Shown: piece by piece, positions 1 through 64,000 of the stretch
How positions within the stretch are numbered: the stretch's first letter is position 1
How the letters are laid out: each line of letters opens with the position of its first letter
NCBI GenBank assembly: GCA_016190925.1
Contig: JACPPQ010000109.1
Coordinates: 1,614-65,613, forward strand
Length of the DNA: 64,000 bases
Direction of reading: 5' to 3'
Source: Chloroflexota bacterium
GTDB lineage: Bacteria > Chloroflexota > Dehalococcoidia > Dehalococcoidales > JACPPQ01
Made by a program: the position numbers and the translations under genes
The notes under the pieces: generated by a model
Databases searched by the model: none
Seen by the model: only the letters and a program-made list of their open reading frames with translations
What the model was told of the DNA's origin: nothing

Positions 1-1076
1 CCCGGAAACATTTGTTTAACTGAAACCACCGGTATATTCACACCCCTGGCATCTTCCAATACCCAGACTGCTTCTATGCCGGGAACCATGCTTTCTAACT
101 CATTCCATAACAAGGCCACATGCCTGATGCATCCACCTGCTTGTGCGGAATCATTCATAACAGGCGGGCACCCTAGAATTATAGGGTCGTCCCTGTGAAG
201 CACGGTTTTTACCTTCAAAGCCGCTTCCATGCTGGAACCGCTGGCGTAATAACCTATCCATTCCGCAAATGGGCCTTCTTTTCTTGTTTCCACATCTGGC
301 GGCACAATCTCACCTTCCAGGGCTATTTCTGCAGTAGCCGGGATGGGGATGCCAGTAGAAGGTCCCCTGGTTACTTTGACAGGGTTTTGTCTTAACCATC
401 CGACATACTCGTATTCAGAACTTCCCCAGGGGATTTTAACCGAAGCGATTAAGAAAAGAAGAGGGTCCTGGCCGCAGGTAACAACCACCGGACAACTCTG
501 CCCCCGGTCCCAGTACTTCTGCCGTATTAACGCTCCGTGCTGGCCGGGTGCTATCCAGACCGTTGCGGTATCTTTATCATGGATTTGCACCCTGTACGTG
601 CCGAGGTTCACCCATCCATCATCGGGGTCTCTCATGATTACCGTGTCACCGGTGCCGATATATCTACCTCCATCGAGTGCATGCCACCTCGGGACGGGAA
701 ACTTGAATAAATCGATTTTGCTACCGGTAATAACATTCTCTTTAACCGGGGCATTGTCAACTTCAACCGGTGCAACTGGTACTACCCCATCTTTTAATTT
801 TTGGCGATAGTAGCTGACTACCTCCCGTTTGTTCTTCATCTCCGGGAAGCCCAACGCCAGAACGAGACGGCTGAGTTTGGGGAAGACGTTAGTGAGAACT
901 CTGTATCCTTTAGGATAGCCCTTGATGGAGTCAAACAGAAGCATGGGTGAATCCGGGACTGTGCCCATCACTTCGGCTATCGAGCCGATTTCCAACTCCC
1001 AGTCCGCGCCTTCAACAAGTTTGCACTCACCGAGTTCCTCAGTTTTTTTTATGAAGCTCCTCAAATCATCAATCAT
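1..1076 (-). CDS. UbiD-family (prFMN-type) decarboxylase/carboxylase, paralog 1; C-terminus runs off the left edge
   Basis: This ORF is absent from the ORF track because the window edge truncates it. My reverse-strand translation from the ATG at 1076..1074 gives MIDDLRSFIKKTEELGECKLVEGADWELEIGS... It contains DDGWVNLGTYR and EGPFAEWIGYYASG, motifs shared with the other UbiD-like ORFs here. Confidence 0.85.
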   Translation of the reverse strand, partial: MIDDLRSFIKKTEELGECKLVEGADWELEIGSIAEVMGTVPDSPMLLFDSIKGYPKGYRVLTNVFPKLSRLVLALGFPEMKNKREVVSYYRQKLKDGVVPVAPVEVDNAPVKENVITGSKIDLFKFPVPRWHALDGGRYIGTGDTVIMRDPDDGWVNLGTYRVQIHDKDTATVWIAPGQHGALIRQKYWDRGQSCPVVVTCGQDPLLFLIASVKIPWGSSEYEYVGWLRQNPVKVTRGPSTGIPIPATAEIALEGEIVPPDVETRKEGPFAEWIGYYASGSSMEAALKVKTVLHRDDPIILGCPPVMNDSAQAGGCIRHVALLWNELESMVPGIEAVWVLEDARGVNIPVVSVKQMFP

Positions 1077-1148
1077 AGTTGTGCTCTCCTGGTCTAAATT
1101 TTTTCGCTCATTTTGAGACTCTCAATGAAAAAGATGCTCTGTGCGCAG

Positions 1149-1270
1149 GTTGACATAACTCAATACAAAAATCAATAAAATCAAATCGAACACGGAGGCT
1201 AACAGCAAACCAAAACAAATCAAATCAAATAAATACGGGAGCTAAAAATACTCGTTAGTTGACATAACTC
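1149..1270. promoter_or_regulatory. Two copies of the 13-mer GTTGACATAACTC (1149..1161 and 1258..1270) in the region upstream of UbiD paralog 1
   Basis: An exact 13-nt direct repeat, 109 nt apart, lies in the 247-nt gap between the dctM stop and the UbiD-1 start. The intervening DNA is A-rich, low-complexity CAAAT/CAAAA sequence. Any operator or promoter role is inferred only. Confidence 0.3.
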
Positions 1271-1323
1271 TAAAAATAAATCCCAAAGCCAACCATTCAC
1301 GAATTGTTTCCCGAATTTTTTGT

Positions 1324-2643
1324 TTAACTCCCTTTGAACATGAGACTGGGAAGCCACAATGATAATTGGGGAAAAGCGAACATGAAAGCCATCGCTATCA
1401 AGTCGACATAGACAAACGGCAGGCCAGCTCGATAGACGTCCTGCATTGAATACTGCGGGGCTACACCCTTCATTACGAACAGGTTCAGGCCGAATGGGGG
1501 AGTAATTCCCGCTATTTCCAGATTAAGCAACGTTATCGCCCCGAACCATATCGGGTCGAAGCCCAGATTGCGAACAATAGGCATAAACATGGGTATGGTA
1601 ATCATCATTATGGGGACCTGGGACATGAACATGCCCATCACCAGTATAATGAGCTGCGTGATGATTATGATACCGATGGGGGATAGTGATAAATCAGAGA
1701 TGAATCCAGAAAGTCCCTTGCTGATGCCGGTAAAAACCAGGATTTGAGAGAAGACCTGTGCGCTGGTTAAAATAATAAGTACCATCGAGGTCATTTCAAT
1801 GGTTGTGAATAGCGCTCTTTTAATTTTCCCCCAATCAAGCTGCCTGTATAAGGCGGCTAAAAGCAGACTTCCAAGAGCACCCATGGCCGCTGCTTCGGTC
1901 GGTGTGGCAATGCCCAGGAATATAATTCCCAGAACCAAGAATACAATCAGTCCCAGCGGAAGGATGTAACGCACAGCGGCCATCAGTTTTTCTGAAAGTG
2001 GCAGGTCTGTCACCCGATAAGATGGCGCAATTTGTGGTTGGAGTTTGCATCTGGCGATAACATAAATTGCCATAAGAGCCGCTACCAGTAAGCCGGGTAC
2101 AACGATAGCCATGAAAAATTGCCCGATAGACATTTGTGCAAGAATCGCCAGGATAACTCCGAGACTGGTAGGTGGAATCAACATAGCCAGACCGCCGCTG
2201 CCTAAAATTGGTCCTAAGCACATTGGCTTTTGATAACCCCTTTTTTCCATCTCCGGAATAAGCGATGACCCCAGTAATGCCGTGCCACCCATGCTGGAGC
2301 CGCTCAAACAGGCGAACACAGTCCCACCGGCAATGGCAAGCAGCCCCAGTCTGCCTGGAAGACGCCCTATCCACATGTCCAGGGTATCTATCATGTTCCG
2401 CGCTACGCCGCTTACAAAAATCACCTCACCCATGAAGATGAAGAAAGCTACGGTTAAATAGGAAAAGTCACTTATAGAATCACGCAGGCTAAGAATAAGT
2501 TGGTTTAAACCCCTTTCGCCACCCCACAAAAGTAATGCGCCTATAATGCCAATAAGCATAAAACAAAAAACGGTCTCCAGCCCCAGCGCCATCAGGGCAA
2601 CCAGACCGCCAATCACAATCAAAGCGGCAAACTGCCATTCCAT
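1324..2643 (-). CDS. dctM: TRAP transporter large permease (DctM family)
   Basis: This is a 439-aa polytopic hydrophobic ORF. The motifs WIGRLPGRLGLLAIAGG and EKRGYQKPMCLGPILGSGGLAMLIPPS align by eye with the second DctM at 52170..53477. It starts 10 nt after dctQ. Confidence 0.9.
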   Translation of the reverse strand: MEWQFAALIVIGGLVALMALGLETVFCFMLIGIIGALLLWGGERGLNQLILSLRDSISDFSYLTVAFFIFMGEVIFVSGVARNMIDTLDMWIGRLPGRLGLLAIAGGTVFACLSGSSMGGTALLGSSLIPEMEKRGYQKPMCLGPILGSGGLAMLIPPTSLGVILAILAQMSIGQFFMAIVVPGLLVAALMAIYVIARCKLQPQIAPSYRVTDLPLSEKLMAAVRYILPLGLIVFLVLGIIFLGIATPTEAAAMGALGSLLLAALYRQLDWGKIKRALFTTIEMTSMVLIILTSAQVFSQILVFTGISKGLSGFISDLSLSPIGIIIITQLIILVMGMFMSQVPIMMITIPMFMPIVRNLGFDPIWFGAITLLNLEIAGITPPFGLNLFVMKGVAPQYSMQDVYRAGLPFVYVDLIAMAFMFAFPQLSLWLPSLMFKGS

Positions 2644-2653
2644 GAGTTCACCT

Positions 2654-3169
2654 CTACCGCTGACTAAGGGGGACGCTCTTCAGGGTTGTTATACTTTGAT
2701 GTATTTTTCTCAGGCATTGTATCAATAGAAGGAGGTAGGCTACAGGAATAATCCAGAGGACGGTTGCGTTGGGAATATTGAGAAACGAGGGTTGGTAAAT
2801 ACCTCCACGCCAATGGTTCCAGGTGGTCTGGACGCCGTACCAGAAAATAATGCCGCAGATTACGACTCCGAGAAATGCATTAAAGATACCGAGCAGGAGC
2901 TGATAGTTTGGTTTTAAACGGAGAGGTAGCAGGTCCATCCTGACATGCTTTCCTTCCCTCATCAGCTTTGCTGCAGGTAACATCACCATGAAAAACAGTA
3001 GAATCTGGTTGATTTCTATTTGCCATCTTATTGGCCAGCCGAACATTCTGAGGATGACATCAATTCCGACAGTTAACATCGCAAAGGCAAGCAAAGCACT
3101 TGCGATAGTTACTGCGGTATTAAGTACCCGGTCGAAATTGGCTCTGATTTTGCTGGCTATCTCTGTCAT
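2654..3169 (-). CDS. dctQ: TRAP transporter small permease (DctQ family)
   Basis: This 171-aa ORF has about four hydrophobic segments and lies directly upstream of dctM. It is paralogous in size and position to 53483..54004. Confidence 0.8.
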   Translation of the reverse strand: MTEIASKIRANFDRVLNTAVTIASALLAFAMLTVGIDVILRMFGWPIRWQIEINQILLFFMVMLPAAKLMREGKHVRMDLLPLRLKPNYQLLLGIFNAFLGVVICGIIFWYGVQTTWNHWRGGIYQPSFLNIPNATVLWIIPVAYLLLLIQCLRKIHQSITTLKSVPLSQR

Positions 3170-3357
3170 ACCTTCCCTTGGGAAAAAGCTTTAGCGAATA
3201 GCGCGAGCTGCAGGGGATAGTCATTTGCCGTTATTAAGCTCCGAATGTCTGATAATGGACATCCCGGGGCTTATTGCGAATTGATAAACTGGTGGCGTTC
3301 CTGCGTATACCGGTTATCGGTTTACTCAGAAAAATGGTATTGATTAACCCTATCTCC

Positions 3358-3542
3358 TTTACGTTAAGTAAACGCTCTGCGCTCTTGGCGCAGGGTAAAA
3401 AAATACAGTTTTCCAAAAGGACGTCCGCCTCAGGTGGATGGCCGCACGTAGAGCTTGCCTGAGCCTGCCCTGAGAGAAGCCGAAGGGTACCTGATACGGG
3501 GGTCAATGCCCTGCCCGCCTCTGGCGGGCGGAATTGCTTTAC
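3358..3542 (+). repeat. Composite hairpin-mosaic repeat, copy 1 (ends in GGAATTGCTTTAC)
   Basis: This copy aligns by eye with 4904..5111, 33307..33484 and, for the 3' half only, 61244..61347. It contains the hairpins CTGCGC-n5-GCGCAG, CGTCCGCC-TCA-GGTGGATG and CCCGCC-TCT-GGCGGG. Confidence 0.85.
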
Positions 3543-3625
3543 GAGCTGTTTGAAAAGTAAAAAGATTTGTGACTTGCCCTCTTTATTTCCCTCTCTCGAA
3601 AACAGGAAGGGAGAGCATTTTTTCT

Positions 3626-3748
3626 GAAGAGGGGCGTAATCCCCTCTTCAACACCCCATATTCGGACAACCTCAAGAATTTTAGAAGAGGGTTTGCACCC
3701 CTCTGGACGCCTCGACTTTTCATTGTTCGTGTGTGCGCCTCAGGCGCA
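3626..3748. repeat. Further hairpin modules in the dctP-dctQ spacer
   Basis: GAAGAGGGG-cgtaat-CCCCTCTTC lies at 3626..3649. AGAGGG-n7-CCCTCT follows near 3686. TGCGCC-TCA-GGCGCA lies at 3734..3748, and its 20-mer GTGCGCCTCAGGCGCATGGA recurs at 54245..54264. Confidence 0.8.
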
Positions 3749-3755
3749 TGGATAA

Positions 3756-4799
3756 TTACTTTACAAAGAGTTGTCTTAGTTTGTCGTAAGTTTGCTGATT
3801 GACATTCTTCTTCAAGACCGCCCACCTTGATTCGTAGGCAAGATTAAGATACGATTTTGTATCTTCAGGGGAGAAGGTGATAGGCTGCATGCCTTTTTCC
3901 ACTATTGTTTTCTTCGCGGCTTTGGCCAGATTGTCCGGCCGTGAAGGGTCTGCCTCCAATTTTGCTGCCTCATTCACCAGTATGTCTTGCAAGTTCTTTG
4001 GGAGCTTATTGAATCGGTCCATGTTTATATAGGTCGATGTATTAGTGTAGTAGAATGGGTAGTCAATCCAGTATTTGACCACTTCATACCATTTGTTCTG
4101 CACTGTCAGGTCGTAGGTCATAACATAGCCGTCAATCAGTTTGGTTTGCAGGCTGGTGTAAATGTCACCAAAACCTACATTGAGGGGGGTGACGCTCAGG
4201 GCATTTAAGAACGGGGTATAAGTCGGCGTGGTGCGCATCTTTAGCCCGGCTAACTCTTTGGGAGTCTTTACCTGGGGATTCAGGAATATGGAGAACATGG
4301 CCTCGGTGTTAGTGGCAATCATCCCCAGCAAGTATACCTTTGCCCTCTCCTTGAAAAGGTCGCGGATATAGGCATACCCGCCGGCCTGCCGATTTTCCCA
4401 CGATTTATACGAGGAGATAGAAATGGCCAAAGTCTCCGGCACAACATATTCCCATTCATCGGTGAAGCTGAAGAGCATATCGATTGTACCGGAACGCACT
4501 GCCTCAGTCTGGTTTGCTCTGGGGATAGCCTCCGGCCCGCCGACGATGTCAATAACAAGCTGCCCGTTAGACGCTTTCTTGACATTATCAACAAAATCAT
4601 CGGCGCTGAGCATCGTCGCTGTATGGGCGGGCAAAACGGTTACCGCTTTCAGCACTATCGGAGCCGCGGTTGGCGCGGGCGCAGGTGCTGGTTTTGGCGT
4701 GGCCGTGGGTGCCGGAGCCGGGGTTCGTGTACAGCCTGCCAGAACAAGCACCGCTGCCAGCGCTAAGGTCAGAATCAGGATTACAGTTTTCATTTTCAT
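3756..4799 (-). CDS. dctP: TRAP substrate-binding lipoprotein (DctP family) with a Pro/Ala/Thr linker
   Basis: The track ORF is 3756..4811. I prefer the ATG at 4799 (M5) because GGAGGGG lies 5 nt upstream of it. The protein has a signal peptide with lipobox VLAGC followed by TPAPAPTATPKPAPAPAPTAAP. The mature domain is DctP-like. Confidence 0.85.
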   Translation of the reverse strand: MKMKTVILILTLALAAVLVLAGCTRTPAPAPTATPKPAPAPAPTAAPIVLKAVTVLPAHTATMLSADDFVDNVKKASNGQLVIDIVGGPEAIPRANQTEAVRSGTIDMLFSFTDEWEYVVPETLAISISSYKSWENRQAGGYAYIRDLFKERAKVYLLGMIATNTEAMFSIFLNPQVKTPKELAGLKMRTTPTYTPFLNALSVTPLNVGFGDIYTSLQTKLIDGYVMTYDLTVQNKWYEVVKYWIDYPFYYTNTSTYINMDRFNKLPKNLQDILVNEAAKLEADPSRPDNLAKAAKKTIVEKGMQPITFSPEDTKSYLNLAYESRWAVLKKNVNQQTYDKLRQLFVK

Positions 4800-4903
4800 T
4801 TTCCCCTCCATGGTAATGAATTACTATTTCAAGTTGGCGTTTGCTATTGATTTCCGAATATCCCACCTCCTCCGAACAAATCTAACTTTTTCCAAGGTTA
4901 TTG

Positions 4904-5111
4904 TTTACGAAGTAAACGCCCTGCGGTCTCTGCCGCAGGGTTAAAATATATAGGGTTTCCAAAGGGACGTCCGCCTCAGGCGGATGGCTTGCCTCCGCTG
5001 AAGCTTTAGCGCAAGCAGGCCGCACGCAGAGCTTGCCCCGTTCACAGTTTGCCCCGTACCTGATACGGGGGTCAACGCCCTGCCCGCCTCTGGCGGGCGG
5101 AATTGCTTTAC
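4904..5111 (+). repeat. Composite hairpin-mosaic repeat, copy 2
   Basis: Its hairpins are CCCTGCGG-n6-CCGCAGGG, CGTCCGCC-TCA-GGCGGATG, CCCCGTA-cctga-TACGGGG and CCCGCC-TCT-GGCGGG. It ends in GGAATTGCTTTAC, and its last bases overlap the stop codon of the minus-strand gene 5108..5380. Confidence 0.85.
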
Positions 5112-5380
5112 AGGTACTTCTCTACGGGATTGGGAAGTTTTTCCAGAATCTTGATTCTCATGGGTTCAGGTATGATAGATTCGTCATAATCCTTCACCCA
5201 TAAAACATCACCTTCAGGTAGTTTGGCCGGGTCCCTGGAGAATTGAGCTTTAACATATATCCGCTCCAGGGTTTTGTGGTCTTTTATTTCGACGTTATTA
5301 ATCTGGAATATCTGCCTGTTCTCAAAGTCTGCCGCCTTTCCGCTATCACGGATGTCTATCATAGTGGCTTCCCATTCCAT
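5108..5380 (-). CDS. Small Cys-free protein (90 aa), paralog of 6953..7216; candidate UbiD accessory subunit
   Basis: It lies immediately downstream of UbiD-2 on the same strand. It shares the block VKAQFSRDPAKLPEGDVLWVK with VKAILSSKPGELPGGDTLWIR in the other small ORF. I recognise no known family. Confidence 0.6.
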   Translation of the reverse strand: MEWEATMIDIRDSGKAADFENRQIFQINNVEIKDHKTLERIYVKAQFSRDPAKLPEGDVLWVKDYDESIIPEPMRIKILEKLPNPVEKYL

Positions 5381-5450
5381 TCCTTATTACCTCTCCCTGG
5401 TGTTGTAATTACCATTAGCCTCAAAGCAAATAGCTGCCCCGATTGAAGAC

Positions 5451-6917
5451 TTATTTCAAACCGTACGAAGTCCAATTTTTCACTACTTTGTCCTGTAACT
5501 CTTTAGAATACATGGCTGCAAAGGTCACTTTGGGCGGTGCCGTAATTTCAAGCGGCCAGTCCAGAGGCCAGGTGGCGTCATAGACTATTTGTGGGCCTGT
5601 CTGGTCCATTCTTTCCTTCAAATCGGCGGAAGGTTGAAGCGGGCTGCCCTGCTGGTGATACACCCATATTCCCCGCTCCGGATGTACTTTTTCGACAAGG
5701 CTATTAATAACGTCATCTGTGTTAAAAACATCGGTATCTTCGTCACACACTAGAATTGCGTAGGAGTACAGGCCACCGGCAGCAGAGTATATAGCCGCTG
5801 CTACCCCCTGAGCCACCCTGGGTCTCCCTCTCTTGACGGACACTATGACCAGGTCAGCGACACCCGGATAGCAATGCACCTCTTTTACCGGCCAGCCAGC
5901 GTCAGTCAAAAGCTTTCGATAGAAAGCTGATTTTACAACAGGTGCGATTATGCCACCTTCGTCCCTGCCTCGGCCTACGCTGGCCATGGATAATATCGGG
6001 TTATTTCGCCAGGTTATGCACTTCACGACAAAAACGGGGCGCAGGTCTCTCGGCGAAGCCCTGAAGCCTGTATACTCGCCAAAGGGACCTTCGTACGCCC
6101 GCACATGCGGCGGAACTATACCTTCGATGACTATCTCGGAGGATGCGGGCACGTAAATGTCATTGGTTTCACATTTGACCAGTTCGAGAGGTTTCTTCCT
6201 CCAGCCTCCTACGGCATCAACCTCAGACATCTTTGCGGGAATGGGACTGGCCGCAGCAATGGCAGATAAGGGGTCGGGATTTATGGCAATGGCGCAGGGC
6301 ATTGGCTCGTTAGCATCCTCGTACTGTTGATAGAACATGTTGGGCCCGTGCTGTCCATAAACAAAAAGGCAACCCAGGCTTCTTCTATCGTGAATCATGT
6401 GCCGGTACATACCCCAGTTTACCCAATCACTATTCTTGTCCTTGGTAATGGTAGCGTGATAAGTGCACATATATCGGCCGCCATCGCCTTCATGTATCAT
6501 CGGCGCGGGAAAGGTATACAGGTTGCAATCATTTCCAAACGTTTTATTCTCTTTACAAGGGGCCTTCTTGACTACTACCGGTTTTATCGGATGTTCCAGC
6601 CCGGCAATATACAGGTCCTGTAGCTCCCGCCAGGTTGCCTTGTCAGGGTTCGGATGTCCAAAGATAATGGCCATGCGCTTCAGGTTACAGATGCTGGAGC
6701 TTATAATCGAATGACCGGGGTAGCCTTTAATGTTTTCAAAGAGCATAGCGGGTTGTCCACCGTGGTTGACGTTCTTTCCCTCACCGATTTCCAGGGCTCT
6801 GCGCGCAATGGCGCCAGCTTCCAGATTCCAGTCTACCTCTTTTTTTATCCTGGCAAGCTCTCCAGCCGCCTCCCAGTCAACTATCGCATCCCTGACGCTA
6901 TCGTGTGGGAATGGCAT
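5451..6917 (-). CDS. UbiD-family decarboxylase/carboxylase, paralog 2
   Basis: This 488-aa ORF has an AAGGAGAA ribosome-binding site. It carries the motifs DWVNWGMYRHM and EGPFGEYTGFRA, plus the typical N-terminal segment that contains GELARIKKEVDW. Confidence 0.9.
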   Translation of the reverse strand: MPFPHDSVRDAIVDWEAAGELARIKKEVDWNLEAGAIARRALEIGEGKNVNHGGQPAMLFENIKGYPGHSIISSSICNLKRMAIIFGHPNPDKATWRELQDLYIAGLEHPIKPVVVKKAPCKENKTFGNDCNLYTFPAPMIHEGDGGRYMCTYHATITKDKNSDWVNWGMYRHMIHDRRSLGCLFVYGQHGPNMFYQQYEDANEPMPCAIAINPDPLSAIAAASPIPAKMSEVDAVGGWRKKPLELVKCETNDIYVPASSEIVIEGIVPPHVRAYEGPFGEYTGFRASPRDLRPVFVVKCITWRNNPILSMASVGRGRDEGGIIAPVVKSAFYRKLLTDAGWPVKEVHCYPGVADLVIVSVKRGRPRVAQGVAAAIYSAAGGLYSYAILVCDEDTDVFNTDDVINSLVEKVHPERGIWVYHQQGSPLQPSADLKERMDQTGPQIVYDATWPLDWPLEITAPPKVTFAAMYSKELQDKVVKNWTSYGLK

Positions 6918-6952
6918 TTCTTCTCCTTTGTTGATTTACTTATTTTAGAAAC

Positions 6953-7216
6953 CTAATAATATTCTTTGCCTACCGCTTCTCCGAGTGAGCTGATGTCCTG
7001 GATTATTTTTATCGCCCAGGGTTGTGGATGTTTCTGACCTCTCTGCCACCGTATCCATAGCGTATCTCCGCCGGGCAATTCCCCAGGTTTGCTGCTCAGG
7101 ATTGCCTTAACCTGCCTGGTTTCTACAGTGGCCAGGTCACGTACGTTGACGATGGTTTCTACTCCCTCTTTCAATTCGCTGAAGTCCTTTATCAGGAAAA
7201 GTTCGTATTCCGGCAT
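6953..7216 (-). CDS. Small Cys-free protein (87 aa from M13), paralog of 5108..5380
   Basis: The track ORF is 6953..7252. The internal ATG at 7216 is preceded by AGGAAGGA with 7-nt spacing, so I prefer it. The gene lies 35 nt upstream of UbiD-2. Confidence 0.6.
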   Translation of the reverse strand: MPEYELFLIKDFSELKEGVETIVNVRDLATVETRQVKAILSSKPGELPGGDTLWIRWQRGQKHPQPWAIKIIQDISSLGEAVGKEYY

Positions 7217-7280
7217 GATGCATTCCTTCCTAAAAGTGGACAGGCAGTCCAAGATGACACTCTGACTTTCGGATATGAAT

Positions 7281-7382
7281 GTATAGATGCTAACTTGTTT
7301 GACTATCGATTATCTGCCAGACATAAGCGTAAATTATTGTAAGACTAATACCATATCCCCCTACCTTACTTTGCCTACACTG
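7281..7382 (-). promoter_or_regulatory. Conserved TGTAGG-box upstream element, copy a (read on the minus strand)
   Basis: The reverse complement reads TGTAGGCAAAGTAAGGTAGGGGGATATGGTATTAGTCTTACAATAATTTACGCTTATGTCTGGCAGATAATCGATAGTCAAACAAG. It closely matches copies b and c and sits upstream of the small-protein/UbiD-2 operon. Confidence 0.7.
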
Positions 7383-7564
7383 TTTTCCAAGCGTCGATAC
7401 CAAAATTACGCGGACTAACGGAAAGGGGTAACTAGGAAGGGGTCGCTGGTCATAGACATGTTCAGACGTCGGTCATACCGCTACTATCTTTGAGAATTGT
7501 TGGGGTCTTTGGATTCTGGGGAAGTCTAATAGTGGAAAAGAATAAATTTTAATTTTGGCATTAG

Positions 7565-8770
7565 TTATCGGGCGCGCATTTTGCTCTGCTTCCACCTGAG
7601 GACAATCATTGCCACCGCAACGAAGAACATAAAACCTGCCATTAGTGCATAGCTTTGTTGGTAAGAACCGCTGATGTCCCTGACAAAGCCTGCCGAAGCC
7701 GGTCCGAGCAGTATTCCAAGGTTGAGACAGGTAGAGATAATGCCAAAGCCGAGGCCGAGCCTTTCCGGGCTGGTCGCTTCCGGTGGCAGTGCGAGAATCG
7801 GAGCGGGAACAAGGGTTTGTGCGGCCCCTATCAGGAGCATCAACCCGAGTATCCATCCTGTTGCCGAAGGAACAAATGGTATCAAAATTGCCAGCGTAAT
7901 GCCTCCCGAGGCGATTATTGCCTGCTTCTGGCCTATTCTGTCCATCAAATAACCTACCAACGGACTTAAGACCAGGGCCGGCCACATGACTGCGCTGGTA
8001 ATGAAACCGGCTTGGCTGGGGCTAATCCCGGCAGAGGTCAGCAGGTCTGGTGTGAATGTGAACAGGGAAATAACAGCGGCGTTGAACAAAAGCCAGGCAA
8101 TGCCGATAATCCAGATTGGCGCTCCGGTGCGCCTCAGACTCAAGAAAATGGTTTCTCGCGGAGGTGTGGCTTTCTGTATTTTTCGCGGCGCCGGTGCAAA
8201 GAGCAAGAGGAATATCAATACCGAAGCGGCCGGCAGGATGATGCTGACCCAAATGCTGGCTCGCCAGCCCAGGTTTGCTCCAAGTTGGGACAGGAAATTC
8301 AGCGACAGGATGGTTCCCAGGGGCATTCCGGTGCTGTACACGCCCATTGCAATGCCTATCTCGCGTCCGGCGAACCACTGCGCCAGCAGTTGGGGAGAAA
8401 TTATCATCAATGTTATAGCGCCTGCGCCGGATATTATTCTACCAAGTGCCAGTGTAGGAAATGAATTGCCAGTAGCCACGATTGCTATGCCTGTAATGAC
8501 CAGGATAAAAGAGGCCAGGCCTATTAACTTCTGTCCATAGCGGTCAGCAAGCATTCCTGCCGGAATGGAGATGGCTATCCCGGGCAACGCAAAAAGGCTC
8601 ATCAGCAGGCCGCCTTGTGCGTGGGACAGCTTAAGCTCCCGTATGATGAGGGTGAGAACAGGCGGCACCGCTTGCAGGGTGATGGCGAAGCTTAAGATGC
8701 AGAGATAAACGACACCCAGAATGGTCCATCTACGCTTTAGCTGGATGCCTGACAGTTCATTAGTAGTCAT
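7565..8770 (-). CDS. MFS transporter
   Basis: This 401-aa ORF has about 12 hydrophobic segments. The MFS loop motif GMLADRYGQK follows the second or third transmembrane segment. Confidence 0.85.
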   Translation of the reverse strand: MTTNELSGIQLKRRWTILGVVYLCILSFAITLQAVPPVLTLIIRELKLSHAQGGLLMSLFALPGIAISIPAGMLADRYGQKLIGLASFILVITGIAIVATGNSFPTLALGRIISGAGAITLMIISPQLLAQWFAGREIGIAMGVYSTGMPLGTILSLNFLSQLGANLGWRASIWVSIILPAASVLIFLLLFAPAPRKIQKATPPRETIFLSLRRTGAPIWIIGIAWLLFNAAVISLFTFTPDLLTSAGISPSQAGFITSAVMWPALVLSPLVGYLMDRIGQKQAIIASGGITLAILIPFVPSATGWILGLMLLIGAAQTLVPAPILALPPEATSPERLGLGFGIISTCLNLGILLGPASAGFVRDISGSYQQSYALMAGFMFFVAVAMIVLRWKQSKMRAR

Positions 8771-8909
8771 AAATTTGCCTTCGAGGTATATTACATCGAC
8801 TTTCTACTGCACGGCAAGCATTATTGTCTCAAAACCGGCATTTCGTTTAATAAAGCGATTCCAGGTGAAATCATTCATGACAGGCACACTTCATCTGATG
8901 TGAAAGTGG

Positions 8910-9017
8910 TGTAGGCAAAGTAAGGTGGGGAACAATGGTATTAACCCTACAATAATTTACGCCGATGTCTGGCAGATAATCAGTGGTCAAAGAGGTTACT
9001 TTAAGGTACTAAGCATT
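8910..9017 (+). promoter_or_regulatory. Conserved TGTAGG-box upstream element, copy b
   Basis: The sequence is TGTAGGCAAAGTAAGGTGGGGAACAATGGTATTAACCCTACAATAATTTACGCCGATGTCTGGCAGATAATCAGTGGTCAAAGAGGTTACTTTAAGGTACTAAGCATT. TGTAGG at 8910..8915 can pair with CCTACA at 8946..8951. Confidence 0.7.
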
Positions 9018-9094
9018 GGGAATATGAGATATTCTGGTCGGAATACCAGGCTGGATTATTATCCCAGGCAGAACAAAGGAAGGAGAATCGAGTT

Positions 9095-10279
9095 ATGAGA
9101 ACGAGAATAAGGACAATCCTCATCGCGTGTTTGGGACTGGTTGTAACGGGAGTGCTTCTGGCAGGGTGTGCCGCGCCAGCCCCAACTCCAACTCCCGCAC
9201 CCGCGCCCAAACCTGCGCCTACGACTGCACCGGCGCCAGCAACTACACCCAAACCTCCGGCACCTGCACCTCCGGCCACACCAAAACCCACTCCACCGCC
9301 AGCCCCGGCACCGGTAAGCGCAGCAGAGTTTTACCGGAATAATCCTGCAACTATTTATGTTGGCTATGGGGCTGGTGGTGGGGCCGACTATGCTACCCGC
9401 ACGTTCGCTTCTTTCTGGAAAGAGGTCACCGGCGGTACCATGGTGGCCAAGAATATGGAAGGTGCATCTGGGATGGCATTGGCCAATTGGATGTACAAAA
9501 CGGCCAAACCGGATGGTCTTACCATAGGGCTACTATATAGCGGCGCCTCTTTGACAGGCCCGGTGCTTTTCGCAAAGTCCGGTGTCGAGTTCGACCTGCA
9601 GAAATTCATATATATCGGCTCGTTTTATCAGGATATGCCCGGGCTTGCCATCAGCACTAAGCTGCCATATACCTCCCTGGATGAGTTGCGGAAAGTTAAA
9701 GGTCTGAAAATCGGGACTGTGGCGTTAAGAGACATAAACGCGCTGGCGGCAGCCCTGGCCATTGAGTTTCTTGGTCTGCAGGATGCCAGGATTGTTGCCG
9801 GCTACTCCGGTACGCCGGAGATGTTTCTGGCTGTGGGCAGGGGTGAGATAGATGCCGTTTCATATACCGCCGCTACAATTCTGCGTGAGCGTGGAGCCGG
9901 GACGGGATATTTTAAGCCAATATGGGTCGTGATGGCTGAGCAAAGGTCTCCGGCTTTCCCCGATGCACCAACGCTTGGCGAGTTAGTAAAGATCTCCCCA
10001 TCGGACGCACCATTGTTAGAACTCCTGTCAGCTATGGCATCGTATCCGGTAATCTTTGCCCCGCCAGGGGTACCCCAGGACCGGGTTGAATTTCTACGCG
10101 CTACTTTTGACAAAATGTTTTCCAATGAAACCTTTGTGCAACAGATGAAGAAGAATTTTCCGGTGTGGACTAAGCCTGTTAGCGGGGTAAACGAGACTAA
10201 AAACATTGAGCGTGTACTAAAGGTATCCAAGGTTGACATAGACAGAGGAAACGCTTTGATAGACAAATACTCACGCTGA
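9095..10279 (+). CDS. tctC: Tripartite tricarboxylate transporter substrate-binding lipoprotein (TctC/Bug family)
   Basis: This 394-aa ORF has lipobox LLAGC followed by a ~50-aa Pro/Ala/Thr linker. The mature part contains GYGAGGGADYATR...NMEGASGMALANW...KPDGLTIG, which is typical of Bug/TctC proteins. Confidence 0.85.
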   Translation: MRTRIRTILIACLGLVVTGVLLAGCAAPAPTPTPAPAPKPAPTTAPAPATTPKPPAPAPPATPKPTPPPAPAPVSAAEFYRNNPATIYVGYGAGGGADYATRTFASFWKEVTGGTMVAKNMEGASGMALANWMYKTAKPDGLTIGLLYSGASLTGPVLFAKSGVEFDLQKFIYIGSFYQDMPGLAISTKLPYTSLDELRKVKGLKIGTVALRDINALAAALAIEFLGLQDARIVAGYSGTPEMFLAVGRGEIDAVSYTAATILRERGAGTGYFKPIWVVMAEQRSPAFPDAPTLGELVKISPSDAPLLELLSAMASYPVIFAPPGVPQDRVEFLRATFDKMFSNETFVQQMKKNFPVWTKPVSGVNETKNIERVLKVSKVDIDRGNALIDKYSR

Positions 10280-10384
10280 CAACTAAGGCGTCTACTCCCG
10301 GCCGAAAGCATATCTTCTGAGTAAGGGGATGCCCTCGGTAAGATTGTCCAGGGCATCCCCTGGAGCAGGGTGAGGTAAGAGCGG

Positions 10385-11899
10385 ATGGCAGTAGAGGCTT
10401 TTCTTCAAGCCTTACAAAATTTCAGGGATTTAGACCTCCTTCTTTTCATGTTCGTCGGGTCAATTATCGGAATCGTATTTGGCCTTATTCCGGCTATTGG
10501 CAGTCTGACGGCGATGGCTCTCATTATACCCTTCACCTTCATGATGCCGCCGATGAATGCCATCCCCCTTTTGCTTGCGTTAACCAGCGGCGCCATTACT
10601 GCCGGCTCAATAACCTCTATTTTGCTCAATATCCCCGGAACGGGTGTCAATGTGGCAACTCTTATCGATGGTTTTCCGATGAACCAGAAAGGTCAAGCTG
10701 GACGTGCCTTAGGAGCAGCTCTGGTGAGTTCTGGAATGGGCGGGGTTTTTTCCGTATTTCTGGCCTTTGCCATAATACCGCTCGTATTGCCTATGGTGAT
10801 GGCGCTCCGTTCAGCAGATATGGTCTTCGTGATACTCTTGGGAATAACCTTTATCGGTGTTCTTGGGACAGGCTCCACACTCAAAGGTCTAATCAGCGGA
10901 GGAATCGGGCTGCTAATTTCTTTCATTGGATATCAAGCGTCAACAGGAGCGTCACGCTTCACCTTCGGAGCTAACTATCTGTATGATGGTATCCCCTTGC
11001 TCCCTGTGATTTTAGGCATATTCGGCTTGCCGGAAATGATTACTCTGGCAGCAAAAGGTGGCGCCATCGCTAAAGCAGGAGCCAACGTTAAAGGAGTGCG
11101 AGATATATTTGAAGGAGGGAAGGACGTATTTCGCCACTTTTTCTTGTGGATGCGTAGCACTATTTTAGGTTACATTATCGGCATCGTTCCGGGTGTGGGA
11201 GCGTCGGTAGCCCAGTTCGTAGCTTATGGGCAAGCACGGCAGACTTCAAGACATCCTCAGAAGTTCGGTACTGGCACTGTCGAAGGTGTTATTGCTCCGG
11301 AAAGCGCCAATAATGCGGTTCAGGGCGGGGCATTATTAACCATGCTGGCATTGGGTATACCGGGAAGCCCTGATACGGCGATTCTATTGGGCGCGTTACT
11401 ATTGATGAATGTTATACCCGGTCCACAAATGATGACCGCTCAGCTTGACCTATCGCTTACGCTTTTGTTAATCGTTATCGGCGCTAACATTATAGCTGCG
11501 AGCGTTTGTCTGATACTGGCACCAAATCTGGCTAAAGTAGCGTATATTCCTGGTCGTATTCTCGTTCCTTTGGTGATAGCAATAATATTCATCGGGGCTT
11601 ATGTTCATCGGGAGTCACTTAATGATGTGGTTGTAACCATCGCTTTCGGCATAGTTGGATTAGCGATGAGGAATTTTGGTTTTAGCAGACCCTCACTGTT
11701 ATTGGGCCTTATCCTGGGAACTCTGTTCGAGCACTATCTTTTCCTTGCGCTTGCAGCATCTGGCCCGCTATTCTTCGTGAGACCTATCAGCCTGGTTCTA
11801 ATTGTTATTAGTATAGCTGCTATTTTCCAGGGACAAATAAGAGGCCTGTTCGGAAATCGATTTAGAAGGCAAGCTAAGACGTATGAAACTAAAGGGTAG
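10385..11899 (+). CDS. tctA: Tripartite tricarboxylate transporter large permease (TctA family)
   Basis: This is a 504-aa polytopic ORF placed between tctC and a small four-helix ORF. Length and hydrophobic pattern fit TctA. Confidence 0.85.
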   Translation: MAVEAFLQALQNFRDLDLLLFMFVGSIIGIVFGLIPAIGSLTAMALIIPFTFMMPPMNAIPLLLALTSGAITAGSITSILLNIPGTGVNVATLIDGFPMNQKGQAGRALGAALVSSGMGGVFSVFLAFAIIPLVLPMVMALRSADMVFVILLGITFIGVLGTGSTLKGLISGGIGLLISFIGYQASTGASRFTFGANYLYDGIPLLPVILGIFGLPEMITLAAKGGAIAKAGANVKGVRDIFEGGKDVFRHFFLWMRSTILGYIIGIVPGVGASVAQFVAYGQARQTSRHPQKFGTGTVEGVIAPESANNAVQGGALLTMLALGIPGSPDTAILLGALLLMNVIPGPQMMTAQLDLSLTLLLIVIGANIIAASVCLILAPNLAKVAYIPGRILVPLVIAIIFIGAYVHRESLNDVVVTIAFGIVGLAMRNFGFSRPSLLLGLILGTLFEHYLFLALAASGPLFFVRPISLVLIVISIAAIFQGQIRGLFGNRFRRQAKTYETKG

Positions 11900-12347
11900 C
11901 TCATATTGCTATATCGGGGTTATGGGCATTGCTGCGGCAGTCATAATTCTGGCGTTGCCTATGGAATCCTTGAAGCCCAAATTGCTTCCTTTAATTTTAG
12001 GAGGCATCGTTTTTGTTCTATCGGCAGCAGGTCTCTGGCGGGACCTTTTTGTGCAAAACAATAAACCCGATGGTGAGACAAAAAAGGATGTCGATTCGGA
12101 AGTCGCCGATGCAAGATTGGGCGGCTATTTAGCCATCGGAGTATGGATAGCGGGCTTTTTCCTGGCCATTTATTTGGTCGGTTTTACCATAGCTACTCTA
12201 TTGTTCGTCCTGGCCTATATTAAAGCGCACGGCGCGAAATGGCTAACCGCTATTATCTTTACCATTATTACTTTAGCTGTTGTATATGGTGTATTCGAGG
12301 TAGTTTTGAAAATGAGCTTATATAAAGGACTATTTTTTGCTTTTTAG
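11883..12347 (+). CDS. tctB: Tripartite tricarboxylate transporter small subunit (TctB family)
   Basis: This 154-aa ORF has about four hydrophobic helices and overlaps the tctA end by 17 nt. The C-A-B gene order differs from the usual C-B-A. Confidence 0.7.
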   Translation: MKLKGSSYCYIGVMGIAAAVIILALPMESLKPKLLPLILGGIVFVLSAAGLWRDLFVQNNKPDGETKKDVDSEVADARLGGYLAIGVWIAGFFLAIYLVGFTIATLLFVLAYIKAHGAKWLTAIIFTIITLAVVYGVFEVVLKMSLYKGLFFAF

Positions 12348-12426
12348 TTATGGTACTGGATGAGTCTGCTGAAAACCTTGAGCTTCGGGTAAAAACATAA
12401 ATTTATTGTAATAAGGAGAACAAACG

Positions 12427-14037
12427 ATGGCATACTACAGGGACTTGAGAGAATACCTTAAAGTCCTGGAATCCAAAGGAAAGCTTGTCAGGATAAACCG
12501 GGAGATAAACAAGGATACCGAGCTTATGCCATTGGTCAGATGGCAATTTCGTGGGCTTCCAGAGGAGCAAAGGAAAGCCTTCATCTTCGATAATGTGAAA
12601 GATGCAAAGGGGAAAAAGTACGATATGCCGGTAGTGGTGGCCGCTCATGCTCCATCCAGAGAGGTCTACGCACTGGCCATGATGTGCGCGCCTGACAAGA
12701 TTATTGAGCGCTGGACGGAGGGCCAGCTTCATCCCATAGAACCTGTAGTGATAGAGAGCGGGCCAGTCCATGAGAATATTCATCAGGGTGACGAGCTTAT
12801 TACATGGGGTGGTCTGGGACACCTCCCGGTACCCATTTCAACGCCAGGATTCGATAACGCTCCTTATTTGACTTGCTCCAACTGGGTAAGCAAAGACCCG
12901 GACACTGGCATAAGGAACATGGGCATTTACCGGGGTATGTTGAAAAGCGCTACCAGGCTGGGGATACAGTGCGACCAGGGTAAGCATCTGCGCATACACT
13001 GGGAAAAGTGCCGGAACAAAGGGATTCCATTGCAGGTTGCGGTAGTTGTCGGGGCGAGCCCTAACCTGGGATTTGTTGGAGCGGCACATATACCGTACGG
13101 TGTGGATGAATTCGCAATCGCCGGTGGCCTCAGCGGAGAACCGATTAAGCTGGTAAAGTGCAAGACGGTGAACATCGAGGTCCCCGCTACGGCAGAGATA
13201 GTCATAGAGGGTGAAATGCCTACGGATTCTATGGAGAAAGAGGGACCCTTCGGAGAGTTCACCGGCTATATGGGAGCCGAGGGGGTCTACCCCTATTTCA
13301 ACGTCAAGTGCATTACGCATCGTAACGATGCAATTTACACGGCCTTTATCAGCCAATTTGCACCGAGCGAGAGCAGCAAGCTGAGGCAAATTTCCCAGGA
13401 AGGTGTCTGGTATAAGCTCCTGAAGCATGACTTGAATAATCCGGGCGTACTGAGATGTGCCTTTCACGAGAACGCCAGCGGGAGTTCCGCTGCCCTCCTT
13501 GTGATACAGCTCAAGAAAGCGCATCCCTTCGATGCATGGCATGCCCTGGACGGGGCGGCTGCCTTCACCCAGAGCTGGCCCAGGATAATAATAGCGGTTG
13601 ACGAAGACATCGACCCGGAGGATGCTGATTCGGTGAACTGGGCGCTCAGCTTCAGGATGGAACCACATAGAGATTTGCGCGTGGTTCAGGGGAAAGCCTA
13701 TAACCTGGACCAGGCGAGCAATCCGCCATGGACACCCCAGGCAGAAAGGTTTTACCCATCGCCGAACGGAAGCTCGGTCTTGTTGATAGATGCCACCAGA
13801 AAGTGGCCGTACCGGCCGGTTTCACTGCCCGCCAGGAAATTCATGGAAAGGGCAAAGCAAATCTGGGAAGAAGAAAAGCTTCCCAGGCTAATCCCACGGT
13901 CTCCCTGGTTTGGCTACTCACTGGGACAGTGGACTGATGAGAACAAGGAAGAGGCCGAGCTGGCCCTTAATGAAGAACACTACCAGACAGGCGAAAAGAT
14001 AGCCAGGCAAAGGACTCAGCTTGGCAACTCTGAATAA
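12427..14037 (+). CDS. UbiD-family decarboxylase/carboxylase, paralog 3 (long C-terminal tail)
   Basis: This 536-aa ORF has an AAGGAG ribosome-binding site. The N-terminus reads MAYYRDLREYLKVLESKGKL, and the motifs GIRNMGIYRGM and EGPFGEFTGYMG are present. Confidence 0.9.
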   Translation: MAYYRDLREYLKVLESKGKLVRINREINKDTELMPLVRWQFRGLPEEQRKAFIFDNVKDAKGKKYDMPVVVAAHAPSREVYALAMMCAPDKIIERWTEGQLHPIEPVVIESGPVHENIHQGDELITWGGLGHLPVPISTPGFDNAPYLTCSNWVSKDPDTGIRNMGIYRGMLKSATRLGIQCDQGKHLRIHWEKCRNKGIPLQVAVVVGASPNLGFVGAAHIPYGVDEFAIAGGLSGEPIKLVKCKTVNIEVPATAEIVIEGEMPTDSMEKEGPFGEFTGYMGAEGVYPYFNVKCITHRNDAIYTAFISQFAPSESSKLRQISQEGVWYKLLKHDLNNPGVLRCAFHENASGSSAALLVIQLKKAHPFDAWHALDGAAAFTQSWPRIIIAVDEDIDPEDADSVNWALSFRMEPHRDLRVVQGKAYNLDQASNPPWTPQAERFYPSPNGSSVLLIDATRKWPYRPVSLPARKFMERAKQIWEEEKLPRLIPRSPWFGYSLGQWTDENKEEAELALNEEHYQTGEKIARQRTQLGNSE

Positions 14038-14076
14038 CCAATAACCTGGACCCGACATTGTAATCCTTAAAATTGA

Positions 14077-14184
14077 TGTAGGCAAAGCAAGGTAGAAAAT
14101 AATAGTATTAGTCTTACATCAACTTACGCCGATGTCTGGTAGATAACGATAGTCAAAGAGATTAGTTTTAAGGTACTAAGCATT
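14077..14184 (+). promoter_or_regulatory. Conserved TGTAGG-box upstream element, copy c
   Basis: The sequence is TGTAGGCAAAGCAAGGTAGAAAATAATAGTATTAGTCTTACATCAACTTACGCCGATGTCTGGTAGATAACGATAGTCAAAGAGATTAGTTTTAAGGTACTAAGCATT. It is collinear with copy b up to the start codon of the next gene. Confidence 0.7.
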
Positions 14185-14256
14185 ATGGACATATCTCATT
14201 CGGATATAACCTGGAGAATATGAGACCCAGGTGCAGACACAGAAAGGAGAAATCGT

Positions 14257-15378
14257 ATGAAAAATGGAATAAAGACAATCTTCATCGTGTGTTTAGGTTT
14301 AATCACCACAGTAGCACTTCTTGCTGGATGTGCCGCACCAGCAACCACCCCTGCTCCCGCGCCTAAACCAGCACCTGCTCCGGCAACAACGGCTGCTCCA
14401 GCGCCGAAGCCTTCGCCCAGTCCGGCTCCCGGGCCAGCAACAGTTTGGACGTTTGCCATCCATAGAGGCACTAATTCTATGGAGCTGGCTTATACGCCAA
14501 ATCCACGCTTCCAGGACATGATAGCAAAAGCAACCGGTGGCCGGCTGAAACTCGATACCAAAGTGGAAATATTTCCGCCCAATGAGGTCATAAACGCGGT
14601 AATTGATGGGCGAATAGACATGGGATTGCAGAGACTGGATTATGTCTCCGGGACCTTCCCTCTTTGGGGTTTTGGCTCTCTTCCATTCTTCTTTTCAAAC
14701 TATCATTACGAATATGAAGCAGCACTAAACGACCCCCGCATGATTCAACTACTGCAGAAAAGCTATGGAGAATCCGGCCTGTTTTATCTATTTGACACTT
14801 CTGGCACCGGAATCGAATCCATTTGGTCCAAAAAGCCTATCGCTACGCTCGACGATCTCAAGGGCGTTAAAGTAAGGGCCTCCGGCTTGCTTACCACAAG
14901 GGCGTTACAGCTTCTGGGTGCGGCACCCTTAACCACAGCCCCGGGAGAAATAGTCGATGCAATGCAAAAGGGACTGGTTGATGCTGTAGCTTCGGGCATG
15001 GGATTCGGTCTCTTCCTGGGGCTGGCCGATGTTTCCAAGTATGTTAATTCCTGGCCGATAACCGAAGTGTTTCCGGGTTCTGTGGTAGTCAACATGAAAA
15101 AATGGAATGCCTTACCCGATGACCTGAAGCAGATAGTAATCAATGTGGCGAAAGAGGTACAGGGGCAGGTAGTTCTTGCTGTTGATGTTGAATGGAGGAA
15201 GACCCTCGCTAGCCTTCAGGCTGCGAAAATGCAGGTCATAATACCTGACAAAGCCCACATACAAAAAGCGAGAGAGCTTACTAAACCTGCAATTGATGAG
15301 TGGGTTAAGTTGGCTGGTCCTTACGCCCCAGAGCTCCTAAGCATTGCTTCGCAATATGCCAGTGGGGCGAAAAAATAG
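14257..15378 (+). CDS. Orphan TRAP-type (DctP-like) substrate-binding lipoprotein
   Basis: This 373-aa ORF has lipobox LLAGC and a Pro/Ala linker. The mature domain contains GGRLKLDTKVEIFPPNE...GRIDMG...GSLPFFF, which is DctP-like. No dctQM genes are adjacent. Confidence 0.75.
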   Translation: MKNGIKTIFIVCLGLITTVALLAGCAAPATTPAPAPKPAPAPATTAAPAPKPSPSPAPGPATVWTFAIHRGTNSMELAYTPNPRFQDMIAKATGGRLKLDTKVEIFPPNEVINAVIDGRIDMGLQRLDYVSGTFPLWGFGSLPFFFSNYHYEYEAALNDPRMIQLLQKSYGESGLFYLFDTSGTGIESIWSKKPIATLDDLKGVKVRASGLLTTRALQLLGAAPLTTAPGEIVDAMQKGLVDAVASGMGFGLFLGLADVSKYVNSWPITEVFPGSVVVNMKKWNALPDDLKQIVINVAKEVQGQVVLAVDVEWRKTLASLQAAKMQVIIPDKAHIQKARELTKPAIDEWVKLAGPYAPELLSIASQYASGAKK

Positions 15379-15391
15379 TGAAAAAGGAAAC

Positions 15392-15457
15392 ACATCAGGC
15401 CGCATCTCGATACCTTGTAAAAAGCAACTTTTCAGGGTGGTTGGTGCGGCCTGATGT
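15392..15457 (+). terminator. 13-bp perfect inverted repeat downstream of the binding-protein gene (possible terminator or processing structure)
   Basis: ACATCAGGCCGCA at 15392..15404 pairs with TGCGGCCTGATGT at 15445..15457, followed by CCATCTTTCC. The 40-nt loop is long for a classical intrinsic terminator. Confidence 0.35.
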
Positions 15458-15742
15458 CCATCTTTCCAAGTTGTCCGGGATAAGTCAAATTAAGCAGGGC
15501 AAATACTGAGAGAGCGGCAGAATTCAATTATGTTTGCTCTCGGCGTTTCTTACCGCTTACCCGCTTCTTCCAAAGGTGTTTAGCTAGAAAAGCTCTCCGG
15601 ATTGATAGCTGTTGGGAGAAATGAGGTTTGAAAAAGAGAAATTCTGGACACGTCCCTGGATTGTTCCCCGTAGAAATCTCCATACTTAAAAGCAAGGGAT
15701 AACTATGAAAAGGATGATGCACCGGCACACGAGGGAGGTACA

Positions 15743-17842
15743 GTGGCATATATAATAGGAATTGATACCGGAGGGACTTTCACGGATATAGTGGTCTTGA
15801 GTGAAGATGATGGAAAAGTCACAACTGACAAAGCTCCATCAACACCAAGGGATTTTTCTATCGGGGTGATAGATGCGGTCGAAAACGCAGCCCGGCAGCT
15901 CGGTATGTCCGGATTCCAACTTCTGAATAATACGGCTATCTTTGCTATTGGCACGACAGTAGCAACTAATATGTTGTTGACACACACGGGTACAAAAACC
16001 GGTCACATCACCACTAAAGGGTTTGAAGATACATTACTCATCGGCAGGGTAAATCAGAAGATAGCCGGGCTGAGTGGTATCGATGTCCTGGACCTGGCCC
16101 GTTTAGACAAAGCAAGGCCTGTTATTCCCAGAAATCTGATTAAAGGGGTGACCGAACGAATTGATTATAAGGGGGAGGTTATTGTCCCGCTGGTTTACCA
16201 GGAGACTGCACAGGTTGTCAGGGACCTGGTCGAAAAAGAACATGTGGAGGCGATTGCCGTTGTTCTCCTGTGGTCATTTATGAATCCAGAGCACGAGCAG
16301 GAAATCAAAAAGATTATCAATCAAATGTACCCGCAAATCTATGTCACCATATCAAGCGAACTGGTGCCCAAAATAAAGGAATATGAAAGAGCCGCTACAA
16401 CGTCAATCAATGCTTACGTAGGGAAAGGCACATCAAGGTATATCTCATCATTGGGAACGAGACTAAAGGAGAATGGCCTCAAGTTGCCTCCTATGATAAT
16501 GCAGAATATGGGCGGCTTTACAACCGCTGACGAAGCATGCAGGAAACCCGTTCTTACCTGCAATTCAGGACCAGCAGGTGGCGTGGTCGGCGCTCAGGCT
16601 CTGGCAAATCTCTTGGGCTATAAAAACATCATAACTACCGATATGGGTGGTACCAGTTTTGACGTAGGACTGGTGGTTAACGGAGTTTCCCAGTTTGCCA
16701 GTCAATTAATACTTGATAAATACGTCACTTTAAATCCAACCATCGATGTAACCTCCATTGGTGCTGGCTCGGGAAGTATTGCCTGGATAGAGCCGGATAC
16801 CGGCCTGTTAAAAGTCGGTCCGCAAAGCGCCGCAGCTGACCCGGGCCCTGTTTGTTATGAAAAAGGGGGGACAGAACCAACGGTAACAGACGCCAATATT
16901 GTGTTAGGCAGGTATCCCGGCCACCTCCTTGGGGGAAAAATCAAACTTAATAAAGAGAAATCATTCTCAGCTATTAAAACAAAGATTGCCGACCCATTAA
17001 AAATGGACGTTGCAACGGCGGCCATCAGCATCATCGATATAGTGGACTCGCACATGGCGGACTTGATAAGAAAGGTCACTGTAGCGAAAGGCTATGACCC
17101 TGGCGATTTTGTCATTTTTTCCTTTGGAGGAGCTGGAGCCGCCCATGTTGGCTCATATGGGTATGTGGGTTCGAAGACAGCAATCATACCTAACTTCGCG
17201 TCAGAATTCTCCGCATTTGGGATATGTTCATCTGATGTTATTCACATTAATGAGCTATCGGAGCCTATGCGATACCCGTTCGGCACGGAACGAATTACTG
17301 CAATTTATCAAGACCTGGAGAACAAGGCGCTTAAAGACTTTCAAGCAGAAGGGTTTAGCCGAGAGAACATACTTTTGACTCGTTTGGTTGATTTAAGGTA
17401 CATCGGCCAAATACAAGAGATGGCAACACGTGTTCCCGCCGGCGATTTGAATCATCAAGACATGGAAAGGGTCATCGATGAATTTGAAGCAGCATATGAA
17501 CTGAAATACGGGAAAGGCTCGGCCTATAAGATAGCGGGAATCGAGGCGACAACGTACCGAGTCCACGGAGTAGGCAAAATAATCAAGCCATCTCCGAAAA
17601 AACGCAGACGAGGTCCCGCTAATTCATCAGCGGCTATAAAAGAGAAACGGGACGTTTATTTCAGAGAATGCGACGGTTTTCGTCTTATCAATGTATATGA
17701 CCGGGGGAAACTACAACCTGGCAATATTGTGGAAGGGCCTGCCATTATAGAGGCGGTTGATACCACAGTGGTCGTTCATCCCGGGCAGACCGTTAAGTTA
17801 GATGGATATTCCAACATGATAATGCAACTGAGTCAGGGGTGA
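15743..17842 (+). CDS. Hydantoinase/oxoprolinase A family subunit (HyuA; acetone/acetophenone carboxylase beta-like)
   Basis: This 699-aa ORF starts with GTG after GAGGGAGG. The N-terminus IGIDTGGTFTD is the hallmark of the HyuA ATPase fold. Confidence 0.9.
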   Translation: MAYIIGIDTGGTFTDIVVLSEDDGKVTTDKAPSTPRDFSIGVIDAVENAARQLGMSGFQLLNNTAIFAIGTTVATNMLLTHTGTKTGHITTKGFEDTLLIGRVNQKIAGLSGIDVLDLARLDKARPVIPRNLIKGVTERIDYKGEVIVPLVYQETAQVVRDLVEKEHVEAIAVVLLWSFMNPEHEQEIKKIINQMYPQIYVTISSELVPKIKEYERAATTSINAYVGKGTSRYISSLGTRLKENGLKLPPMIMQNMGGFTTADEACRKPVLTCNSGPAGGVVGAQALANLLGYKNIITTDMGGTSFDVGLVVNGVSQFASQLILDKYVTLNPTIDVTSIGAGSGSIAWIEPDTGLLKVGPQSAAADPGPVCYEKGGTEPTVTDANIVLGRYPGHLLGGKIKLNKEKSFSAIKTKIADPLKMDVATAAISIIDIVDSHMADLIRKVTVAKGYDPGDFVIFSFGGAGAAHVGSYGYVGSKTAIIPNFASEFSAFGICSSDVIHINELSEPMRYPFGTERITAIYQDLENKALKDFQAEGFSRENILLTRLVDLRYIGQIQEMATRVPAGDLNHQDMERVIDEFEAAYELKYGKGSAYKIAGIEATTYRVHGVGKIIKPSPKKRRRGPANSSAAIKEKRDVYFRECDGFRLINVYDRGKLQPGNIVEGPAIIEAVDTTVVVHPGQTVKLDGYSNMIMQLSQG

Positions 17843-17845
17843 GAA

Positions 17846-19699
17846 ATGCGTACGAAAAACAAAATCGACCCGGTAACCTTCGAGATTCTGAGACATAGGG
17901 TTGGCGCCATTAATGATGAGGGTGCTTCCAGCTTAATGTTAGTTTCGGGGTCACCGGTGGCCAGTGAGGTTCTCGACTTTAATACCGCCTTACTTAATGC
18001 CAAAGGAGAGGTAATCGTCATCGGCCCGTACATTCTGGAGCACGGTATCTCTCTGGAGCAAATTGTAAAGTACATTATCGCTAATTATCAGGATAACCCG
18101 GGAATTAATGAAGGCGACATGTTCTTGTGCAACGACCCGTATGTGGGAGCTCTCCATCAGAATGATGTCGCCCTGGTGGCGCCGATTTACTGGGAGGGGG
18201 AGCTAGTAGGTTGGACGGGGGTTGCGGTGCATCAGCAGGATGTTGGAGGGCCTGGCAAAGGACAGGTAAGCATAGGCGCAACTTCTATTTTTGAAGAGGC
18301 ACCTGTATTCCCACCCATTAAGCTTATAGAGAGAGGAATTATCCGAAAAGACCTTGAAGGAGAGTACTTCAAACGAAGCAGATTACCAGAGCGCCTCGGG
18401 CTGGACTTGAGGGCTATGACTGCTTCAAACAACGTTACGAGCAGACGTATTAGAGAACTTATTAAAGACCGAGGAATAGAAACCGTAAAATCGACATTCG
18501 ATGCCATCATAGATTATGTTGAAGTCAAGTTAAGAAGCAGATTAATGGAACTCCCTGATGGGACCTGGCGCCATACCGCTTACCTGGATTACGGAGACAA
18601 GATTTACCCCTGTAAGTTAACCATGACCAAGAAGAAAGACAAGCTAGTTTTTGACTTTACTGGGACAGCCGCCCAGGCGCCCGCCGTTATTAATTGCACT
18701 TATCCTGTCTTGCAGGCTATTGTCACGGGAGTTTTTATGATGTACCTGGGATACGGCATATTCCCGCCGAGTTCTGGAGCAGCAGGCAGGTGTCTTGAGG
18801 TAGTTTCTGAACCCGGTACGTTTGTCCATGCGATATGGCCAGCAGGTGTGAGTAAGGCGACCACTGGTGCAAGGTATTCCGTAATCGATGCCGGAAGTGT
18901 TTGTTTAGCTAAAATGCTGGCTGCCAGTGACAAGTACCGGGACCGCGTAATGGCTCCGTGGAGGAGCTCATCTATAATAGCGGACTTATTTGGTATCGAC
19001 CAGAGGGGTGCTTACTTTGGGGCCTCAATCCTGGACTTTATGGCGGGTGGCGCCGGTGCAAGGAGCTATAAAGATGGCATCGACACCGGAGGTCAACTGG
19101 GTGCTCCGGCAATCGCCATCGCTAACGTAGAAACGCACGAGTTCCGCTACCCGATGCTTTTTTTGTACCGGAAACAAGAAAGGGATACAGGCGGGCCTGG
19201 CAAATTCAGGGGAGGAGTGGCACTGGGGTATATGTGGATGCCCCATGACGTAGAGGAAATCTCCAATGCGGTTATTCACGCCATCGGTCTGCAATCGCCC
19301 AATGGTGTAGGTATTTATGGAGGTTATCCCAGCAGTACCCATGTAGTCTCCCTCAAAAGAAATACCAATATACTGGATATCTTCAGGGATGGGAAGCTAC
19401 CGGCAAGCCTGGATGAAATTGACGGCAAATTTGAGATACCTCCTCAACTTGTAGAAACATCTCTTAAGAAGAACGACATAATTGTGGGCCTGGGACAGGG
19501 GGGAGGTGGCTATGGAGACCCAATCGAGCGCGATGCCAGGTTAGTTGCCAACGATGTAACGAATGAGTTAGTTTCCAGAGAATGTGCCAGGGATATTTAT
19601 GGGGTAGTGCTCGACCCTCAAACACTCCAGCCAGACATAAAACAGACTGAGGAACGGAGGCTTGAAATAAAGAGGGAAAGGGCGGGGTGGCAAAAGTAG
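17846..19699 (+). CDS. Hydantoinase B/oxoprolinase family subunit (HyuB; carboxylase alpha-like)
   Basis: This 617-aa ORF starts 3 nt after HyuA. The N-terminus DPVTFEILRHRVGAINDEG is typical of HyuB. Confidence 0.9.
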   Translation: MRTKNKIDPVTFEILRHRVGAINDEGASSLMLVSGSPVASEVLDFNTALLNAKGEVIVIGPYILEHGISLEQIVKYIIANYQDNPGINEGDMFLCNDPYVGALHQNDVALVAPIYWEGELVGWTGVAVHQQDVGGPGKGQVSIGATSIFEEAPVFPPIKLIERGIIRKDLEGEYFKRSRLPERLGLDLRAMTASNNVTSRRIRELIKDRGIETVKSTFDAIIDYVEVKLRSRLMELPDGTWRHTAYLDYGDKIYPCKLTMTKKKDKLVFDFTGTAAQAPAVINCTYPVLQAIVTGVFMMYLGYGIFPPSSGAAGRCLEVVSEPGTFVHAIWPAGVSKATTGARYSVIDAGSVCLAKMLAASDKYRDRVMAPWRSSSIIADLFGIDQRGAYFGASILDFMAGGAGARSYKDGIDTGGQLGAPAIAIANVETHEFRYPMLFLYRKQERDTGGPGKFRGGVALGYMWMPHDVEEISNAVIHAIGLQSPNGVGIYGGYPSSTHVVSLKRNTNILDIFRDGKLPASLDEIDGKFEIPPQLVETSLKKNDIIVGLGQGGGGYGDPIERDARLVANDVTNELVSRECARDIYGVVLDPQTLQPDIKQTEERRLEIKRERAGWQK

Positions 19700-19723
19700 C
19701 TGAATTGTTCAGGAGGCATAAAA

Positions 19724-20005
19724 ATGCAGAGGGTCAATGAATACCTGGAAATTGTTGAAGAAGCTGGGGAAAAAGCCTTCCGCTGCAAATGTGGCTATAT
19801 ACTCGGTCCAGCGACTGATAACTACAAAACGTACGCTCTTAAATGCGAGTCCCCGCTTAAAAAAGCCGGCCCTAATGTGAATCCGTATAAAGTGGGTGGA
19901 GAAAAGTTTGTTTTCAGGGAGTTTTGCTGCCCCGGTTGTTATACTTTGCTTGGTACCGATATTGCATTAAGGGGAGAACCTCTTTTGCGGGATGTGGAAT
20001 TGTAA
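19724..20005 (+). CDS. Small Zn-ribbon protein resembling the acetone carboxylase gamma subunit
   Basis: This 93-aa ORF carries the Cys pairs CKCG and CCPGC. Its position directly after HyuA/HyuB matches the three-subunit carboxylase layout. It is shorter than a canonical gamma subunit. Confidence 0.55.
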   Translation: MQRVNEYLEIVEEAGEKAFRCKCGYILGPATDNYKTYALKCESPLKKAGPNVNPYKVGGEKFVFREFCCPGCYTLLGTDIALRGEPLLRDVEL

Positions 20006-20062
20006 GTCGTCCCTGACTGAGTGTTTTGGTTTGTTTACCTTGAGGGTTAAGGAGGCGTGTTA

Positions 20063-20707
20063 ATGGTAGATTACGCAATACGCCCTGAAAAGACTGCCTT
20101 GATTCTATTTGACATGGTAAACGAGTTTATAAAGCCGGGCGCGCCGCGTGAGAATCCTGAAATCAGGGAAAAATTAGTCCCAAAACTAAGGAAACTGATA
20201 ACGGTATGCCGTACCAGTGATATTCCGGTCATTTATACTAACCATTGCCACCGCGCGGACGGAAGCGACCTGGGAGTTTTGGAAGACATTTATAAATGGT
20301 GGCGGAAAGTAAGGCCCGGGAAAGTGGCGCCGCTCATAGAAGGAACACCGGGAACAGAGGTCTATCATGAAATCGCGCCTCAAAAAGGCGATATCATAGT
20401 CAAAAAGCACAGGTTCAGCGCTTTCTGCGGCACAGACCTGGATATGATTTTGAGACATAAGGGCATAGACACAATCATACTTACCGGAGCTACGACCAAT
20501 ATCGGCCCGGAAACCACGGTGCGCGATGCCACCGTGAGAGATTACAAGGTAATTTTTCCCAGCGATGGTAATCTTTCAAGAGACCTGCCTGACATGGGAT
20601 GGGGGCCGGTGACCAAAGAGGAAATCGATAAAGTGGCATTGAGCACCATGCAGTACTGTTTTGCTCGGGTATTGACAATCGAAGAGTTGATTTCGGAGCT
20701 GTCATAG
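20063..20707 (+). CDS. Isochorismatase-fold protein lacking the nucleophilic Cys (Gly at that position)
   Basis: The track ORF starts at GTG 20057, but the ATG at 20063 has better spacing from AGGAGG. The D and K of the fold are present (ILFDM, VKKHRFSAF). The segment GATTNIGPETTVRDA aligns with G-x-x-T-x-x-C-V and places G where the Cys should be. Confidence 0.7.
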   Translation: MVDYAIRPEKTALILFDMVNEFIKPGAPRENPEIREKLVPKLRKLITVCRTSDIPVIYTNHCHRADGSDLGVLEDIYKWWRKVRPGKVAPLIEGTPGTEVYHEIAPQKGDIIVKKHRFSAFCGTDLDMILRHKGIDTIILTGATTNIGPETTVRDATVRDYKVIFPSDGNLSRDLPDMGWGPVTKEEIDKVALSTMQYCFARVLTIEELISELS

Positions 20708-20709
20708 AC

Positions 20710-22146
20710 GTGGGCACGGAATACAGGGACTTGAGGGAATGGCTCTCGAAAGTCGAGGAAATTGGAGAGCTCAGGCGGGGCAAATCCCTTACCGTAGAAG
20801 AAGACGCCGGCAGGGTAGCGGAGATATTGCCCGCCCTGGAAAACGGACCGGCGGTTATTCTGGATGAGTTAGTAGGGTACGAGCCCGGTTACCGAATCCT
20901 GCTTAATCTCTTCGGCAGCACTCGCAGGATAGCCCTGTCATTTGGATTTCCTATTGACTCGGATAGAAAATCGCTGCTTCAGCACTTTGAAAAGAAACTC
21001 GAAAAGATCGAGCTTATAAAACCAGCCTATGTCGAAACAGGCCCCATATTAGAAAACCGGCTGGTAGGGGATGATGTGAATCTTGACCGGTTTCCTGTTC
21101 CTCTGTGGCATAAGCACGATGGAGGTCCCTACATTGGAACAGGATGCGCGGTGGTTACGCAAGACCCTGACGACGGTTGGGTTAATTTGGGGACCTACAG
21201 AAACCAGCTCTTCGATAAGAAAACGGTGGGATTCTATATCACTTCGGCGGGGCAGGGAAGGGTTCATCGGGAAAAGTACTTCAGTCGCGGAAAACCATGC
21301 CCGGTGGCCGTTGTTTTCGGGATGGACCCTTTGCTATTTACCGGGGGTATGACTGACATTCCTCCAGGCATCTGTGAATATGATTGGGTCGGAGGTTGGC
21401 AAGGCAGGCCGGTGCAGGTTATCAAGGGACCTGTAACCGGTCTTCCGGTTCCTGCTAATGCTGAAATTGTAATCGAAGGTTTCTCTTATCCGGGAAAAAA
21501 CCGGCTCGAAGGCCCTTTCGGTGAGTCGAGGGGATATTATGCATCAGGCGCAAGCGAAGCACCTTACATCGAAGCTCAGGCCCTTTACTTCAGGAATGAA
21601 CCTATTCTTCTGGGAATGCCGTCCCAAAAACCGCCCTACGATGCAGACAAAGCTAGGCAGTATATGAAATCTGCGCTACTGAAACAACAGTTGAAGCAGT
21701 TCGGTATCCCGGGAATAACGGATGTATGGTGCTATGGAGAAGGTAGCTGCAGGCTTTTTGTGGTAGTCGCTATAAAGCAGCAGTATCCCGGACATTCCCG
21801 ACAGGCAGGTCATGCGGTTTATGCCAGCCGCGTAATCACTTACGGGCGCTATGTAATAGTGGTCGATGACGATATCGATGTTGCCGATATCAAAGATGTG
21901 CTGTGGGCTATTACAACCCGTTCTAGCCCGGCAACCTCGGTAGACATCATACACAAAGCGAGGTCATTTCAGTTAGACCCGCTAATCTCGCCTGAGGACC
22001 GGGCGGCAGGCCGATATTATGATTCTCGCGCCATCATCGATGCCACAAAGCCATTCGAATGGAAAGACCAGTTTCCTTTACCCGTACAGACAGACCAGGA
22101 GTACAGGCGGGAAACCAGAAAAAAGTTTGATTATCTTTTTAAATAG
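20710..22146 (+). CDS. UbiD-family decarboxylase/carboxylase, paralog 4
   Basis: This 478-aa ORF has a GTG start 2 nt after the previous stop. The motifs DDGWVNLGTYRNQ and EGPFGESRGYYASG are present. It is a close paralog of 59000..60439. Confidence 0.9.
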   Translation: MGTEYRDLREWLSKVEEIGELRRGKSLTVEEDAGRVAEILPALENGPAVILDELVGYEPGYRILLNLFGSTRRIALSFGFPIDSDRKSLLQHFEKKLEKIELIKPAYVETGPILENRLVGDDVNLDRFPVPLWHKHDGGPYIGTGCAVVTQDPDDGWVNLGTYRNQLFDKKTVGFYITSAGQGRVHREKYFSRGKPCPVAVVFGMDPLLFTGGMTDIPPGICEYDWVGGWQGRPVQVIKGPVTGLPVPANAEIVIEGFSYPGKNRLEGPFGESRGYYASGASEAPYIEAQALYFRNEPILLGMPSQKPPYDADKARQYMKSALLKQQLKQFGIPGITDVWCYGEGSCRLFVVVAIKQQYPGHSRQAGHAVYASRVITYGRYVIVVDDDIDVADIKDVLWAITTRSSPATSVDIIHKARSFQLDPLISPEDRAAGRYYDSRAIIDATKPFEWKDQFPLPVQTDQEYRRETRKKFDYLFK

Positions 22147-22167
22147 AAGAAGGAGGAAACATAGAAA

Positions 22168-22950
22168 ATGGTTAATGTGAAGATATTGGGGATTTCGACC
22201 AGTGTCCGGCATGCTAATACCGAGATTGCCGTCAAGTGGGCAATGGAATCGGCGGCTGAATTGCCGGGAGTGGAGACTGAATTCGTATCGTTGGCAGGAA
22301 AGACCATATATCCCTGTAACAACTGCTATCGGTGTCTGAATTCCGAGGCGGATAACCCCTGCCCTGCCTATGACGATGATTTTAGGGAAATATGTCTCAA
22401 GATGATAGAACCAGATGGGATTATTGTAGGAGCTAATGTTGATTTTCAGACGGCTGGCGTGCTCTTTCACATTTTTAAGTCAAGGCTGATGTCTCTGGAA
22501 ATGAACAGAAAAGTTGGGCCTGAGGCTCTCCGGAACAAGGTATTTGGCTGTATTGCCGTGGGTGGCTCCCCTTATAACGGTATCAACACCGCACAACAAT
22601 ATATGATAATGTGGGCAATACAGAATGATATGCACGTGGTTGGCTGCGGCCCTGATAAAGGCATTACCTGTGGAGGCTTCCTTGGAGCGGGTGGGGCAAC
22701 TTTCCTCGTTAAAGGTTGTGCCAGAATATTCCGGGGGCGCGGGCCGCTCCTGCCCAACACGCCAGCAGAAAAGGAGGCCATAAAAGAGGATGAGGCGTGC
22801 TTCCTCCAGTGCCAGGCCCTGGGTAAAAGGGTCGCAGAAACAGCCAAGGTGATAAAGGCAGGCTTTGATACGGTACCGCCAGAGGAGATGCACTGGCAGA
22901 AGGGTCCGGTTAAGATTGGAGGATACGACTTCGGGCAGAAACAACGCTAA
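22168..22950 (+). CDS. Isf-like iron-sulfur flavoprotein (NADPH-dependent FMN reductase fold), paralog 1
   Basis: This 260-aa ORF begins KILGISTSVRHANTE, a flavodoxin-like start. It carries the Cys motif CNNCYRC-x8-C. The C-terminal block GKRVAETAKVIKAGF is shared with 30116..30913 and 48721..49506. Confidence 0.6.
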   Translation: MVNVKILGISTSVRHANTEIAVKWAMESAAELPGVETEFVSLAGKTIYPCNNCYRCLNSEADNPCPAYDDDFREICLKMIEPDGIIVGANVDFQTAGVLFHIFKSRLMSLEMNRKVGPEALRNKVFGCIAVGGSPYNGINTAQQYMIMWAIQNDMHVVGCGPDKGITCGGFLGAGGATFLVKGCARIFRGRGPLLPNTPAEKEAIKEDEACFLQCQALGKRVAETAKVIKAGFDTVPPEEMHWQKGPVKIGGYDFGQKQR

Positions 22951-22991
22951 TGGGCAGACTATTAAACCACTAAAAGAGGAGGCCTAGTAAA

Positions 22992-23669
22992 TTGCCTGTA
23001 TGGGACGATGTCATCACTGAACGAGATAAACTGGTCTACAATGCCGCAGGCTTCGGCCAGAAAAGAATTGGGTTCGGCCAGAAACCTGCGCTCATTATAA
23101 TCGACGTCACATATGCGTTCGTTGGAGATAAACCGGAGCCTATCATGGAATCAATCAAACGCTTTCCCAACAGTTGTGGAGAAGAAGGTTGGGCAGCGGT
23201 CCGCCAGATTGCTTCTCTGCTGCCGGTAGTAAGAGAGAAAAACATACCCGTAATCTATACTGCCTCGGATACCGTGCAAAAGCCCTCGGCTTGGACAAGC
23301 TGGAAGAGCTCCCGTATGAAAGAGGAAAACAGGGTTGCGACGAATCAGATTGTGCGGGAGATATCGCCCTCCGCCAATGATATTTTAGTTTACAAATCTC
23401 GTGCCAGCATTTTTTATGGCACGCCGTTGCTGAGCATACTCATCTCTCTCCGTGCGGACACATTGCTTGTGTGTGGTTGCACCACCAGTGGCTGCGTCCG
23501 GGCCAGTGCTATCGATGCCTGGTCCAGTAACTTTAAGGTAGCAGTCATTGAAGAATGTGTTTTTGACCGGGCACAAACGAGCCACAAGATAAACCTCTTT
23601 GACATGAATGCCAAGTACGCTGATGTTGTCTCCGTTTCTGATATAAAGGAATATATCGCCAAGTTGTAA
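22992..23669 (+). CDS. Isochorismatase-family cysteine hydrolase (amidase-type)
   Basis: This 225-aa ORF has a TTG start 9 nt after GAGGAGG. The full D-K-C set is present (IIIDVT, VYKSRAS, VCGCTTSGCVRASAIDA). Confidence 0.75.
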   Translation: MPVWDDVITERDKLVYNAAGFGQKRIGFGQKPALIIIDVTYAFVGDKPEPIMESIKRFPNSCGEEGWAAVRQIASLLPVVREKNIPVIYTASDTVQKPSAWTSWKSSRMKEENRVATNQIVREISPSANDILVYKSRASIFYGTPLLSILISLRADTLLVCGCTTSGCVRASAIDAWSSNFKVAVIEECVFDRAQTSHKINLFDMNAKYADVVSVSDIKEYIAKL

Positions 23670-23719
23670 CAAATGAGGCTGGCAGTAACCGGTCGGAAGC
23701 CCTGAAGGAGAAATGAGAA

Positions 23720-24469
23720 ATGAAATATGATGAATTTCTCGGGCTTTTGAAGTATAGGCGAAGCATAAGAGTATTCAAACCGGAGCCGATTCCCGATGAA
23801 TATGTCATGAAAATACTGGACGCGGCCCATTATGCGATGTCCGGAGCTAACTCTCAACCCTGGGAGTTTCTGGTGGTCGAAGACCGACGGAACAGAGAAA
23901 AGCTCTATCAAGCCTATCTCAAGGACTTCGATATGATTTACCATCTGGAACAGCAGCGCACGCCGAAGTACAAACACCCAGCGTTCAAAATGCGGGTTGA
24001 CGATAGAGATGAGGCCATAGGGAAGTTTGCGAACTGGAAAGATGCGCCGGTGTATATATGCGTGCTTGAAGACCCGAGAAAAATGTTCGGCTCGGTGCTT
24101 GCCGCTCGGTCTGATTTTTGCGCCGCCAGTCATAGCATCCTGGCTACCACTATGGGTCACCTGTCAATGACCATACAACTGGCTGTGGCCTCGCTTGGAC
24201 TGGGTTCACAGCGCGTTGACGTTTTTGTCCAGGAACCATACAGGCAAATCCTCGGGTATCCCGAGCCCTTGCGTCTGAATATCATAGTCCCGGTTGGTTA
24301 CAGAACACTTGAGCCGGGGCCTCCGCACCGCCTGCCGTTGGAGGCGCTGGTACATTTTGAAAGATACGATATGAAAAAATATGTGCGCAGCGAGGACTTC
24401 CTGAAATATCTCGGTAAGATAAGAAAACGCGGAAAACGGCACGGAAGTCCTCCCGCTTCCAACAAGTAG
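23720..24469 (+). CDS. Nitroreductase-family flavoprotein
   Basis: This 249-aa ORF contains RRSIRVFKPEPIPDE and SGANSQPWEFLVV, which are hallmark nitroreductase motifs. Confidence 0.8.
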   Translation: MKYDEFLGLLKYRRSIRVFKPEPIPDEYVMKILDAAHYAMSGANSQPWEFLVVEDRRNREKLYQAYLKDFDMIYHLEQQRTPKYKHPAFKMRVDDRDEAIGKFANWKDAPVYICVLEDPRKMFGSVLAARSDFCAASHSILATTMGHLSMTIQLAVASLGLGSQRVDVFVQEPYRQILGYPEPLRLNIIVPVGYRTLEPGPPHRLPLEALVHFERYDMKKYVRSEDFLKYLGKIRKRGKRHGSPPASNK

Positions 24470-24489
24470 ACAGCTTTAAGAGATGGCTC

Positions 24490-25677
24490 CTATTCCCTGC
24501 GACCAAAGATGCCGATTGCGGAAGTAAATGCCCCCGGCCAGCCGCCGATATTATGGACCAGCCCCACTTTGGCATTTTTAACCTGCCTGGGCCCGGCCTT
24601 GCCGCGAAGCTGCTGGCAAATCTCGAAGACCATTCTCAGGCCGCTAGCGCCGATGGGGTGGCCGAAAGATTTGAGTCCGCCATCGGGATTAGCGGGCAGG
24701 CCACCACTCAATTCAAAGAAACCGGAGTTTATGTCCTCGATGGCCTTGCCCCTGGCGCTGAATCCCAGGTCTTCATAGGTCAGCAGCTCGTTTATGGTAA
24801 AGCAATCGTGCAATTCAGCAACGTCTATCTGCTCGCGCGGAGCGGTTATCCCGGCCTCCGCATATGCCAGTTTAGCAGCGGCCAGGTTCTCTTTCCAATG
24901 CGTCCAATTGTAATCAGGGGAAATCTGGGCGTATTCATCGCCGCATGCTACACCCAGTCCTTTAATCAGTATGTAATCGTCGCGGTATTTCTCGGCTATT
25001 TCCGGACGTGTAATGACAGCCGCAGCGGCACCATCGCTCACACCACAACAATCGAAAACCCCCAGGGGCTTGGCAATGATTGGAGAATTAAGTACCACCT
25101 CCAGAGTGACCTCCTGGCGAATGTGCGCTCTAGAGTTTAGAGTCCCGTTATGATGGTTCTTAACTGCAATTTTTGCCATCGCCCTCTTGCCTTCCATGGG
25201 GTCTATTCCGTAGTGATAGAAGTACCTGTTAGCCATTAAGGCAAACTGGGACGGCATCGGCGTAGCCGGCCTCGTGTGGCTCAGTGCCACATCGGGATAT
25301 GAAGGCGGAGAGACCGGGAGGCCGGAAAAACCGTAGTCCTTCAGCTTCTCAACCCCAACGGCCAGGGCTACATCGTACGCTCCTGAAGCTACCGCGTAGG
25401 CGGCATTGCGCAAGGCGTCCGTTCCGGTGGCGCAGGCATTTTCCAGCCGGCTGATTGGAATATCTGGAATATGTAATGGAATCAGTCCTGTCCCCCGATG
25501 ATAGCCATAGCCTGTCCCAATCCACGCTGCCTGGATTTTATCGGGTGATATCTTCGCATCCTCGAACGCTTCATAACAGGAATCGACCACTAGGTCGTAG
25601 AAGCTTTTCTCCCACAGCTCACCAAACCTGGTGCAGCCCGCTCCGATGACGGCAACTTTATCTTTAATACCTTCCAT
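24490..25677 (-). CDS. SCP-x / DUF35-associated type thiolase
   Basis: This 395-aa ORF contains NACATG (nucleophilic Cys) and GHPIGASG. Its start is coupled to the stop of the upstream DUF35 fusion gene (TAG-A-ATG). Confidence 0.85.
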   Translation of the reverse strand: MEGIKDKVAVIGAGCTRFGELWEKSFYDLVVDSCYEAFEDAKISPDKIQAAWIGTGYGYHRGTGLIPLHIPDIPISRLENACATGTDALRNAAYAVASGAYDVALAVGVEKLKDYGFSGLPVSPPSYPDVALSHTRPATPMPSQFALMANRYFYHYGIDPMEGKRAMAKIAVKNHHNGTLNSRAHIRQEVTLEVVLNSPIIAKPLGVFDCCGVSDGAAAAVITRPEIAEKYRDDYILIKGLGVACGDEYAQISPDYNWTHWKENLAAAKLAYAEAGITAPREQIDVAELHDCFTINELLTYEDLGFSARGKAIEDINSGFFELSGGLPANPDGGLKSFGHPIGASGLRMVFEICQQLRGKAGPRQVKNAKVGLVHNIGGWPGAFTSAIGIFGRRE

Positions 25678-25678
25678 T

Positions 25679-27088
25679 CTAGCTTACCTCCGAGAACCTG
25701 ACAGGCATGCATTTCCAGGCGTAATTGTGGATACCTTCAGATGTAAACAGTTTTCTAAAAGTCATCTCTACGGGCATTCCGATTTCCACCTGCTTGTCGC
25801 CCCTATCGGTCATATAGGCCCACATCCTTCCGCCGCCTTCGAAGTCAATCACAGCCAGAACCATCGGTGGGTCAGGATTGGGTGTAGCGTAGTCTTCGGT
25901 GTAGGTAGTCAAAGTCGCCCTCCTGCCGCCGAAACGGTAAGTCTCGTTCTGGTCTTTGGCGTGGCAATTGTAGCATATCCGTTGGGCCGGGTACTGCACC
26001 ATGCCGCAGCTTTTGCATCTGCCACCGTGGAGACGGAGAGTCTCTTCTCTCTCTCGCCAGAGGCAGGTAACGGAAGGACTCGGCGTTGGCGGGCGGCGGC
26101 GACCGGTCACCATCTCCACCAGCCCTCTCCAGTTGAGATATTTGAGATAGTCTTTTGATACCATTTTCGATGAGACGCAGGCTGAAAATGGCGGGCTGAC
26201 GTTAACCGCCTTCGCCGACTCGAGAAGGAACACATCGGCTCCATTGCCGTAAGCACCGAGGAGGAGCTTATCCCCGGGTCTGGCTTTTTCAACAGCCGCC
26301 GTTAGCATCATCAGACTGGAAGCTGTTCCTGTATCGCCGACTGTGCCAAACATGGGGGCTTGCACCTGCTCGGCAGCGAGTCCTAGCCTCTTCCCCATCT
26401 CGCTATGGCGCCTGGCATTGGGCCCATTAAAAACAGACCTGGAGAAATCTTTGACGGACAGTCCATTGCGCTCCGCCAGGCGCGAGATAGCCCTGGGCAG
26501 CACCCTGAAATAGCCTTCGTCAAGGTTAAATCTCTCCTCCCACGAGCGTATGTATTTATCCTCGTCGCTCCGCCAGATATCATGTATTTCGTCCGCAAGG
26601 GAGAAGCTATCCCTGATTGCCACGCTAATATCCGTAGAACTGACCAGGAGAGCGGCAGCGCCATCGCCAAACTCCCTTTCGAAGTCAGAACCAGGCATGG
26701 GCAGACGCATATCGGAGGCAACTACCAGTACCTGTTTTGCCGCCCCAGCCTTAACGGCGTTCGCCGCCGCGGTCAGAGCCGTTGTACCAGCCCTCAAAGA
26801 AGTGGAAAAATCGGCGGTTAGAATATCGTCGCGAAGGTCGAGCGCGGTGGCGGCCGTCACCGATACCTGTTTCTCGCGGTAGGGGAAGGTAGTGGAGGCA
26901 AAGAAGAGTCCGTCCACCGTGTTGCGGTCTATGCCTCTCAGGCAATTCGTACCGGCAGCCACGCCCATGGTCAGGCTGTCTTCGTCGAAGTTGGCGATTG
27001 CCTTCTCACCACGCAGGCCGGCCTTGATACTACCCAGGTCGAGTCGCCATTGTGGTACATAGACACCGCAGGCCCTGATGCCCACCAT
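25679..27088 (-). CDS. HMG-CoA synthase/KAS-III-like domain fused to a DUF35 Zn-ribbon/OB-fold domain; catalytic residues apparently absent
   Basis: This 469-aa ORF has an N-terminal part that aligns by eye with archaeal HMGCS. It reads ASTTFPY where I expect GSESHPY, TSLRAGT where I expect FACKAGT, and VFNGPN where I expect VFHQPN. The C-terminus has CKSCG...CYNCH plus an OB-fold-like tail (DUF35). Confidence 0.7.
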   Translation of the reverse strand: MVGIRACGVYVPQWRLDLGSIKAGLRGEKAIANFDEDSLTMGVAAGTNCLRGIDRNTVDGLFFASTTFPYREKQVSVTAATALDLRDDILTADFSTSLRAGTTALTAAANAVKAGAAKQVLVVASDMRLPMPGSDFEREFGDGAAALLVSSTDISVAIRDSFSLADEIHDIWRSDEDKYIRSWEERFNLDEGYFRVLPRAISRLAERNGLSVKDFSRSVFNGPNARRHSEMGKRLGLAAEQVQAPMFGTVGDTGTASSLMMLTAAVEKARPGDKLLLGAYGNGADVFLLESAKAVNVSPPFSACVSSKMVSKDYLKYLNWRGLVEMVTGRRRPPTPSPSVTCLWREREETLRLHGGRCKSCGMVQYPAQRICYNCHAKDQNETYRFGGRRATLTTYTEDYATPNPDPPMVLAVIDFEGGGRMWAYMTDRGDKQVEIGMPVEMTFRKLFTSEGIHNYAWKCMPVRFSEVS

Positions 27089-27262
27089 CTATATAGTTAC
27101 CTCCTTTTTATAGTCGATGTAGTTTATCCCCTTCGGGCTACAGGAGTTTCGTGACTTGTGGTATAAATCAAGCAGCATTGTACTTCGTTATGCATGGTAT
27201 CAGTTGGATGTCCCGTTGTCAATAATTAGAATCAGTCATAATAGGCTTTTTCATGACCTTGA

Positions 27263-27292
27263 CATGTATGTTATAATCATGTATGTTATAAG
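27263..27292. promoter_or_regulatory. Tandem 15-bp direct repeat CATGTATGTTATAAT / CATGTATGTTATAAG in the divergent promoter region
   Basis: The two units are adjacent, differ only in the last base, and overlap a TTGACA hexamer at 27259..27264. They lie between the thiolase operon (start 27088, minus strand) and the kinase gene (27420, plus strand). Confidence 0.5.
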
Positions 27293-27419
27293 TAACTTAT
27301 CGGATACGATGATGTGTGTCCTCATGCGAGCAGAGAAGAGGGGTGGGGTACGTCAGAACGGTCTTCAGTAGTTGAGTACCCTAAAACAGTTTCCCTTGTA
27401 GAAAGCAGAACAGGAGTGC

Positions 27420-29096
27420 GTGGTGGTATCAGAAACTTTGACGAGATGCATGCTACCTATGAATGGCATTCTAAATCCTCACGTCTGCCTGTTTTACCGG
27501 GCTCGACAGCAAGCGGATGACTTCTTATTGCCTTTCCTGGAAGAGGGACTGGAGAATAACGAAGTCTGCCTTTGGGTGAGCGATAGATGTCAGGAAGCCG
27601 AAGAAGCAGCGAGAAAGCGTATCCGCAATTTTGATATTCAACTGTCTCAAGGCCGGATAGATATTATCCCGCACACGTTGTTCTGCCTTGAGAATGAAGG
27701 CTTCAACCCGCGTATAGCACTTGCATGGTGGGTTGATAGAGTTAACCAATTATCGGATGAAGGATGCGGAAGCATCCGGATTATTTGCGATGCGGGCAGT
27801 ATCAATAAGAGACTTTGCTACATGCTGAGTGACCTTCAGGATACAATGAACCGCGATAGACAAATAAGTTCAATAGCCATTCTTTGTGTTCATTCTCTAC
27901 ACAACTGCACCACATCTCAATCGATGGAAATCGCAATGAGGCATGACCTGGCACTGGTTAAACGTGGACCTAAATGGAGCTTTATCAAGAGACGCCAGAG
28001 CAAACGTGTAGATGAAGTGGTCCAGCTCCAAAGTGAGATATTATCGAAAGCTCCTGCTGGAGCACTTATTGTGCAGAGGAGCGATAATACCATAATCTAC
28101 TGTAATGCGGAACTTGAGAAAATGTTTGGCTATGAACGAGGTGAATTGCTCGGTAAGAATGTAGCCATACTAAATGCGCCGTCTGGTGGAAAATCAGCCG
28201 AAGCTATTAGGGACGAAATTGTCGATGCGCTGGAAAAATGTGGTGATTGGAGCGGGGAGCTCAAGAACATAAAGAAGGATGGCACAATCTTTTACTGTCG
28301 CTCACGGGTCTCGACATCGCAGTCGTCGCGCTATGGAAAGGTTTCCATTGCATTCCACGCAGATATTACTGAGCGTAAGCGAGTAGCCGAGGAATTACAA
28401 AGGTCGCGTGATGAACTGCGCAATCTTTCCTTGCATTTGCAGTGCGTGAGGGAGGAAGAGAGGAAACTTGTGGCGCGTCGCATTCATGACGACCTGGGGC
28501 AGTCGCTGGCGGCTCTGCGAATGGAGCTGGCAGGGATAAGAGGAAGGCTACCGCCGGGTATCGATTCACTACACGAAAGGCTGGAAGAGGCCATAAGAGG
28601 TGTCGATGGTACTATCCAACAGGCAAGAGAAATTTCGACACAGTTGAGGCCGGGGATACTGGATGATTTTGGCCTTCTGGCTGCGATGGAATGGGAGGCA
28701 AGCGAGTTCCAGAGGCGCACCGGGACTCAGTGCGCAGTCAAGGGCAATCCCGGCATTGCCATCGGAAAGAACTGCGCTGCATCTATTTTTGAGATATTTC
28801 GTGAAGCTCTGACTAATATTGCTCAGCACGCCAACGCTACCAGGGTTACAACCTGTATCAAAGTTGAGGAGGGCAAATTGGTTCTTCAGGTCAGGGACAA
28901 CGGAAGAGGAATTACAGCCGAGCAGGTATCTTCTCCAAAATCGTTTGGCCTGCTGGGAGTGAAGGAGCGCGTACGTTTCTGGGGAGGAGAGACAAAGATA
29001 AAAGGTATCACAGGTAAAGGTACTAACTTGAAGGTAATAATCCCGGTAGGGAGCATTCAGGAGGACCACCATGATAAAGATGCTTGTTGCCGATGA
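27420..29096 (+). CDS. Sensor histidine kinase: MEDS-like N-terminal domain, PAS, HisKA_3, HATPase_c
   Basis: This 558-aa ORF starts with GTG after AGGAG; starts at 27423 or 27450 are also possible. The N-terminus HVCLFYRARQQADDFLLPFLEEGLENNEVCLWV resembles a MEDS domain. A PAS region follows, with an H-box at RRIHDDLGQSL and an ATPase domain at the C-terminus. Confidence 0.8.
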   Translation: MVVSETLTRCMLPMNGILNPHVCLFYRARQQADDFLLPFLEEGLENNEVCLWVSDRCQEAEEAARKRIRNFDIQLSQGRIDIIPHTLFCLENEGFNPRIALAWWVDRVNQLSDEGCGSIRIICDAGSINKRLCYMLSDLQDTMNRDRQISSIAILCVHSLHNCTTSQSMEIAMRHDLALVKRGPKWSFIKRRQSKRVDEVVQLQSEILSKAPAGALIVQRSDNTIIYCNAELEKMFGYERGELLGKNVAILNAPSGGKSAEAIRDEIVDALEKCGDWSGELKNIKKDGTIFYCRSRVSTSQSSRYGKVSIAFHADITERKRVAEELQRSRDELRNLSLHLQCVREEERKLVARRIHDDLGQSLAALRMELAGIRGRLPPGIDSLHERLEEAIRGVDGTIQQAREISTQLRPGILDDFGLLAAMEWEASEFQRRTGTQCAVKGNPGIAIGKNCAASIFEIFREALTNIAQHANATRVTTCIKVEEGKLVLQVRDNGRGITAEQVSSPKSFGLLGVKERVRFWGGETKIKGITGKGTNLKVIIPVGSIQEDHHDKDACCR

Positions 29097-29697
29097 CCAT
29101 GCGGTTGTCCGGAAGGGGCTGAAGGAGATAGTGGGAAATATCCCCCAATTAGTCGTAGCTGACGAAGCGTGCAACGGCGACGAGGTTATGCGAAAGGTGT
29201 GGCAAAACGATTATGACCTCCTCTTGCTGGATATTACCATGCCTGGTAGAAGTGGGCTTGAAGTACTGAAGGAAGTCAAGAACTTGAAACCGCAACTACC
29301 CATTCTGATACTCAGTATTCATCCTGAAGAGCATTATGCCGTGCGCGTCCTGAGAGCGGGAGCAAGCGGATATTTAAACAAGGAAAGCGCTCCGGACGAG
29401 TTGCGCTCTGCTATTGAGAAAGTAGCGGCTGGCGGGAAATATGTCAGCCCGATTGTGGCGGAAATTCTTGCCTCCGAACTGGTAGACAGCGAAAAAGCAG
29501 CTCATGAATCTTTATCCGACCGTGAATATGAAATTATGTGCATGGTAGCTACGGGCAAAACGGTAAAGCAGGCTGCGACAGAGCTCAAATTAAGTCCTAA
29601 GACTGTGAGCAGTTATATTCACCGTATTCTGGTCAAGATGAGAATGCGAAACAAGAGCCAGCTTACAAGATATGCTATCGAACATCTTCTAATATAA
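29071..29697 (+). CDS. NarL/FixJ-type response regulator (REC + LuxR HTH)
   Basis: This 208-aa ORF contains MLVADDH...LLLLDITMPG (receiver domain) and LSDREYEIMCMVATGKTVKQAATELKLSPKTVSSY (LuxR-type HTH). It overlaps the kinase gene by 26 nt. Confidence 0.9.
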   Translation: MIKMLVADDHAVVRKGLKEIVGNIPQLVVADEACNGDEVMRKVWQNDYDLLLLDITMPGRSGLEVLKEVKNLKPQLPILILSIHPEEHYAVRVLRAGASGYLNKESAPDELRSAIEKVAAGGKYVSPIVAEILASELVDSEKAAHESLSDREYEIMCMVATGKTVKQAATELKLSPKTVSSYIHRILVKMRMRNKSQLTRYAIEHLLI

Positions 29698-29879
29698 AAT
29701 TACCAATCGATGCCCTTATTAGTTTGATTAACCAACCTTCTTATCAGTGCGTCGCAGTTCACCGTGTTTCTCTGCTATTTCTGTTTGCAAGCATGCCCGT
29801 ATCTTTCCAGAAATGGCCGAAATACCAACCTCGCTTTTTGGTCTTGGGTTCTTGCATCGTGACACACTCTCTCTACCTG

Positions 29880-29982
29880 TGTAGGACAAGGGCTACATCT
29901 GGATATGGCAAACGTCCTACGGAATCAAGGGGTCACATCTTACAGACTTGCCGCAACACTAATTGATAGTATCAAAGGCAGA
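29880..29982 (+). promoter_or_regulatory. TGTAGG-box upstream element, divergent copy d
   Basis: The sequence is TGTAGGACAAGGGCTACATCTGGATATGGCAAACGTCCTACGG...CTAATTGATAGTATCAAAGGCAG. It keeps the closing helix (GTAGGAC/GTCCTAC) and the TAAT-GATAGT-CAAAG block. It lies upstream of the Isf-like/amidohydrolase pair. Confidence 0.5.
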
Positions 29983-30115
29983 TTCCCAAACATTTTCCTC
30001 AGCGAGTAGAGCATGCCCGAAATACCAATTGCTAATGTAAGTGGCAGAGAGGGCGGATAAACCGAAATTTAAGTATGGTTGTAACAAAATTAATTAACCT
30101 GGAGGGTAGGCAAGT

Positions 30116-30913
30116 ATGGTGAAGGTCAAGCTGCTGGGTGTTGCTACCAGTGCACGGCATGGTAATACGGAGATAGCAGTAAACTGGGCGCTTGAATCGG
30201 CACGCGAACTACCGGGAGTGGAAACAGAGTTCGTCTCACTCTCAGGGAAAGTGATTCGTTCTTGCCTCGATTGCACCGGGCGAGGAGGTCATCTGTGCAC
30301 TGGTGCTCCCAAGGATAATCCCTGTCCAAGGATACCGGATGACGACTTCAGAGAGATATGCCTCAAGATGGTGCAGCCTGACATAGATGGGTATATCATG
30401 GGTGCCACGGTTGATTTTCAGCAGGCAGGGGCAGCCTGGCATTGTCTTAAATCCCGTCTTGTATGTCTGGAGCACAATCAGTGGGGACCCGAGGCGTTAA
30501 GATGCAGGGTTTTTGGTGCAATTGCCATAGGAGCGGTACCCTACGGCGGCCAGAGCACTGCGTTAGAGCAGATGGTAATCTGGGCACACCAGACCGATAT
30601 GTACGTGGTAGGTTGTGGCCCGGAGCCCGGTGCGGCCTGTGGTGGTTACATCGGGGCCAGTGGAGCAACATGCCGGAGCGCTGCAACCGGTCGGATTTTC
30701 CGTAACCGCGAGCCGCTAAAGCTCGGTAGCAGGGAGGAGAAGCAAGCCATTCTGGAAGATAAGGCATGCCTGAAGCAATGCCAGAACCTGGGCAAGAGGG
30801 TTGCTGAAACTGCCAAGGTCATAAAGAATGGCTATAGTACGCTATCGCCGGAAGAGCTGCGCTGGCCCAAGGGTCCCATCCCAACCGGCGGATATGAGTT
30901 TGCCCATGAGTAA
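30116..30913 (+). CDS. Isf-like iron-sulfur flavoprotein, paralog 2
   Basis: This 265-aa ORF is collinear with 22168..22950 (MVKVKLLGVATSARHGNTEIAVNWALESARELPGVETEFVSL..., GKRVAETAKVIKNGY). Its Cys motif is the variant CLDC-x7-C-x8-C. Confidence 0.6.
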   Translation: MVKVKLLGVATSARHGNTEIAVNWALESARELPGVETEFVSLSGKVIRSCLDCTGRGGHLCTGAPKDNPCPRIPDDDFREICLKMVQPDIDGYIMGATVDFQQAGAAWHCLKSRLVCLEHNQWGPEALRCRVFGAIAIGAVPYGGQSTALEQMVIWAHQTDMYVVGCGPEPGAACGGYIGASGATCRSAATGRIFRNREPLKLGSREEKQAILEDKACLKQCQNLGKRVAETAKVIKNGYSTLSPEELRWPKGPIPTGGYEFAHE

Positions 30914-30938
30914 CCGTCAAAATAAAGAAAGGAGAGAA

Positions 30939-32471
30939 ATGAGCGGAACGCAAGAAGGAAAGGTTGACCTGGTAATCAAAGGTGGTAAGGTTGTCACTGA
31001 TAGAGGTACGAGGGCGCAGTGGATTGCGGTAAATGCCGGCAAAATCGTCGGCCTGGGTTCTGGCGAAGAATGCGCGCCACCTGCTGCAAAAAAGACGCTT
31101 GATGTTACCGGCAAACATGTTTTGCCCGGAGTCATCGACCCTGAACATCACCTGGTTCCTCCTATTACGGAGAGCTTCCTCACCGAGACAAGGGCGGCCA
31201 TAGCTACCGGAGTAACTACTCAGGGCATGATAACTACTGCAAGCTGGATGAAGCCTTTGCCTAAAGAGATGAAAGATAGCTGGGAGATGAGGGTCAAAGA
31301 AAAGACCTCGCTCAATGCGGAGGCTCTCCCCTTTTTCAAAGAAGTGGGTGATGAGAATTCCATGGTCGACTGGTTCTACACTCCCTGGATTGTGACAGCC
31401 CCGCAGTGCCACGAAGTTGAAGAACTGAGCTCCAAATGGGGAGTCACTTCCTATAAACTCACACTGCATACCATGAACGGTGAGGATGCCTATAACATGT
31501 GGCCGCACCTGATGCGCGTCGGTGCTTCGCGGTATGACGATGGTGATATCTATTCTCTAATGAGAGACATTGTCAAACTGGGGCCGCCCGGAATTTTGGT
31601 CATACATCCCGAAAACTGGGAAATCTCTCGAATCCTCAAGGAGGACTTGATAAAAGAGGGACGGGACAGGATGGACCCTGGATTATGGTGCGAGAAATCA
31701 CCGGACTGGGTGGAGGCCGGACATGTCCATGACTATTCATTCTATGCCAAAGTCACAGGTTGTCCCCTCTATGTTATCCATGCTACCACCCCGCTGACCT
31801 TCGAAGAGATACGTAAAGCCCGGGCCGAGGGGGTGAAACTCTGGGCCCAGTGTGCTGTGCATTATTTAACTCTGGACAAATGTCAGTGGCCAATAAACAT
31901 CCCGCTCAGGGGTAAGGAAGACCGGGAAGCCTGCTGGAAGGCCATACAGGACAGGACAATCAATTGCATCGGTAGTGACCATGTGGGTTGGGGCAGGACT
32001 GCCAAGCAGATAGAAGAGAGAGGGACCGGACTTGAGTACAAGGCCGATGTTTGGGCTGTCTGGGAAGGATTTGCCTCAAGAGTAGAAGCCCTGTTGCCCA
32101 TGCTGTTGAGTGAGGGAGTAAACAAGGGAAGAATCACTATAGAGCGAGTAGCTGAGATATCCTCCACGAACGTCGCTAAGGCATTCGGTTTGTATCCCAA
32201 GAAAGGCGTAATTGCAGTCGGCGCCGACGCCGATTTTGCCATTGTCGACCTCGAAAGAGAGAAGACCATAACACGGGACATGATATTCAGTCGCCAGGGC
32301 TGGTCTCTGTGGGAAGGCTGGGATGTCAAGGGATGGCCGGTCATGACCATCCTGAGAGGGAACGTAATGATGGAATGGCCGGAAGGAGAGCCTCGAGCCA
32401 GGATTGTCGGCAAGCCGGATGGCAAGTATCTCCCGCGTTATCCCGGGCACGAGCTTTATCCTATTGAGTAG
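30939..32471 (+). CDS. Cyclic amidohydrolase (dihydropyrimidinase/hydantoinase-like)
   Basis: The track ORF starts at 30828, but the ATG at 30939 follows AAGGAGAGAA and gives the typical start MSGTQEGKVDLVIKGGKVVTD. Motifs VIHPEN, VIHATT and GSDH are present. The first metal motif reads DPEHH rather than DPHxH. Confidence 0.75.
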   Translation: MSGTQEGKVDLVIKGGKVVTDRGTRAQWIAVNAGKIVGLGSGEECAPPAAKKTLDVTGKHVLPGVIDPEHHLVPPITESFLTETRAAIATGVTTQGMITTASWMKPLPKEMKDSWEMRVKEKTSLNAEALPFFKEVGDENSMVDWFYTPWIVTAPQCHEVEELSSKWGVTSYKLTLHTMNGEDAYNMWPHLMRVGASRYDDGDIYSLMRDIVKLGPPGILVIHPENWEISRILKEDLIKEGRDRMDPGLWCEKSPDWVEAGHVHDYSFYAKVTGCPLYVIHATTPLTFEEIRKARAEGVKLWAQCAVHYLTLDKCQWPINIPLRGKEDREACWKAIQDRTINCIGSDHVGWGRTAKQIEERGTGLEYKADVWAVWEGFASRVEALLPMLLSEGVNKGRITIERVAEISSTNVAKAFGLYPKKGVIAVGADADFAIVDLEREKTITRDMIFSRQGWSLWEGWDVKGWPVMTILRGNVMMEWPEGEPRARIVGKPDGKYLPRYPGHELYPIE

Positions 32472-32821
32472 CTTAAGATAGACTCGCGGTAGGGCACGTT
32501 CGCGGTTGCGCAGGCAAGGCTACTTCCAGGAATGTGTCCTATCTTTGCCTTTCAATCAAGAATTAGAAATCGAGGAGGCAGGATCCAATCCATCTCAGAT
32601 TGAAATTATGCGGATTGTCTCAATCCGCTCGACCGATTCCGCAATGACGGATTATGTGATGGTCTTGCAACTCGGAACATTACTCGAGGAAGTGGGTGGC
32701 TAAGGGTTCACCCTGCGTGCCCCCGGCTTCTTAAGTCCCTTGAGATTGCACCGGTTCTATTGAAATGAGCGTGCCAGACTAGGAGGTGATTTAAGGGCTG
32801 AAATGCGCTGACAAATTCGTT

Positions 32822-33286
32822 CTATATCTCTATATGCAGGCCTTTGCCTATCTTCATGCAAACGAAAGCTTCGGTATCTCTCAATCCCTTGATTTTCACT
32901 GTCTCTCTATGCAAAAAGTCAGCAAGTTCATCAGCTGAACGAAATGCAGCAAATACCATGATATCAAAGCGTCCTGTGGTGCTTGAAATCCAGGCTACCT
33001 GCTGGTAGCTGGCCAGTTGTCTGACTGCTGCTTCAACCTTGTCCTGTTCTACGTCAAAAGCCAGCATAGTCAGAAAAGGAAATCCCGCTTTATAAGGGTC
33101 GACCAGGGCGGCTATCCGCAGTATTTGGCTTTCGGTTAATCTCTTCATCCGGCGTCTGACTGTAGACGGACTAATGCTGAGTTGCTTTGCCAGTGTTTCA
33201 CTTGACTGTTGGGGGTCGGTTCTTAATAGAGAGATAATCTGCCGGTCAACGGAATCCAACGGCTCTTCGTCGTTTCTCTTTCTCAT
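32822..33286 (-). CDS. Lrp/AsnC-family transcriptional regulator
   Basis: This 154-aa ORF has an N-terminal HTH (LDSVDRQIISLLRTDPQQSSETLAKQLSISPSTVRRRMKRL) followed by an AsnC-type ligand-binding domain. It is divergent from the 33876 operon. Confidence 0.85.
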   Translation of the reverse strand: MRKRNDEEPLDSVDRQIISLLRTDPQQSSETLAKQLSISPSTVRRRMKRLTESQILRIAALVDPYKAGFPFLTMLAFDVEQDKVEAAVRQLASYQQVAWISSTTGRFDIMVFAAFRSADELADFLHRETVKIKGLRDTEAFVCMKIGKGLHIEI

Positions 33287-33306
33287 GTTCCATTACCTTT
33301 CGCACT

Positions 33307-33484
33307 TTTACGTTAAGTAAACGCCCTGCGCCAAGAGCGCAGGGTAAAAAATATACAGGGTTTCCAAAGGGACGTCCGCCTCAGGCGGATGGCCGCACGC
33401 AGAGCTTGCCCCGTTCACAGCCTGCCCCGTACCTGATACGGGGGTCAATGCCCTGCCCGCCTCTGGCGGGCGGAATTGCTTTAC
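33307..33484 (+). repeat. Composite hairpin-mosaic repeat, copy 3
   Basis: Its hairpins are CCCTGCGC-caaga-GCGCAGGG, CGTCCGCC-TCA-GGCGGATG, CCCCGTA-cctga-TACGGGG and CCCGCC-TCT-GGCGGG, ending in GGAATTGCTTTAC. By eye it is almost identical to copy 2 over the 3' part. Confidence 0.85.
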
Positions 33485-33815
33485 AACAGTTGTTGGTTAG
33501 AACTATTCACTTATAGTCAACAACAGGGGATTTCTCCCCGTCAGGTATCAAACGTTCTAAAAATAGCATACCTGGATAAGAAATATCAAATTTTACTGTT
33601 ATTGCAGTTTCAATTGCTCCAAATCGAAATCATGGTCGAAGTAGTTAAGAAAATGGTGATACTATATAGCATTTCCTTCTTTTACACGATAGAACTATAA
33701 GAGGACTTAATCGTTTAAGAATCATCGAGGTGAGATTTATTCAAAAATTTAACAATAAATGCTCGTAATTGGTCAATAATACTACAAAAAATGTGAAAAA
33801 CAATCATATTTTATA

Positions 33816-33845
33816 TTGACATGCCTTAAAACGCCATGCTATAAT
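33816..33845 (+). promoter_or_regulatory. Near-consensus sigma-70-type promoter for the 33876 operon
   Basis: TTGACA at 33816..33821 is followed by an 18-nt spacer and TATAAT at 33840..33845. It lies 30 nt upstream of the ATG at 33876, in an AT-rich stretch. Confidence 0.6.
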
Positions 33846-33875
33846 GAGCTACCTCTAAATGAATTGAGCTTGTGA

Positions 33876-35471
33876 ATGGAAAAAATATTTCAGACTGACT
33901 CAGCAATAGAGGTGAAACCTCTCTATACTCCCGAAGACATGGTAGAAGCGGGCTTTGACCATAGTCGCGACCTGGGCTCTCCGGGGAGATATCCTTTCAC
34001 TCGTGGGAAGGATTCTACCGGTTACAGGAAGAATCCCTGGATAATGTACCAGTATGCTGGATTTGGCAGTGCCGAAGAAACTAACAAGCGCTATCACTTT
34101 CTCCTCGACCACGGCGAGACAGGTCTCTCTGTAGCCATTGACCTCCCCACACAGATTGGGTATGACTCGGACAATCCCCTGGCATCGGGTGAAGTCGGGA
34201 AAGTCGGTGTTCCCATAAGCTCATTGCAGGATGCTGAAGTCCTTTTCAAAGGTATTCCGCTCGATAGACCGCGCCAGATAAGTGCTACTTTCAACTCCAA
34301 TGCGCCCATCTGGCTGGCAATGATGATTGTGCTTGCTGAAAAGCAGGGGATATCTCCTCAAAAGATAGGGGTCCGGATTCAGAACGACATTCTGAAAGAA
34401 TACATCGCCAGGGGCACTTACATTTTCCCTTCAGCCCCTTCTGTCAGTATGGCTACGGACGTCATCGCCTACTGCGCGGAACACCATCCCAACTGGTTTC
34501 CGTTGACTGCCTGCGGCTATCACATCCGGGAGGCCGGAGCTAACGCAGCGCAGGAGATTGCTTTTACCCTGGCCAACGCTATTGCCTATATCGATGACAC
34601 TGTCCGCAAGGGGGTTAAACCCGAGAAGTTCATTTCCAAAATTCCCGTTTTCTTCTCCTGTGGAATGGATTTTTTCGAGGAGATAGCCAAATTCAGGACC
34701 ATGCGCCGATTGTGGTCGCGGACCATGAAAGAACGCTATCATATTGATGACCCCAATTTGCTGAGCCTTAACCTGGTTGTGTTCACTGCCGGAAGCGCCC
34801 TCACCGCTCAACAACCGATGAACAACATCGTGCGGGTGGCAGTCCAGACCCTCGCCAGTGCTATCGGCGGATGCCAGAACCTGCATACCTGCTCAATGGA
34901 TGAGGCCTATTGTACTCCTACCGAAGAAGCGGTCAAGCTGGCGTTGCGCACCCAGCAGATAATCGCCCATGAAACAGGGATAGTCAGGACTATAGACCCC
35001 TTGGGCGGCTCATATTTTATAGAATCTCTGAGCAACAAGCTTGAAGAAATTGCGAAAAACTACCTGCGGGAAATTGATGAAACTGGTGGGGCGGTTAAGG
35101 CCACTGAAAGCGGCTATTTTCAGCGGCAAATTTCCAAATCAGCATACGAATTAAATCGACAGATTGAAGAGAAGGAACGTATCGTGGTCGGTGTTAATGA
35201 GTACGTGGACGATACAGGACTGCCTATCGAGATACTCAAAGTCGACCCTGGTTTGGAAAGAAAGCAGATAGACAGTGTCCGGGCGCTGAAAAAAGAGCGA
35301 GATAATGTCAAGGTGAAGCAAGCTCTGAGAGAGCTGAAACGGGTGGCAGAGATTCGGGAGAACATAGTTCCGCCGTGCATTGAAGCTGTCAGAGCCTATG
35401 CTACGGTAGGTGAAATCTGCGATGTTCTCAGGGAAGTCTACGGTGAGTATACCGGAGCGAGTCACTTTTAG
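33876..35471 (+). CDS. Methylmalonyl-CoA-mutase-family catalytic (large) subunit
   Basis: This 531-aa ORF contains YPFTRG...GYRKNPWIMYQYAGFGSAEETN and IQNDILKEYIARGTYIFP, both typical of acyl-CoA mutases. It is the TIM-barrel part only, with no B12-binding domain. Confidence 0.85.
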   Translation: MEKIFQTDSAIEVKPLYTPEDMVEAGFDHSRDLGSPGRYPFTRGKDSTGYRKNPWIMYQYAGFGSAEETNKRYHFLLDHGETGLSVAIDLPTQIGYDSDNPLASGEVGKVGVPISSLQDAEVLFKGIPLDRPRQISATFNSNAPIWLAMMIVLAEKQGISPQKIGVRIQNDILKEYIARGTYIFPSAPSVSMATDVIAYCAEHHPNWFPLTACGYHIREAGANAAQEIAFTLANAIAYIDDTVRKGVKPEKFISKIPVFFSCGMDFFEEIAKFRTMRRLWSRTMKERYHIDDPNLLSLNLVVFTAGSALTAQQPMNNIVRVAVQTLASAIGGCQNLHTCSMDEAYCTPTEEAVKLALRTQQIIAHETGIVRTIDPLGGSYFIESLSNKLEEIAKNYLREIDETGGAVKATESGYFQRQISKSAYELNRQIEEKERIVVGVNEYVDDTGLPIEILKVDPGLERKQIDSVRALKKERDNVKVKQALRELKRVAEIRENIVPPCIEAVRAYATVGEICDVLREVYGEYTGASHF

Positions 35472-35480
35472 GTTAAGCAT

Positions 35481-36308
35481 ATGGTTACAAAGCCAATCAG
35501 GGTCTTGATTGCCAAAGTAGGGCTGGATGGGCACGACCGTGGAGCCAAAATCATAGCCAAGGCATTGGCGGACACAGGTATGGAGGTTATTTACACTGGA
35601 ATACGCCAGACACCGGAGCAGGTGGTAAGCACGGCGATTCAGGAAGACGTGGACATTATCGGCCTGAGCAGCCTCTCCGGGGGGCATGAGGCCCTTTTCC
35701 CCAGAGTGGTCGAGCTCCTGAAGGCAAGGGGGAGCAATATCAGAGTAATCGGTGGCGGCATTATTCCTCCCGAAGACGCTTCGAAGCTGAAAAAACAGGG
35801 TATCGCCGAGATTTTCGGGCCGGGCACTCCTACCAAGGAAATTGTGCGCTTTATTAAAGGCGCTTGCCAGGAACCGGTTCGAGACGAGGAGAGTAAAATG
35901 CTCAAGCAAATTGACCATATCGGCATAGCCGTTCGTGATTTAGAGAAGTCTCTGGATAAGTATGCGGAGTTGTATGGGGCAAAGGCCACCCACACTGAGG
36001 TCATGGAGAGCCTGTCAATCAGTATTGCGTTTATACCGGTTGGTGAGGTACTGCTGGAGCTGCTTCAACCTCTTGCTCCGGGCAAAGGACGCATCGGTGA
36101 GTTTCTTGAAAAATACGGCGAGGGATTTCACCACATTGCCTACCGCGTGGATAACCTTGACCGGGTGCTGGCAAAGATGAAAGAAAATGGAATTAAATTG
36201 AGAGATGATAAGCCTCGCCCCGGCGCGGATAACACACGGATTGCATTCATAAGCCCTGAAGAGACCGGCAATGTGCTCACTGAACTGGTAGAAAGTAAGA
36301 AACTATGA
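35481..36308 (+). CDS. Fusion protein: B12-binding domain of acyl-CoA mutase + methylmalonyl-CoA epimerase (VOC fold)
   Basis: This is a 275-aa ORF. Residues 1-130 contain [20 protein letters not shown] (the DxHxxG cobalamin motif). Residues ~150-275 contain [15 protein letters not shown]...[13 protein letters not shown], which is epimerase/glyoxalase-like. Confidence 0.8.
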
Positions 36309-37870
36309 ACATACGGCAGCTCATAGAAGATAGAGTAGCTCGCAATCCGGCAAAGGTCTACCTCTATTTTGAAGACCAGCAGGTTACCTATGCCGATTTC
36401 AATGCGCAGATTAACAGAGTGGCGAACAGCCTGTGGAACGCGGGCATTCGCAAGGGCGACCGCTTTGCCATCATGTTGCCCAACTGCCCTGAGTTTCTGT
36501 ATGTCTGGTTCGGACTGAATAAGATTGGCGCTCTTGAAGTACCCATCAATAACAGCCTGAAGGGCGAGGAGGTCAAGTATATCCTGAAACACTCCGAGGC
36601 CAAAGGCATCGTAATTCATTCGGATTACCTGGCCCTGCTGGAAGGTATACGAGCGGAACTCCCGCAGTTGAAGCATGTGGTTGTATTTGGAAAAACTGCT
36701 GGGCTAGTCGGGGTAGTTCCCTATGAGTCATGGTTGAATTCCTCGTCCTCGGAGCCGCCGGTAGTGGAAATTGCAGAAGACGACCCCGCCGGTATCATCT
36801 ATACATCAGGGACCACCGGACTGCCAAAGGGTGTGCTTCTCTCTCACCGTGGCTGGGTGATGACGGGGGAATCCTATGCCTTTACAGTCGGTATCAAGGC
36901 CGATGACCGGGTTATGACACCCAACCCCCTCTTTCACGCCAATGCGCAATGTTACTCCACTATGGGAAGCCTGGCAGCCGGAGCAAGTCTCATCGTGATT
37001 AAGCGCTTCAGCCAGTCGGAGATACTGGAGCAGACCCGTCGGTATGGAGCTACTGTGCTGGTACTGGTGCAAGCGGTAACACCCTGGGTCTGGAGCCGGC
37101 CTGTTAAGCCTGATGATAAGGATAATCCGGTGAGGACGGTAGTTGCTGGGAACTGGCCTCCGGACATTTACAAAAAATTCGAGGAACGTTTCGGAGTAAA
37201 AAACCAGACTATCTACAGCCAGACCGAAGCCACGATGGCTATCATGGGACCCCGGGAGGGTACTCAACCGCGGAAGGCGGGGGGCATCGGGGTTCCTATG
37301 GAGCATCCCGACCCCTCGGTCAAAAACGAAGTGAAGATAGCCGACGAAAAGGGAGAAGAAGTCCCGTCCGGGCAGACAGGGGAGATATTAATCAAAAACC
37401 CGGCAGTGATGCTCGAATATTATAAAGACCCTGAAAAAACGGCTGAGACTAAACGGAATGGCTGGATTTACACCGGCGACACCGGTTACCGCGACGAAAC
37501 GGGCTACATTTTCTTTGTCGGAAGAAAAAAGCAACTCATTCGCCGGAGGGGTGAGCTTATATCTCCGGTGGAAATCGAAGAGGTGATTAATAAACATCCC
37601 AAAGTACAGGAATCAGCGGTTATTGGGATTCCTTCCGGGCTGGGAGTAGGAGAGGAAGAGATAAAGGTTTACGTTATGGCAAAGCCGGGCGAAACGGTGA
37701 CTCCCGAGGAGATTTGCAGTTGGTGCGGCGAAAAGCTGGCCGCGTTTAAGGTGCCCAAATATATTGAGTTTCGCACTGAGTTTCCACGGAGCTCTATCGG
37801 CAGGATTCAGAAAGAAGCACTCAAAGCGGAGAAGAAAGACCCACGAGAGGGCTGTTATGAGCGTAAGTAA
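36305..37870 (+). CDS. AMP-forming acyl-CoA synthetase/ligase
   Basis: This 521-aa ORF contains the AMP-binding motif [14 protein letters not shown] and the late motifs [21 protein letters not shown]. It overlaps the previous gene by 4 nt. Confidence 0.9.
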
Positions 37871-39224
37871 GACTTTGGCGGAAACGCAAAAACTGGTAAT
37901 AGAAGCGTACAAGCAAAAGACTGGCAAGTCCAGAGAACTGCACAAACGAGCTTGCGAGAGCCTCCAGGCGGGCGTATCGGCCAGCACCAGGTTTTATCCG
38001 CCATATCCCATATACATGACCCACGCAAAAGGCAGCAAGACCTATGACGTCGATGGCAACGAATATATAGATTGTTTTCTCTGTGCCGGACCTTTGATTC
38101 TGGGACACAACCGCCCGGAGGTTGTGGAAGCCATCAAGCGGGAAATCGACCGCGGCCTGCTTTTTTCAAATCCTGAGATGGTTATTGAATGCGCTGAACT
38201 GCTTAGGGAACTGGTCCCCTGTGCAGAGAAGATAAGACTTTGCAATACGGGCACCGAGGCAATACTCGCTGCCGTAAGAGCGGTCCGGGCCTTTACTGGC
38301 AAGGACAAGATTATCAAATTCTACGGCCATTACCACGGGCTGGAAGACCAGTTCCTGGTAGGCACCACAACTATAACCAACGCTCCCACCTCCGGGGGCA
38401 TCCCGAAGTCACATGTAGCGAATACCGTCCTGCTGAGATATGGCGATATCGAAGCAATAAAGCGAAAGTTTGACGAAGAGAATGATATTGCCGCTGTGAT
38501 TCTGGACCCTCAGATGAGCTACGAAGGTATCTGGCCTGCGAGCGTCGATTACCTGCGGGAACTGAGACGTCTAACTAAAGAACGGGGAATCGTCCTGATA
38601 TTCGACGAGGTAATAACCGGTTTCAGACTGGCCGCAGGAGGAGCGCAGGAATATTTCGGCATTATCCCCGATTTAGCCACTTTTGCCAAGGGCATGGCCG
38701 CTGGAGAAAAACTGGGGGCGGTAGTTGGCAGAGAGGATATCATGGACACCTTTTCCCCCACGGGATTCGTTCCCCCTTCAGGGGTAAAAGCGAGGGCTAT
38801 ACACGGAGGGACTTTTGCGGACTGCACGGCGGCCGTAGCCGCAGGGATAGCTTCTTTGAAGGTCTATAAACAATTGAAAAAAACGGGAGAATACCAGAAG
38901 CTCTTTCAGTTAACCGAAAAATTGAAAGCAGGCATAGAAGAGGCTTTCAAACAAAGGGGAGTACCCTGTCATGTAAACCAACTTGGCCCTTCAATCAAAA
39001 TTTTCATCACCGATTTGGAACCAGCCACCTTCGAGACTTATTGGAAGCTCGATAAAACTGCCATCTCGTTATTCTACCTGAGCATGATTCCTGAAGGTGT
39101 CTGGTTAGCCAATCCGAGCATGCGCTCGGTGTTCCTGTCCTTTGCTCACACCGAGCAAGATGTGGAGCAAATAGTTGCCGCGGTTAATACCGTTCTGGAT
39201 AAATACAGATTTGAACCTAGCTAA
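37857..39224 (+). CDS. Class-III PLP aminotransferase / glutamate-1-semialdehyde aminomutase-like
   Basis: The track ORF starts at 37764, inside the ligase gene. The ATG at 37857 gives [13 protein letters not shown]... Motifs IDCFLCAGPLILGHNRPEV and ATFAKGMAAGEKLGAV (PLP lysine region) are present. Confidence 0.8.
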   Translation: MSVSKTLAETQKLVIEAYKQKTGKSRELHKRACESLQAGVSASTRFYPPYPIYMTHAKGSKTYDVDGNEYIDCFLCAGPLILGHNRPEVVEAIKREIDRGLLFSNPEMVIECAELLRELVPCAEKIRLCNTGTEAILAAVRAVRAFTGKDKIIKFYGHYHGLEDQFLVGTTTITNAPTSGGIPKSHVANTVLLRYGDIEAIKRKFDEENDIAAVILDPQMSYEGIWPASVDYLRELRRLTKERGIVLIFDEVITGFRLAAGGAQEYFGIIPDLATFAKGMAAGEKLGAVVGREDIMDTFSPTGFVPPSGVKARAIHGGTFADCTAAVAAGIASLKVYKQLKKTGEYQKLFQLTEKLKAGIEEAFKQRGVPCHVNQLGPSIKIFITDLEPATFETYWKLDKTAISLFYLSMIPEGVWLANPSMRSVFLSFAHTEQDVEQIVAAVNTVLDKYRFEPS

Positions 39225-39256
39225 TTGGTTGCCTGAACACACAAAGAGAGGTGACT

Positions 39257-40267
39257 ATGAAAGTCATACAGTATGGTGTGGGTGACCTGGGTCAAACGGC
39301 AATTCGCCTGATGGCGAAGAAAGGGTACGAGGTAGTAGCCGCCATCGGCCGGAAGCGGTTTCTTAATGAAGACATCGGTGACATATCCGGCCTCGGCAGA
39401 AAGCTGGGCGTAAAAGTCACCGGCGATGCTGAAAGTGTGCTTGGGAAGGTAGAAGCCGATGTGGTCTGTCATATGACGGTAACGGATTTTGAAGAGGTCT
39501 ACCGGGAGATAATGCCCTGCGTGGAAGCCGGGCTAAACGTGGTTTCCATATCAGAGGAATTGAGCTATCCCTGGGACACTCATACCAGACTGGCCAGGGA
39601 GATGGACAAAAAGGCGAAATCGCGCCGTGTGACTGTGGTTGGAACGGGCATGAGTCCTGGCTGGGAGCATGACCTGCTCCCTTTAACTGTAGCCAGTGCT
39701 TGCGCCAGGGTCGATAGCATGAAAGTAATGAGAGTAAGTGACTGGAGCCACCAGGCCCGGAGCCGGGGCGATGTCCGGTTCGGGCGAAGCTTACCTGACT
39801 TCGAAGCCGGTGTCAGAAACGGGCAAATCCCGCTACATGCTGGTTTCCCGGAGGGATTGCATATGGTGGCTACTGCCCTGGGGTGGAAGCTGGACAGCAT
39901 TATAGACTGGTGGGAGCCGCTAGTATCGAAAAGCCTCCGCCAAGGCCCGGTGTATACCATTAAGGCTGGACAGACCTGCGGCTTCAAGCATGTTTCCATC
40001 GGATTAATCGACGGCGAAGCCAAACTGACTTTCGGGCTGACAGGAGTGGCAAACCCCGTCCCGGAAGAAGATGGAGAGATGGGCACATTTATCGAAATTG
40101 CAGGGGAACCGAACATAACCGTAAAAGAAGCAGGCTCGGACGTTCCCCTGGGGACAGTGGCGCGGGCGGTAAATTCCTTAAAGGCAGGGGTCGAGGCTCG
40201 GCCTGGTTTGCTTTCGGTGCTGGATTTACCGGTCGCGCCGCCGCTGCCGGACAGAAGTCATGTCTGA
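39257..40267 (+). CDS. DapB-fold NAD(P) dehydrogenase resembling 2,4-diaminopentanoate dehydrogenase / native amine dehydrogenases, paralog 1
   Basis: This ORF is 336 aa from the ATG at 39257 (GAGAGGTG ribosome-binding site). The N-terminal Rossmann segment reads KVIQYGVGDLGQ, followed by VVGTGMSPGW and ATALGWKLD. It is a paralog of 45311..46345. Confidence 0.6.
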   Translation: MKVIQYGVGDLGQTAIRLMAKKGYEVVAAIGRKRFLNEDIGDISGLGRKLGVKVTGDAESVLGKVEADVVCHMTVTDFEEVYREIMPCVEAGLNVVSISEELSYPWDTHTRLAREMDKKAKSRRVTVVGTGMSPGWEHDLLPLTVASACARVDSMKVMRVSDWSHQARSRGDVRFGRSLPDFEAGVRNGQIPLHAGFPEGLHMVATALGWKLDSIIDWWEPLVSKSLRQGPVYTIKAGQTCGFKHVSIGLIDGEAKLTFGLTGVANPVPEEDGEMGTFIEIAGEPNITVKEAGSDVPLGTVARAVNSLKAGVEARPGLLSVLDLPVAPPLPDRSHV

Positions 40268-40288
40268 GAAGCGAGTGGGGTTTGAAGT

Positions 40289-40561
40289 ATGGGGGTAAGA
40301 ATAAGGATACCGTATTCTCTGGTTCACTTGACCGGAGGCCAGTCGGCTGTGGAAGTGTTTGGTGACAATGTCGGAGAGTGCTTGGATTCTTTGCAGGCCA
40401 GGTTTCCGGAACTGAAAGCGACACTCTTCAATGAGGAAGGGAAGTTACGCGCGCTCTTCGATGTTTATGTGAATCACCAAAGCACTTATCCCGAGGGGTT
40501 GCTTCACCCGGTAAAAGGTGGTGATGAGCTTCTTCTCATCATGATAATCGGCGGTGGATAG
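40289..40561 (+). CDS. MoaD/ThiS-like ubiquitin-fold sulfur-carrier protein
   Basis: This 90-aa ORF ends in ...LLIMIIGGG, the C-terminal Gly-Gly typical of MoaD/ThiS. It sits inside the AOR-containing operon. Confidence 0.7.
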   Translation: MGVRIRIPYSLVHLTGGQSAVEVFGDNVGECLDSLQARFPELKATLFNEEGKLRALFDVYVNHQSTYPEGLLHPVKGGDELLLIMIIGGG

Positions 40562-40591
40562 CCTAATCCGATATGAATCGAGGAACCGTTT

Positions 40592-40900
40592 ATGGACAGA
40601 AGAATACAAAACGGGTTTGAGAGAGGCAAGAGTTTTGAAATAGAGGTGGATGGAACGAAGGTTAAAGCCTTCGAAGGTGAAACCATTGCTGCCGCTCTTC
40701 TTGCAGCGGGCAAGCGGACCACCTGCAAGAGTAACGCCAAAAAAGAAGCGAGGGGGCTCTATTGTGGCATGGGCGTCTGCATGGGATGCCGCATGATTGT
40801 CGATGGCAAGCCGAATACACTGGTATGCCAGACTCTGGCCACGCCGGATTGTAAGGTTAAAACACAGAATGCGCTTGAGAACTGGTGGGCTTCAAAATGA
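40592..40900 (+). CDS. Small [2Fe-2S] subunit (HcnA / opine-oxidase / proline-dehydrogenase gamma-like)
   Basis: This 102-aa ORF contains the Cys pattern CGMGVCMGCRMIVDGKPNTLVC. It is followed by HcnB-like and HcnC-like genes. Confidence 0.7.
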   Translation: MDRRIQNGFERGKSFEIEVDGTKVKAFEGETIAAALLAAGKRTTCKSNAKKEARGLYCGMGVCMGCRMIVDGKPNTLVCQTLATPDCKVKTQNALENWWASK

Positions 40901-42294
40901 AAGAAGTAGAAATTGCCATCATAGGAGGGGGACCGGGTGGTATCTGTGCCGCCGCTGAAGCGGCTAAATGCGGCGCGCATGTTGTCCTGCTTGATGAAAA
41001 TCCAGGCTTGGGCGGGCAAATTTACCGAAGGCTTCCCGGCGGTTTTGCTGTCAGGGATGAAGGCCGGCTGGGTAAGGACTACGTTGAGGGAACAAAACTC
41101 ATCAGAGAGCTGGAACAGCATAAGGAAAAGGTCGAAGTAATATCTGGCGCGGTAGTGTGGGGAGTTTTCCCTGGAAATGAAATTGCCTTCCTTAGCGGGG
41201 ACAGGAATGAGCGCCTGAAAGCGAATAGAGTCATTCTGGCCGAAGGTGCCTATGACAGACCTGTGCCCTTCCCCGGCTGGACGCTTCCGGGTGTTATCAC
41301 CGGCGGCGCAGCATTGAGAATGGTTAAGGCAGAGAGAATTTTGCCGGGCGAAAGGCTCCTGCTGGCGGGCACAGGGCCGTTGCAGCTTGCCCTCGGCGCA
41401 CATCTGGTGCAGGCTGGTGCTAAAGTGGTAGCCATCCTTGAAGCGAGCTCACGGGGCGCTTTTTGGAAGCATCTGCCCAAACTCCTGGGAGAGCGGGGAC
41501 TGCTCAAAGAAGGGTTCAATTATATCAGGGAGCTACAAAGAGCGAAAGTGCCGGTTCTCACGGGCCATGCCGTCGTTGCTGTGCAGGGCGATGGAGAAGT
41601 ACAACGAGCGGTTTATGCCAGGGTGGACAATAATTGGAAGACCATCTCTGGCACCGAGAAGACGGTAGAAGTGGACACCATTTGCAGTGGTTACGGTCTT
41701 GTGCCCTCTACCAGGCTGTCCAGGCTGTTCGGGTGCAAGCATAGCTGGGACCGCTCCCTCGGTGGCTGGGTCTCTGAGCACGACAGTTATGCGGAGACTA
41801 CTATCCAGGGTGTCTTTACGGTTGGCGAATGTGCTGGCGTAAGAGGCGCTCTGGTGGCAGCAGAGGAGGGACGTCTTGCTGCTATCAGAGCCTGCCAGCA
41901 ATTGGGGCGACTCTCAGAGGACGAGGCTCGGCGGAAAAGCGTTTCGGTAGTCAAGAGGTTGAAGAAGTTGACAGGCTTTGAATCCGCCCTCGGCAAGATG
42001 TTTGCCATGAGAAGCGGGCTATTCGCTCAAATACCGGACGAAACAGTGATTTGCCGGTGCGAGGAAATTACGGCGGGAGAAATCCGCAGTGCCATCGCTG
42101 AGGGGCTGACCAGTATTGATGAAATCAAGGCAGTAACTCATGCGGGGATGGGGCCTTGCCAGGGGCGGATATGCGAAACCATTGTCTCCGAGATGGTATC
42201 CATTCAAACCGGACGGCCACCGGAAGAGGTAAGGCCTCATACTCCACGTCCACCGGTTAAGCCCCTGGTCCTGGGAAGCTTTGCTCAAGAATAG
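40897..42294 (+). CDS. FAD/NAD(P) pyridine-nucleotide-disulfide-type oxidoreductase with BFD-like [2Fe-2S] domain (HcnB/OoxA-like)
   Basis: I prefer the ATG at 40897, which forms an ATGA overlap with the upstream stop. The dinucleotide-binding motif is IAIIGGGPGG, and the BFD-like motif is CRCEEITAGEIRSAI...GMGPCQGRIC. Confidence 0.75.
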   Translation: MKEVEIAIIGGGPGGICAAAEAAKCGAHVVLLDENPGLGGQIYRRLPGGFAVRDEGRLGKDYVEGTKLIRELEQHKEKVEVISGAVVWGVFPGNEIAFLSGDRNERLKANRVILAEGAYDRPVPFPGWTLPGVITGGAALRMVKAERILPGERLLLAGTGPLQLALGAHLVQAGAKVVAILEASSRGAFWKHLPKLLGERGLLKEGFNYIRELQRAKVPVLTGHAVVAVQGDGEVQRAVYARVDNNWKTISGTEKTVEVDTICSGYGLVPSTRLSRLFGCKHSWDRSLGGWVSEHDSYAETTIQGVFTVGECAGVRGALVAAEEGRLAAIRACQQLGRLSEDEARRKSVSVVKRLKKLTGFESALGKMFAMRSGLFAQIPDETVICRCEEITAGEIRSAIAEGLTSIDEIKAVTHAGMGPCQGRICETIVSEMVSIQTGRPPEEVRPHTPRPPVKPLVLGSFAQE

Positions 42295-42303
42295 CAGTGA
42301 GGA

Positions 42304-43461
42304 ATGTCAACAATGAAGCAGGAAACGGAAATAGTGGTGGCGGGTGGGGGTATAACCGGTACGGCAACCGCATACTACCTGGCAAAAGCGGGCAAAGACG
42401 TTGTCCTGGTCGAGAGGGGAGACCTGACCCGGGGCTCCTCGGCGGCCAATGCCGGGTTTGTTTGGATAACCTACCGCGCCCCTGGTCCCGCTTTGCGGTT
42501 GGGTTTGGCCACTCTTGATAGCTACGATGAAATGAGCAAGAACCATGACATGGAGTATGAGAAGTGCGGGGGCTTGACCCTTTTTGAAACCGAGAACCTG
42601 TTTAAGGACATGGCTCCCTTTGTTGATGTGCGGAAAAACGCAGGGCTGTCTGGGCTCAAGTTCCTGGATAGAAATGGGCTTTTGCAACTGGAACCGCATT
42701 TAGCTCCTTTTGTGTTAGGAGCATTGTTAAATCCACTGGACGGCCACATCAATCCGATGCGCGCAGTATATGCTTACGCCGCCGAAGCCAGGAAGCATGG
42801 CGCGCAACTCCACACCGGCGTAGAAATAACCGGCATCAACATCGAAAAAGGACATGTGAAGTCGGTTATCACTAACAAAGGTGAGATAAAAACAAAATAT
42901 ATCGTCAATGCCTGTGGTGCTCATGCGCCGGTCTTGGGCAAGATGGTAGGCTTGAAGGTCCCCATCGGCTTTCAGAGGGAGCAGATACTGGTCAGTGAAG
43001 AAGTCCCCGGGATTGTAGGCAGACCGATGTTCACCGCCAGCTACAAAAAAACGGTGCAGCAGGGTGGGGTTGGAGGGTTTACCACGGCCTTCTTCGCCAA
43101 TCAGACTAAAAAAGGCAATTTGATATTGGGGGGCGTCAACGATTTCCCGGGCGAAGTCACCAGCACCACCTTCGAAGCCTTTGAGGCTATCAGCCGGGAG
43201 GCGATAAGGTATTTGCCTATCCTGAAGACCCTGTCAGTACGCGCCATCAGGAGCTTCGCTAAATTTTACATCCACACACCGGATGCGCTGCCTGTCCTGG
43301 GGAAGGTCAAAGGGATAGAGGGATTCATTATGGCAAGCGGGCTCAATGATTTTGGCATGGGCGTTGGGCCGGGAGCGGGCAAGGTTATCTCTGAACTCAT
43401 CTGTCTTGGAGAGCCTTCTATCCCGCTCGATGGATTCAGTCTATCCAGATTTGAGAATTAG
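42304..43461 (+). CDS. FAD-dependent amine/amino-acid oxidoreductase (DAO family; HcnC/OoxB-like)
   Basis: This 385-aa ORF contains IVVAGGGITGTATAYYLAKAGKDVVLVERG. Length and position match the third subunit of HcnABC-type complexes. Confidence 0.75.
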   Translation: MSTMKQETEIVVAGGGITGTATAYYLAKAGKDVVLVERGDLTRGSSAANAGFVWITYRAPGPALRLGLATLDSYDEMSKNHDMEYEKCGGLTLFETENLFKDMAPFVDVRKNAGLSGLKFLDRNGLLQLEPHLAPFVLGALLNPLDGHINPMRAVYAYAAEARKHGAQLHTGVEITGINIEKGHVKSVITNKGEIKTKYIVNACGAHAPVLGKMVGLKVPIGFQREQILVSEEVPGIVGRPMFTASYKKTVQQGGVGGFTTAFFANQTKKGNLILGGVNDFPGEVTSTTFEAFEAISREAIRYLPILKTLSVRAIRSFAKFYIHTPDALPVLGKVKGIEGFIMASGLNDFGMGVGPGAGKVISELICLGEPSIPLDGFSLSRFEN

Positions 43462-43476
43462 GGAGGTCGAATAGAA

Positions 43477-45288
43477 GTGTACGGTTGGACGGGAAAGATA
43501 TTGAGGGTTGATTTATCCAGGGGAAAGACTTCTATCGAAGAGCTGGACCCAAAGGTGGCCAGGACTTACTTCGGGGGACGCGGACTGGGAGCGCGATACT
43601 TGTTGGACGAGGTTGACCCCGGGATAGAGCCGCTGAGCGAAGGAAACAAGCTCATGTTTGCCGCCGGGCCGGCAACAGGTGCTCCGATAGTGAGTGGAAA
43701 TCGATACAATGTTGTCACCAAGTCTCCGTTGACCGGGACCATTGCTGGACCGAGCTCCGCGGGATTCTGGGCGCCGGAATTGAAATTTGCCGGGTACGAT
43801 ATGGTTATCGTGGAAGGAAAGGCTAAGAATCCGGTATACGTCTGGATAGAAGATGACAAAGTTGAAATCAGGCCTGCGTCTCATCTCTGGGGGAAATCCA
43901 CCAACGAAACCCAGAAGGAAATCCGCAATGAGACCCGGCCGGAAACCAAAGTCGCCAGTATCGGCCCGGCAGGTGAGAGACTGGTCAGGTTTGCCTGCGT
44001 CATAAACGATGAAGGACGGGCGGCAGGGCGCGGAGGTGTTGGGGCTGTTGCCGGCTCAAAGAATTTGAAGGCAATTGCGGTAAGAGGTACTAAAAAAGTT
44101 CCCATAGCTGATACTGTTGAACTGAAGAGAATTGTGACCAGAATCCTGGGAAAGATGCCCAAGCCGTCAGGCCTCTCGCTGGGTGGAACACCATATGTAT
44201 TTGCCAGCGTCCAGGAGATTGGTATATTACCCACCAGGAATTTCCAGACCGGGGTTTTCGAGGGCTGGGAAAAAATAAGCGGTCAAGCGGTCAATAAAGA
44301 AGTGGTCTACAAGCACAGCGCCTGCTACCGCTGCCCGATTGGCTGCGGAAGATTAAGCCGGGTGACCAAGGCCCCCTTTGAAGGCGAAGGGGCAGGACCG
44401 GAATATGAGGGACTGTATGCCCTGGGTTCCAACTGTGGCGTGGATGATTTGTCTGCGGTGGTGAAAGCCTTTTTCCTCTGCAATGAGCTTGGGATGGATG
44501 TCATGAGTTGTGGTGCCACCATTGCTTGCGCCATGGAACTGTCCCAGAAGGGTTTTCTGCCGGAGAAAGACGTTGGAATGAAACTGAATTTCGGCGATGG
44601 CAGGACGCTGGTAGAGATGGTCAGGAAAACGGGGATGAGAGAGGGGTTTGGCGACCTCATCGCCGAGGGTTCCTACCGGCTGGCGGAAAGGTATGGTCAC
44701 CCTGAGCTTTCCATGAGCGTCAAAAAACAGGAACTGGCCGGCTATGACCCGCGTGGCGTGCAGGGACTTGGACTGGGATATGCCGTCTCGACAAGGGGTG
44801 CCTGCCATGTGCGCGGCGAAATCAACAACGCCGAGATTTGGGGAGCGCCTGTGAAACTGGACCGTCTAGCCACGAAGGGCAAGGCCAGCTACCTGATAAC
44901 CATTCAGGATGAGATTGCTGCCAGCGACTCGATGGGGATATGCCAGTTCTGCGGTGGTTACAAGATTGGCGTAGACGCCGTTATCGAAGAGATGGAACTG
45001 GTGAGCGGAGTTGACCTCTGGGCTGAAGGATTCTATCAAATGGGCGAAAGAATATGGAATATGGAAAAGATTTTCAACATGATGGCGGGCTTTACCGCCG
45101 CAGATGATACCCTCCCTAGGAGATTTCTTGAAGAACCCATGCCGGAGGGACCTACCAAAGGGCATGTTTGCAGACTTTGGGAGATGCTGCCCGAATATTA
45201 CCATCTGAGGGGCTGGGATAAAGAGGGAAGGCCAACCAGGGACAAGCTGAAAGAGCTTGGCCTCCTTGAATTTGCCAGGAAAATTTAA
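43477..45288 (+). CDS. aor: Aldehyde:ferredoxin oxidoreductase family (tungstopterin type), paralog 1
   Basis: This 603-aa ORF starts with GTG. The N-terminus reads MYGWTGKILRVDLSRGK. The cluster motif CYRCPIGC and the pterin-region motif GLGYAVSTRGACHVRG are present. Confidence 0.9.
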   Translation: MYGWTGKILRVDLSRGKTSIEELDPKVARTYFGGRGLGARYLLDEVDPGIEPLSEGNKLMFAAGPATGAPIVSGNRYNVVTKSPLTGTIAGPSSAGFWAPELKFAGYDMVIVEGKAKNPVYVWIEDDKVEIRPASHLWGKSTNETQKEIRNETRPETKVASIGPAGERLVRFACVINDEGRAAGRGGVGAVAGSKNLKAIAVRGTKKVPIADTVELKRIVTRILGKMPKPSGLSLGGTPYVFASVQEIGILPTRNFQTGVFEGWEKISGQAVNKEVVYKHSACYRCPIGCGRLSRVTKAPFEGEGAGPEYEGLYALGSNCGVDDLSAVVKAFFLCNELGMDVMSCGATIACAMELSQKGFLPEKDVGMKLNFGDGRTLVEMVRKTGMREGFGDLIAEGSYRLAERYGHPELSMSVKKQELAGYDPRGVQGLGLGYAVSTRGACHVRGEINNAEIWGAPVKLDRLATKGKASYLITIQDEIAASDSMGICQFCGGYKIGVDAVIEEMELVSGVDLWAEGFYQMGERIWNMEKIFNMMAGFTAADDTLPRRFLEEPMPEGPTKGHVCRLWEMLPEYYHLRGWDKEGRPTRDKLKELGLLEFARKI

Positions 45289-45310
45289 TAGTCAACCGAG
45301 GAGTGCAGAA

Positions 45311-46345
45311 ATGCAGAAAGCTAAAGTAATCCAGTGTGGTCTGGGAGCTATAGGTGTAGAGGTAAGCAAATTAATTCTGGAAAAGAAAGATATCGAGCTC
45401 GTGGCCGCAACCGATATCGCAAAACAACTGATAGACAAGGACCTGGGTCAGGTTCTGGGTCTGGAGCGCAAGCTCGGTATAAAAGTGAGGGATGATGCCG
45501 GGGAAGTGTTCAGGAAGACTGATGCCGATGTGGTAGTGGTTACAACCAGCAGCCATTTCGAGCGGATATTCGGCACCGTCAGGGAAGCGCTTTCGGCTGG
45601 CAAGAATGTAATCACCACCTGCGAAGATGCGTGCTTCCCGTGGACCAGAAATCCGGACTTGTCGCGCCAGATTGATGAATTAGCCAAAAGCAAGGGAGTT
45701 ACTTTCCTGGGCACCGGAATAAACCCGGGTTTTATGATGGACTACTTGCCCATAGCCCTCACCGGCATTATGAAAAGGGTGGACAAGGTTCGCATTCGCC
45801 GGGTGGCTAACATGGCTACCTGCGGCCTCACCGATTGGGAACTTTTCGGGTACGGAAAAAAGCTCGAGGCCTTTAACGAAGGGCTGGCTAAAGGGCAAAT
45901 CGGGGGGTTCATCGCCTTCAGGCAGATTATGGAGATGATAGCCCGGGCGCTTCAATGGGGAAAGATAGATTATGAGGAAGAAAAAGAAGGCTTGATTACC
46001 AGGTCCAGGCGGGTGGCCAAGGCCGGTGTGGTGGAGCCGGGCACCGTATACTCGGTCAAACAGACTGCGCGTGGCCTGAAGCAAGGCAAGGAAGTTATTG
46101 CCTTTGAGGAGTTTTTTGTCATCAATCCCAGCCTCGAAGAAGATGATTTGGAAGTTGGAAATTTCGCCACCATCGAGGGAGAGCCATCGGTAGTGGTCAA
46201 TGCCACCGGGCAGCAGGCTTCCCAGATGGCTGCCACGACCGCCGCTCATGTGGTGAACTCGATACCTGCCGTGATTGAGGGGCCGCCGGGATTGCTCACA
46301 GTATATGAGTTACCGCCATCACCTTGCTTGCCGGGGAAGGAATAA
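45311..46345 (+). CDS. DapB-fold dehydrogenase (2,4-diaminopentanoate dehydrogenase / amine dehydrogenase-like), paralog 2
   Basis: The track ORF starts at 45257, but the ATG at 45311 follows GAGGAG. The sequence contains KVIQCGLGAIGVEVSK, FLGTGINPGFMMDYLP and ARALQW. Confidence 0.6.
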   Translation: MQKAKVIQCGLGAIGVEVSKLILEKKDIELVAATDIAKQLIDKDLGQVLGLERKLGIKVRDDAGEVFRKTDADVVVVTTSSHFERIFGTVREALSAGKNVITTCEDACFPWTRNPDLSRQIDELAKSKGVTFLGTGINPGFMMDYLPIALTGIMKRVDKVRIRRVANMATCGLTDWELFGYGKKLEAFNEGLAKGQIGGFIAFRQIMEMIARALQWGKIDYEEEKEGLITRSRRVAKAGVVEPGTVYSVKQTARGLKQGKEVIAFEEFFVINPSLEEDDLEVGNFATIEGEPSVVVNATGQQASQMAATTAAHVVNSIPAVIEGPPGLLTVYELPPSPCLPGKE

Positions 46346-46347
46346 AC

Positions 46348-48228
46348 ATGTCTTTTGATGCGTGCGGATATACGGGAAAGCTATTGAGGGTCGACCTATC
46401 AAGCGGGAAAATTTCAGTCGAGCCGCTGAATATGGCCTGGGCCAGGCAATATATTGGCTGCCAGGGACTGGGCGTGAGATACCTGTTCGAAGAGCTGGCT
46501 CCCGGAATCGACCCTCTGGGACCGGAAAGTAAGATAGTCCTTCTCACAGGACCGCTTACAGGGACTATTGCCCCGTGCTCTCCTAAATACACGCTGATTT
46601 TTAAGTCGCCGCTGACCAATATACTCTACGATAGCACGTCGGGCGGGTATTTCGGTGCCGAGCTTAAATATGCCGGCTACGATGGCCTCATAATAGAAGG
46701 AAAATCGCCAAAACCGGTCTATCTTTTAATCAGAGACCAGAGGGTTGAGCTTCAGGATGCTGCCCGGATTTGGGGTAAAGATACCTTTACCGCCACTGAT
46801 ATGCTCAAACAGTGGTGGGGAGACGACCTGAGAGTTACGGTCATTGGCCTGGCGGGGGAAAACCAGGTCAGATTTGCCAGCGTTCTGACGGAATATGCTA
46901 AAGCCAACGGCAGGGCTGGTGGCGGGGCAGTCTTTGGCGCCAAGAACCTTAAGGCCATAGCGGTCAAAGGCTCCGGCTCGGTAAGTGTGGCCAATCCGGA
47001 GGCACTGGTTGAACTCTCACTGAAATTGATGGCGGAAACCCTGGTTGAAAACCCGGAGCAGCTGGTGTTCACCGGTTGGAAGGGTGGAGAAGGCACTATA
47101 AGCATAATGGACTGGGCTAATGATTATGGCTGCCTGCCCACCAGGAATTTCCAGGCTGGCAGCTTCGACAGAAAAAGCAAGATAGATGCCAGGGAAGTCA
47201 AGAAAATCACCAAGAAGGAGAAAGCCTGCTTCTCCTGTCCTATGGGTTGTGCGCATCAGGTTAAGATAGAGCAAGGCCAGCACAAGGGGACTGGAGTAGG
47301 TAGCTTCGAATACGAGAGCATAGCCATGCTTGGCTCGAACTGCGATATCAGTGACCTGGCTGTCGTTGCCAAACTGAACGAGCTATGCAATAAACATGGC
47401 ATGGATACTATCACCGCAGGAAACGTAATCGGCTGGGCAATGGACTGTTTTGAGAGAGGTCTCCTTACCGAGAAGGATACGAACGGTCTGCCCTTGCGCT
47501 TCGGCAACAATGAGGCCGCCATCGAGTTACTGGAAAAAATTGCTAGGAGAGAGGGAATCGGAGCCCTCCTGGCTGAGGGAGTAGCCAGGGCTTCAGCCAG
47601 AGTCGGGAAAGGCTCGGAAGAATTCGCCATGCATGTCAAAGGGCTGGAAATCCCCGCTTATGACCCCAGGGTAGCCATCGGAATGGGGCTTGCCTATGCC
47701 ACCGCTCCTCCGGGTGCGGCGCATACCCGCGCGTTCCCCATCAGCGGCGCCCTCTTTGGCGGATGGTGGGTTGGTGCCGACCCGGTCAAGCTGGACCCCA
47801 GAAAGCCGGAAAATTTTGCGCAGGTATGCATCCAGCAAAACCACTGGCAGGCTTACCGGTTCAGCACCGGCCACTGCGATTTCGGCCTGCTGGAGCCGGG
47901 ATGGAAACTCCCTGAACTGCTGGAAAACTGTACCGGGTGGCCGGAGATAAAGGACTGGAGAAAAATCGGCGAAAGGATTATCAACACCTACCGGCTATTC
48001 AGCATCAGGGAAGGAATCAGTCGGAAAGATGATACTCTACCTGCAGCATTCTTCAAGAAACCTCTTCCGGCTCCGGCGGAAGGCGCGGTCATCTCTCCGG
48101 AAGATTTCGAATTCATGTTGAACGAGTATTACGAACTCAGAGGCTGGGACCACGAGGGCAGGCCCACTCAGGAAAAGCTGAGAGAGCTTGGTATCCAAGA
48201 ACTTGGACTTAAGATTGGAGTTAGATAG
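46348..48228 (+). CDS. aor: Aldehyde:ferredoxin oxidoreductase family, paralog 2
   Basis: The track ORF starts at 46324. The ATG at 46348 follows GGGGAAGGA and lies 2 nt after the previous stop. The sequence contains YTGKLLRVDLSSGK and CFSCPMGC. Confidence 0.9.
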   Translation: MSFDACGYTGKLLRVDLSSGKISVEPLNMAWARQYIGCQGLGVRYLFEELAPGIDPLGPESKIVLLTGPLTGTIAPCSPKYTLIFKSPLTNILYDSTSGGYFGAELKYAGYDGLIIEGKSPKPVYLLIRDQRVELQDAARIWGKDTFTATDMLKQWWGDDLRVTVIGLAGENQVRFASVLTEYAKANGRAGGGAVFGAKNLKAIAVKGSGSVSVANPEALVELSLKLMAETLVENPEQLVFTGWKGGEGTISIMDWANDYGCLPTRNFQAGSFDRKSKIDAREVKKITKKEKACFSCPMGCAHQVKIEQGQHKGTGVGSFEYESIAMLGSNCDISDLAVVAKLNELCNKHGMDTITAGNVIGWAMDCFERGLLTEKDTNGLPLRFGNNEAAIELLEKIARREGIGALLAEGVARASARVGKGSEEFAMHVKGLEIPAYDPRVAIGMGLAYATAPPGAAHTRAFPISGALFGGWWVGADPVKLDPRKPENFAQVCIQQNHWQAYRFSTGHCDFGLLEPGWKLPELLENCTGWPEIKDWRKIGERIINTYRLFSIREGISRKDDTLPAAFFKKPLPAPAEGAVISPEDFEFMLNEYYELRGWDHEGRPTQEKLRELGIQELGLKIGVR

Positions 48229-48231
48229 AAC

Positions 48232-48690
48232 GTGGCTAAAGTGTTTTCCATAGATGCGAAAAAGTGTACGGGGTGCAAGCTTTGTGAGCTGATTTGCTCC
48301 TTTCACCACAACGGCGTCTTCAAGCCTTCGGTTTCACGGATAAGAGTCAAGCTGAACACCAGGGAAGGCACCGCTCAACCGTTGATATGCCGCCAGTGTA
48401 AAAAATGCACGTGTATAGAGGTATGCAGGCCAGGGGCAATTAGCCAGGATGAGAAAACCGGAGTGATAACCATCGACCATGCTAAATGCACCGGGTGCAA
48501 AGAATGTATATTTACCTGTCCTTTCCAGGCCGTTGGTTTTGAGGAGGAACCGAAAGGAGTTGCAATAGTTTGCGACCACTGTGGAGGCAAGCCAGAATGT
48601 GTAAAAGTCTGCTTTCCCGGAGCACTAAAATATATTGACAAAGAAACATCCTGGGCACCTACCAGGCAAGATACAACGAGTCGAGCTTAA
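48232..48690 (+). CDS. Polyferredoxin with four [4Fe-4S]-type Cys motifs (AorA-like electron-transfer subunit)
   Basis: This 152-aa ORF starts with GTG 3 nt after AOR-2. Its Cys motifs are CTGCKLCELIC, CRQCKKCTCIEVC, CTGCKECIFTC and CDHCGGKPECVKVC. Confidence 0.8.
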   Translation: MAKVFSIDAKKCTGCKLCELICSFHHNGVFKPSVSRIRVKLNTREGTAQPLICRQCKKCTCIEVCRPGAISQDEKTGVITIDHAKCTGCKECIFTCPFQAVGFEEEPKGVAIVCDHCGGKPECVKVCFPGALKYIDKETSWAPTRQDTTSRA

Positions 48691-48720
48691 CGTAAATCAT
48701 AGTAAAATAGGAGGGGTCAT

Positions 48721-49506
48721 ATGACAGTCAGAATTCTTGGTATTTCGGGAAGTCCTCGGCATGGGAACACTGAAATCGCTCTCAAAGAGGCCTTGGCTGG
48801 CGCCGCCGAAGTAAAGGACGTAGAAACGGAGCTGTATAGCATTGTCGGTAAAACGCTAAACCCGTGTACCGGGTGCTTTAAGTGCGGGACTGAAGAAGCT
48901 ACTCCGGAAATTCCCTGTCCGCAGTGGGGAGATGATGACATCACCAAACTGGTCAGAAGAATGAGGGACGATTTTGATGGGTTCGTGATTGGCAACCCGG
49001 TGTATATCGGTACCATCTCTGCCCAGATTAAAATGATTTTCGACAGGGCAATCATGATGACCGAGGGCGGCAGGCTGGGTCCCGTAACTCTAAGAAACAA
49101 GGTCTGCGGTGTTGTGATTAGCTCCTGGGACAGGAACGGAGGACATGATTTAGCCGCAATCGATACCTGGAGATGGGCTATTCTCCACGACATGATAGTG
49201 GTCGGTGTAGGACCGGAGAGAATAGATTGTAACAACTATTGGGCAGGATGTGTGGTTCAGGCCTATACTCCCAATCATCCCGACGGTGGCAAAGGAATCT
49301 GGTGGGCCAAGGCTAATTCGTTAGAGGAGCGGACCGCGGTCAAGTTTGATACACTGGGGCTCGCTCAATGCCGGAACACCGGCCGGCGAGTGGCAGAGTT
49401 GGCCAAAGTAATCAAGGCTGGCTTCGACAGTCTTAGCCGGGAGGATACCTACTGGCCGCGCGGCGGATGCGGAGGTTTTGAAGGGACAGCCTGGGGCAGC
49501 AAATAG
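48721..49506 (+). CDS. Isf-like iron-sulfur flavoprotein, paralog 3
   Basis: This 261-aa ORF begins RILGISGSPRHGNTE. It carries CTGCFKC-x10-C and GNPVYIGTISAQIKMIFDR, plus the shared C-terminal block GRRVAELAKVIKAGF. Confidence 0.65.
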   Translation: MTVRILGISGSPRHGNTEIALKEALAGAAEVKDVETELYSIVGKTLNPCTGCFKCGTEEATPEIPCPQWGDDDITKLVRRMRDDFDGFVIGNPVYIGTISAQIKMIFDRAIMMTEGGRLGPVTLRNKVCGVVISSWDRNGGHDLAAIDTWRWAILHDMIVVGVGPERIDCNNYWAGCVVQAYTPNHPDGGKGIWWAKANSLEERTAVKFDTLGLAQCRNTGRRVAELAKVIKAGFDSLSREDTYWPRGGCGGFEGTAWGSK

Positions 49507-49584
49507 GATACGAATATAAACTTGATAATTAATACAAACGACTTACTAACCGTCTCATATTAAGATAGAATCATGGAAATAGCT

Positions 49585-49672
49585 TCTCCCTTTCGCAAAG
49601 GGAGATTGTGAGGGATTTTCCACGGGTAGGTTGAGGGATTTCAAGTTCCCTACATCCTCTATTCGGAAAGGG
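49585..49672. repeat. Hairpin module TCTCCCTTT-cgc-AAAGGGAGA followed by a duplicated GAGGGATTT motif
   Basis: The 9-bp stem spans 49585..49605. TGTGAGGGATTTTC and TTGAGGGATTTC follow it. The same module type (CCCCCTTT-cgc-AAAGGGGG + GGGGATT x2) occurs at 61035..61068. Confidence 0.75.
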
Positions 49673-49745
49673 GTTACGTCCAGATTATTATGAAACGATT
49701 AGTAAGTGGAATCATTAACTATGTTGCATCATCGAGGAGCTAGCA

Positions 49746-50210
49746 GTGTTGCAGATTGATAAAGAAAAATGTACAGGGTGCAGATTATGTGAGATGATGT
49801 GCTCCTTTCGCCACGAAGGGGAATGCAGCACTGCAAAATCACGTATCAAAATCCTGAAAGATGAAGAATTCGGGAACTGCCTGGTGCTGGTATGCATGAA
49901 CTGTGAAGATGCTCCCTGTGTAGCCAGTTGTCCGACGGAAGCATTCAAAAAAGATGACAATAGCGGAATAGTAGCGCTTGATGAGTCTCTCTGTATCGGG
50001 TGCGAGGCCTGCATTGGCGTCTGCCCGATGGAAACTATAGTTCTGGATAAAGATAAAAACACCGTTTTCAAGTGCGACCTGTGCGGCGGCGACCCTGAAT
50101 GTGTGAAGTGGTGTACCAGGGGAGCGATAAAGGAAAACGACATCGGCTGGCAAGCCAGGCAAGCCTACATCGAGCAGGCAAATAAAATGCGAAGTCCAAA
50201 CAGCGCTTAA
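49746..50210 (+). CDS. Polyferredoxin (AorA-like), paralog 2
   Basis: This 154-aa ORF starts with GTG. Its Cys motifs are CTGCRLCEMMC, CMNCEDAPCVASC, CIGCEACIGVC and CDLCGGDPECVKWC. It is collinear with 48232..48690. Confidence 0.8.
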   Translation: MLQIDKEKCTGCRLCEMMCSFRHEGECSTAKSRIKILKDEEFGNCLVLVCMNCEDAPCVASCPTEAFKKDDNSGIVALDESLCIGCEACIGVCPMETIVLDKDKNTVFKCDLCGGDPECVKWCTRGAIKENDIGWQARQAYIEQANKMRSPNSA

Positions 50211-50235
50211 AACCTCGATAGTTAAGGGAGCAAAA

Positions 50236-52116
50236 ATGCACGGGTGGGCGGGGAAACGACTCAAGGTATACCTGACCGAAGGAAAGCTGGTCGAGGAGGA
50301 GCTAACCGAGGAATTCAGACAGGAGTACCTGGGCGGAAGAGGGTTTAATGTCAGAACCGTATTTGACGAGATAGCTCCGGGAATTGACCCCTTAAGCCCC
50401 GAAAACGTCTTGACAGTATCGACAGGTCCCCTGGCCGGCACTGCGGCACCGGGCATGACCAGGTGGACCGTAACCGCCAAATCTCCATTGACCGGAATAA
50501 TCGGCGACGGCAACGGGGGCAGCGACTTTGCCGCCGAACTCAAATTCGCGGGCTACGACCAGATTGTTGTATACGGGCGGGCTGCCTCGCCGGTCTACTT
50601 GTTTATCAAAGACAGTCGAGTCGAGCTGAGAGACGCATCCAGGCTATGGGGCAAGACGACTTGGGATACCCACAAGTTAATCGTCAAAGAGCTGCATGAC
50701 AGCCAAATCCGCGACTTGATTATCGGGCCGGCAGGGGAAAACCTGGTCCGTTTTGCTAAGATTATCACCAACATGACCAGGGCAGGTGGCAAGTGCGGGA
50801 TGGGGGCGGTCATGGGGTCGAAGAATCTCAAAGCAATAGTAGTGCGCGGGTCTGGCTCGGTCAAAATAGCCAGCCCCGATGCTTTTTATCAAGCCGCCCA
50901 GCAGGCCAACGCTAAGTTGCTGGCTTCGCGTTTTCATCGCCAGGTCCTGGGAGAAGAAGGCACTCCCTATCTTATAAAGTTTCTAACCTCGGAGCGTTCG
51001 TTAACTACAAGAAACTCCCAGGCAGGCTATTTCGAAGGTTGGGAGAAGTTAACTTCGGAGGCATTTGAATCCAGCTACGCAGTTAAACATGGAGCTTGTT
51101 TCTCCTGTCCCATCGCTTGCAGTCATTATTACCGCGTAAAGGATGGGCCATACGCTACTCACGGCGGCTCCAACCAGTTTGGCACGCTCTACCCCTTTAC
51201 TTCCAGGTGCGGAAGTGACAATCTGGCTGCCTCGTTGCACCTGACTACCCTTTGTGACCAGATGGGGATAGATACACATTCCTGTGGGGCGACGATATCA
51301 TTTGCCATGGAGGCCTGGGAAAAGGGATTGATTACTTTTAAGGATACCGATGGGCTTGACCTTTCCTGGGGGAATGCCGACTCAATGATAAAATTGGTAC
51401 AGAAGATAGCATACCGCCAGGGTTTTGGCGATATCCTGGCTGAGGGTTCACTGAGGGCCTCCGCGCAGATTCCTGGTTCAGCTTCCTGCCTGACCGTTGT
51501 CAAGGGACTGGAATGCAGTTCGTACTACCCCGGCGAAGGTGAGCACAAGATAATCGGGCTTGCCTTTGCGACATCGCCGATAGGTGGAAGCCACCATCGG
51601 GGAGGATTCATGGGACTGCACAGCCACCCCAAAGTGAGACAGGCCCTGGGCGAAGAGCTCGCTCGCCACCTTCGTGACCACACCACCTACAAAGGACAGG
51701 GCGTGCTCCTCGTCGTAGAAAACGACTTTGTGGCCGCTCTTAACTCAATGGAAACCTGCCTTCTGCTTTGCCAGTATGGCCTCACCGCGGATGACCTGGC
51801 CGGGCTGGTGTCGGCAGCTACCGGCTTTGACATCGACGGTGATGCGCTGTTGAAGATAGGCGAAAGAGTTTTCAATGTAGAGAGGGCGTTTAATGTGCGT
51901 GAGGGAATCCGGCGTAAAGACGATACCCTGCCTGAGCGTTTCTTTGTTGAAAAGGAAACGCCTTATGGAAAGACCGGCATAAACAAGGCGAAATTCCAGG
52001 AAATGCTGGATGAGTTTTACAGCTTCCGAGGCTGGGATAAAGAAGGTGTCCCAACTAGAAAAAAGCTTGAGGAACTCAATCTCGGATATATCGCGGAGCA
52101 GATTCCGGCTTCCTGA
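50236..52116 (+). CDS. aor: Aldehyde:ferredoxin oxidoreductase family, paralog 3
   Basis: This 626-aa ORF begins MHGWAGKRLKVYLTEGK. It contains CFSCPIAC and GLAFATSPIGGSHHRGG. Confidence 0.9.
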   Translation: MHGWAGKRLKVYLTEGKLVEEELTEEFRQEYLGGRGFNVRTVFDEIAPGIDPLSPENVLTVSTGPLAGTAAPGMTRWTVTAKSPLTGIIGDGNGGSDFAAELKFAGYDQIVVYGRAASPVYLFIKDSRVELRDASRLWGKTTWDTHKLIVKELHDSQIRDLIIGPAGENLVRFAKIITNMTRAGGKCGMGAVMGSKNLKAIVVRGSGSVKIASPDAFYQAAQQANAKLLASRFHRQVLGEEGTPYLIKFLTSERSLTTRNSQAGYFEGWEKLTSEAFESSYAVKHGACFSCPIACSHYYRVKDGPYATHGGSNQFGTLYPFTSRCGSDNLAASLHLTTLCDQMGIDTHSCGATISFAMEAWEKGLITFKDTDGLDLSWGNADSMIKLVQKIAYRQGFGDILAEGSLRASAQIPGSASCLTVVKGLECSSYYPGEGEHKIIGLAFATSPIGGSHHRGGFMGLHSHPKVRQALGEELARHLRDHTTYKGQGVLLVVENDFVAALNSMETCLLLCQYGLTADDLAGLVSAATGFDIDGDALLKIGERVFNVERAFNVREGIRRKDDTLPERFFVEKETPYGKTGINKAKFQEMLDEFYSFRGWDKEGVPTRKKLEELNLGYIAEQIPAS

Positions 52117-52169
52117 AGACCCGGCTTATATGGCGCACTTGAACCGAAGGCTTAATCCCATAGCCTTGA

Positions 52170-53477
52170 TTAGCCCATCCGGCCGGGAAGCCAGAGGGCT
52201 ATTGCGGGAAAAACAATAACAATTGCCATTATTATTACATTGAGCACGATGAATGGGAGCCCGGCCTTGTAGATATCTCCCATAGTGGTCCCGGGTGGAG
52301 CAACCCCTTTCATTACAAACAGATTCAAACCGAAGGGTGGGGATATCGCCGCTATCTCTGCATTAATGAGATAAATGACGGCGAACCAGACTGGATTAAA
52401 CCCCAGACCGTTAACAACGGGCATAAAGACGGGAAGGGTTATCATCATGATGGGCAGCACGTTCATGAACATGCCCAGAATCCCTACGATAAGCTGCATG
52501 GCGATAAATATCAATATTGGAGTGACAGGAAGACCCGTGGCAAGTTCAGTCAGATTTCGACTGACCCCGCCAAAGGCCAATATCTGGCTGAAGGCCCCCG
52601 ATGAGGCTATGATAAAAAGTATCATGCCGGTAACGTGAAGAGTGCTGGCCAGGGATTTTTTCATGACAGCCCAGCTCAGGCGCTTGTGTGAGGCGACCAG
52701 CAAGAGTGTACCCAATACGCCGGAGACCGCGGCTTCGGTCGGGGTTGCGATACCCAGTACGATAAGCCCGATGACCAGGAAGACTATAATACTTATCGGC
52801 AGGATATGCTTTGCGAGTGCTGCAAGCTTTTCCGAAAGGGGTACCCTGGTTATTTCATAGGGGGGTGCCAGAGTGGGGTCCAGCCGGCACCGGGTGACGA
52901 TGTATGTAGTAAAAATGACAGCGGATAAGAGTCCTGGAAGAATAATAGCTAACAGAATCTGGCCTATGGAGATTTCACCCAGTGCCCCCAGGAGAACCGC
53001 CAGGCCGCTTGGAGGAATCATCGTAGCCAGACCTCCGCTCCCCAGAATAGGCCCCAGGCTCATCGGCTTTTTATAGCCCCGTTTCTCCATTTCAGGTATC
53101 AAAGTTGACCCGAGCATGGCCACGCTGGCCATGCTGGCCCCTGTGAGGGTGGCAAGCAAAGTCCCGGCTCCTACGGCAAGCAGGCTCATCCTGCCCGGCA
53201 GACGCCCCATCCACTTATCCACGCTATCGATAATAATGCTGCCCATTCCAGACTGAAATAAAACGTCCCCCATCAATATGAACATGGGGATGGGTAAGAG
53301 GGTAAAGCTGGTCACGGAACCGAAAATGCTACGTACCAGTAAGTCCATATCGCCGTGCCGTACCACCAATAGTCCCACCATGTTTATGGCTAGAAAACTG
53401 AAAGCTACGGGCATTCCGGCTGCCATCATGACTATCAGCCCGCCGAACATTATGAGGAGTACCAGTTGCCAGTCCAC
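52170..53477 (-). CDS. dctM: TRAP transporter large permease (DctM family), second system
   Basis: This 435-aa polytopic ORF contains WMGRLPGRMSLLAVGAG and EKRGYKKPMSLGPILGSGGLATMIPPS. It is a paralog of 1324..2643. Confidence 0.9.
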   Translation of the reverse strand: MDWQLVLLIMFGGLIVMMAAGMPVAFSFLAINMVGLLVVRHGDMDLLVRSIFGSVTSFTLLPIPMFILMGDVLFQSGMGSIIIDSVDKWMGRLPGRMSLLAVGAGTLLATLTGASMASVAMLGSTLIPEMEKRGYKKPMSLGPILGSGGLATMIPPSGLAVLLGALGEISIGQILLAIILPGLLSAVIFTTYIVTRCRLDPTLAPPYEITRVPLSEKLAALAKHILPISIIVFLVIGLIVLGIATPTEAAVSGVLGTLLLVASHKRLSWAVMKKSLASTLHVTGMILFIIASSGAFSQILAFGGVSRNLTELATGLPVTPILIFIAMQLIVGILGMFMNVLPIMMITLPVFMPVVNGLGFNPVWFAVIYLINAEIAAISPPFGLNLFVMKGVAPPGTTMGDIYKAGLPFIVLNVIIMAIVIVFPAIALWLPGRMG

Positions 53478-53482
53478 TTACG

Positions 53483-54004
53483 TCAATCCATCCTCGCCTG
53501 ATTATTAGGTGCTTTCCACTTTTGAACATAACCCTGGATTTTTTTTGCGAGCTGGGAAAACAGCAGCAAAAATCCCAGGGGAATAATGATTTCCAGCACT
53601 CCGGCAGGAGGTCGCAATGGCGTTGGGTAGAGATAGCCGCTTTCGAAGAAATAGATGACGCTTTTTGTCCCAAACCAGACCAAAACCAGGCAAATAACAC
53701 TGCTGGCGATGGAGGTAACAAGGTTCACCAAGAGCCTTGTTCTTGGCTTCAATCGATTCAGGAGCAGGTCCACCGCTACGTGGCCGTCTCTTTTTAGTAC
53801 CCAGGCCGCCGCCAGAAAGGTAATAAACAATAAGCTGTACTCGCTGAGCTCGGTTATACCCTTTATCGGTCGCCGGAAGAAAAACCTCATGATAATCTCT
53901 GCGAGAATTCCCAGCCCGGTAATAACAATCAGCAAGGCTGCCAGAAACGCCGAGCTGTTGATAAGGGTGTCGACAAGGCCGGATATCTTCGCTATGAACT
54001 TCAT
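53483..54004 (-). CDS. dctQ: TRAP transporter small permease (DctQ family), second system
   Basis: This 173-aa ORF has about four hydrophobic helices and ends 5 nt upstream of dctM. Confidence 0.8.
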   Translation of the reverse strand: MKFIAKISGLVDTLINSSAFLAALLIVITGLGILAEIIMRFFFRRPIKGITELSEYSLLFITFLAAAWVLKRDGHVAVDLLLNRLKPRTRLLVNLVTSIASSVICLVLVWFGTKSVIYFFESGYLYPTPLRPPAGVLEIIIPLGFLLLFSQLAKKIQGYVQKWKAPNNQARMD

Positions 54005-54187
54005 AGAAATTCAAAACCCCATGAATGCACCACTGAATATGAGAGGCATTTCATCGTAAACAACCGCAGGCACAGCCCGCGACACCTTTGCCCTTCGGGC
54101 ACGGCCTGAGCTCCACAATATGGCCGGTTCACCCTGCTGTTACCGTAACGTTCAAGACTTACGTTTTCTCACGAAAATACATTTAGT

Positions 54188-54425
54188 GGTGGCACTCGCC
54201 TCAGGCGAGTGCCTGCCTGTGCAAGAAACATTTTCATACTTCGTGGTGCGCCTCAGGCGCATGGAGGATTACCAAGAAAATAGCCTTTGTCACCCCTGCG
54301 AAGGCAGGGGTCTACCGCCGCCGTCGAGGCGGCATCCCGATGTCCATCGGGACTAATTAACCTGTCCTTCCTAAGGGAAGGAATTGCCTCGACGGCAATG
54401 GATAGATTCCCGCTTTCGCGGGAAT
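54188..54425. repeat. Array of eight consecutive, non-identical GC-rich hairpins in the dctP-dctQ spacer
   Basis: The stems lie at 54191..54213 (10 bp, TCA loop), 54247..54261, 54293..54310, 54317..54333, 54335..54352, 54365..54382, 54383..54399 and 54406..54425. I checked each base by base. Confidence 0.85.
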
Positions 54426-54485
54426 GACAGTTATTTGTTGTTGCTATTTTCATCCTTCGTGGGTGGTGTAACGCGCTATGGGTAA

Positions 54486-55619
54486 TTACTTGTTATATAA
54501 GTCCATTAGTGTTTTGATGGCGTCCGGTTGCTGCTTAGCGAGCTCCTGCCATTGTGATGAGTAGGCCAGGTCAAGGTAGCGTTTGGCCTCCTCCGGCGGC
54601 AGTTTGATGAACTTTACGCCGGCATTTTTCATATTCTGTACGTACCTGTCATAAAAGCCGGTCATCAACTTGGCAGTCTCCGGTTCCATCTCGATGCGCG
54701 CCTGCTCCATCAGGTCCTGAATGTTCTTGGGAAGACTTTTCCACTTGTCTAAATTCATCAGGCTCAGTGGCGCCCCTATATAATAGGGATGGTCAACTAC
54801 TACTAAACCCTTGATTTGATGCAGGCCAAGGGCCACCAGCGTGTCCGCGGCGTTAATGTAAACGTCAATAACGCCGGTCTCCATGGCAGTGTATGTCTCT
54901 GCATAAGGCATTGGCTTGTAGCTCATACCGACTGAGGCGGCGGAAGCGTTACCAATTGTGCCCAATCCGCCGGCCCTCAAACCCTTCAGGTCGTCCAGCT
55001 TGGCAACCGGTTTCCTGCTGGCTGCATAGAAAATGGGGTCCTTTGAGGCATCATCCAGGCCCAGAAAATAGAATCCCGCTTCTGCGGCGTATTTGCGCAA
55101 AGCGGTTACTGCCCCGCGTTTTCGCTCTTCATCCGCTGTTAGCCGTGAGAGCCCGGGAGTATTGAGCGCCGGCATCATTGTCTCCACCATTGTGCCGAAG
55201 GTTGAAACGAGGTCTACCTGCCCCTTCTTCACTGCCAGTGGTTGCTGGCCTGCTGGTATGACTTCCGGACCTCCGCGGATTTTGATGGAAAACTGTCCGG
55301 GATATTTTTCAGCGGCCAGCTTATTGATACGGTCAATGGTCATCAACCATATCTTCATCTTTTCCCGGTCCGTTGGCAATACGGTAACCATTTCAAGCAC
55401 TATCGGCTGTGTCTTTGGCGTCGGCGTGGCAACCGGCGTCGGCGTTGGCGTGGGCTTAGGCGCAGGTGCAGGCGCTGGCTTAGGCGTCGCTGTAGGTGCG
55501 GGTGATGGCGCAGGCGCAGGTTTTTCTTGCGTAGCGCAGGAGGCTGCCATGGATAATACTCCCGCGATTGCTAAAAGGCAAACGATGCTCAATATCCTGA
55601 TACTTTTACTATTTATCAT
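54486..55619 (-). CDS. dctP: TRAP substrate-binding lipoprotein (DctP family) with long Pro/Ala/Thr linker, second system
   Basis: This 377-aa ORF has an AAGGAGGGG ribosome-binding site. Its signal peptide ends in AASC, followed by KPAPAPSPAPTATPKPAPAPAPKPTPTPTPVATPTPK. The mature domain is DctP-like. Confidence 0.85.
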   Translation of the reverse strand: MINSKSIRILSIVCLLAIAGVLSMAASCATQEKPAPAPSPAPTATPKPAPAPAPKPTPTPTPVATPTPKTQPIVLEMVTVLPTDREKMKIWLMTIDRINKLAAEKYPGQFSIKIRGGPEVIPAGQQPLAVKKGQVDLVSTFGTMVETMMPALNTPGLSRLTADEERKRGAVTALRKYAAEAGFYFLGLDDASKDPIFYAASRKPVAKLDDLKGLRAGGLGTIGNASAASVGMSYKPMPYAETYTAMETGVIDVYINAADTLVALGLHQIKGLVVVDHPYYIGAPLSLMNLDKWKSLPKNIQDLMEQARIEMEPETAKLMTGFYDRYVQNMKNAGVKFIKLPPEEAKRYLDLAYSSQWQELAKQQPDAIKTLMDLYNK

Positions 55620-55623
55620 GTTT

Positions 55624-55953
55624 TCACCCCTCCTTTGAGGAATTCTCCGATTTACCAGACATTACCAGGCTTATCTCACCATTGCTCACCCCCGTAGATG
55701 AAGAGGTTCTATCGGAACCTCTTGCTGCTCTTACTTCCTTTTCTATCCACCTCATCGAGATGGCATTCCTCGGGCAGTCCTCTATACAGGCAAAACATTG
55801 CGAGCAATCGTCCTGGTACACAATGATTGCTTTTCCTGCTTTCATCCTGATTACATCGTTTAAGCAAGACTGCACGCAAACACCGCACCCTGTGCAACGG
55901 TAGCGGTCTATCTTCCCGATAACCAGCCTCCGCGTTAACCTTGCCTCTATCAT
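55624..55953 (-). CDS. 2x[4Fe-4S] ferredoxin partner of the upstream flavoprotein
   Basis: This 109-aa ORF contains the Cys motifs CTGCGVCVQSC and CSQCFACIEDCP. It overlaps the flavoprotein gene by 4 nt. Confidence 0.8.
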   Translation of the reverse strand: MIEARLTRRLVIGKIDRYRCTGCGVCVQSCLNDVIRMKAGKAIIVYQDDCSQCFACIEDCPRNAISMRWIEKEVRAARGSDRTSSSTGVSNGEISLVMSGKSENSSKEG

Positions 55954-57659
55954 CTTCCCTGACCCCCGTTCGGCCGCACTGGGTACTCACTCATCGGGAG
56001 CGGCTCTACCCATGTCTTTATTTGTCGGCCTTCTCTTTTGGCTATTACCCACTTGAGCCAGTTCTTATCATCCCTTGCTGGATAATCCTCTCGGTAATGC
56101 GAGCCCCTGCTTTCGGTTCGCAACAATGCTGTATGTGCCAGAAGTTCCAGAAACAAGAGGCCGTTTTCCACTCCTATGACCCCTACCAGGTCGTGATAAT
56201 CTCTGGCCACCATTCTGGGTATTTCCTCATGCTTTATTCCCTGCACTATCTTCATCGCCGCCTTTAGCTTCCCATCGCTCCTAATTGGTCCAAACATCCC
56301 CTGTTCCTGTACGCTAACACAGTGTTCTCGCACTTCTTCCCGGGTCAAGCCGATCTGCCTCCACAGCGGTGCGAATATTTTGTTTTGCAGGCTCTCCACC
56401 TGATGGGTATCCACGGCCTGCAAGTCAAGAGCGGCCAAACTCCGGGCGGCAGCCTCTCCAGCGCGATGTCCCCCGATGGCTGATGCCATGCCGATGCTGA
56501 TAACGTCTGTCACTCCGACTTCAGCGTGGTCTGTTGCCGCACCGGCTGCGAACAGCCCGGTTAGCGTGGTAGCACCGCTTCTATTGACTCTGATTCCACC
56601 GGGGCATATGTCGGTCAAAGTGACCACGTAAGGAACCAGGTCTTTTCTGATATCGAGACCGCCGGCGGCAAAGGAGCGCATAACAATCGGAATAGCCATA
56701 TCGATGCGGCGGTAAGCGGCGTCATCCAGGTGGGTAGCATCCAGGTAGACCGGTCCACGGTTTTCCAGCATCTCGACCACAATAGCTCTCCCGACCAGCG
56801 ACCTGGTTGACCTCTCCACGAGTTCCTGGTCCCATTTCTTCATGAACCTCTCACCCTGGGCATTAACCATGACGGCCCCTTCGCCAAACAGGATATTTGC
56901 CCCGGGGGCTGTGTTGAAGTCTTTTGGCCTGTAGCCGTAGTGCGCCAGCTCGATATTCCTCATCTCACATCCGGCCCGAAAAGCCATCGCCTTGCCATCG
57001 CCGCTCAGGTTGTATACCGGCATCCTGGAAAGTATTGCCAGTGTGGGGCCGGTAGCAATTACCACTGCTTTGGCTCTAAAAACATAAAATGTGCCATTTC
57101 TGATGTTAAAGCCGGCTGCGCCAATTACCTGGCCGGTGGTCGGGAAATCGCCATCCGAGGTAAGCAGGTCGGTGGCCATAACTCGCTCTAATACGCGTGA
57201 GCCAAGGCGCAACACCTCCCCCCTCAGCACGGACATCATCTGAAGGCCGCCGTTGGTCAGAACTACGTTCCGGATATGGCGCTGGCCCACACACGCTTTT
57301 CGAAGACGTTTGCCGTTATCTCTCTGGAATGTAACTCCCCAACGCTCTAGGTCGTTTATTCTTTCGGCTGTTTCGGTCACCATTCCCTCCAGCCGGTGCT
57401 GGTCGCACAGCCATTCGCCGGCTTCAACACACTCCCGATACCACTGCTCGCGGTCATCGGTATCCGGGTCAAAACAGGTCAGCACCCCAGACATCTGGTG
57501 ACTCAAACCGCTTCTTCCTAGATTTCCTTTATCGACCATGACAACGTCGGCGCCAAGCTCTCTTGCCCTTATAGCCGCAAAACAGCCGGCAATTCCCCCG
57601 CCCAGCACCAGTACATCAGTTTCCAGAGTCTCGCTCTTTATTTGCTGTGAAACAGCCAT
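55950..57659 (-). CDS. FAD flavoprotein of the succinate dehydrogenase/fumarate reductase/AprA superfamily
   Basis: This 569-aa ORF contains DVLVLGGGIAGCFAAIRA, GLFAAGAA and ESRGSHYREDYPARDDKNWLKW, the last being a typical C-terminal motif of this superfamily. Confidence 0.75.
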   Translation of the reverse strand: MAVSQQIKSETLETDVLVLGGGIAGCFAAIRARELGADVVMVDKGNLGRSGLSHQMSGVLTCFDPDTDDREQWYRECVEAGEWLCDQHRLEGMVTETAERINDLERWGVTFQRDNGKRLRKACVGQRHIRNVVLTNGGLQMMSVLRGEVLRLGSRVLERVMATDLLTSDGDFPTTGQVIGAAGFNIRNGTFYVFRAKAVVIATGPTLAILSRMPVYNLSGDGKAMAFRAGCEMRNIELAHYGYRPKDFNTAPGANILFGEGAVMVNAQGERFMKKWDQELVERSTRSLVGRAIVVEMLENRGPVYLDATHLDDAAYRRIDMAIPIVMRSFAAGGLDIRKDLVPYVVTLTDICPGGIRVNRSGATTLTGLFAAGAATDHAEVGVTDVISIGMASAIGGHRAGEAAARSLAALDLQAVDTHQVESLQNKIFAPLWRQIGLTREEVREHCVSVQEQGMFGPIRSDGKLKAAMKIVQGIKHEEIPRMVARDYHDLVGVIGVENGLLFLELLAHTALLRTESRGSHYREDYPARDDKNWLKWVIAKREGRQIKTWVEPLPMSEYPVRPNGGQGR

Positions 57660-57677
57660 TCAGTATCACCCCGCGTA

Positions 57678-58970
57678 TTATTTGCCCCTGCCCCGTGGCC
57701 TTCTCTCACGGCTACATATATCGAGCGCAACCATGGCATATATTTCGGCAGCCTTGTACAGGTCGTCGATGAGAATGGAATAGTTTCTCCCGCCGGTCCC
57801 TGCCGCGGGGCCGTAGGTTAGAGAAGGGATGCCGACTTCGTTAAATATGTTGTTGTCTCTCCACATGCTGCACACCGGGCCGATAGCAGGCTCAGGCTTT
57901 TTCCCGAAAATGGCTTTATGAGCGTTGTCTACTGCTTCAACCAGTGGACCGATACCGGTAGCGTTAGCCTCGTAGCCCGGCTCCGATGCGAAGATGTCCA
58001 CTTCGCCATCCAGCTCCAGAGACCGGACTTTGTTTTCAAGCTCGGCCTTGATATCAAGAAAGTTCTGCCCCGGTGCTGTTCTGATGTCGATGTAAATTGA
58101 GCATACTTCAGACGTTCCATCGAGTGCAAAGGGCTCTCCCCCTCGTATAGCACCTATCGCGACTTTGGGAATCAGCGTACCGCCTGGGCATACGTACGTG
58201 TGCTCCCTCTCATAAACCGCCGCCCACGCTTCAATCTCGTTTATCAACCGGGACATCCGCACAATGGCATTTGGGTTCTTTTCAGGTGAATAGGAGCCTT
58301 TAAGGTACGGAGTGTACAAACGCGGTTCCCCGAACACTGTTATTTTGACGTACAGCTTTCCCGCCTCGACCCACGCCGACTGAAAATTGGTAGCTTCAGC
58401 TACAAGAGCATAGTCGGCAATTCCGCCGTGAGTAGCTATAAAGCGGGTGCCGATCTCGGTCCCCGGGCATTTAGGTGGCTGGAACTCATCGATTGGTTCC
58501 CAGGCAACCTCGCCGCTGACAGCGGTAAGTATGATATCACCTTTCAAAGCGATGCCTGCTTGCTTGATTGCCCTGGCAGCAATTAGAAAACATGCCATCG
58601 GCCCTTTGTCATTTACTATGCCGTTGCCGAAAAGCCTATCCCCCTCCCGCCATGCCTGGTGATAGATAGGGTCCTCGCTATCACGACGTGATAAGACTGC
58701 GTCACGGGATACCACCGTATCCATATGGCTATTGAAGAGAAGGCTTAATCCGCCCCCACTCCCCTTCAACGCGCCTATCACATTTGGACGGCTTTCCAGA
58801 AGACTGAGGACCTTCGTTTTGAATCCCTCCTGCTTGAGCCATGCCTCAACAGCTTGCGCCATTCCTCTTTCCTGGCCCGGAGGGCTATCGATGTTTCCAA
58901 GTTTCAAAGCAAGGTCGACCAGTTCTTCCCTGTCTATTTTTTCCAGGACTCGGTCAGTAACTGAAGCCAT
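57678..58970 (-). CDS. M20-family metallopeptidase/deacylase (ArgE/DapE/ACY1/hippuricase type)
   Basis: The track ORF starts at GTG 58985, but the ATG at 58970 follows GGGAG with 8-nt spacing. The sequence contains LLFNSHMDTV, the metal-binding H-x-D motif. Confidence 0.75.
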   Translation of the reverse strand: MASVTDRVLEKIDREELVDLALKLGNIDSPPGQERGMAQAVEAWLKQEGFKTKVLSLLESRPNVIGALKGSGGGLSLLFNSHMDTVVSRDAVLSRRDSEDPIYHQAWREGDRLFGNGIVNDKGPMACFLIAARAIKQAGIALKGDIILTAVSGEVAWEPIDEFQPPKCPGTEIGTRFIATHGGIADYALVAEATNFQSAWVEAGKLYVKITVFGEPRLYTPYLKGSYSPEKNPNAIVRMSRLINEIEAWAAVYEREHTYVCPGGTLIPKVAIGAIRGGEPFALDGTSEVCSIYIDIRTAPGQNFLDIKAELENKVRSLELDGEVDIFASEPGYEANATGIGPLVEAVDNAHKAIFGKKPEPAIGPVCSMWRDNNIFNEVGIPSLTYGPAAGTGGRNYSILIDDLYKAAEIYAMVALDICSRERRPRGRGK

Positions 58971-58999
58971 TAATTTAACTCCCACAAGTTATTTAGCCT

Positions 59000-60439
59000 C
59001 TATGTCTTAAACAGGTGCGCAAATCTTTTCCAGCTTTCTCTTCTATACTCCTGGTCTGATTGAACAGGCATGGGGAATTTATCTTTCCACTCGAAGGGCA
59101 TGGTAGCATCGATAATAGCGCGGGAATTCATGTACCGTCCTGCCGTGCGGTCTTCGGGAGAGACCAGGGCATCCAGGGCGCTTGTCCTCGCCCTGCGAAT
59201 GATGTCGACAGAAGTGGCCGGGTCACACCGGGTTAATACCGCCCACAGTACATCCTTCAGGTCCGTGACATCAATGTCTTCATCGACCACTACCACTAAT
59301 TTGCCGACGTTCGACCCTGTGATAGCGTACACCGCGTGTCCCACCTGCCTCGAATGGCCGCCGAACTGCTGTTTGATGGCTACCGCGGTCAGGAGTTTGC
59401 AGGCCCCCTCTCCGTAGCACCAGATATTGCTTATCCCTTGAATGCCGGTCTGCTTCAACTCGTTGAAAACGAGCGCGGATTCGATATATTGCCGCGCCTT
59501 ATCCGCATCATACGGTGGTTTTTCAGATGGCACTCCCAGCAGGATAGGGTCATTGCGGAAATAGACCGCCTCTACATCCACATAAGGAGCTTCACCGCTA
59601 CCGGAGGCATAATACCCCATCCACTCGCCAAACGGACCTTCCAGCCTGGTCTTTCCCGGATAAGAGAAGCCTTCTATCGCTATCTCGGCGGCTGCTGGTA
59701 TTGGAAGTCCGGTCACAGGCCCCTTTATCACTTTCACAGGACTGCCGCGCCATCCTCCGACCCAGTCCAGTTCGCTCACACCCCACGGCAGGTCGGTCAT
59801 TCCTCCTGCGAACAGAAGCGGGTCGCTTCCAAACACGATAGCTACTGGACACGGCTTTCCTTTGGCAATATACTTCTGCCGATGTGCGTAACCATGCGGC
59901 ACACGGGAGCTGAAGAAACCCACAGTCTTCTTGTCCAGAAGTTGGTTCCTGTAAGTGCCTACGTTGACCCATCCTTCATCCGGGTCTCGTGTTATTACCA
60001 TGCATCCCGTGCCGATGTAAGGCCCTCCATCCTGGCGGTGCCACATGGGGACAGGAAAGCGGTTCAAGTCTACTTGGTTTCCGGTGAGCTGGTTCTCAAA
60101 TATGGGGCCGGTATCAACGTATTCTGGGGGAATTAATTTCAGCCCCGCTAGCTTCTTCTTGAAATGCTCCAGCAAGGACTTCCGGTCTGAAACTAGGGGA
60201 AAGCCGAACGTGATAGCTATCTGGCGGATACTGCCATACGGGTTAATCAGAATGCGGTAGCCGGGCTCGAAACCGGGGAATTCGTCCAGGACAATAGACG
60301 GTGCGGTTTCCATGCTGGCGGCAATTTCAGCAATTCTGCCTGTATCTTCTTTCAGGTCTATCGATTTGGCTATCTTTAGTTCGCCGATTTCTTCAACCTT
60401 TGCTAACCACTGCCGCAAGTCTTCATAGTCTACTCCCAT
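59000..60439 (-). CDS. UbiD-family decarboxylase/carboxylase, paralog 5
   Basis: This 479-aa ORF contains DEGWVNVGTYRNQ and EGPFGEWMGYYASG. It is collinear with paralog 4 from the first residue (MGVDYEDLRQWLAKVEEIGEL versus MGTEYRDLREWLSKVEEIGEL). Confidence 0.9.
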   Translation of the reverse strand: MGVDYEDLRQWLAKVEEIGELKIAKSIDLKEDTGRIAEIAASMETAPSIVLDEFPGFEPGYRILINPYGSIRQIAITFGFPLVSDRKSLLEHFKKKLAGLKLIPPEYVDTGPIFENQLTGNQVDLNRFPVPMWHRQDGGPYIGTGCMVITRDPDEGWVNVGTYRNQLLDKKTVGFFSSRVPHGYAHRQKYIAKGKPCPVAIVFGSDPLLFAGGMTDLPWGVSELDWVGGWRGSPVKVIKGPVTGLPIPAAAEIAIEGFSYPGKTRLEGPFGEWMGYYASGSGEAPYVDVEAVYFRNDPILLGVPSEKPPYDADKARQYIESALVFNELKQTGIQGISNIWCYGEGACKLLTAVAIKQQFGGHSRQVGHAVYAITGSNVGKLVVVVDEDIDVTDLKDVLWAVLTRCDPATSVDIIRRARTSALDALVSPEDRTAGRYMNSRAIIDATMPFEWKDKFPMPVQSDQEYRRESWKRFAHLFKT

Positions 60440-60530
60440 TGGTCTCCTTCCTAAATAACGGCGAATCGCAAACCCTATCGGATAAGACTATCCGCTGACA
60501 AGCCTCAGTGTTACGGCTTCTCGTCCAGTT

Positions 60531-60640
60531 GTTATAGTGTATACTATTCTCAAGTCAATTGTTAATGGATGTCTGACGGATTTTTGCGTCAGTTTTTGTA
60601 AGGCTAATACTATGCTTACTCTCCAGTCTTTTCCTACACG
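60531..60640 (-). promoter_or_regulatory. TGTAGG-box upstream element, divergent copy e (read on the minus strand)
   Basis: The reverse complement reads TGTAGGAAAAGACTGGAGAGTAAGCATAGTATTAGCCTTACAAAAACTGACGCAAAAATCCGTCAGACATCC... The first ~45 nt are collinear with copies a-c. The GATGTCTG(A/G)C motif is present in the inverted orientation. It lies upstream of the UbiD-5 operon. Confidence 0.5.
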
Positions 60641-60886
60641 GTTGGCTTATGGAAAGGGGAGTTGCAACAGGCACAAATTAAATTTTGCTAGAAAACACTC
60701 AGCATGACAGCGTTGGTGACTGATTACAACCTCGATTATGAAGTTATTGACAATTACCAAGCAAACATGGTTATATAACTTACACTGCCCGGCAAATTTC
60801 CTGCGGACAAGGATAAAAGGACCTGCACCGTGTTAGTACTTAGTTGCAATATTGAGCGTAATGATGTTTTGGTGTTTCGTACATCT

Positions 60887-61347
60887 GGTGGCACTCGCCT
60901 CAGGCGAGTCCCTTTAGGGAGAACCCTTCAGGGTGAACCCTGCCTGTGCACCTTGACTAACAATTACGCTGATTCATGCAACTTAGCACTAGTGTGCCGT
61001 ATCAGAAATACGTTGACTAAATATTTTGTCATTTCCCCCTTTCGCAAAGGGGGATTAAGGGGGATTCTGAACCTGTCCGACAGAAAATTCCTCTCAGTCT
61101 CCCTTTCGTAGAGGGAGAGAACTTATTCAAGTTACTTGCGAGACAGGATACTAGGATGGTGAATCGCAAATAACGTTAGCCCGGCATTCACCCATTACTT
61201 CGAAAATACCCAAATTTCCTCTCCCTTGAGAAGGAGAGGATTAAAGCTTGCCCAAGCCTGCCCGCCGTAGCCTTGTGCGTTGGCAGGAGCGAAGCCGAAG
61301 GGTACTTGTTACGGGGGGCAATGCCCTGTGGTGCGGAATTGCTTTAC
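60887..61347. repeat. Mosaic of hairpin modules filling the divergent UbiD-5 / UbiD-6 intergenic region
   Basis: GGTGGCACTCGCCTCAGGCGAGT at 60887 is the same 23-mer as at 54188. Other modules are CCCCCTTT-cgc-AAAGGGGG (61035..61053), TCTCCCT-n7-AGGGAGA (61098..61118) and CCTCTCC-n8-GGAGAGG (61218..61239). The 3' half of the composite repeat spans 61244..61347. Confidence 0.8.
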
Positions 61348-61410
61348 TTTTCGGACAGCTTCCTGGATGACAGCAAATTCCTAACCTACCAAAATCTGAA
61401 GGAGTGAACG

Positions 61411-62844
61411 TTGGCATATAAAGACTTGCGGGAATTCATGGCTTTACTGGAAAAGAGGAGACTTCTGGTTAGAGTTAAGTCAGAAGTGGACCCTTCCTGG
61501 GAAATCAACGGCGTTACCAGGAGGCTTCAAGAGGTAGGCGGACCGGCAGTGCTTTTTGAAAATGTAGGAGGGCACCAGGTCCCTGTTCTTTCCGAGCTTG
61601 TTGGAACGCCGGAGCGCCTGGCTTTAGCCCTGGGGATGGACTCTTCCACAACTGAAAAGCAAATCACAGAGGAGTGGGTCCGGCGGATTGAACATCCTGT
61701 TCCACCAAGGTTGGTAAGCACTGGTCCATGTAAAGAGAACATCCTGAAAGGTATTAAAGCTGACCTGAATGCGGTATTCCCGCCTGTAATCTGGCACAAA
61801 GGAGATGGCGGACCGTTTATCGGTGTTCTTGGCCTGCAAGTCACCAGGGACCCGGAGACCGGGGTACAGAACACAGGTATTTACCGCCAGATGGTCAGGA
61901 GCAAGAATGAGACCGGCCTTTATATGCCGGCCTACCAGCACGGCGGCCAGCACTTGCAAAAATGGGCGCGATTATATCCCGGCAAGCCCATGCCTCTAGC
62001 CGTTGTCCTTGGGCCGGAACCTTGTTACCTGCTTGCCGCCGGTGCCAAATTTCATCATCCGCCTGGAGAGGATGTCTATACGGGTGCTCTGAGACAGGAG
62101 CCATTGGAGCTGGTCAGGTGCGAGACCTGCGACATCGAGGTGCCTGCCACGGCTGAAATCATTCTGGAAGGTGAGGTCTATCCCGAAGAGTTCAAGACGG
62201 ATGGCCCATTTGGAGAGTACACCGGTTTCCTCGGCGGAGAACAAGAATTCAACGTCTTCCATTTGAAAGCTATAACCCATCGCAATAATCCTATCTTCCA
62301 GGGTACCCGGGAAGGCGCTCCACGCGGCAAGGGCTGGGTAGAAAGCGGCCTCCTGTGGATTAAGGGAGAAGAATACCAGTTATATAAGGAGCTTAAGAAG
62401 ATTAACGGGGTGATAGATGTTTGTGTGCCACTGTGGTGCAGCGGTTTCCACGCGGTGGTCTCAATCAGGAAGTTGAGGGCCGGACAACCTTTTCAAATTA
62501 TCCAGAGAATTTTCGGAGATGAAGAATTCGGCTCGCTCATAAAACATGTAATAGTGGTCGATGAAAACATCGATGTCCGCAATCCAAAAGAAGTTGAATG
62601 GGCCGTAGCCAACCTCGTCCAGGGTGACAGGGATATATTGGTAGTTCCCAGGTGTCCCGGCGAAGGACTGGATACCTCTCAACCTTATTCTAAACGTTTC
62701 TGGACGTCAAAGGTTGGCATTGATGCAACCGTACCGACTTACGAATATCAGGCTGAAGGACGGACGCCGCCACCCACATGTCTTGACCCGGACATCGTGG
62801 CCAGGGTAATCGCGCAGTGGGATAAATACGGGATAAATATATAG
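61411..62844 (+). CDS. UbiD-family decarboxylase/carboxylase, paralog 6
   Basis: This 477-aa ORF has a TTG start after AAGGAG, supported by alignment with paralog 7 (MAYKDLREF...). The motifs GVQNTGIYRQM and DGPFGEYTGFLG are present. Confidence 0.9.
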   Translation: MAYKDLREFMALLEKRRLLVRVKSEVDPSWEINGVTRRLQEVGGPAVLFENVGGHQVPVLSELVGTPERLALALGMDSSTTEKQITEEWVRRIEHPVPPRLVSTGPCKENILKGIKADLNAVFPPVIWHKGDGGPFIGVLGLQVTRDPETGVQNTGIYRQMVRSKNETGLYMPAYQHGGQHLQKWARLYPGKPMPLAVVLGPEPCYLLAAGAKFHHPPGEDVYTGALRQEPLELVRCETCDIEVPATAEIILEGEVYPEEFKTDGPFGEYTGFLGGEQEFNVFHLKAITHRNNPIFQGTREGAPRGKGWVESGLLWIKGEEYQLYKELKKINGVIDVCVPLWCSGFHAVVSIRKLRAGQPFQIIQRIFGDEEFGSLIKHVIVVDENIDVRNPKEVEWAVANLVQGDRDILVVPRCPGEGLDTSQPYSKRFWTSKVGIDATVPTYEYQAEGRTPPPTCLDPDIVARVIAQWDKYGINI

Positions 62845-62904
62845 TGGCCTGAGTCTGAATGTCTTTACAAAAATAGTACCACCTTATTCAACAACAATGG
62901 AAAG

Positions 62905-63150
62905 TCGGGGTGTCTAAGAGGAATGCCGACCCCTCTTCTAATATCCTATGGGGGTGGGGTTCCCATCCAGGGGTTTTGGCGAGTGGTGCGAGCCAAAACC
63001 CCCTAAAAGCATCTGAGGCTGTCCAAAAATGGCCTGTCACTCTGAACGAAGTGAAGAATCTGGGGGATGTAAGGGGAAGTGAATTCCCCTCCCCGAGAAT
63101 CTTCAGTCGTCCGCCTCGGCGGACACTCTCAGAATGACATTTCGGACAGC
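62905..63150. repeat. Hairpin modules in the spacer between the tandem UbiD-6 and UbiD-7 genes
   Basis: An 11-bp stem GGGGTTTTGGC-n11-GCCAAAACCCC spans 62970..63002. GGGGAA-n5-TTCCCC lies near 63073. GTCCGCC-tc-GGCGGAC spans 63109..63124. TTCGGACAGC at 63141 is also seen at 3661 and 61350. Confidence 0.75.
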
Positions 63151-63314
63151 CTCTTAGGGTGAGGGTAATATTCTTCCAAATTAGTGCCACAAAAAGACAT
63201 CTATTTTGGACAAGCGTAATTTGGAGATTCGGAATTTATTTTGATTTTCAAAGAGCTATTCAAAGCTTTGTCCAGGCGATAAATATACACCATTCTTAAA
63301 GATGGGGAAAAACT

Positions 63315-64000
63315 ATGGCATATAAAGATTTAAGAGAATTCATAGCTCTGCTGGAACAGAAAGGCCACCTGGTCAGGGTGAAGGCTGAGGTGAACCCGTC
63401 ATGGGAGATAAATGGCATCACCAATAAACTTACCAGGGAAAACGGCCCGGCAGTGCTTTTTGAAAATGCAGGAGGGCACAAAGTCCCCGTTCTTTCCGAG
63501 CTGCTGGGAAGGTCCCAGAGACGATATGCACTGGCGTTGGGTCTTGATACGGATGATGTGAGAGTAATAAGAGACGAATGGCTGAAGAGGATTAACCATC
63601 CCATAACCCCGAGATTAGTAAAGACCGGCCCGTGCAAGGAGAATATCCTCACAGGTGACAGGGCTGACCTGAACGCTATCTTCCCTCCGGTGCTCTGGCA
63701 CAAAGGCGATGGCGCACCGTTTGTTGGTACACAGGGCCTTCAGGTGACCAGGGACCCGGAAACGGGAGTCCAGAACACCGGTGTTTACCGGCAAATGGTG
63801 TTCTCTAAGAACGAGACCAGCCTCATGATGCAGCCCTTCCAGCACGGAGCGCAGCATCTTCAGAAATGGGTGCGCCTGTACCCCGGCAAGCCGATGCCTG
63901 TGGCGGTTGTCATCGGCCCTGAACCATGCTACCTTATAACGGCTGGTGGAAAGTTCTCACACCCGCCGAGCGAAGACGCCTACGCGGGAGGGCTGAGGCA
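63315..64000 (+). CDS. UbiD-family decarboxylase/carboxylase, paralog 7; runs off the right edge
   Basis: This ORF is absent from the ORF track because the window edge truncates it. My translation from the ATG at 63315 gives MAYKDLREFIALLEQKGHLVRVKAEVNPSWEINGITNKL...GVQNTGVYRQM... About two-thirds of residues match paralog 6 by eye. Confidence 0.85.
   Translation, partial: MAYKDLREFIALLEQKGHLVRVKAEVNPSWEINGITNKLTRENGPAVLFENAGGHKVPVLSELLGRSQRRYALALGLDTDDVRVIRDEWLKRINHPITPRLVKTGPCKENILTGDRADLNAIFPPVLWHKGDGAPFVGTQGLQVTRDPETGVQNTGVYRQMVFSKNETSLMMQPFQHGAQHLQKWVRLYPGKPMPVAVVIGPEPCYLITAGGKFSHPPSEDAYAGGLR

Follow-up and report, generated by a model that had tools for sequence, protein, structure and literature searches.

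Seven UbiD paralogs with carboxylate importers and a shared upstream element in 64 kb of Chloroflexota DNA

We found that a 64,000-nucleotide stretch of DNA from a Chloroflexota bacterium (the window) contains seven genes of the UbiD family, that importer genes adjoin UbiD genes on the same strand, and that four UbiD operons are preceded by the same ~105-nt element. The best overall explanation, which we consider on balance probable, is that the window encodes a battery of prFMN-dependent UbiD modules that would decarboxylate imported acids under shared regulation. Aromatic or heteroaromatic acid (de)carboxylation, as a sequence-only reading of the window had proposed, is the most reasonable role, and its heteroaromatic part gains support because three paralogs (U1, U4 and U5) are PhdA-like and lie among cyclic-amide and amidohydrolase genes. 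Against this explanation, the substrate is not readable from sequence; likewise, none of the seven paralogs reaches an NCBIfam equivalog cut-off.

UbiD paralogs and their active sites

1..1076, minus strand: U1, UbiD, PhdA-like and phenylphosphate carboxylase (Ppc) beta-like, cut by the window start (PF01977, E 6.5e-60)
5451..6917, minus strand: U2, UbiD, Ppc alpha-like (PF01977, E 5.5e-63)
12427..14037, plus strand: U3, UbiD with a C-terminal extension (PF01977, E 3e-58)
20710..22146, plus strand: U4, UbiD, PhdA-like, Gln at the His191 Mn-ligand position (PF01977, E 4e-58)
59000..60439, minus strand: U5, UbiD, PhdA-like, 68% identical to U4 (PF01977, E 1.4e-60)
61411..62844, plus strand: U6, UbiD, closest to canonical UbiD and HmfF, Asp at E277 (PF01977, E 6e-62)
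63315..64000, plus strand: U7, UbiD, 72% identical to its tandem paralog U6, truncated at the window end (PF01977, E 5e-30)

In a Pfam scan of the open reading frames, the seven matched UbiD_N and/or UbiD_C as well as PF01977. The sequence-only reading had placed seven UbiD ORFs at these positions and had proposed a PF01977 search; once run, the search matched 7 of 7 (E 5e-30 to 5e-63), and tblastn with the seven paralogs as queries found exactly seven UbiD-homologous segments in the 64-kb window and no eighth. NCBI already annotates 'UbiD family decarboxylase' on the source contig (a Chloroflexota MAG contig of 72,957 bp).

In MAFFT alignments numbered after A. niger Fdc1 (4ZA4), the N-x-G-x-YR motif supplies N168 (an Mn ligand) and R173, the EGPFGE motif covers E277 and E282, and H191 and E233 also align. 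N168, R173 and E233 are kept in all seven paralogs, E282 is kept in all six that are long enough to reach it, and U2 (204 bits against Fdc1) aligns at 6 of 6 active-site positions. The motifs earlier assigned to the metal/prFMN and catalytic Glu positions are thus in the correct register rather than misaligned, with two deviations: Gln at H191 in U4, found in 4 of 120 family members including U4 itself, and Asp at E277 in U6. The seven genes are real UbiD paralogs that fall into four groups by sequence and are apparently catalytically competent. The groups (1/4/5, 6/7, 2 and 3), first drawn by eye, agree with the pairwise identities and a neighbor-joining tree: U4 and U5 are 68% identical, U6 and U7 72%, and U1 is 41–43% identical to U4 and U5, while U2 and U3 are each 27–35% identical to all other paralogs.

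The window contains no UbiX, as had been claimed. None of the 46 non-UbiD window ORFs scanned against Pfam matched the UbiX/flavoprotein family, and the best tblastn match of E. coli UbiX (b2311) in the window had an E-value of 5.5; as a positive control, the same probe matched a related locus at 58% identity (L004, E 8e-73). Among 17 related loci, just one has ubiX within 10 kb of its UbiD gene, and E. coli K-12 likewise carries the two genes at unlinked sites. Unlinked ubiX is the norm, so its absence here is unremarkable. We assume that prFMN would be supplied through a ubiX located elsewhere in the genome.

Module layout and partner genes

1324..4811, minus strand: TRAP a (DctM 1324-2643, DctQ 2654-3169, DctP 3756-4811; PF06808, PF04290, PF03480)
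5108..5380, minus strand: g2, 90 aa, paralog of g1 directly 3′ of U2 (36% identity to g1, E 5e-11)
6953..7216, minus strand: g1, 87-aa Ppc gamma-like small subunit directly 5′ of U2 (PF09662, E 1.4e-5)
7565..8770, minus strand: MFS transporter (PF07690, E 5e-51)
9095..12347, plus strand: TctCAB tripartite tricarboxylate transporter (TctC 9095-10279, TctA 10385-11899, TctB 11883-12347; PF03401, PF01970, PF07331)
14257..15378, plus strand: DctP_b, orphan TRAP binding protein (PF03480, E 1.9e-35; NF037995)
15743..20005, plus strand: ATP-dependent hydantoinase/oxoprolinase-family genes (HydA 15743-17842, HydB 17846-19699, acetone-carboxylase gamma-like 19724-20005; PF01968, PF02538, PF08882)
20057..20707, plus strand: isochorismatase-family hydrolase 1, BiuH/RutB-like (PF00857, E 5e-39; NF050097, 84 bits)
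22168..24469, plus strand: flavoenzymes and a hydrolase 3′ of U4 (Isf-like FMN reductase 22168-22950, Cys-type isochorismatase hydrolase 22992-23669, nitroreductase 23720-24469; PF03358, PF00857, PF00881)
27420..29697, plus strand: MEDS-PAS histidine kinase and LuxR-type response regulator, candidate regulator (Pfam)
52170..55619, minus strand: TRAP c (DctM 52170-53477, DctQ 53483-54004, DctP 54486-55619; Pfam)
55624..58985, minus strand: U5 partners (4Fe-4S ferredoxin 55624-55953, fumarate-reductase-type flavoprotein 55950-57659, ArgE/DapE/YgeY-like M20 deacylase 57678-58985; Pfam, NCBIfam)

The UbiD genes fall into a left group (U1–U4, 1-22146, ~22 kb) and a right group (U5–U7, 59000-64000, ~5 kb). 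The ~37 kb between them holds unrelated genes of anaerobic catabolism, among them acyl-CoA mutase, aminotransferase, diaminopentanoate dehydrogenase-like, tungsten aldehyde oxidoreductase and two-component genes. Of the earlier description as a dedicated island, the UbiD density and the linkage to acid importers are real, but there are two groups ~37 kb apart, not one island. Nor is the density locally exceptional: 4 UbiD genes share 22 kb here, compared to 4 in 8.5 kb in a groundwater Deltaproteobacteria MAG (L006) and five in the N47 naphthalene carboxylase cluster (PMC6849830). Multi-UbiD clusters have precedents in anaerobic degraders of aromatic compounds (N47, NaphS2 and TRIP_1).

Pfam confirmed the two complete DctPQM TRAP sets, the TctCAB system and the MFS transporter reported near UbiD genes, together with one orphan DctP. 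That each paralog is wired to a different importer was too strong a statement: U1 and U2 flank one TRAP system, U4 has an orphan binding protein only, and U6/U7 have no partner genes visible within the window. Each of the four binding proteins is a lipoprotein, and their lipoboxes and linkers follow one style (in TRAP a DctP, a lipobox and a P/A/T-rich linker). Three tungsten-type AFOR genes, Isf-like flavoproteins and ferredoxins indicate an anaerobic lifestyle of the host.

U2 scores 357 bits against TIGR02723, below the 565-bit cut-off, and U1, 43% identical to PhdA (7PDA), scores 229 bits against TIGR02724 over its visible 358 aa; TIGR02723, TIGR02724 and PF09662 are the NCBIfam/Pfam families for Ppc alpha, beta and gamma. 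The g1 score for PF09662 (25.6 bits) narrowly exceeds the cut-off (25), the family is found in 13 of the 21 listed g1 family proteins (the window protein and 20 relatives), and NCBI names the exact g1 sequence 'phenylphosphate carboxylase subunit gamma'. In L015, a 64% identical g1 copy lies 5′ of the U2-like gene, and g2 homologs adjoin U2-like genes in L017 (61%) and in L015 and L016 (42%). Similar ORFs flank U2-like genes in another Chloroflexota MAG and in an 'uncultured Desulfobacterium sp.' genome, whose 'putative phenylphosphate carboxylase alpha subunit' is 52% identical to U2. The U2-g1-g2 module is conserved across phyla. Its composition, with the beta-like U1, points to a heteromeric enzyme resembling the Ppc core. 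Co-transcription or complex formation of U1 and U2 is only putative, because the TRAP operon and two hairpin-rich repeats intervene.

The closest solved structure to U4 is PhdA (7PDA, 354 bits), and U1, U4 and U5 are 39–43% identical to this phenazine-1-carboxylate decarboxylase. The likeness to PhdA and the cyclic-amide/amidohydrolase neighbors point to N-heterocyclic acids as substrates. The hydantoinase-family enzyme best matches caprolactamase alpha (558 bits) and acetophenone carboxylase subunits in NCBIfam, all below cut-off; isochorismatase-family hydrolase 1 lacks the Cys nucleophile (TTNIGP), and the genes downstream of U4 have a CxxCxxC...C motif, a TTSGCV motif and a BluB-like match (70 bits). 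The closest relatives of U4 and U5 lie in different gene contexts, which counts against the overall explanation. In its favor, a 68%-identical relative adjoins DctPQM, another UbiD, two molybdenum hydroxylases of the xanthine-dehydrogenase type and a HisKA_3/LuxR pair. U3 is nearest to HmfF among solved structures (6H6X, 188 bits). U6 scores 240 bits against E. coli UbiD (2IDB), and repeats D1/D2 were found in the U6/U7 region.

Shared upstream element and proposed mechanism

7285..7394, minus strand: copy 1, 5′ of g1-U2-g2-TRAPa-U1 (repeats I1/I2; nhmmer E 1.6e-32; alignments A1, A2)
8895..9004, plus strand: copy 2, 5′ of TctCAB-U3 (repeats D7/I1; nhmmer E 2.3e-32)
14062..14170, plus strand: copy 3, 5′ of the DctP_b...U4 operon (repeats D7/I2; nhmmer E 1.9e-29)
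60548..60651, minus strand: copy 4, more diverged, 5′ of U5 (nhmmer E 4.2e-7; alignment A2)

All four copies, the fourth detected with an nhmmer model built from the other three only, are oriented with the downstream operon, 70–110 nt 5′ of the first start codon, and each of these operons (U2/U1, U3, U4 and U5) contains a UbiD gene. No further copy was found in the 64 kb by nhmmer, U6/U7 have none, and the element turned up neither in the related loci nor in a metagenome scan. Because the downstream genes (g1, TctC, DctP_b and U5) are non-homologous, gene duplication does not explain the likeness of the copies. Sequence search and inspection by eye recognized no sigma-70 or sigma-54 consensus in the element. 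From its position we infer a regulatory role, and the data suggest that the four operons form one regulon, probably switched on together by one regulator. In one relative (L011), a HisKA_3 kinase/LuxR regulator pair lies 3′ of UbiD-UbiD-DctPQM.

In the proposed mechanism, the host would be a strictly anaerobic, monoderm Chloroflexota bacterium, and each module would consist of one or two UbiD proteins and a carboxylate importer that depends on a binding protein (TRAP, TTT or MFS). Imported aromatic, especially N-heteroaromatic, carboxylic acids would be decarboxylated non-oxidatively at the conserved Arg-Glu-Glu/prFMN active site. In two modules, enzymes that cleave amides or lactams would probably act first, releasing or reshaping the free acid: isochorismatase-type hydrolases and the caprolactamase-like ATPase in the U4 module, and the M20 deacylase in the U5 module. 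Among the seven genes we count about five probable enzyme systems: a putative heteromer of U2, g1, g2 and U1 around TRAP a; U3 with TctCAB; U4; U5; and the tandem pair U6/U7.

Known systems and competing explanations

The Ppc of Thauera aromatica (PpcABCD) has an alpha-beta-gamma core and a delta phosphatase. Here U2 best matches alpha, U1 beta and g1 gamma, but the scores are well below the equivalog cut-offs, the window has two gamma-like genes instead of one and no delta subunit or phenylphosphate synthase, and a TRAP operon separates the alpha-like and beta-like genes. PhdA of Mycolicibacterium fortuitum, encoded in a phdABC operon (PMC10850782, PMC13040415), acts on an N-heteroaromatic acid; at 39–43% identity, its substrate is not transferable to U1, U4 and U5. 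Unlike PhdA, the window's enzymes have no phdB (UbiX) or phdC (HpaC-like prFMN maturase, PF01613) nearby, and their host is an anaerobe. HmfF, a 2,5-furandicarboxylate decarboxylase (6H6V/6H6X), is also the second closest solved structure to U6 (226 bits). A dicarboxylate substrate would suit U3's TctCAB importer, but similarity to HmfF is low, the window has no hmfG/UbiX partner, and the C-terminal extension of U3 adds ~60 aa. Anaerobic phthalate clusters comprise a TRAP transporter, a CoA transferase or ligase, phthaloyl-CoA decarboxylase (Pcd; structures 8OZ5 and 8PMK) and UbiX. They share the genetic coupling of a TRAP importer to a UbiD enzyme in anaerobic aromatic acid degradation, but against Pcd the UbiDs of the window reach only ~63 bits, with no adjoining CoA transferase or ligase and no UbiX.

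Alternatively, some or all paralogs could carboxylate, as subunits of large complexes that activate phenolic or unsubstituted (poly)aromatic compounds anaerobically; we regard this as unlikely. UbiD enzymes can run in either direction, and the named relative nearest to U2/U1, Ppc, acts in the carboxylating direction, as do naphthalene, phenanthrene and benzene carboxylases. Reversibility and the Gln at the His191 metal-ligand position of U4 count against the decarboxylation reading. The Desulfobacterium Ppc alpha homolog with its g1/g2-like ORFs favors carboxylation, and the hydantoinase-family enzyme near U4 resembles ATP-dependent acetophenone/acetone carboxylases. The naphthalene/phenanthrene carboxylase clusters of the strict anaerobes Deltaproteobacterium N47, NaphS2 and Candidatus Desulfatiglans TRIP_1 likewise join several UbiD genes, a PpcA-like UbiD adjoining a Ppc-gamma-like small ORF, and a succinate-dehydrogenase-type flavoprotein with an Fe-S partner (PMC6849830); the U5 operon has such a flavoprotein and a ferredoxin. 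However, the window, from a different phylum (Chloroflexota), distributes its UbiDs over separate operons with carboxylate importers and amidohydrolases. Its ORFs include no outer-membrane hydrocarbon channel, MRP/ParA-type ATPase, HAD hydrolase, Ppc delta/HAD phosphatase or phenylphosphate synthase, and no aryl-CoA ligase or reductase adjoins the UbiD genes. The far too low Ppc alpha and beta scores and the carboxylate importers (U6/U7 having no visible partner) fit acid substrates over hydrocarbons.

It is similarly improbable that the seven paralogs are functionally unrelated residents of a region rich in catabolic genes, and the element a duplicated promoter fragment or meaningless repeat. 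The ~37 kb of unrelated genes, the second intergenic repeat family found by repeat search and the missing element at U6/U7 would agree with this. Moreover, the best named relatives of U2 are Chloroflexota and those of U4 are Desulfatiglandales, Syntrophorhabdales and Archaeoglobi, suggesting piecemeal acquisition. Against it, the element occupies the same position and orientation at four UbiD operon starts and nowhere else in 64 kb, before non-homologous genes.

A chimeric or collapsed contig is highly improbable: although the source is metagenome-assembled and has short intergenic repeats with exact matches up to 56 nt, the longest of these lies outside the UbiD genes, identity between paralogs peaks at 72% in protein and about 74–75% in DNA, too low for them to have collapsed or cross-joined, tetranucleotide composition is uniform (r 0.89–0.94, each 8-kb segment against the rest), GC is 47–55% throughout, binding proteins of different modules have a common lipobox/linker style, and the upstream element links the left and right ends.

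Seven UbiD genes and their neighborhoods

We mapped the genes by combining a list of open reading frames with Pfam scans of every ORF of at least 150 aa and of small ORFs in the intergenic gaps. All seven UbiD-family ORFs (U1 to U7, left to right) contain the PF01977 core domain (E = 5e-30 to 5e-63), and UbiD_N and/or UbiD_C were found wherever the corresponding sequence is present, giving the three-domain UbiD architecture (UbiD_N, Rift-related core and UbiD_C). A tblastn search of the window with U1 to U7 returned exactly seven homologous segments, with zero extra fragments or pseudogenes, and the count and positions reported by the sequence-only reading therefore stand. The window's proteins match exactly the NCBI entries MBI2831872 to MBI2831918 ('MAG: Chloroflexi bacterium'), which belong to a single contig of 72,957 bp and in which the UbiDs are already named 'UbiD family decarboxylase'. 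According to the accession numbering, there is apparently one more gene between AFOR1, a tungsten-type aldehyde oxidoreductase (AFOR), and U5 than in the present map.

UbiD genes, importers and partner genes (coordinates; strand; feature)
1-1076, running past position 1; minus; UbiD U1, cut by the window edge
4811-1324; minus; DctP/Q/M importer (TRAP a)
5108-5380; minus; g2, small ORF resembling the gamma subunit of phenylphosphate carboxylase (Ppc)
5451-6917; minus; UbiD U2
6953-7216; minus; g1, small Ppc-gamma-like ORF
7565-8770; minus; MFS transporter
9095-12347; plus; TctC/A/B
12427-14037; plus; UbiD U3
14257-15378; plus; DctP_b, orphan TRAP binding protein
15743-20005; plus; HydA/HydB/gamma
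20057-20707; plus; isochorismatase hydrolase
20710-22146; plus; UbiD U4
22168-24469; plus; Isf-like FMN reductase, second isochorismatase hydrolase, nitroreductase
58985-52170; minus; M20 deacylase, fumarate-reductase-type flavoprotein, ferredoxin and DctP/Q/M (TRAP c), after U5
59000-60439; minus; UbiD U5
from 61411; plus; UbiD U6
63315-64000, running off the window end; plus; UbiD U7

The subgroups proposed by eye (1/4/5, 6/7, 2 and 3) were correct, as judged from pairwise identities and a neighbor-joining tree. U4 and U5 are 68% identical, U6 and U7 72%, and U1 shares 41–43% identity with U4/U5, while U2 and U3 are 27–35% identical to all others. The tree is small; its characterized UbiDs are A. 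niger Fdc1, E. coli UbiD and PhdA, the M. fortuitum phenazine-1-carboxylate decarboxylase (7PDA; PMC10850782), and we supplemented it with PDB and NCBIfam score tables. Its groupings are (E. coli UbiD, (U6,U7), U3), ((U4,U5 + relatives), (U1, PhdA)) and (U2 + relatives, Fdc1). Relatives of U4 in species-representative genomes reach at most 69% identity.

We fixed the residue register by a phmmer alignment of U2 to Fdc1 (4ZA4, native numbering), which places the Asn and Arg of N-x-G-x-YR at N168 and R173, the His of QHG at H191, the Glu of SE-x-D at E233, and EGPFGE at E277 and E282. Across U1 to U7 and 243 database relatives, N168, R173, E233, E277 and E282 are almost invariant. Among the metal and prFMN-phosphate ligands, N168 and E233 are kept in all seven paralogs and H191 in six; in the catalytic network, R173 is kept in all seven and E277/E282 in U1 to U5, U6 has D277/E282, and U7 ends before the motif. 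Based on this alignment, the N-x-G-x-YR and (E/D)GPF(G/A)E motifs had been correctly placed in the sequence-only reading, with no misalignment.

In U4, the Mn ligand H191 is replaced by a Gln (within SAGQG), at a position that is His in PhdA and U5. Gln is found there in 4 of 120 U4-family members, U4 counted, and D, Q or N in 38 of 123 U2-family members; because the change recurs, we read it as a tolerated variant rather than an inactivation. We rejected the possibility that U4 is a pseudo-enzyme, since Gln recurs in its relatives and its other catalytic residues are intact.

The original observation is thus confirmed, and its interpretation is partly supported. The proposed dedicated UbiD island was not borne out: there is a left and a right group of UbiD genes with other catabolic genes between them (24.5-52.1 kb), and the region is a catabolic gene-rich stretch of a strict anaerobe. 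Only U3 and U5 have an importer to themselves, against the claim of one for each paralog; U1 and U2 have a common TRAP system, U4 has just an orphan binding protein, and nothing is visible for U6 and U7.

The intervening genes begin with a thiolase (NF004810, 519 bits) beside an HMG-CoA-synthase-like protein fused to DUF35 (zf-ChsH2 and OB fold; 24490-27088, minus), an archaeal-type thiolase/HMGCS/DUF35 trio in which two of the parts are fused; their role could be in supplying isoprenoids (prenyl-phosphate) or in handling beta-keto acids. The stretch also encodes a MEDS-PAS histidine kinase with a LuxR-type regulator, a dihydropyrimidinase-like amidohydrolase, an AsnC regulator, a CoA ligase, a class-III aminotransferase, and a large acyl-CoA mutase subunit (645 bits) followed by a fusion of a B12-binding domain and a methylmalonyl-CoA epimerase (glyoxalase; 33876-36308, plus). 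A further block (39251-52116, plus) contains two 2,4-diaminopentanoate-dehydrogenase-like genes, a ThiS-like GG-ended protein (40289-40561), a Fer2_4/SoxA-like/DAO trio, a third Isf-like FMN reductase and three AFOR paralogs (39–40% identical) with ferredoxin partners, two of the paralogs having Fer4_11 partners. It looks like amino-acid or aldehyde fermentation, unrelated to the UbiD genes; AFOR genes adjoin UbiD genes in two related loci (L011 and L015) as well.

We lean, at slightly better than even confidence, toward a reading in which these are importer-coupled modules whose prFMN-dependent UbiDs decarboxylate aromatic or N-heteroaromatic acids. The seven genes would then encode some five enzyme systems, including a heteromeric one, with four operons co-regulated and the cofactor gene ubiX located elsewhere.

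Substrates and the U2 module

Searches against PDB sequences linked U4 to PhdA (354 bits), U2 to Fdc1 (204 bits) and PA0254/HudA (192 bits), U3 to HmfF (188 bits), and U6 to E. coli UbiD (240 bits) and HmfF (226 bits); no UbiD of the window resembles phthaloyl-CoA decarboxylase (about 63 bits). None of U1 to U7 reached an NCBIfam equivalog cut-off, and consequently substrates are not transferable to these paralogs. Identity to PhdA is 43% for U1, 40% for U4 and 39% for U5; the UbiX (PhdB) and the maturase (PhdC) that adjoin PhdA in the PhdABC system have no counterpart in the window.

Gene context offers a lead for the PhdA-like group. Surrounding U4 are a caprolactamase/acetophenone-carboxylase-like ATPase with an acetone-carboxylase gamma-type subunit, BiuH/RutB-like hydrolases, an Isf-like flavoprotein and a BluB-like nitroreductase; U5 neighbors an ArgE/DapE/YgeY-like deacylase, and a dihydropyrimidinase-like gene is nearby. 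In the related locus L011 (1-16031, ENA contig_92032), a 68%-identical relative of U4/U5 directly follows two complete molybdenum hydroxylases of the xanthine-dehydrogenase type, enzymes that typically hydroxylate N-heterocycles. The locus continues with a second UbiD, DctPQM, a HisKA_3 kinase/LuxR pair and an AFOR with ferredoxin, a layout that echoes the window. The exact U4 and U5 gene contexts are not conserved in relatives. Because of the cyclic-amide and amidohydrolase-type neighbors and the L011 hydroxylases, the substrates of U4 and U5 are most likely N-heteroaromatic carboxylic acids.

The small ORFs g1 and g2 flank U2 in the order g1-U2-g2 and are paralogous (36% identical, E = 5e-11), with g2 related to g1 only. 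At 25.6 bits, g1 passes the cut-off of 25 for the Ppc gamma-subunit family Phenyl_P_gamma (PF09662), which is found in 13 of 21 family proteins among the matches listed (the window protein and 20 relatives), and its NCBI name is 'phenylphosphate carboxylase subunit gamma'. The module is conserved across phyla. In an 'uncultured Desulfobacterium sp.' genome, g2-like (42%) and g1-like (64%) ORFs immediately precede a U2 homolog of 52% identity; in another Chloroflexota MAG, a 61%-identical g2 follows a 65%-identical U2 homolog; and in L002 a g1-like ORF follows a U2-like gene. These loci (L015/L016, L017 and L002) thereby show the pairing of a PpcA-like UbiD with a Ppc-gamma-like ORF.

The best NCBIfam model for U2 is Ppc alpha (TIGR02723), at 357 bits against an equivalog cut-off of 564.6. 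Ppc beta (TIGR02724, cut-off 469) ranks first for U1 (229 bits over 358 visible residues), U4 (291) and U5 (271), and the full-length U4 and U5 remain below its cut-off. Based on g1's family match, the module's conservation and these top ranks, U2, g1 and g2, possibly with U1, resemble the alpha-beta-gamma core of Ppc, and do not qualify as that enzyme. For the Ppc delta subunit (a HAD phosphatase) and phenylphosphate synthase, no HAD-type or PEP-utilizing enzyme was found among the ORFs of the window, whose left edge cuts U1.

Resemblance to Ppc and to the N47 cluster supports an alternative that we consider unlikely, namely that the enzymes work in the carboxylase direction or form large complexes like the N47 or Ppc carboxylases. 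The published clusters for naphthalene and phenanthrene carboxylases list five UbiD-family genes, along with a gene resembling Ppc gamma and a flavoprotein of the succinate-dehydrogenase type (PMC6849830). The window shares with them a PpcA-like UbiD adjoining Ppc-gamma-like ORFs (g1-U2-g2), but lacks their MRP/ParA (Fer4_NifH) ATPases with further UbiDs in one operon, no such ATPase family being found by Pfam among its ORFs. The importers, and the lack of the delta subunit, the synthase, the ATPases and aryl-CoA genes, speak against this alternative.

The local UbiD density is not unusual: the window has at most four UbiD genes in 22 kb and three in about 5 kb, and 17 related loci (up to 21 kb) have one to four each, including one with four in 8.5 kb. 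Seven in 64 kb is at the high end, in a known type of cluster. Since multi-UbiD clusters and unlinked ubiX are already established, nothing known is overturned. The additions to the generic NCBI annotation are modest: the conserved U2-g1-g2 module and a four-copy upstream element. The module provides a concrete case, open to testing, in which small subunits of the Ppc-gamma type occur outside phenol metabolism.

There is demand for UbiD enzymes as catalysts of reversible (de)carboxylation, and substrates are known for only a few of them. The locus offers five or so uncharacterized UbiD systems from a single organism; every one has a binding protein of its own, which could be used to fish for the substrate. 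Groundwater Chloroflexota join the anaerobes with expanded UbiD repertoires.

A shared element upstream of four UbiD operons

A repeat search followed by alignment revealed an element of about 105 nt in four copies, the last of which is more diverged and was detected by an nhmmer model built without it.

Copies of the upstream element (coordinates; strand; position; nhmmer E-value)
7394-7285; minus; before g1-U2; 1.6e-32
8895-9004; plus; before TctC...U3; 2.3e-32
14062-14170; plus; before DctP_b...U4; 1.9e-29
60651-60548; minus; before U5; 4.2e-7

All four copies are oriented toward their operon and end 70–110 nt before its first gene. Each operon contains a UbiD, and the first genes are mutually non-homologous. 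No further copy was found by nhmmer in the window or in the 17 related loci, and a degenerate pattern of the core had zero matches in a metagenome scan. The first two copies form a 97-nt inverted repeat (7291-7387 and 8902-8998, 81% complementary) that brackets the MFS gene, so that the g1-U2 and TctC-U3 promoters would point away from it on either side.

We rejected a riboswitch or leader RNA (the RNAalifold energy was just -7 kcal/mol, and covariation was almost absent), and Rfam returned nothing for the element at the gathering threshold or at E<=1; a DNA-level site is therefore preferred. No sigma-70 consensus match lies inside the element, and a sigma-54 reading (TGGCAG...-12) did not fit by eye. 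The element's position suggests a common promoter or operator, which would imply one regulon, and the element is an entry point for studying regulation. Candidate regulators encoded in the window are the LuxR-type protein at 29071-29697 with its MEDS-PAS kinase, and the AsnC protein at 32822-33286; a HisKA_3/LuxR pair also follows UbiD-UbiD-DctPQM in L011.

Alternatively, the UbiDs could be unrelated paralogs and the repeat meaningless. The exclusive and oriented placement of the element weighs against this explanation, which we judge to be as improbable as the carboxylase alternative. An assembly artefact is very improbable: the window has no Ns and a GC content of 47–55% throughout, each 8-kb segment correlates with the rest in tetranucleotide usage (0.89–0.94), the longest exact repeat (56 nt) lies in an intergenic repeat and not in a UbiD gene, the upstream element joins the left and right ends, and four binding proteins have the same lipobox and linker, as expected for one monoderm genome.

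These four proteins (DctP_a, DctP_b, DctP_c and TctC) carry an N-terminal L-(A/V)-(A/G)-(G/S)-C lipobox and, after it, a long linker rich in Pro, Ala and Thr, a style that fits a monoderm host. The common lipobox and linker explain inverted repeat I4 (4660-4702 and 14357-14399). A second, hairpin-rich, REP-like intergenic repeat of about 200 nt occurs at 3343-3543, 4956-5112 and 33292-33485, with a fragment at 61287-61328. Its copies share one orientation and up to 97% identity, including an exact match of 56 nt, and have an RNA fold z-score of -3.0 and no Rfam match; two lie inside the g2-DctP-DctQ intergenic gaps. A perfect hairpin motif (CTCCCTTTCGCAAAGGGAG-like) is present in two intergenic regions (49584-49617 and 61033-61066). 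Searches for tRNAs and Rfam families over the whole window found nothing.

Supply and maturation of the prFMN cofactor

The absence of a ubiX gene from the window, also noted in the sequence-only reading, is real: Pfam found no UbiX-family match among the 46 non-UbiD ORFs, and tblastn with E. coli UbiX (b2311) had no hit in the window below E = 5.5, while the same probe detected a 58%-identical gene in the related locus L004 (E = 8e-73), a positive control that worked. A 216-aa ORF just upstream of U4 was rejected as a missed UbiX; by Pfam, it is an isochorismatase-family hydrolase. The lack of ubiX is also ordinary, with ubiX lying less than 10 kb from a UbiD gene in only 1 of 17 related loci, and with ubiX and ubiD far apart in E. 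coli K-12 too. The prFMN for these UbiDs would be supplied from a ubiX elsewhere in the genome.

The PhdABC system includes an HpaC-like maturase, PhdC (PMC13040415), and its family (PF01613) is absent from the window's ORFs by Pfam. Speculatively, the Isf-like flavoprotein or the nitroreductase beside U4 could stand in for PhdC in an oxygen-free maturation of prFMN. We give little credence to the fuller proposal that the four element-bearing operons form one inducible 'decarboxylase battery' regulon, with a new heteromer (Ppc-alpha-like UbiD, two gamma-like subunits and a PhdA/beta-like UbiD) acting on imported acids, and with O2-independent oxidative prFMN maturation by the Isf-like iron-sulfur flavoprotein and/or the BluB-like nitroreductase after U4, replacing the HpaC-like PhdC that accompanies PhdA in aerobes.

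The window encodes three FMN_red paralogs of about 260 aa (22168-22950, 30116-30913 and 48721-49506), all carrying the CxxCxxC...C motif of the iron-sulfur flavoprotein type; the first two are 59% identical, and one directly follows U4. The second is overlapped by 86 nt by the longest dihydropyrimidinase-like ORF (30828-32471), whose true start is therefore probably further downstream.

Follow-up and report, generated by a model that had tools for sequence, protein, structure and literature searches.

Four intergenic spacers in the 64-kb stretch of Chloroflexi DNA analysed here (the window) carry a hairpin-rich repeat, and the question raised by this locus is whether that repeat is a functional RNA, a palindromic sequence kept by its host or a mobile DNA. 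Most likely the repeat is mobile DNA, small, parasitic and of a well-known kind, rather than a new functional RNA. Its copies make up a family with defined ends that has grown by modules and is dispersed over intergenic sites. On the evidence of Rfam, the sequence collections and the literature searched, the family is genuine and had not been catalogued before; with it, uncultured Chloroflexi-like bacteria gain a small repeat family not described until now. The general class named in the initial annotation, a hairpin mosaic of the REP/BIME or MITE kind, is supported by the analysis given below.

Copies of the repeat in the window

The three full copies and one 3' part listed in the initial annotation were found again by MAFFT, BLASTN, nhmmer and a covariance model, all four on the + strand, and the same methods detected nothing further in the 64 kb. 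BLASTN comparisons between copies inside the window gave E-values of 1e-9 to 1e-43, with copy 2 matching copy 3 at 97% over 94 nt (E = 1e-42) and copy 1 matching copy 3 at 100% over 56 nt and at 88% over 104 nt; this similarity is far above chance expectation. No degenerate or extra window copies were revealed by a covariance-model search with the filters off. The hairpin cluster at 54290-54430 was considered as a relative of the element and rejected, with no kinship detectable by the same search. All four copies are intergenic.

Copy 1 (3358-3542, + strand, 185 nt) lies between dctQ (2654-3169, - strand) and dctP (3756-4811, - strand) and is antisense to the dct operon. It is composed, all on the + strand, of TTTAC (3358-3362), the linker GTTAAGTAAACG (3363-3374), hairpin 1 with one T·G pair (3375-3395), a relic of the hairpin 2 5' arm (3413-3422), a REP-like module GTCCGCCTCAGGTGGATG (3423-3440), the 5' arm of hairpin 3 (3441-3451), inserted module ii in its GAAGCCGAAGGGTAC variant (3452-3499), the apex of hairpin 3 (3499-3513), inserted module iii with the sequence CCCGCCTCTGGCGGG (3514-3528) and the tail GCGGAATTGCTTTAC, which ends at 3542. 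Copy 3 (33307-33484, + strand, 178 nt) is the cleanest composite copy. Its hairpin 1 (33324-33344) has a flipped loop (CAAGA, not TCTTG), followed by the REP-like module (33374-33391), module ii with CCCCGTAcctgaTACGGGG (33403-33441) and module iii (33456-33470), all on the + strand. The 5' TTTAC of this copy is 20 nt from the start codon of a divergent gene for an AsnC-type regulator (32822-33286, - strand); the mutase gene has a perfect sigma-70-like promoter (33816-33845), which is situated well outside the element.

Copy 2 (4904-5111, + strand, 208 nt) has the layout of copy 3 and, in addition, a fourth inserted block, GCTTGCC...GCAAGCAG (32 nt; 4987-5018, + strand), and its hairpin 1 (4919-4940, + strand) carries GCGG/CCGC replacing GCGC/GCGC. 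The last four bases of copy 2 overlap with the stop codon of a 90-aa ORF (5108-5380, - strand). Copy 4 (61245-61347, + strand) is a 3' part only, in which module ii, in the GAAGCCGAAGGGTAC variant with extra sequence, is followed by the hairpin 3 apex, a 3' arm of the compact type described below (GGTGCGG) and AATTGCTTTAC, without module iii; unrelated hairpins occupy the place of its left half. This copy is an intermediate between the compact and the composite forms.

A compact form in metagenomes

A collection scan with the pattern GCCCTG-N(4-25)-GCGGAATTGCTTTAC identified 11 real copies on 10 contigs of JGI metagenomes (nine contigs from Ga0105105 and one from Ga0124853). A twelfth copy, on a 92-kb contig from a third sample (L028:18670-18786, 147 bits), was found independently of the pattern. 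These 12 compact copies from three metagenome samples are 88-98% identical to one another and are located at unrelated intergenic sites, two of them as a tandem pair 24 nt apart (L021). The initial annotation had held that a structural role would lose support if the repeat were confined to this contig; 12 related copies are in fact present on metagenome contigs. As to the strand bias relative to genes that it suggested checking, orientation is mixed across the loci and every arrangement occurs.

In GTDB species genomes the 3' pattern gave 7 matches against ~6 estimated by chance, all in unrelated taxa and none a real copy. Viral contigs gave one chance match to a left-end pattern and none to a right-end pattern, and plasmids and phages gave no match by blastn in distant mode. 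A six-frame concatenated translation compared with a set of 5.8 billion proteins returned no spurious ORFs over other copies, and a literature search with the terminal sequences returned primer coincidences only.

The host of the compact form carries CetZ-like tubulin genes (L028). An archaeon as host, considered on account of these tubulins, was rejected: sister contigs have DnaX and YbaB next to the same gene, and the host is therefore a bacterium. At the CetZ locus, the upstream spacer measures 335-338 nt in two sister contigs (JGI sample 3300075153) and 435 nt in L028 (18458-18892), a difference of ~100 nt that would fit an empty site, and in the comparison of the filled site in L008 with L028 the spacer is too diverged for a clean alignment. 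Two other comparisons for an empty site gave none, as homology between L020 and both L032 and L029 ends at the stop codon, and L023, which with an 89% identical protein comes closest to the mutase locus, has no synteny upstream; none of the comparisons yielded a clean empty site.

Core architecture and ends

The compact core of ~117 nt consists of TTTAC, GTAAGTAAAC, hairpin 1, an A-rich spacer, hairpin 2, hairpin 3 and AATTGCTTTAC. The left part of its consensus reads TTTAC GTAAGTAAAC G-CCCTGCGC-tcttg-GCGCAGGG-T AATAAAATAGGGTTT and the right part CCAAAGGGAC-gaa-GTCCCTTGG CCGCACGCAGGG-tcaatg-CCCTGCGGTGCGG AATTGCTTTAC, so that the arms are CCCTGCGC/GCGCAGGG in hairpin 1, CCAAAGGGAC/GTCCCTTGG in hairpin 2 and CCGCACGCAGGG/CCCTGCGGTGCGG in hairpin 3, the last with a single additional base in the majority of copies. 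In hairpin 3, an imperfect palindrome, this extra-helical base is variable (G, T, C, A or none). All that hairpins 1 and 3 have in common is a core of 7 nt, CCCTGCG/CGCAGGG, with the arms in opposite order. The foot of hairpin 1 is 10-11 nt from the 5' TTTAC and that of hairpin 3 is 11 nt from the 3' end.

Overall, TTTAC-GTAAGTAAACGCCCTGCGC stands at the left of the repeat and GCGGAATTGCTTTAC at its right. The invariant 3' terminus GGAATTGCTTTAC is present as described in the initial annotation, which overlooked that the 5' end, TTTAC-G(T)TAAGTAAAC, is just as constant. TTTAC marks the limit of conservation on either side, and the base preceding the 5' TTTAC varies. The metagenome search pattern required a 3' TTTAC, so the observed 3' invariance is biased by it; the L028 copy, found without that pattern, has identical ends. 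Four copies have a variant 5' pentamer (ATTAC, GTTAC and, twice, TTTAT) together with TTTAC at the 3' end, a number no larger than the ~5-7% divergence of the family would yield. A pattern of this kind is what one would expect with a 5' pentamer derived from the target and a 3' pentamer that is part of the element itself.

Every complete copy has TTTAC on both sides, (T)TTAC at the 5' side, an arrangement that a 5-bp target duplication would yield equally well. This speaks for a cut-and-paste MITE moved by a DDE transposase, with a 5-bp (TTTAC) or 4-bp (TTAC) target-site duplication and degenerate inverted repeats, which would also fit with GTAA beginning both ends when read inward and with an IS256-family transposase gene 1.2 kb from the element in L009. 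However, GTAA is all that the two ends have in common, and alignments of 11-15 copies show no real terminal inverted repeat (GTAAGTAAACGCC versus GTAAAGCAATTCC, read inward). A target choice as strict as TTTAC is unusual among DDE elements, and the 5' pentamer is variable where the 3' one is constant, with the search pattern biased toward the latter. IS256 elements have long inverted repeats and make 8-9-bp duplications. A DDE-type origin is, in our judgement, distinctly unlikely.

Integron attC sites were also compared, and the element ends (GTAAAC... and ...GCTTTAC) are unlike the attC core sites (RYYYAAC ... GTTRRRY); the window has no integrase and no cassette array.

Growth by hairpin modules

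The initial annotation took four hairpins as one unit. Alignment to the compact form shows a different architecture, that is, a three-hairpin core in which hairpins 2 and 3 are interrupted or replaced by added modules, each full window copy consisting of the compact core and three or four added hairpin modules that are self-contained. In block (i), the hairpin GTCCGCC-tca-GGCGGAT takes the place of the hairpin 2 loop and of most of its 3' arm; it is the second hairpin of the initial annotation, is present as described and has GGTGG in copy 1. Block (ii) adds 39-48 nt to the 5' arm of hairpin 3, between GCAG and GGG, in the two variants already recognised for the central part, CCCCGTAcctgaTACGGGG in copies 2 and 3 and GAAGCCGAAGGGTAC in copies 1 and 4. 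Block (iii) is a CCCGCC-tct-GGCGGG hairpin within the 3' arm of hairpin 3. Block (iv), found in copy 2 only, is the 32-nt insertion, within which the adjacent GCTTGCC recurs both directly and inverted. The basal pairs of hairpin 3 (CCGC/GCGG and GCAG/CTGC) are still available in the composite copies.

The number of modules is zero in the compact form, at least one in copy 4, three in copies 1 and 3, and four in copy 2, and the series from the compact form through copy 4 and copies 1 and 3 to copy 2 is one of stepwise hairpin addition. It provides an example of a repeat growing by hairpins one step at a time. Because copies 1-3 share blocks (i)-(iii), the composite form itself was copied in the window genome.

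Hairpin 2 is destroyed and hairpin 3 is interrupted in window copies that still multiplied, which is awkward for strict hairpin recognition.

Tests for a functional RNA

The initial annotation described compensatory changes in the stems. The hairpin 1 variants on which this was based do exist (CTCTGCGC/GCGCAGGG, CCCTGCGG/CCGCAGGG and CCCTGCGC/GCGCAGGG), while covariation over 15 copies does not go beyond that of shuffled controls. The count used a hand-drawn three-hairpin structure and 500 shuffles. Stem cells are paired in 90.4% of cases as against 89.4% after shuffling, a value reached in 21 of the 500 shuffles, and three pairs are changed on both sides, which 85 of the 500 shuffles equal. 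Hairpin 1 contains none of these three, and the partial copy 4 or the replaced hairpin 2 is involved in some of them. The only clean compensatory change, the G-C/C-G swap in hairpin 1 of copy 2 (GCGG/CCGC), was read from the sequences, the alignment scoring those cells as unpaired. The initial annotation noted that the G-T pairs are wobble pairs only if the + strand is the folded one; the stem mismatches comprise 8 G·T and 9 A·C, and therefore no folded strand can be inferred. The flipped loop of hairpin 1 (CAAGA versus TCTTG) is shared by copy 3 and the metagenome copy in L009 and points to an inversion of the palindrome at the DNA level and not to selection on the loop.

These results bear directly on a family of structured small-RNA genes, for example orphan scaffolds resembling the omega RNAs of IS200/IS605-TnpB elements and read into the 3' flank, in which hairpin insertions would be tolerated as expansion segments. 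The insertions do preserve the basal helix of hairpin 3 (CCGC...GCGG and GCAG...CTGC), as expansion segments of functional RNAs do; the 3' end is strictly invariant, and on the + strand the folding energy is below that of shuffled sequences (z of -2.3 to -3.5). The - strand folds comparably, however (for copy 3, z is -2.5 against -3.2 on the + strand), covariation is null against the controls, and A·C mismatches are about as numerous as G·T mismatches. Rfam 15 has no matches in the window at the gathering score, and compact and composite copies searched at E-values up to 10 gave noise only. A promoter scan of copies 1-3 gave no promoter-like site inside them, neither tnpB nor iscB is present in the window or in any fetched locus, and gene-relative orientation is mixed. 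Such a family of RNA genes is very improbable. Slightly lower still do we place a broader version of the idea, in which the repeat would be a structured scaffold that gathers hairpin "expansion" modules while its basal helices and termini are kept, and not just selfish DNA, either as an orphan gene like a TnpB/IscB guide RNA or through an active hairpin-inserting process in this Chloroflexi lineage.

The absence from Rfam, the null covariation, the balance of mismatches, the folding of both strands and the mixed orientation weigh against a conserved RNA, be it a gene or a cis-regulatory element, and in favour of young, largely neutral copies of mobile DNA.

Free-standing hairpins and possible local effects

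Hairpins related to the added modules also occur outside the element. The free hairpin GTGCGCCTCAGGCGCATGG at 3733-3759 (+ strand) is of the same family as the in-element module GTCCGCCTCAGGCGGATGG, the two differing by a compensatory C-G to G-C swap; it has a second copy at 54246-54272, and related hairpins GGCACTCGCCTCAGGCGAGTGCC are located at 54187-54214 and 60886-60913. A near-identical free hairpin is found at L028:8922, so that one module stands free in the window as well as in the compact host. The near-identical free hairpin of L028 is of the GTCCGCCTCAAGCGGATGG type, and L030 carries the window's TCTCCCTTTC-N-CAAAGGGAGA hairpin, the tie of L030 to the compact host being indirect, through an IS200-type element shared with a contig that bears a ~90%-identical gene. 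The hairpins shared with L028 and L030 suggest that the compact host lineage is related to that of the window. An unrelated repeat shows a similar two-hairpin insertion (54187 versus 60886).

Perfect hairpins with a stem of at least 7 bp number 22 in ~8.5 kb of intergenic DNA and 16 in 55.5 kb of coding DNA, a ~8-fold difference in density; the shuffled window has 20. This enrichment is the kind of evidence that would be expected of a host-maintained repeat of the REP/BIME type, in which clusters of palindromes are spread or kept by a domesticated RAYT and retained for transcript stabilisation or termination, for instance by raising the expression of dctP relative to dctQM. Such a reading also draws on the GT-S-CGCCTCAGGCG-S-ATGG and TCTCCCTTTCGCAAAGGGAGA hairpins that stand free in the window, L028 and L030 and have compensatory swaps in their stems, on the dctP-dctQ spacer, which in both TRAP operons is 480-590 nt long and filled with hairpins and in one of them holds copy 1, and on the terminator-like scores at both element ends, which are weak and consist of a hairpin plus T-rich sequence in both directions. 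On the other hand, the core is a fixed 117-nt unit of three hairpins, unlike the lone 20-40-nt palindromes or inverted pairs of REPs, and only the added modules and the free hairpins (GT-S-CGCCTCAGGCG-S-ATGG) are REP-like in size and shape. A RAYT is absent from the window, gene-relative orientation is mixed, with copy 1 antisense to the dct operon, and the T tracts behind the hairpins are poor. We consider a host-maintained REP/BIME repeat unlikely.

In transporter operons of E. coli, REP elements stabilise the upstream mRNA, and by analogy copy 1, in the dctP-dctQ spacer, may shield the mRNA upstream of it in a REP-like manner. Local effects on transcription or mRNA are probably incidental. 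Nevertheless, the dctP-dctQ spacer and the 5' region of the AsnC-type regulator gene are flagged as intergenic regions with possibly altered transcription or mRNA stability. Gene callers can be misled by the element as well, since reading frames cross it and the ORF at 5108-5380 takes its stop codon from copy 2.

How the element may move

To return to a mobile DNA, we regard as possible, though somewhat short of probable, a non-autonomous lineage-specific element that is mobilised in trans as single-stranded DNA by an HUH enzyme of the IS200/IS605 or RAYT type; here the type of transposase and the single-strand mechanism are what we infer. In the window's Chloroflexi genome, the form that was amplified would first have grown by gaining hairpin modules inside hairpins 2 and 3. 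An HUH/Y1 transposase encoded elsewhere in the genome would then excise the element and re-insert it as single-stranded DNA, the enzyme (an IS200/IS605 TnpA or RAYT-like protein) recognising the subterminal hairpins and inserting 3' of (T)TTAC.

The window itself has no transposase of any kind by Pfam scans of its ~50 ORFs, in agreement with the initial annotation, and tblastn of the window with IS200, IS608 and RAYT queries gave no match. By Pfam, its genes are metabolic, transport and regulatory only, including five of the UbiD family, three TRAP systems, one Tct system, three AOR genes, an acyl-CoA mutase and others. Metagenome contigs with a link to the compact host do encode a Y1 transposase. 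The gene belongs to an IS200-type element of 590 nt, of which there are two identical copies, and at the right end of this element (L030/L031) GAAG with TCAC obeys the IS608 rule described below. Two candidates for a parent were rejected, this IS200-type element of L029-L031 and the IS256 transposase in L009, the ends and the position being unrelated in both cases.

IS608 inserts 3' of TTAC, with the target not being part of the element, and its right cleavage site is inside the element, 10 nt from the hairpin foot, the corresponding distance on the left being 19 nt (PMC3201880). Just 5' of the foot of either hairpin are four guide bases that base-pair with the cleavage site, the first two pairs of the rule being C1-G2 and C2-G1 (PMC3201880). 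In the repeat described here, the left guide AACG makes three of three IS608-rule pairs with TTAC (T·A, T·A and C·G), like the AAAG of IS608, a fit for which we estimate a chance probability of ~1/32 to 1/64. A further pair of the rule, C4-G4, was reportedly described by Barabas et al. in 2008. The right guide fails the rule, with one of three pairs for TTGG in the compact form and two of three for ATGG in the window copies. The two end hairpins of IS608 are alike, whereas hairpins 1 and 3 of the element are unlike apart from the permuted 7-nt core. The element was not filed in the IS200/IS605 family, because neither the pairing of the right-end guide nor alike end hairpins was found.

The - strand was considered as the active strand and rejected, as on that strand the IS608 rule holds at neither end and the flank that would serve as target lacks conservation. 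All four window copies have a single orientation, even against the local gene strand; GC skew in the window tracks gene orientation, and the shared orientation (n = 4) is therefore weak evidence for single-strand movement.

Comparison with known systems

Pneumococcal BOX and neisserial Correia elements resemble the repeat in being intergenic, in having internal modules that are present or absent, and in their terminator- or promoter-like ends. The added modules of the repeat are, by contrast, independent hairpins inside existing stems. BOX modules are tandem sub-repeats, and Correia and RUP elements are bounded by clear terminal inverted repeats and flanked by duplicated TA.

With the REP/BIME repeats of Proteobacteria, the element shares its intergenic location, its hairpins, its mosaic or modular build and a site between the gene for the binding protein and those for the membrane components of a transporter operon, and the small free hairpins of the window (~19-27 nt, GT...ATGG flanks) are REP-like. 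It differs in having defined termini and a fixed multi-hairpin unit, not an alternating array of single REPs, in the absence of a GTAG/GTGG head, and in that no RAYT is seen in the window.

A third comparison is with PATEs (palindrome-associated transposable elements), which derive from IS200/IS605 elements such as IS608 and ISDra2 and are non-autonomous. Like them, the element is small, without an ORF and without terminal inverted repeats, has imperfect subterminal hairpins ~10 nt from its ends and a conserved (T)TTAC directly 5' of the left end, TTAC being the IS608 target, and carries at the left end a guide-like tetranucleotide that obeys the IS608 pairing rule. Unlike them, it has a right-end guide that is off the rule, dissimilar end hairpins, a third, central hairpin, and an end with the same pentamer as the 5' flank; no cognate TnpA was found in the window or among the related contigs, and the end hairpins are interrupted in the window copies. 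If the single-strand HUH mechanism is true, PATE-type elements would be extended to this lineage, and the element would represent a TTAC-targeting system whose two ends are unlike the IS608 model. In kind the element is unsurprising, a small, hairpin-based, non-autonomous element with modular variants.

Small hairpins and other repeats in the window

Two families of small hairpins occur in the window and on metagenome contigs. The first has the core CGCC-TCA-GGCG with compensatory outer stems (GTGCGCC.., GTCCGCC.., CACTCGCC..), and is located at positions 3733-3759, 54187-54214, 54246-54272, and 60886-60950, as well as at 8915-8945 of L028, a metagenome contig that also carries a compact (~117 nt, three-hairpin) copy of the element. 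The TCA loop lies on the plus strand in six of seven cases, and the hairpin at 60886 differs from its twin at 54187 by a 29-nt insertion consisting of two mini-hairpins. Members of the second family, TCTCCCTTTC-GC/GT/AC-AAAGGGAGA, are found at 49585-49605, 61034-61054, and 61098-61118 of the window and at 3500-3520 of metagenome contig L030, where the hairpin adjoins an IS200-type element.

A 77-nt repeat (8903-8979 and 14070-14146, 81% identity) precedes two solute-binding protein genes, a TctC-like gene at 9095 and dctP at 14257, and may represent a common promoter or operator region. The intergenic region 811-1323 contains both units of a 25-nt direct repeat, GTTGACATAACTC... (1149-1173 and 1258-1282, spacing 109 nt).

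Transposase genes and a conserved region on related contigs

The IS200-type element is 590 nt long and codes for a Y1 transposase of 142 aa. Two identical copies exist, one at L030:2890-3480 and one at L031:2890-3480; the L031 site is the same place as L029:1370-1960 (minus strand). Its termini are GTCATAAAGAGCC... and ...GGGGGGTAAGTCAC(T), and its right end satisfies the IS608 rule that the four bases 5′ of the hairpin foot pair with the cleavage site (GAAG with TCAC). An IS256-family (Mutator-type) transposase gene on contig L009 (3127-4353), assigned by sequence motifs and the source annotation "putative transposase", is located 1.2 kb from a compact copy of the hairpin repeat and is probably unrelated to that repeat.

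Contigs L008 and L028 share a ~450-nt region that lies downstream of an SDR gene (L008:855-1300, minus strand, and L028:10810-11266; 87-90% conserved). This region carries a promoter-like TTGACA, a Shine-Dalgarno site followed by a 14-codon ORF (MKVQELLGVRQVDS), and a textbook terminator, GGTGGAGGCCGC-A8-GCGGCCTCCAC-T7. It has no match in Rfam; possible identities are a leader-peptide attenuator and a small RNA not described so far.

Two CetZ-like tubulin genes are also encoded on L028 (14034-15209 and 18893-20065), with Haloferax CetZ1 and CetZ2 as top PDB matches. CetZ is generally held to be archaeal. The organism carrying these genes appears to be a bacterium, since DnaX and YbaB adjoin the same CetZ-like gene on sister contigs.

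Gene content of the window and TRAP operon spacers

At least five UbiD-family decarboxylase genes (5451-6917, 12427-14037, 20710-22146, 59000-60439, and 61411-62844) are present in the 64-kb window, and 61407-61895 is similar to 63311-63799. Their neighbors include three aldehyde:ferredoxin oxidoreductases, hydantoinase A/B, acyl-CoA mutase, and several FMN reductases; the region looks like an island for anaerobic degradation of aromatics or organic acids.

Both TRAP transporter operons of the window (dctP-dctQ-dctM, minus strand) have an unusually long, hairpin-packed dctP-dctQ spacer (3170-3755 and 54005-54485). The arrangement is similar to that of REP elements in E. coli operons, which lie between binding-protein and membrane-component genes. 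These spacers may set the DctP:DctQM expression ratio.

Follow-up and report, generated by a model that had tools for sequence, protein, structure and literature searches.

The gene for UbiD-2, a PpcA-like member of the UbiD family of prFMN-dependent enzymes, lies between genes for two small proteins, B and A, which to judge by their sequences are ancient duplicates of each other within the superfamily of PpcC, the gamma subunit of phenylphosphate carboxylase. Both are probably PpcC-type partner subunits of UbiD-2, with which they would form an alpha-gamma-gamma-prime enzyme; the association itself is inferred from gene arrangement and from analogy with better known systems. The trio is on contig JACPPQ010000109.1 of a Chloroflexota bacterium, in a stretch of 64,000 nt analyzed as a whole and referred to here as the window. 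Its order on the minus strand is B-UbiD-2-A:

6953..7216, minus strand: small protein B (PpcC/gamma-like), first in the trio, 87 aa from its ATG
5451..6917, minus strand: UbiD-2 (PpcA-like prFMN-dependent (de)carboxylase), middle of the trio, 488 aa
5108..5380, minus strand: small protein A (divergent gamma-prime paralogue), last in the trio, 90 aa

B and UbiD-2 are 35 nt apart (6918-6952), and UbiD-2 and A 70 nt apart (5381-5450). A first-pass annotation of the DNA had described two small ORFs flanking UbiD-2 on the same strand with gaps of these sizes, and its coordinates are reproduced, all three genes being on the minus strand. The ORF listed for B runs upstream to a TTG at 7252, but all homologues begin with MAEYELF and so the ATG is taken as the start. 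Shine-Dalgarno-like purine runs are present upstream of the starts of B, UbiD-2 and A.

The window has seven UbiD homologues. That no similar small ORF accompanies the other six, as had also been remarked, holds up, with a profile scan of the window giving no credible instance. A third PpcC-like ORF, at 60757-60927 on the minus strand and upstream of the UbiD gene at 59000-60439, is regarded as noise; its match covers 29 residues at E 0.009 and weakens to E 0.87 when the superfamily HMM is used.

Relationship and family of the two small proteins

BLASTP aligns A and B at 36% identity over 55 aa (E 5e-11). When the window is scanned in six frames (1148 segments), the A-type HMM finds B at E 6e-12 and the B-type HMM finds A at E 1.3e-12, and comparison of the two families with hhalign gives a probability of 98.9% (E 1.5e-17, 67 columns). 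The alignment extends from an N-terminal M-EW/EY-E to a C-terminal (D/E/K)Y(Y/L). The paralogy earlier proposed for the pair is borne out by all three comparisons, as is the absence of cysteine from both by inspection of their sequences; several A orthologues have a single Cys, and none more. The AF2 model of B (pLDDT 82) has five strands and a C-terminal helix, and that of A (pLDDT 79) has its strands in the same order.

The first-pass annotation had assigned the two proteins to an unknown family, proposed them as a new kind of subunit pair and distinguished them from the phenylphosphate carboxylase small subunit; on each of these points it has to be revised. The match of B to PF09662 (Phenyl_P_gamma) is a borderline pass: it spans profile positions 3-76 of 83 with E 1.4e-5 and reaches 25.6 bits where the gathering score is 25.0. 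In NCBI the protein already goes under the name ‘phenylphosphate carboxylase subunit gamma’. Its 25.9 bits with TIGR02725 are, however, far from the equivalog cut-off of 135.55 for a bona fide PpcC. A, which NCBI labels ‘hypothetical protein’, has no Pfam match of its own, none to PF09662 even at E<=10, and no match in NCBIfam, TIGR02725 included; it is by profile methods that its homology is detected, and these place it as a divergent paralogue inside the PpcC (PF09662) superfamily. Because B matches PF09662 and A is its divergent paralogue, both are assigned to the known phenylphosphate carboxylase gamma family; neither Pfam nor NCBIfam recognizes its A-type clade, which carries the label ‘hypothetical’.

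A-type proteins make up only about four 50%-identity clusters in an exhaustive search, and a combined A and B profile run with HMMER exhaustively against 1.84e9 representatives retrieves 284 clusters at E<=1e-3, mostly of 77-150 aa but with a few long repeat-containing proteins included. PF09662 is matched by 54 of the 130 superfamily members scanned, and another Pfam family by none. Sequence and fold searches found no solved structure for the family and, to our knowledge, no biochemical role has been assigned to the PpcC gamma subunit since 2004. Two other families of small accessory proteins were considered and ruled out. Having no cysteine, and hence neither of the two Zn-binding CxxC knuckles, A and B are not zinc ribbons of the VdcD/BsdD type, in agreement with the first-pass annotation; the LpdD chaperone family (PF21758) gives no match to A, to B or to any of the 130 superfamily members.

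In a neighbor-joining tree the A clade is supported by 198 of 200 bootstraps and the B clade by 134 of 200; groupings inside one clade mirror those inside the other and the identities among the UbiD proteins, and A, B and UbiD diverge in parallel. It is very improbable that either small ORF is decaying after the duplication or goes untranslated. The lack of library annotation for A and its ‘hypothetical’ name would fit such a fate, but neither ORF is disrupted or shortened, both are conserved as proteins (44-66% identity among A homologues, 43-79% among 20 B homologues) in contigs attributed to two phyla, Shine-Dalgarno-like sequences precede both, and A, the one with no annotation, is of the type that recurs more constantly across the sampled loci.

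UbiD-2 and the genes that follow the trio

UbiD-2 has the three domains UbiD_N, UbiD and UbiD_C (PF01977 with PF20695 and PF20696; 212, 59 and 55 bits), and the motifs VNWGMYR (N-x-G-x-Y-R) and YEGPFGEYTGF (E-G-P-F-G-E) are present. The domains together with the catalytic E-R-E and metal-binding motifs identify it as a UbiD-family protein with catalytic motifs that are, by sequence, intact. Among relatives of solved structure, Fdc1 and PA0254/HudA come closest to it (about 200 bits). In NCBIfam it scores best on TIGR02723 (phenyl_P_alpha), with 357 bits where the cut-off is 564.6. The trio is followed on the same strand by genes for a TRAP carboxylate transporter and then by a second UbiD gene:

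3756..4811, minus strand: DctP, TRAP solute-binding lipoprotein (PF03480)
2654..3169, minus strand: DctQ, TRAP small membrane subunit (PF04290)
1324..2643, minus strand: DctM, TRAP large membrane subunit (PF06808)
3..1121, minus strand: UbiD-1, PpcB-like (best on TIGR02724, phenyl_P_beta), directly after dctM and cut by the window edge

Going by the NCBI name of B, the locus would encode a bona fide phenylphosphate carboxylase serving anaerobic phenol degradation, and the matches of B to PF09662 and TIGR02725, like the preference of UbiD-2 for phenyl_P_alpha, are what such an enzyme would give. Both equivalog scores are nevertheless far under their cut-offs (25.9 against 135.55 and 357 against 564.6), neither a HAD-type PpcD phosphatase nor a PEP-utilizing phenylphosphate synthase was found among the approximately 50 window ORFs scanned, and the co-located importer is for carboxylates, whereas phenol requires none. 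On the sub-cut-off scores and the lack of PpcD and Pps genes among those ORFs the identity is rejected, and it is accorded hardly any likelihood. Since a TRAP importer follows the trio and PpcD and phenylphosphate synthase were not among the ORFs scanned, the UbiD-2 enzyme instead probably decarboxylates a (hetero)aromatic acid that the cell imports, substrate and direction of the reaction both being a guess from the transporter context.

UbiD-1, in the same gene string as the trio, retains an EGPFAE motif and scores 228 bits with TIGR02724 over its 373-aa fragment (cut-off 468.95). It is possibly a second catalytic subunit, its membership being uncertain.

Recurrence and variation in other genomes

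Conservation of the small-UbiD-small arrangement elsewhere had been singled out in the first-pass annotation as the decisive check, and the arrangement does recur. The order B-UbiD-A is found in at least six other contig lineages (L002/L004, L006, L019, L023/L024/L028, L027 and L029), with B truncated by the contig end in L019 and L029, and a permuted order, A'-163aa-B-UbiD, in Desulfatiglans TRIP_1 (L008) and UBA5623 (L009), both Desulfobacterota. Identity among the UbiD orthologues at trio loci goes down to 49%. There are also loci with an A-like gene only (L017/L018, L020 and L021/L022) and one with a B-like gene only (L010); the pairing of A with B is not obligate across relatives, and among the loci sampled A-like genes are the more constant partner. 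A pattern search of genome contigs for the A type gave no match, and as L008 and L009 from that same collection carry an A'-like gene, this reflects a limit of the pattern method.

The genes alongside vary. In L001 and L002, too, the trio is followed by dctPQM, and in L006 by a gene for a TAXI-type binding protein, while at the TRIP_1 locus the neighbors are FAD oxidases, an SDR, DUF1302 and DUF1329, different from those of the published carboxylase clusters. The presence of UbiD-1 directly after dctM is not conserved in L002, where there is an old-yellow-enzyme gene instead.

These neighborhoods bear on an alternative in which the core is split as in PpcABC, UbiD-2 (alpha-like) and UbiD-1 (beta-like) forming a hetero-oligomer with one gamma paralogue for each. 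The best NCBIfam matches of the two, phenyl_P_alpha (357 bits) and phenyl_P_beta (228 bits over the 373-aa fragment) respectively, would suit it, as would their placement in a single gene string of the minus strand, the second UbiD and UbiX-like flavoprotein genes beside dctM in L001, and a locus with two small ORFs between two UbiDs (L011). Yet the second UbiD of L001 is on the opposite strand, L002 has no UbiD after dctM, and L006, L008, L023 and L027 are without a second UbiD within the approximately 2 to 6 kb around the trio that their sequence extent allowed to be examined. Furthermore, two other UbiDs of the window also score best on phenyl_P_beta and have no gamma gene nearby, so within this clade beta-like is a generic label. 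A split core is therefore considered unlikely.

A similarly low likelihood is given to the suggestion that A, B or both are transient maturation factors, delivering or inserting prFMN in the manner of the LpdD chaperone, rather than stoichiometric subunits. Small accessory genes of UbiD enzymes can encode chaperones (LpdD, PMC10865409), the pairing of A and B is not obligate in relatives, and the ORFs scanned in the window yielded no UbiX gene. Against this, neither small protein resembles LpdD (PF21758), and in L021/L022 a separate LpdD_chaperone gene directly follows the A-like gene; as both are carried there as adjacent genes, their roles are not redundant. In addition, the characterized member of the family, PpcC, belongs to an alpha-beta-gamma set with CO2-exchange activity (PMC6114531).

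Known systems and the proposed subunit role

In the reading that we prefer, that of partner subunits, A and B, small, rich in beta structure and some 10 kDa in mass, would stem from an ancient duplication within the PpcC superfamily and bind the PpcA-like UbiD-2 without being catalytic themselves, so making up the alpha-gamma-gamma-prime enzyme. The analogy is with Thauera aromatica, where alpha, beta and gamma (54, 53 and 10 kDa) are described as jointly constituting the core that exchanges CO2 with 4-hydroxybenzoate (PMC6114531, which also describes the role of delta). As gamma is part of that core, A and B may likewise be fixed components of the active oligomer, as opposed to factors that bind transiently.

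PpcC itself (the 10-kDa gamma of PpcABCD in Thauera aromatica and Aromatoleum; PF09662, TIGR02725) shares with A and B its small size, its lack of a cysteine-based metal site and the position of its gene next to that of a PpcA-like UbiD, as well as detectable homology, which for B is at the Pfam threshold and for A is seen through profile-profile comparison. In contrast to PpcABCD, the trio has two gamma paralogues and not one, and a single adjacent UbiD in place of an alpha/beta pair; its scores fall well short of the equivalog cut-off, it comes with a TRAP importer, and neither a PpcD phosphatase nor a Pps synthase turned up among the window ORFs scanned.

PpcC-like genes are also present in the poorly understood clusters for naphthalene carboxylase and putative phenanthrene carboxylase of N47, NaphS2 and Desulfatiglans TRIP_1, which pair a PpcA-like UbiD with a PpcC-like gene (N47_K27540 as alpha and N47_K27530 as gamma, an alpha-gamma gene pair of the N47 naphthalene carboxylase cluster; PMC6849830) and have several small ‘conserved hypothetical’ ORFs interleaved with the UbiD genes; TRIP_1 has in addition its own A'-x-B-UbiD locus (L008). 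With three to four UbiD paralogues, MRP/ParA ATPases, HAD hydrolases and a complex of about 750 kDa (PMC12016498), these clusters differ from the trio of the window, a minimal three-gene module with a transporter. A module of one UbiD and two gammas should be much easier to express, and to obtain a structure for, than PpcABCD or the 750-kDa naphthalene carboxylase, and could reveal what gamma subunits do.

For the proposed role, the nearest likeness outside the family is VdcD/BsdD of the vanillate / 4-hydroxybenzoate decarboxylase VdcCD. [quoted passage not shown] The likeness is not one of descent that can be detected: VdcD is a four-Cys zinc ribbon, in contrast to the Cys-free A and B with their predicted five-stranded fold, and has no sequence similarity to them, the same being stated for PpcGamma in PMC8379154. 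LpdD (PF21758), which as a chaperone binds prFMNH2, is another small accessory protein encoded near UbiD genes, but it has no sequence match to A or B and is the product of a separate gene next to the A-like gene in L021/L022.

A further-reaching possibility, offered tentatively and with less confidence than the subunit role itself, is that the UbiD-2 clade forms a class of its own among prFMN enzymes, a minimal heterotrimer. Two co-evolving PpcC paralogues would sit at non-equivalent sites of one and the same UbiD and adjust its domain movements or the access of substrate, and the unannotated A type would be a more fundamental partner than canonical PpcC; together with the TRAP importer, the enzyme might serve to decarboxylate an aromatic acid that is new to UbiDs.

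The use of ppcC as a marker for anaerobic phenol degradation in metagenome surveys (PMC8854433) needs care, since the UbiDs with PpcC-like genes beside them here are probably something other than phenylphosphate carboxylases, and the marker can therefore mislead.

A hairpin-rich intergenic repeat adjoins the trio:

4910..5111, no strand assigned: hairpin-rich repeat of about 180 nt (repeat families D1, D2, D4 and D5), abutting the stop codon of A

This approximately 180-nt repeat occurs again at 3366-3542, after dctP, and its hairpin core recurs a third time at 33451-33479.

Layout of the trio

On the minus strand, small protein B, UbiD-2 (a PpcA-like prFMN (de)carboxylase) and small protein A are encoded as follows:

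7216..6953, minus strand: small protein B, 87 aa, first in transcription order
6917..5451, minus strand: UbiD-2, 488 aa, second in transcription order
5380..5108, minus strand: small protein A, 90 aa, third in transcription order

The three ORFs, the gaps of 35 nt (B/UbiD-2) and 70 nt (UbiD-2/A) and the complete lack of cysteine in A and B, all recorded in the first-pass annotation, were confirmed. ORF calling gives a longer form of B with a TTG start at 7252, but its true start is the ATG at 7216 because MAEYELF is the start of every homologue. Purine-rich sequences resembling Shine-Dalgarno elements are present upstream of all three starts. A hairpin-rich intergenic repeat of ~180 nt occurs on both sides of dctP (3366-3542 and 4910-5111), with the latter copy abutting the stop codon of A, and a third identical copy of its 29-nt GC-rich hairpin core is at 33451-33479 (chance expectation 0). 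The repeat resembles a REP or MITE element and could influence how stable the transcript is in the interval that separates the trio from the TRAP genes.

Family and ancestry of the small proteins

The paralogy proposed for the two small ORFs is borne out. A and B are 36 % identical over 55 aa (BLASTP, E 5e-11), HMMs of the homologues of each match the other's protein at ~1e-12 when all six frames of the window are scanned, and their profiles align with hhalign at 98.9 % (E 1.5e-17). The similarity spans from the N-terminal M-E-W/Y-E through the C-terminal Y-Y/L and is far above chance level. The further suggestion that both belong to an unknown family fails. B scores 25.6 bits against Pfam PF09662, the phenylphosphate carboxylase gamma subunit (PpcC), for which the gathering score is 25.0, and 25.9 bits against NCBIfam TIGR02725, far under the equivalog cut-off of 135.55 bits; it already carries the name "phenylphosphate carboxylase subunit gamma" in the source record, which is a Chloroflexi MAG. 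A, a "hypothetical protein" in the same record, has no match of its own in Pfam or NCBIfam. An exhaustive HMMER search with an A+B profile against 1.84 billion representatives yielded 284 clusters at E<=1e-3, mostly of 77-150 aa plus a few long repeat-containing proteins, and a Pfam scan of members found PF09662 in 54 of 130 and other families in none, so A and B are assigned to two branches of the PpcC superfamily. The branch of A, with only ~4 clusters of A-type proper at 50 % identity, is missed by current libraries.

In a neighbour-joining tree A and B form distinct clades (198/200 and 134/200 bootstraps, respectively), that of B adjoining canonical PpcC-like sequences. Locus groupings are identical within the two clades and agree with UbiD identities, which points to an old duplication and subsequent joint inheritance with UbiD; that one of the small genes is a decaying duplicate is less supported than a role for both as partners of UbiD-2. 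AF2 models of A and B (pLDDT 79 and 82) have a common order of five strands and a C-terminal helix. Neither sequence search nor Foldseek found a PDB relative of either, and there is therefore no solved structure found for the fold.

Recurrence in other genomes

The triad, whose conservation elsewhere had been left to be checked, does recur among the comparison loci. The order B-UbiD-A is found in L002/L004 (then dctPQM), L006 (then a TAXI-type binding protein), L019 and L029 (with B cut by the contig end), L023/L024/L028, and L027, whose UbiD has only 49 % identity to UbiD-2. It is permuted to A'-163 aa ORF-B-UbiD, A' being an A-like gene, in Desulfatiglans TRIP_1 (L008) and Desulfobacteraceae UBA5623 (L009). 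UbiD-A is seen in L001, L025 and L030, where sequence upstream is missing. The A+B pairing is not universal across relatives: L017/L018, L020 and L021/L022 have an A-like gene without B, L010 a B-like gene without A, and L012-L016, with more distant UbiDs, a single canonical-looking PpcC after UbiD.

Several of these loci have features of their own. The 163-aa ORF of L008 (5479-5970), between the A'-like and B-like genes, has no Pfam match; FAD oxidase genes lie upstream and, in the 8094-10865 region, UbiD is followed by DUF1302 and DUF1329 genes. These neighbours are unlike those in two published candidate phenanthrene carboxylase clusters. Similar oxidase genes occur in L021 (593-7225) and L022. 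In order, these loci have a UbiX-like flavoprotein gene, a pair of FAD amine-oxidase-like genes, a UbiD with 54 % identity to UbiD-2, a small A-like gene and then an LpdD_chaperone gene (PF21758), so that UbiD accessory proteins of two distinct kinds are neighbours. The Dehalococcoidia MAG contig L011 (681-1509) has two tandem PpcC-like ORFs, of ~100 and ~140 aa, between two UbiD genes; the second of these ORFs ends in a charged C-terminal tail. In L005 (7815-8381) an A-like gene ends after 13 residues, running into an N stretch; this appears to be an artefact of assembly that duplicates L006, with which L005 has assembly GCA_964348255.1 in common.

Candidate function and genomic setting

UbiD-2 has all three UbiD domains (Pfam) and retains the VNWGMYR and YEGPFGEYTGF motifs bearing the catalytic Arg and Glu residues; its top NCBIfam match is PpcA at 357 bits, short of the equivalog cut-off of 564.6 bits. 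It is one of seven UbiD homologues in the window, two of them cut by window edges. The others are:

3-1121, minus strand: UbiD-1, directly after dctM, truncated at the window edge
12427-14037: UbiD paralogue
20710-22146: UbiD paralogue
59000-60439: UbiD paralogue
61411-62844: UbiD paralogue
63300-63998: UbiD paralogue

As the first-pass annotation had it, no comparable small ORF accompanies these six, the six-frame scan finding no PpcC-like ORF in the window besides A and B. A 29-residue match at 60757-60927, a candidate third, was rejected as noise. UbiD-1 has PpcB (phenyl_P_beta) as its best NCBIfam match (228 bits) and carries the catalytic motif in a variant form, EGPFAE; it may form an alpha/beta pair with UbiD-2, with transporter genes in between; a split alpha/beta/gamma/gamma-prime core including it is nevertheless less supported than A and B serving UbiD-2.

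PpcC-like small genes beside UbiDs are already known from Ppc operons and from naphthalene and putative phenanthrene carboxylase clusters; in the N47 naphthalene carboxylase cluster N47_K27540 forms a pair with K27530, and more small hypothetical genes lie between UbiDs (PMC6849830, PMC12016498). The alpha, beta and gamma subunits of Thauera aromatica (54, 53 and 10 kDa) jointly catalyse CO2 exchange with 4-hydroxybenzoate, while phenylphosphate carboxylation requires the delta phosphatase (PMC6114531). The roles of PpcGamma and other small UbiD partners are unexplained in the literature (PMC8379154, PMC10865409). VdcD, unrelated to PpcGamma in sequence, is an obligatory allosteric subunit, one bound per VdcC monomer (PMC8379154). 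By analogy, A and B would be non-catalytic partner subunits of UbiD-2; that either or both are chaperones has less in its favour.

Upstream of the trio is an MFS transporter gene, and downstream on the same strand are dctP, dctQ and dctM, then UbiD-1. Neither a HAD-type PpcD phosphatase, a phenylphosphate synthase nor a UbiX (PF02441) is among the ~50 window ORFs scanned. TRAP importers belong to a carboxylate-uptake family; the presence of one here, together with the absence of ppcD and pps from the scanned ORFs, suggests that the trio enzyme decarboxylates an aromatic acid taken up by the cell and does not serve phenol metabolism; a true phenylphosphate carboxylase is correspondingly less supported. 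The closest solved relative of DctP is 4mnc/4mni (101 bits), a protein that binds an aromatic 2-oxo acid; this is no more than a possible lead.

Three aspects appear to be new, with no description found in the papers searched: a minimal, conserved module in which a single PpcA-like UbiD goes with two putatively co-inherited gamma paralogues, the recognition of the "hypothetical" A-type protein as a PpcC paralogue, and the linkage of a B-UbiD-A module to TRAP transporters. The module is chiefly useful as a tractable system in which to study the unexplained gamma subunit, and as a reason for caution about ppcC as a phenol-degradation marker (PMC8854433).

The solute-binding proteins DctP (3756-4811) and TctC (9095-10279) have long Pro/Ala/Thr-rich linkers behind a lipoprotein-like N-terminus, which would fit membrane-tethered binding proteins. 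The rest of the island is populated by many transporters, hydantoinase-like enzymes, isochorismatases, flavin reductases and aldehyde:ferredoxin oxidoreductases. There are three FMN_red proteins of ~260 aa (22168-22950, 30116-30913 and 48721-49506), and three aldehyde:ferredoxin oxidoreductase paralogues (43477-45288, 46324-48228 and 50236-52116) alternate with ferredoxins and two DAP_DH_C-type dehydrogenases in a region adjoining a class-III aminotransferase, FAD oxidases and an acyl-CoA mutase / CoA ligase block.
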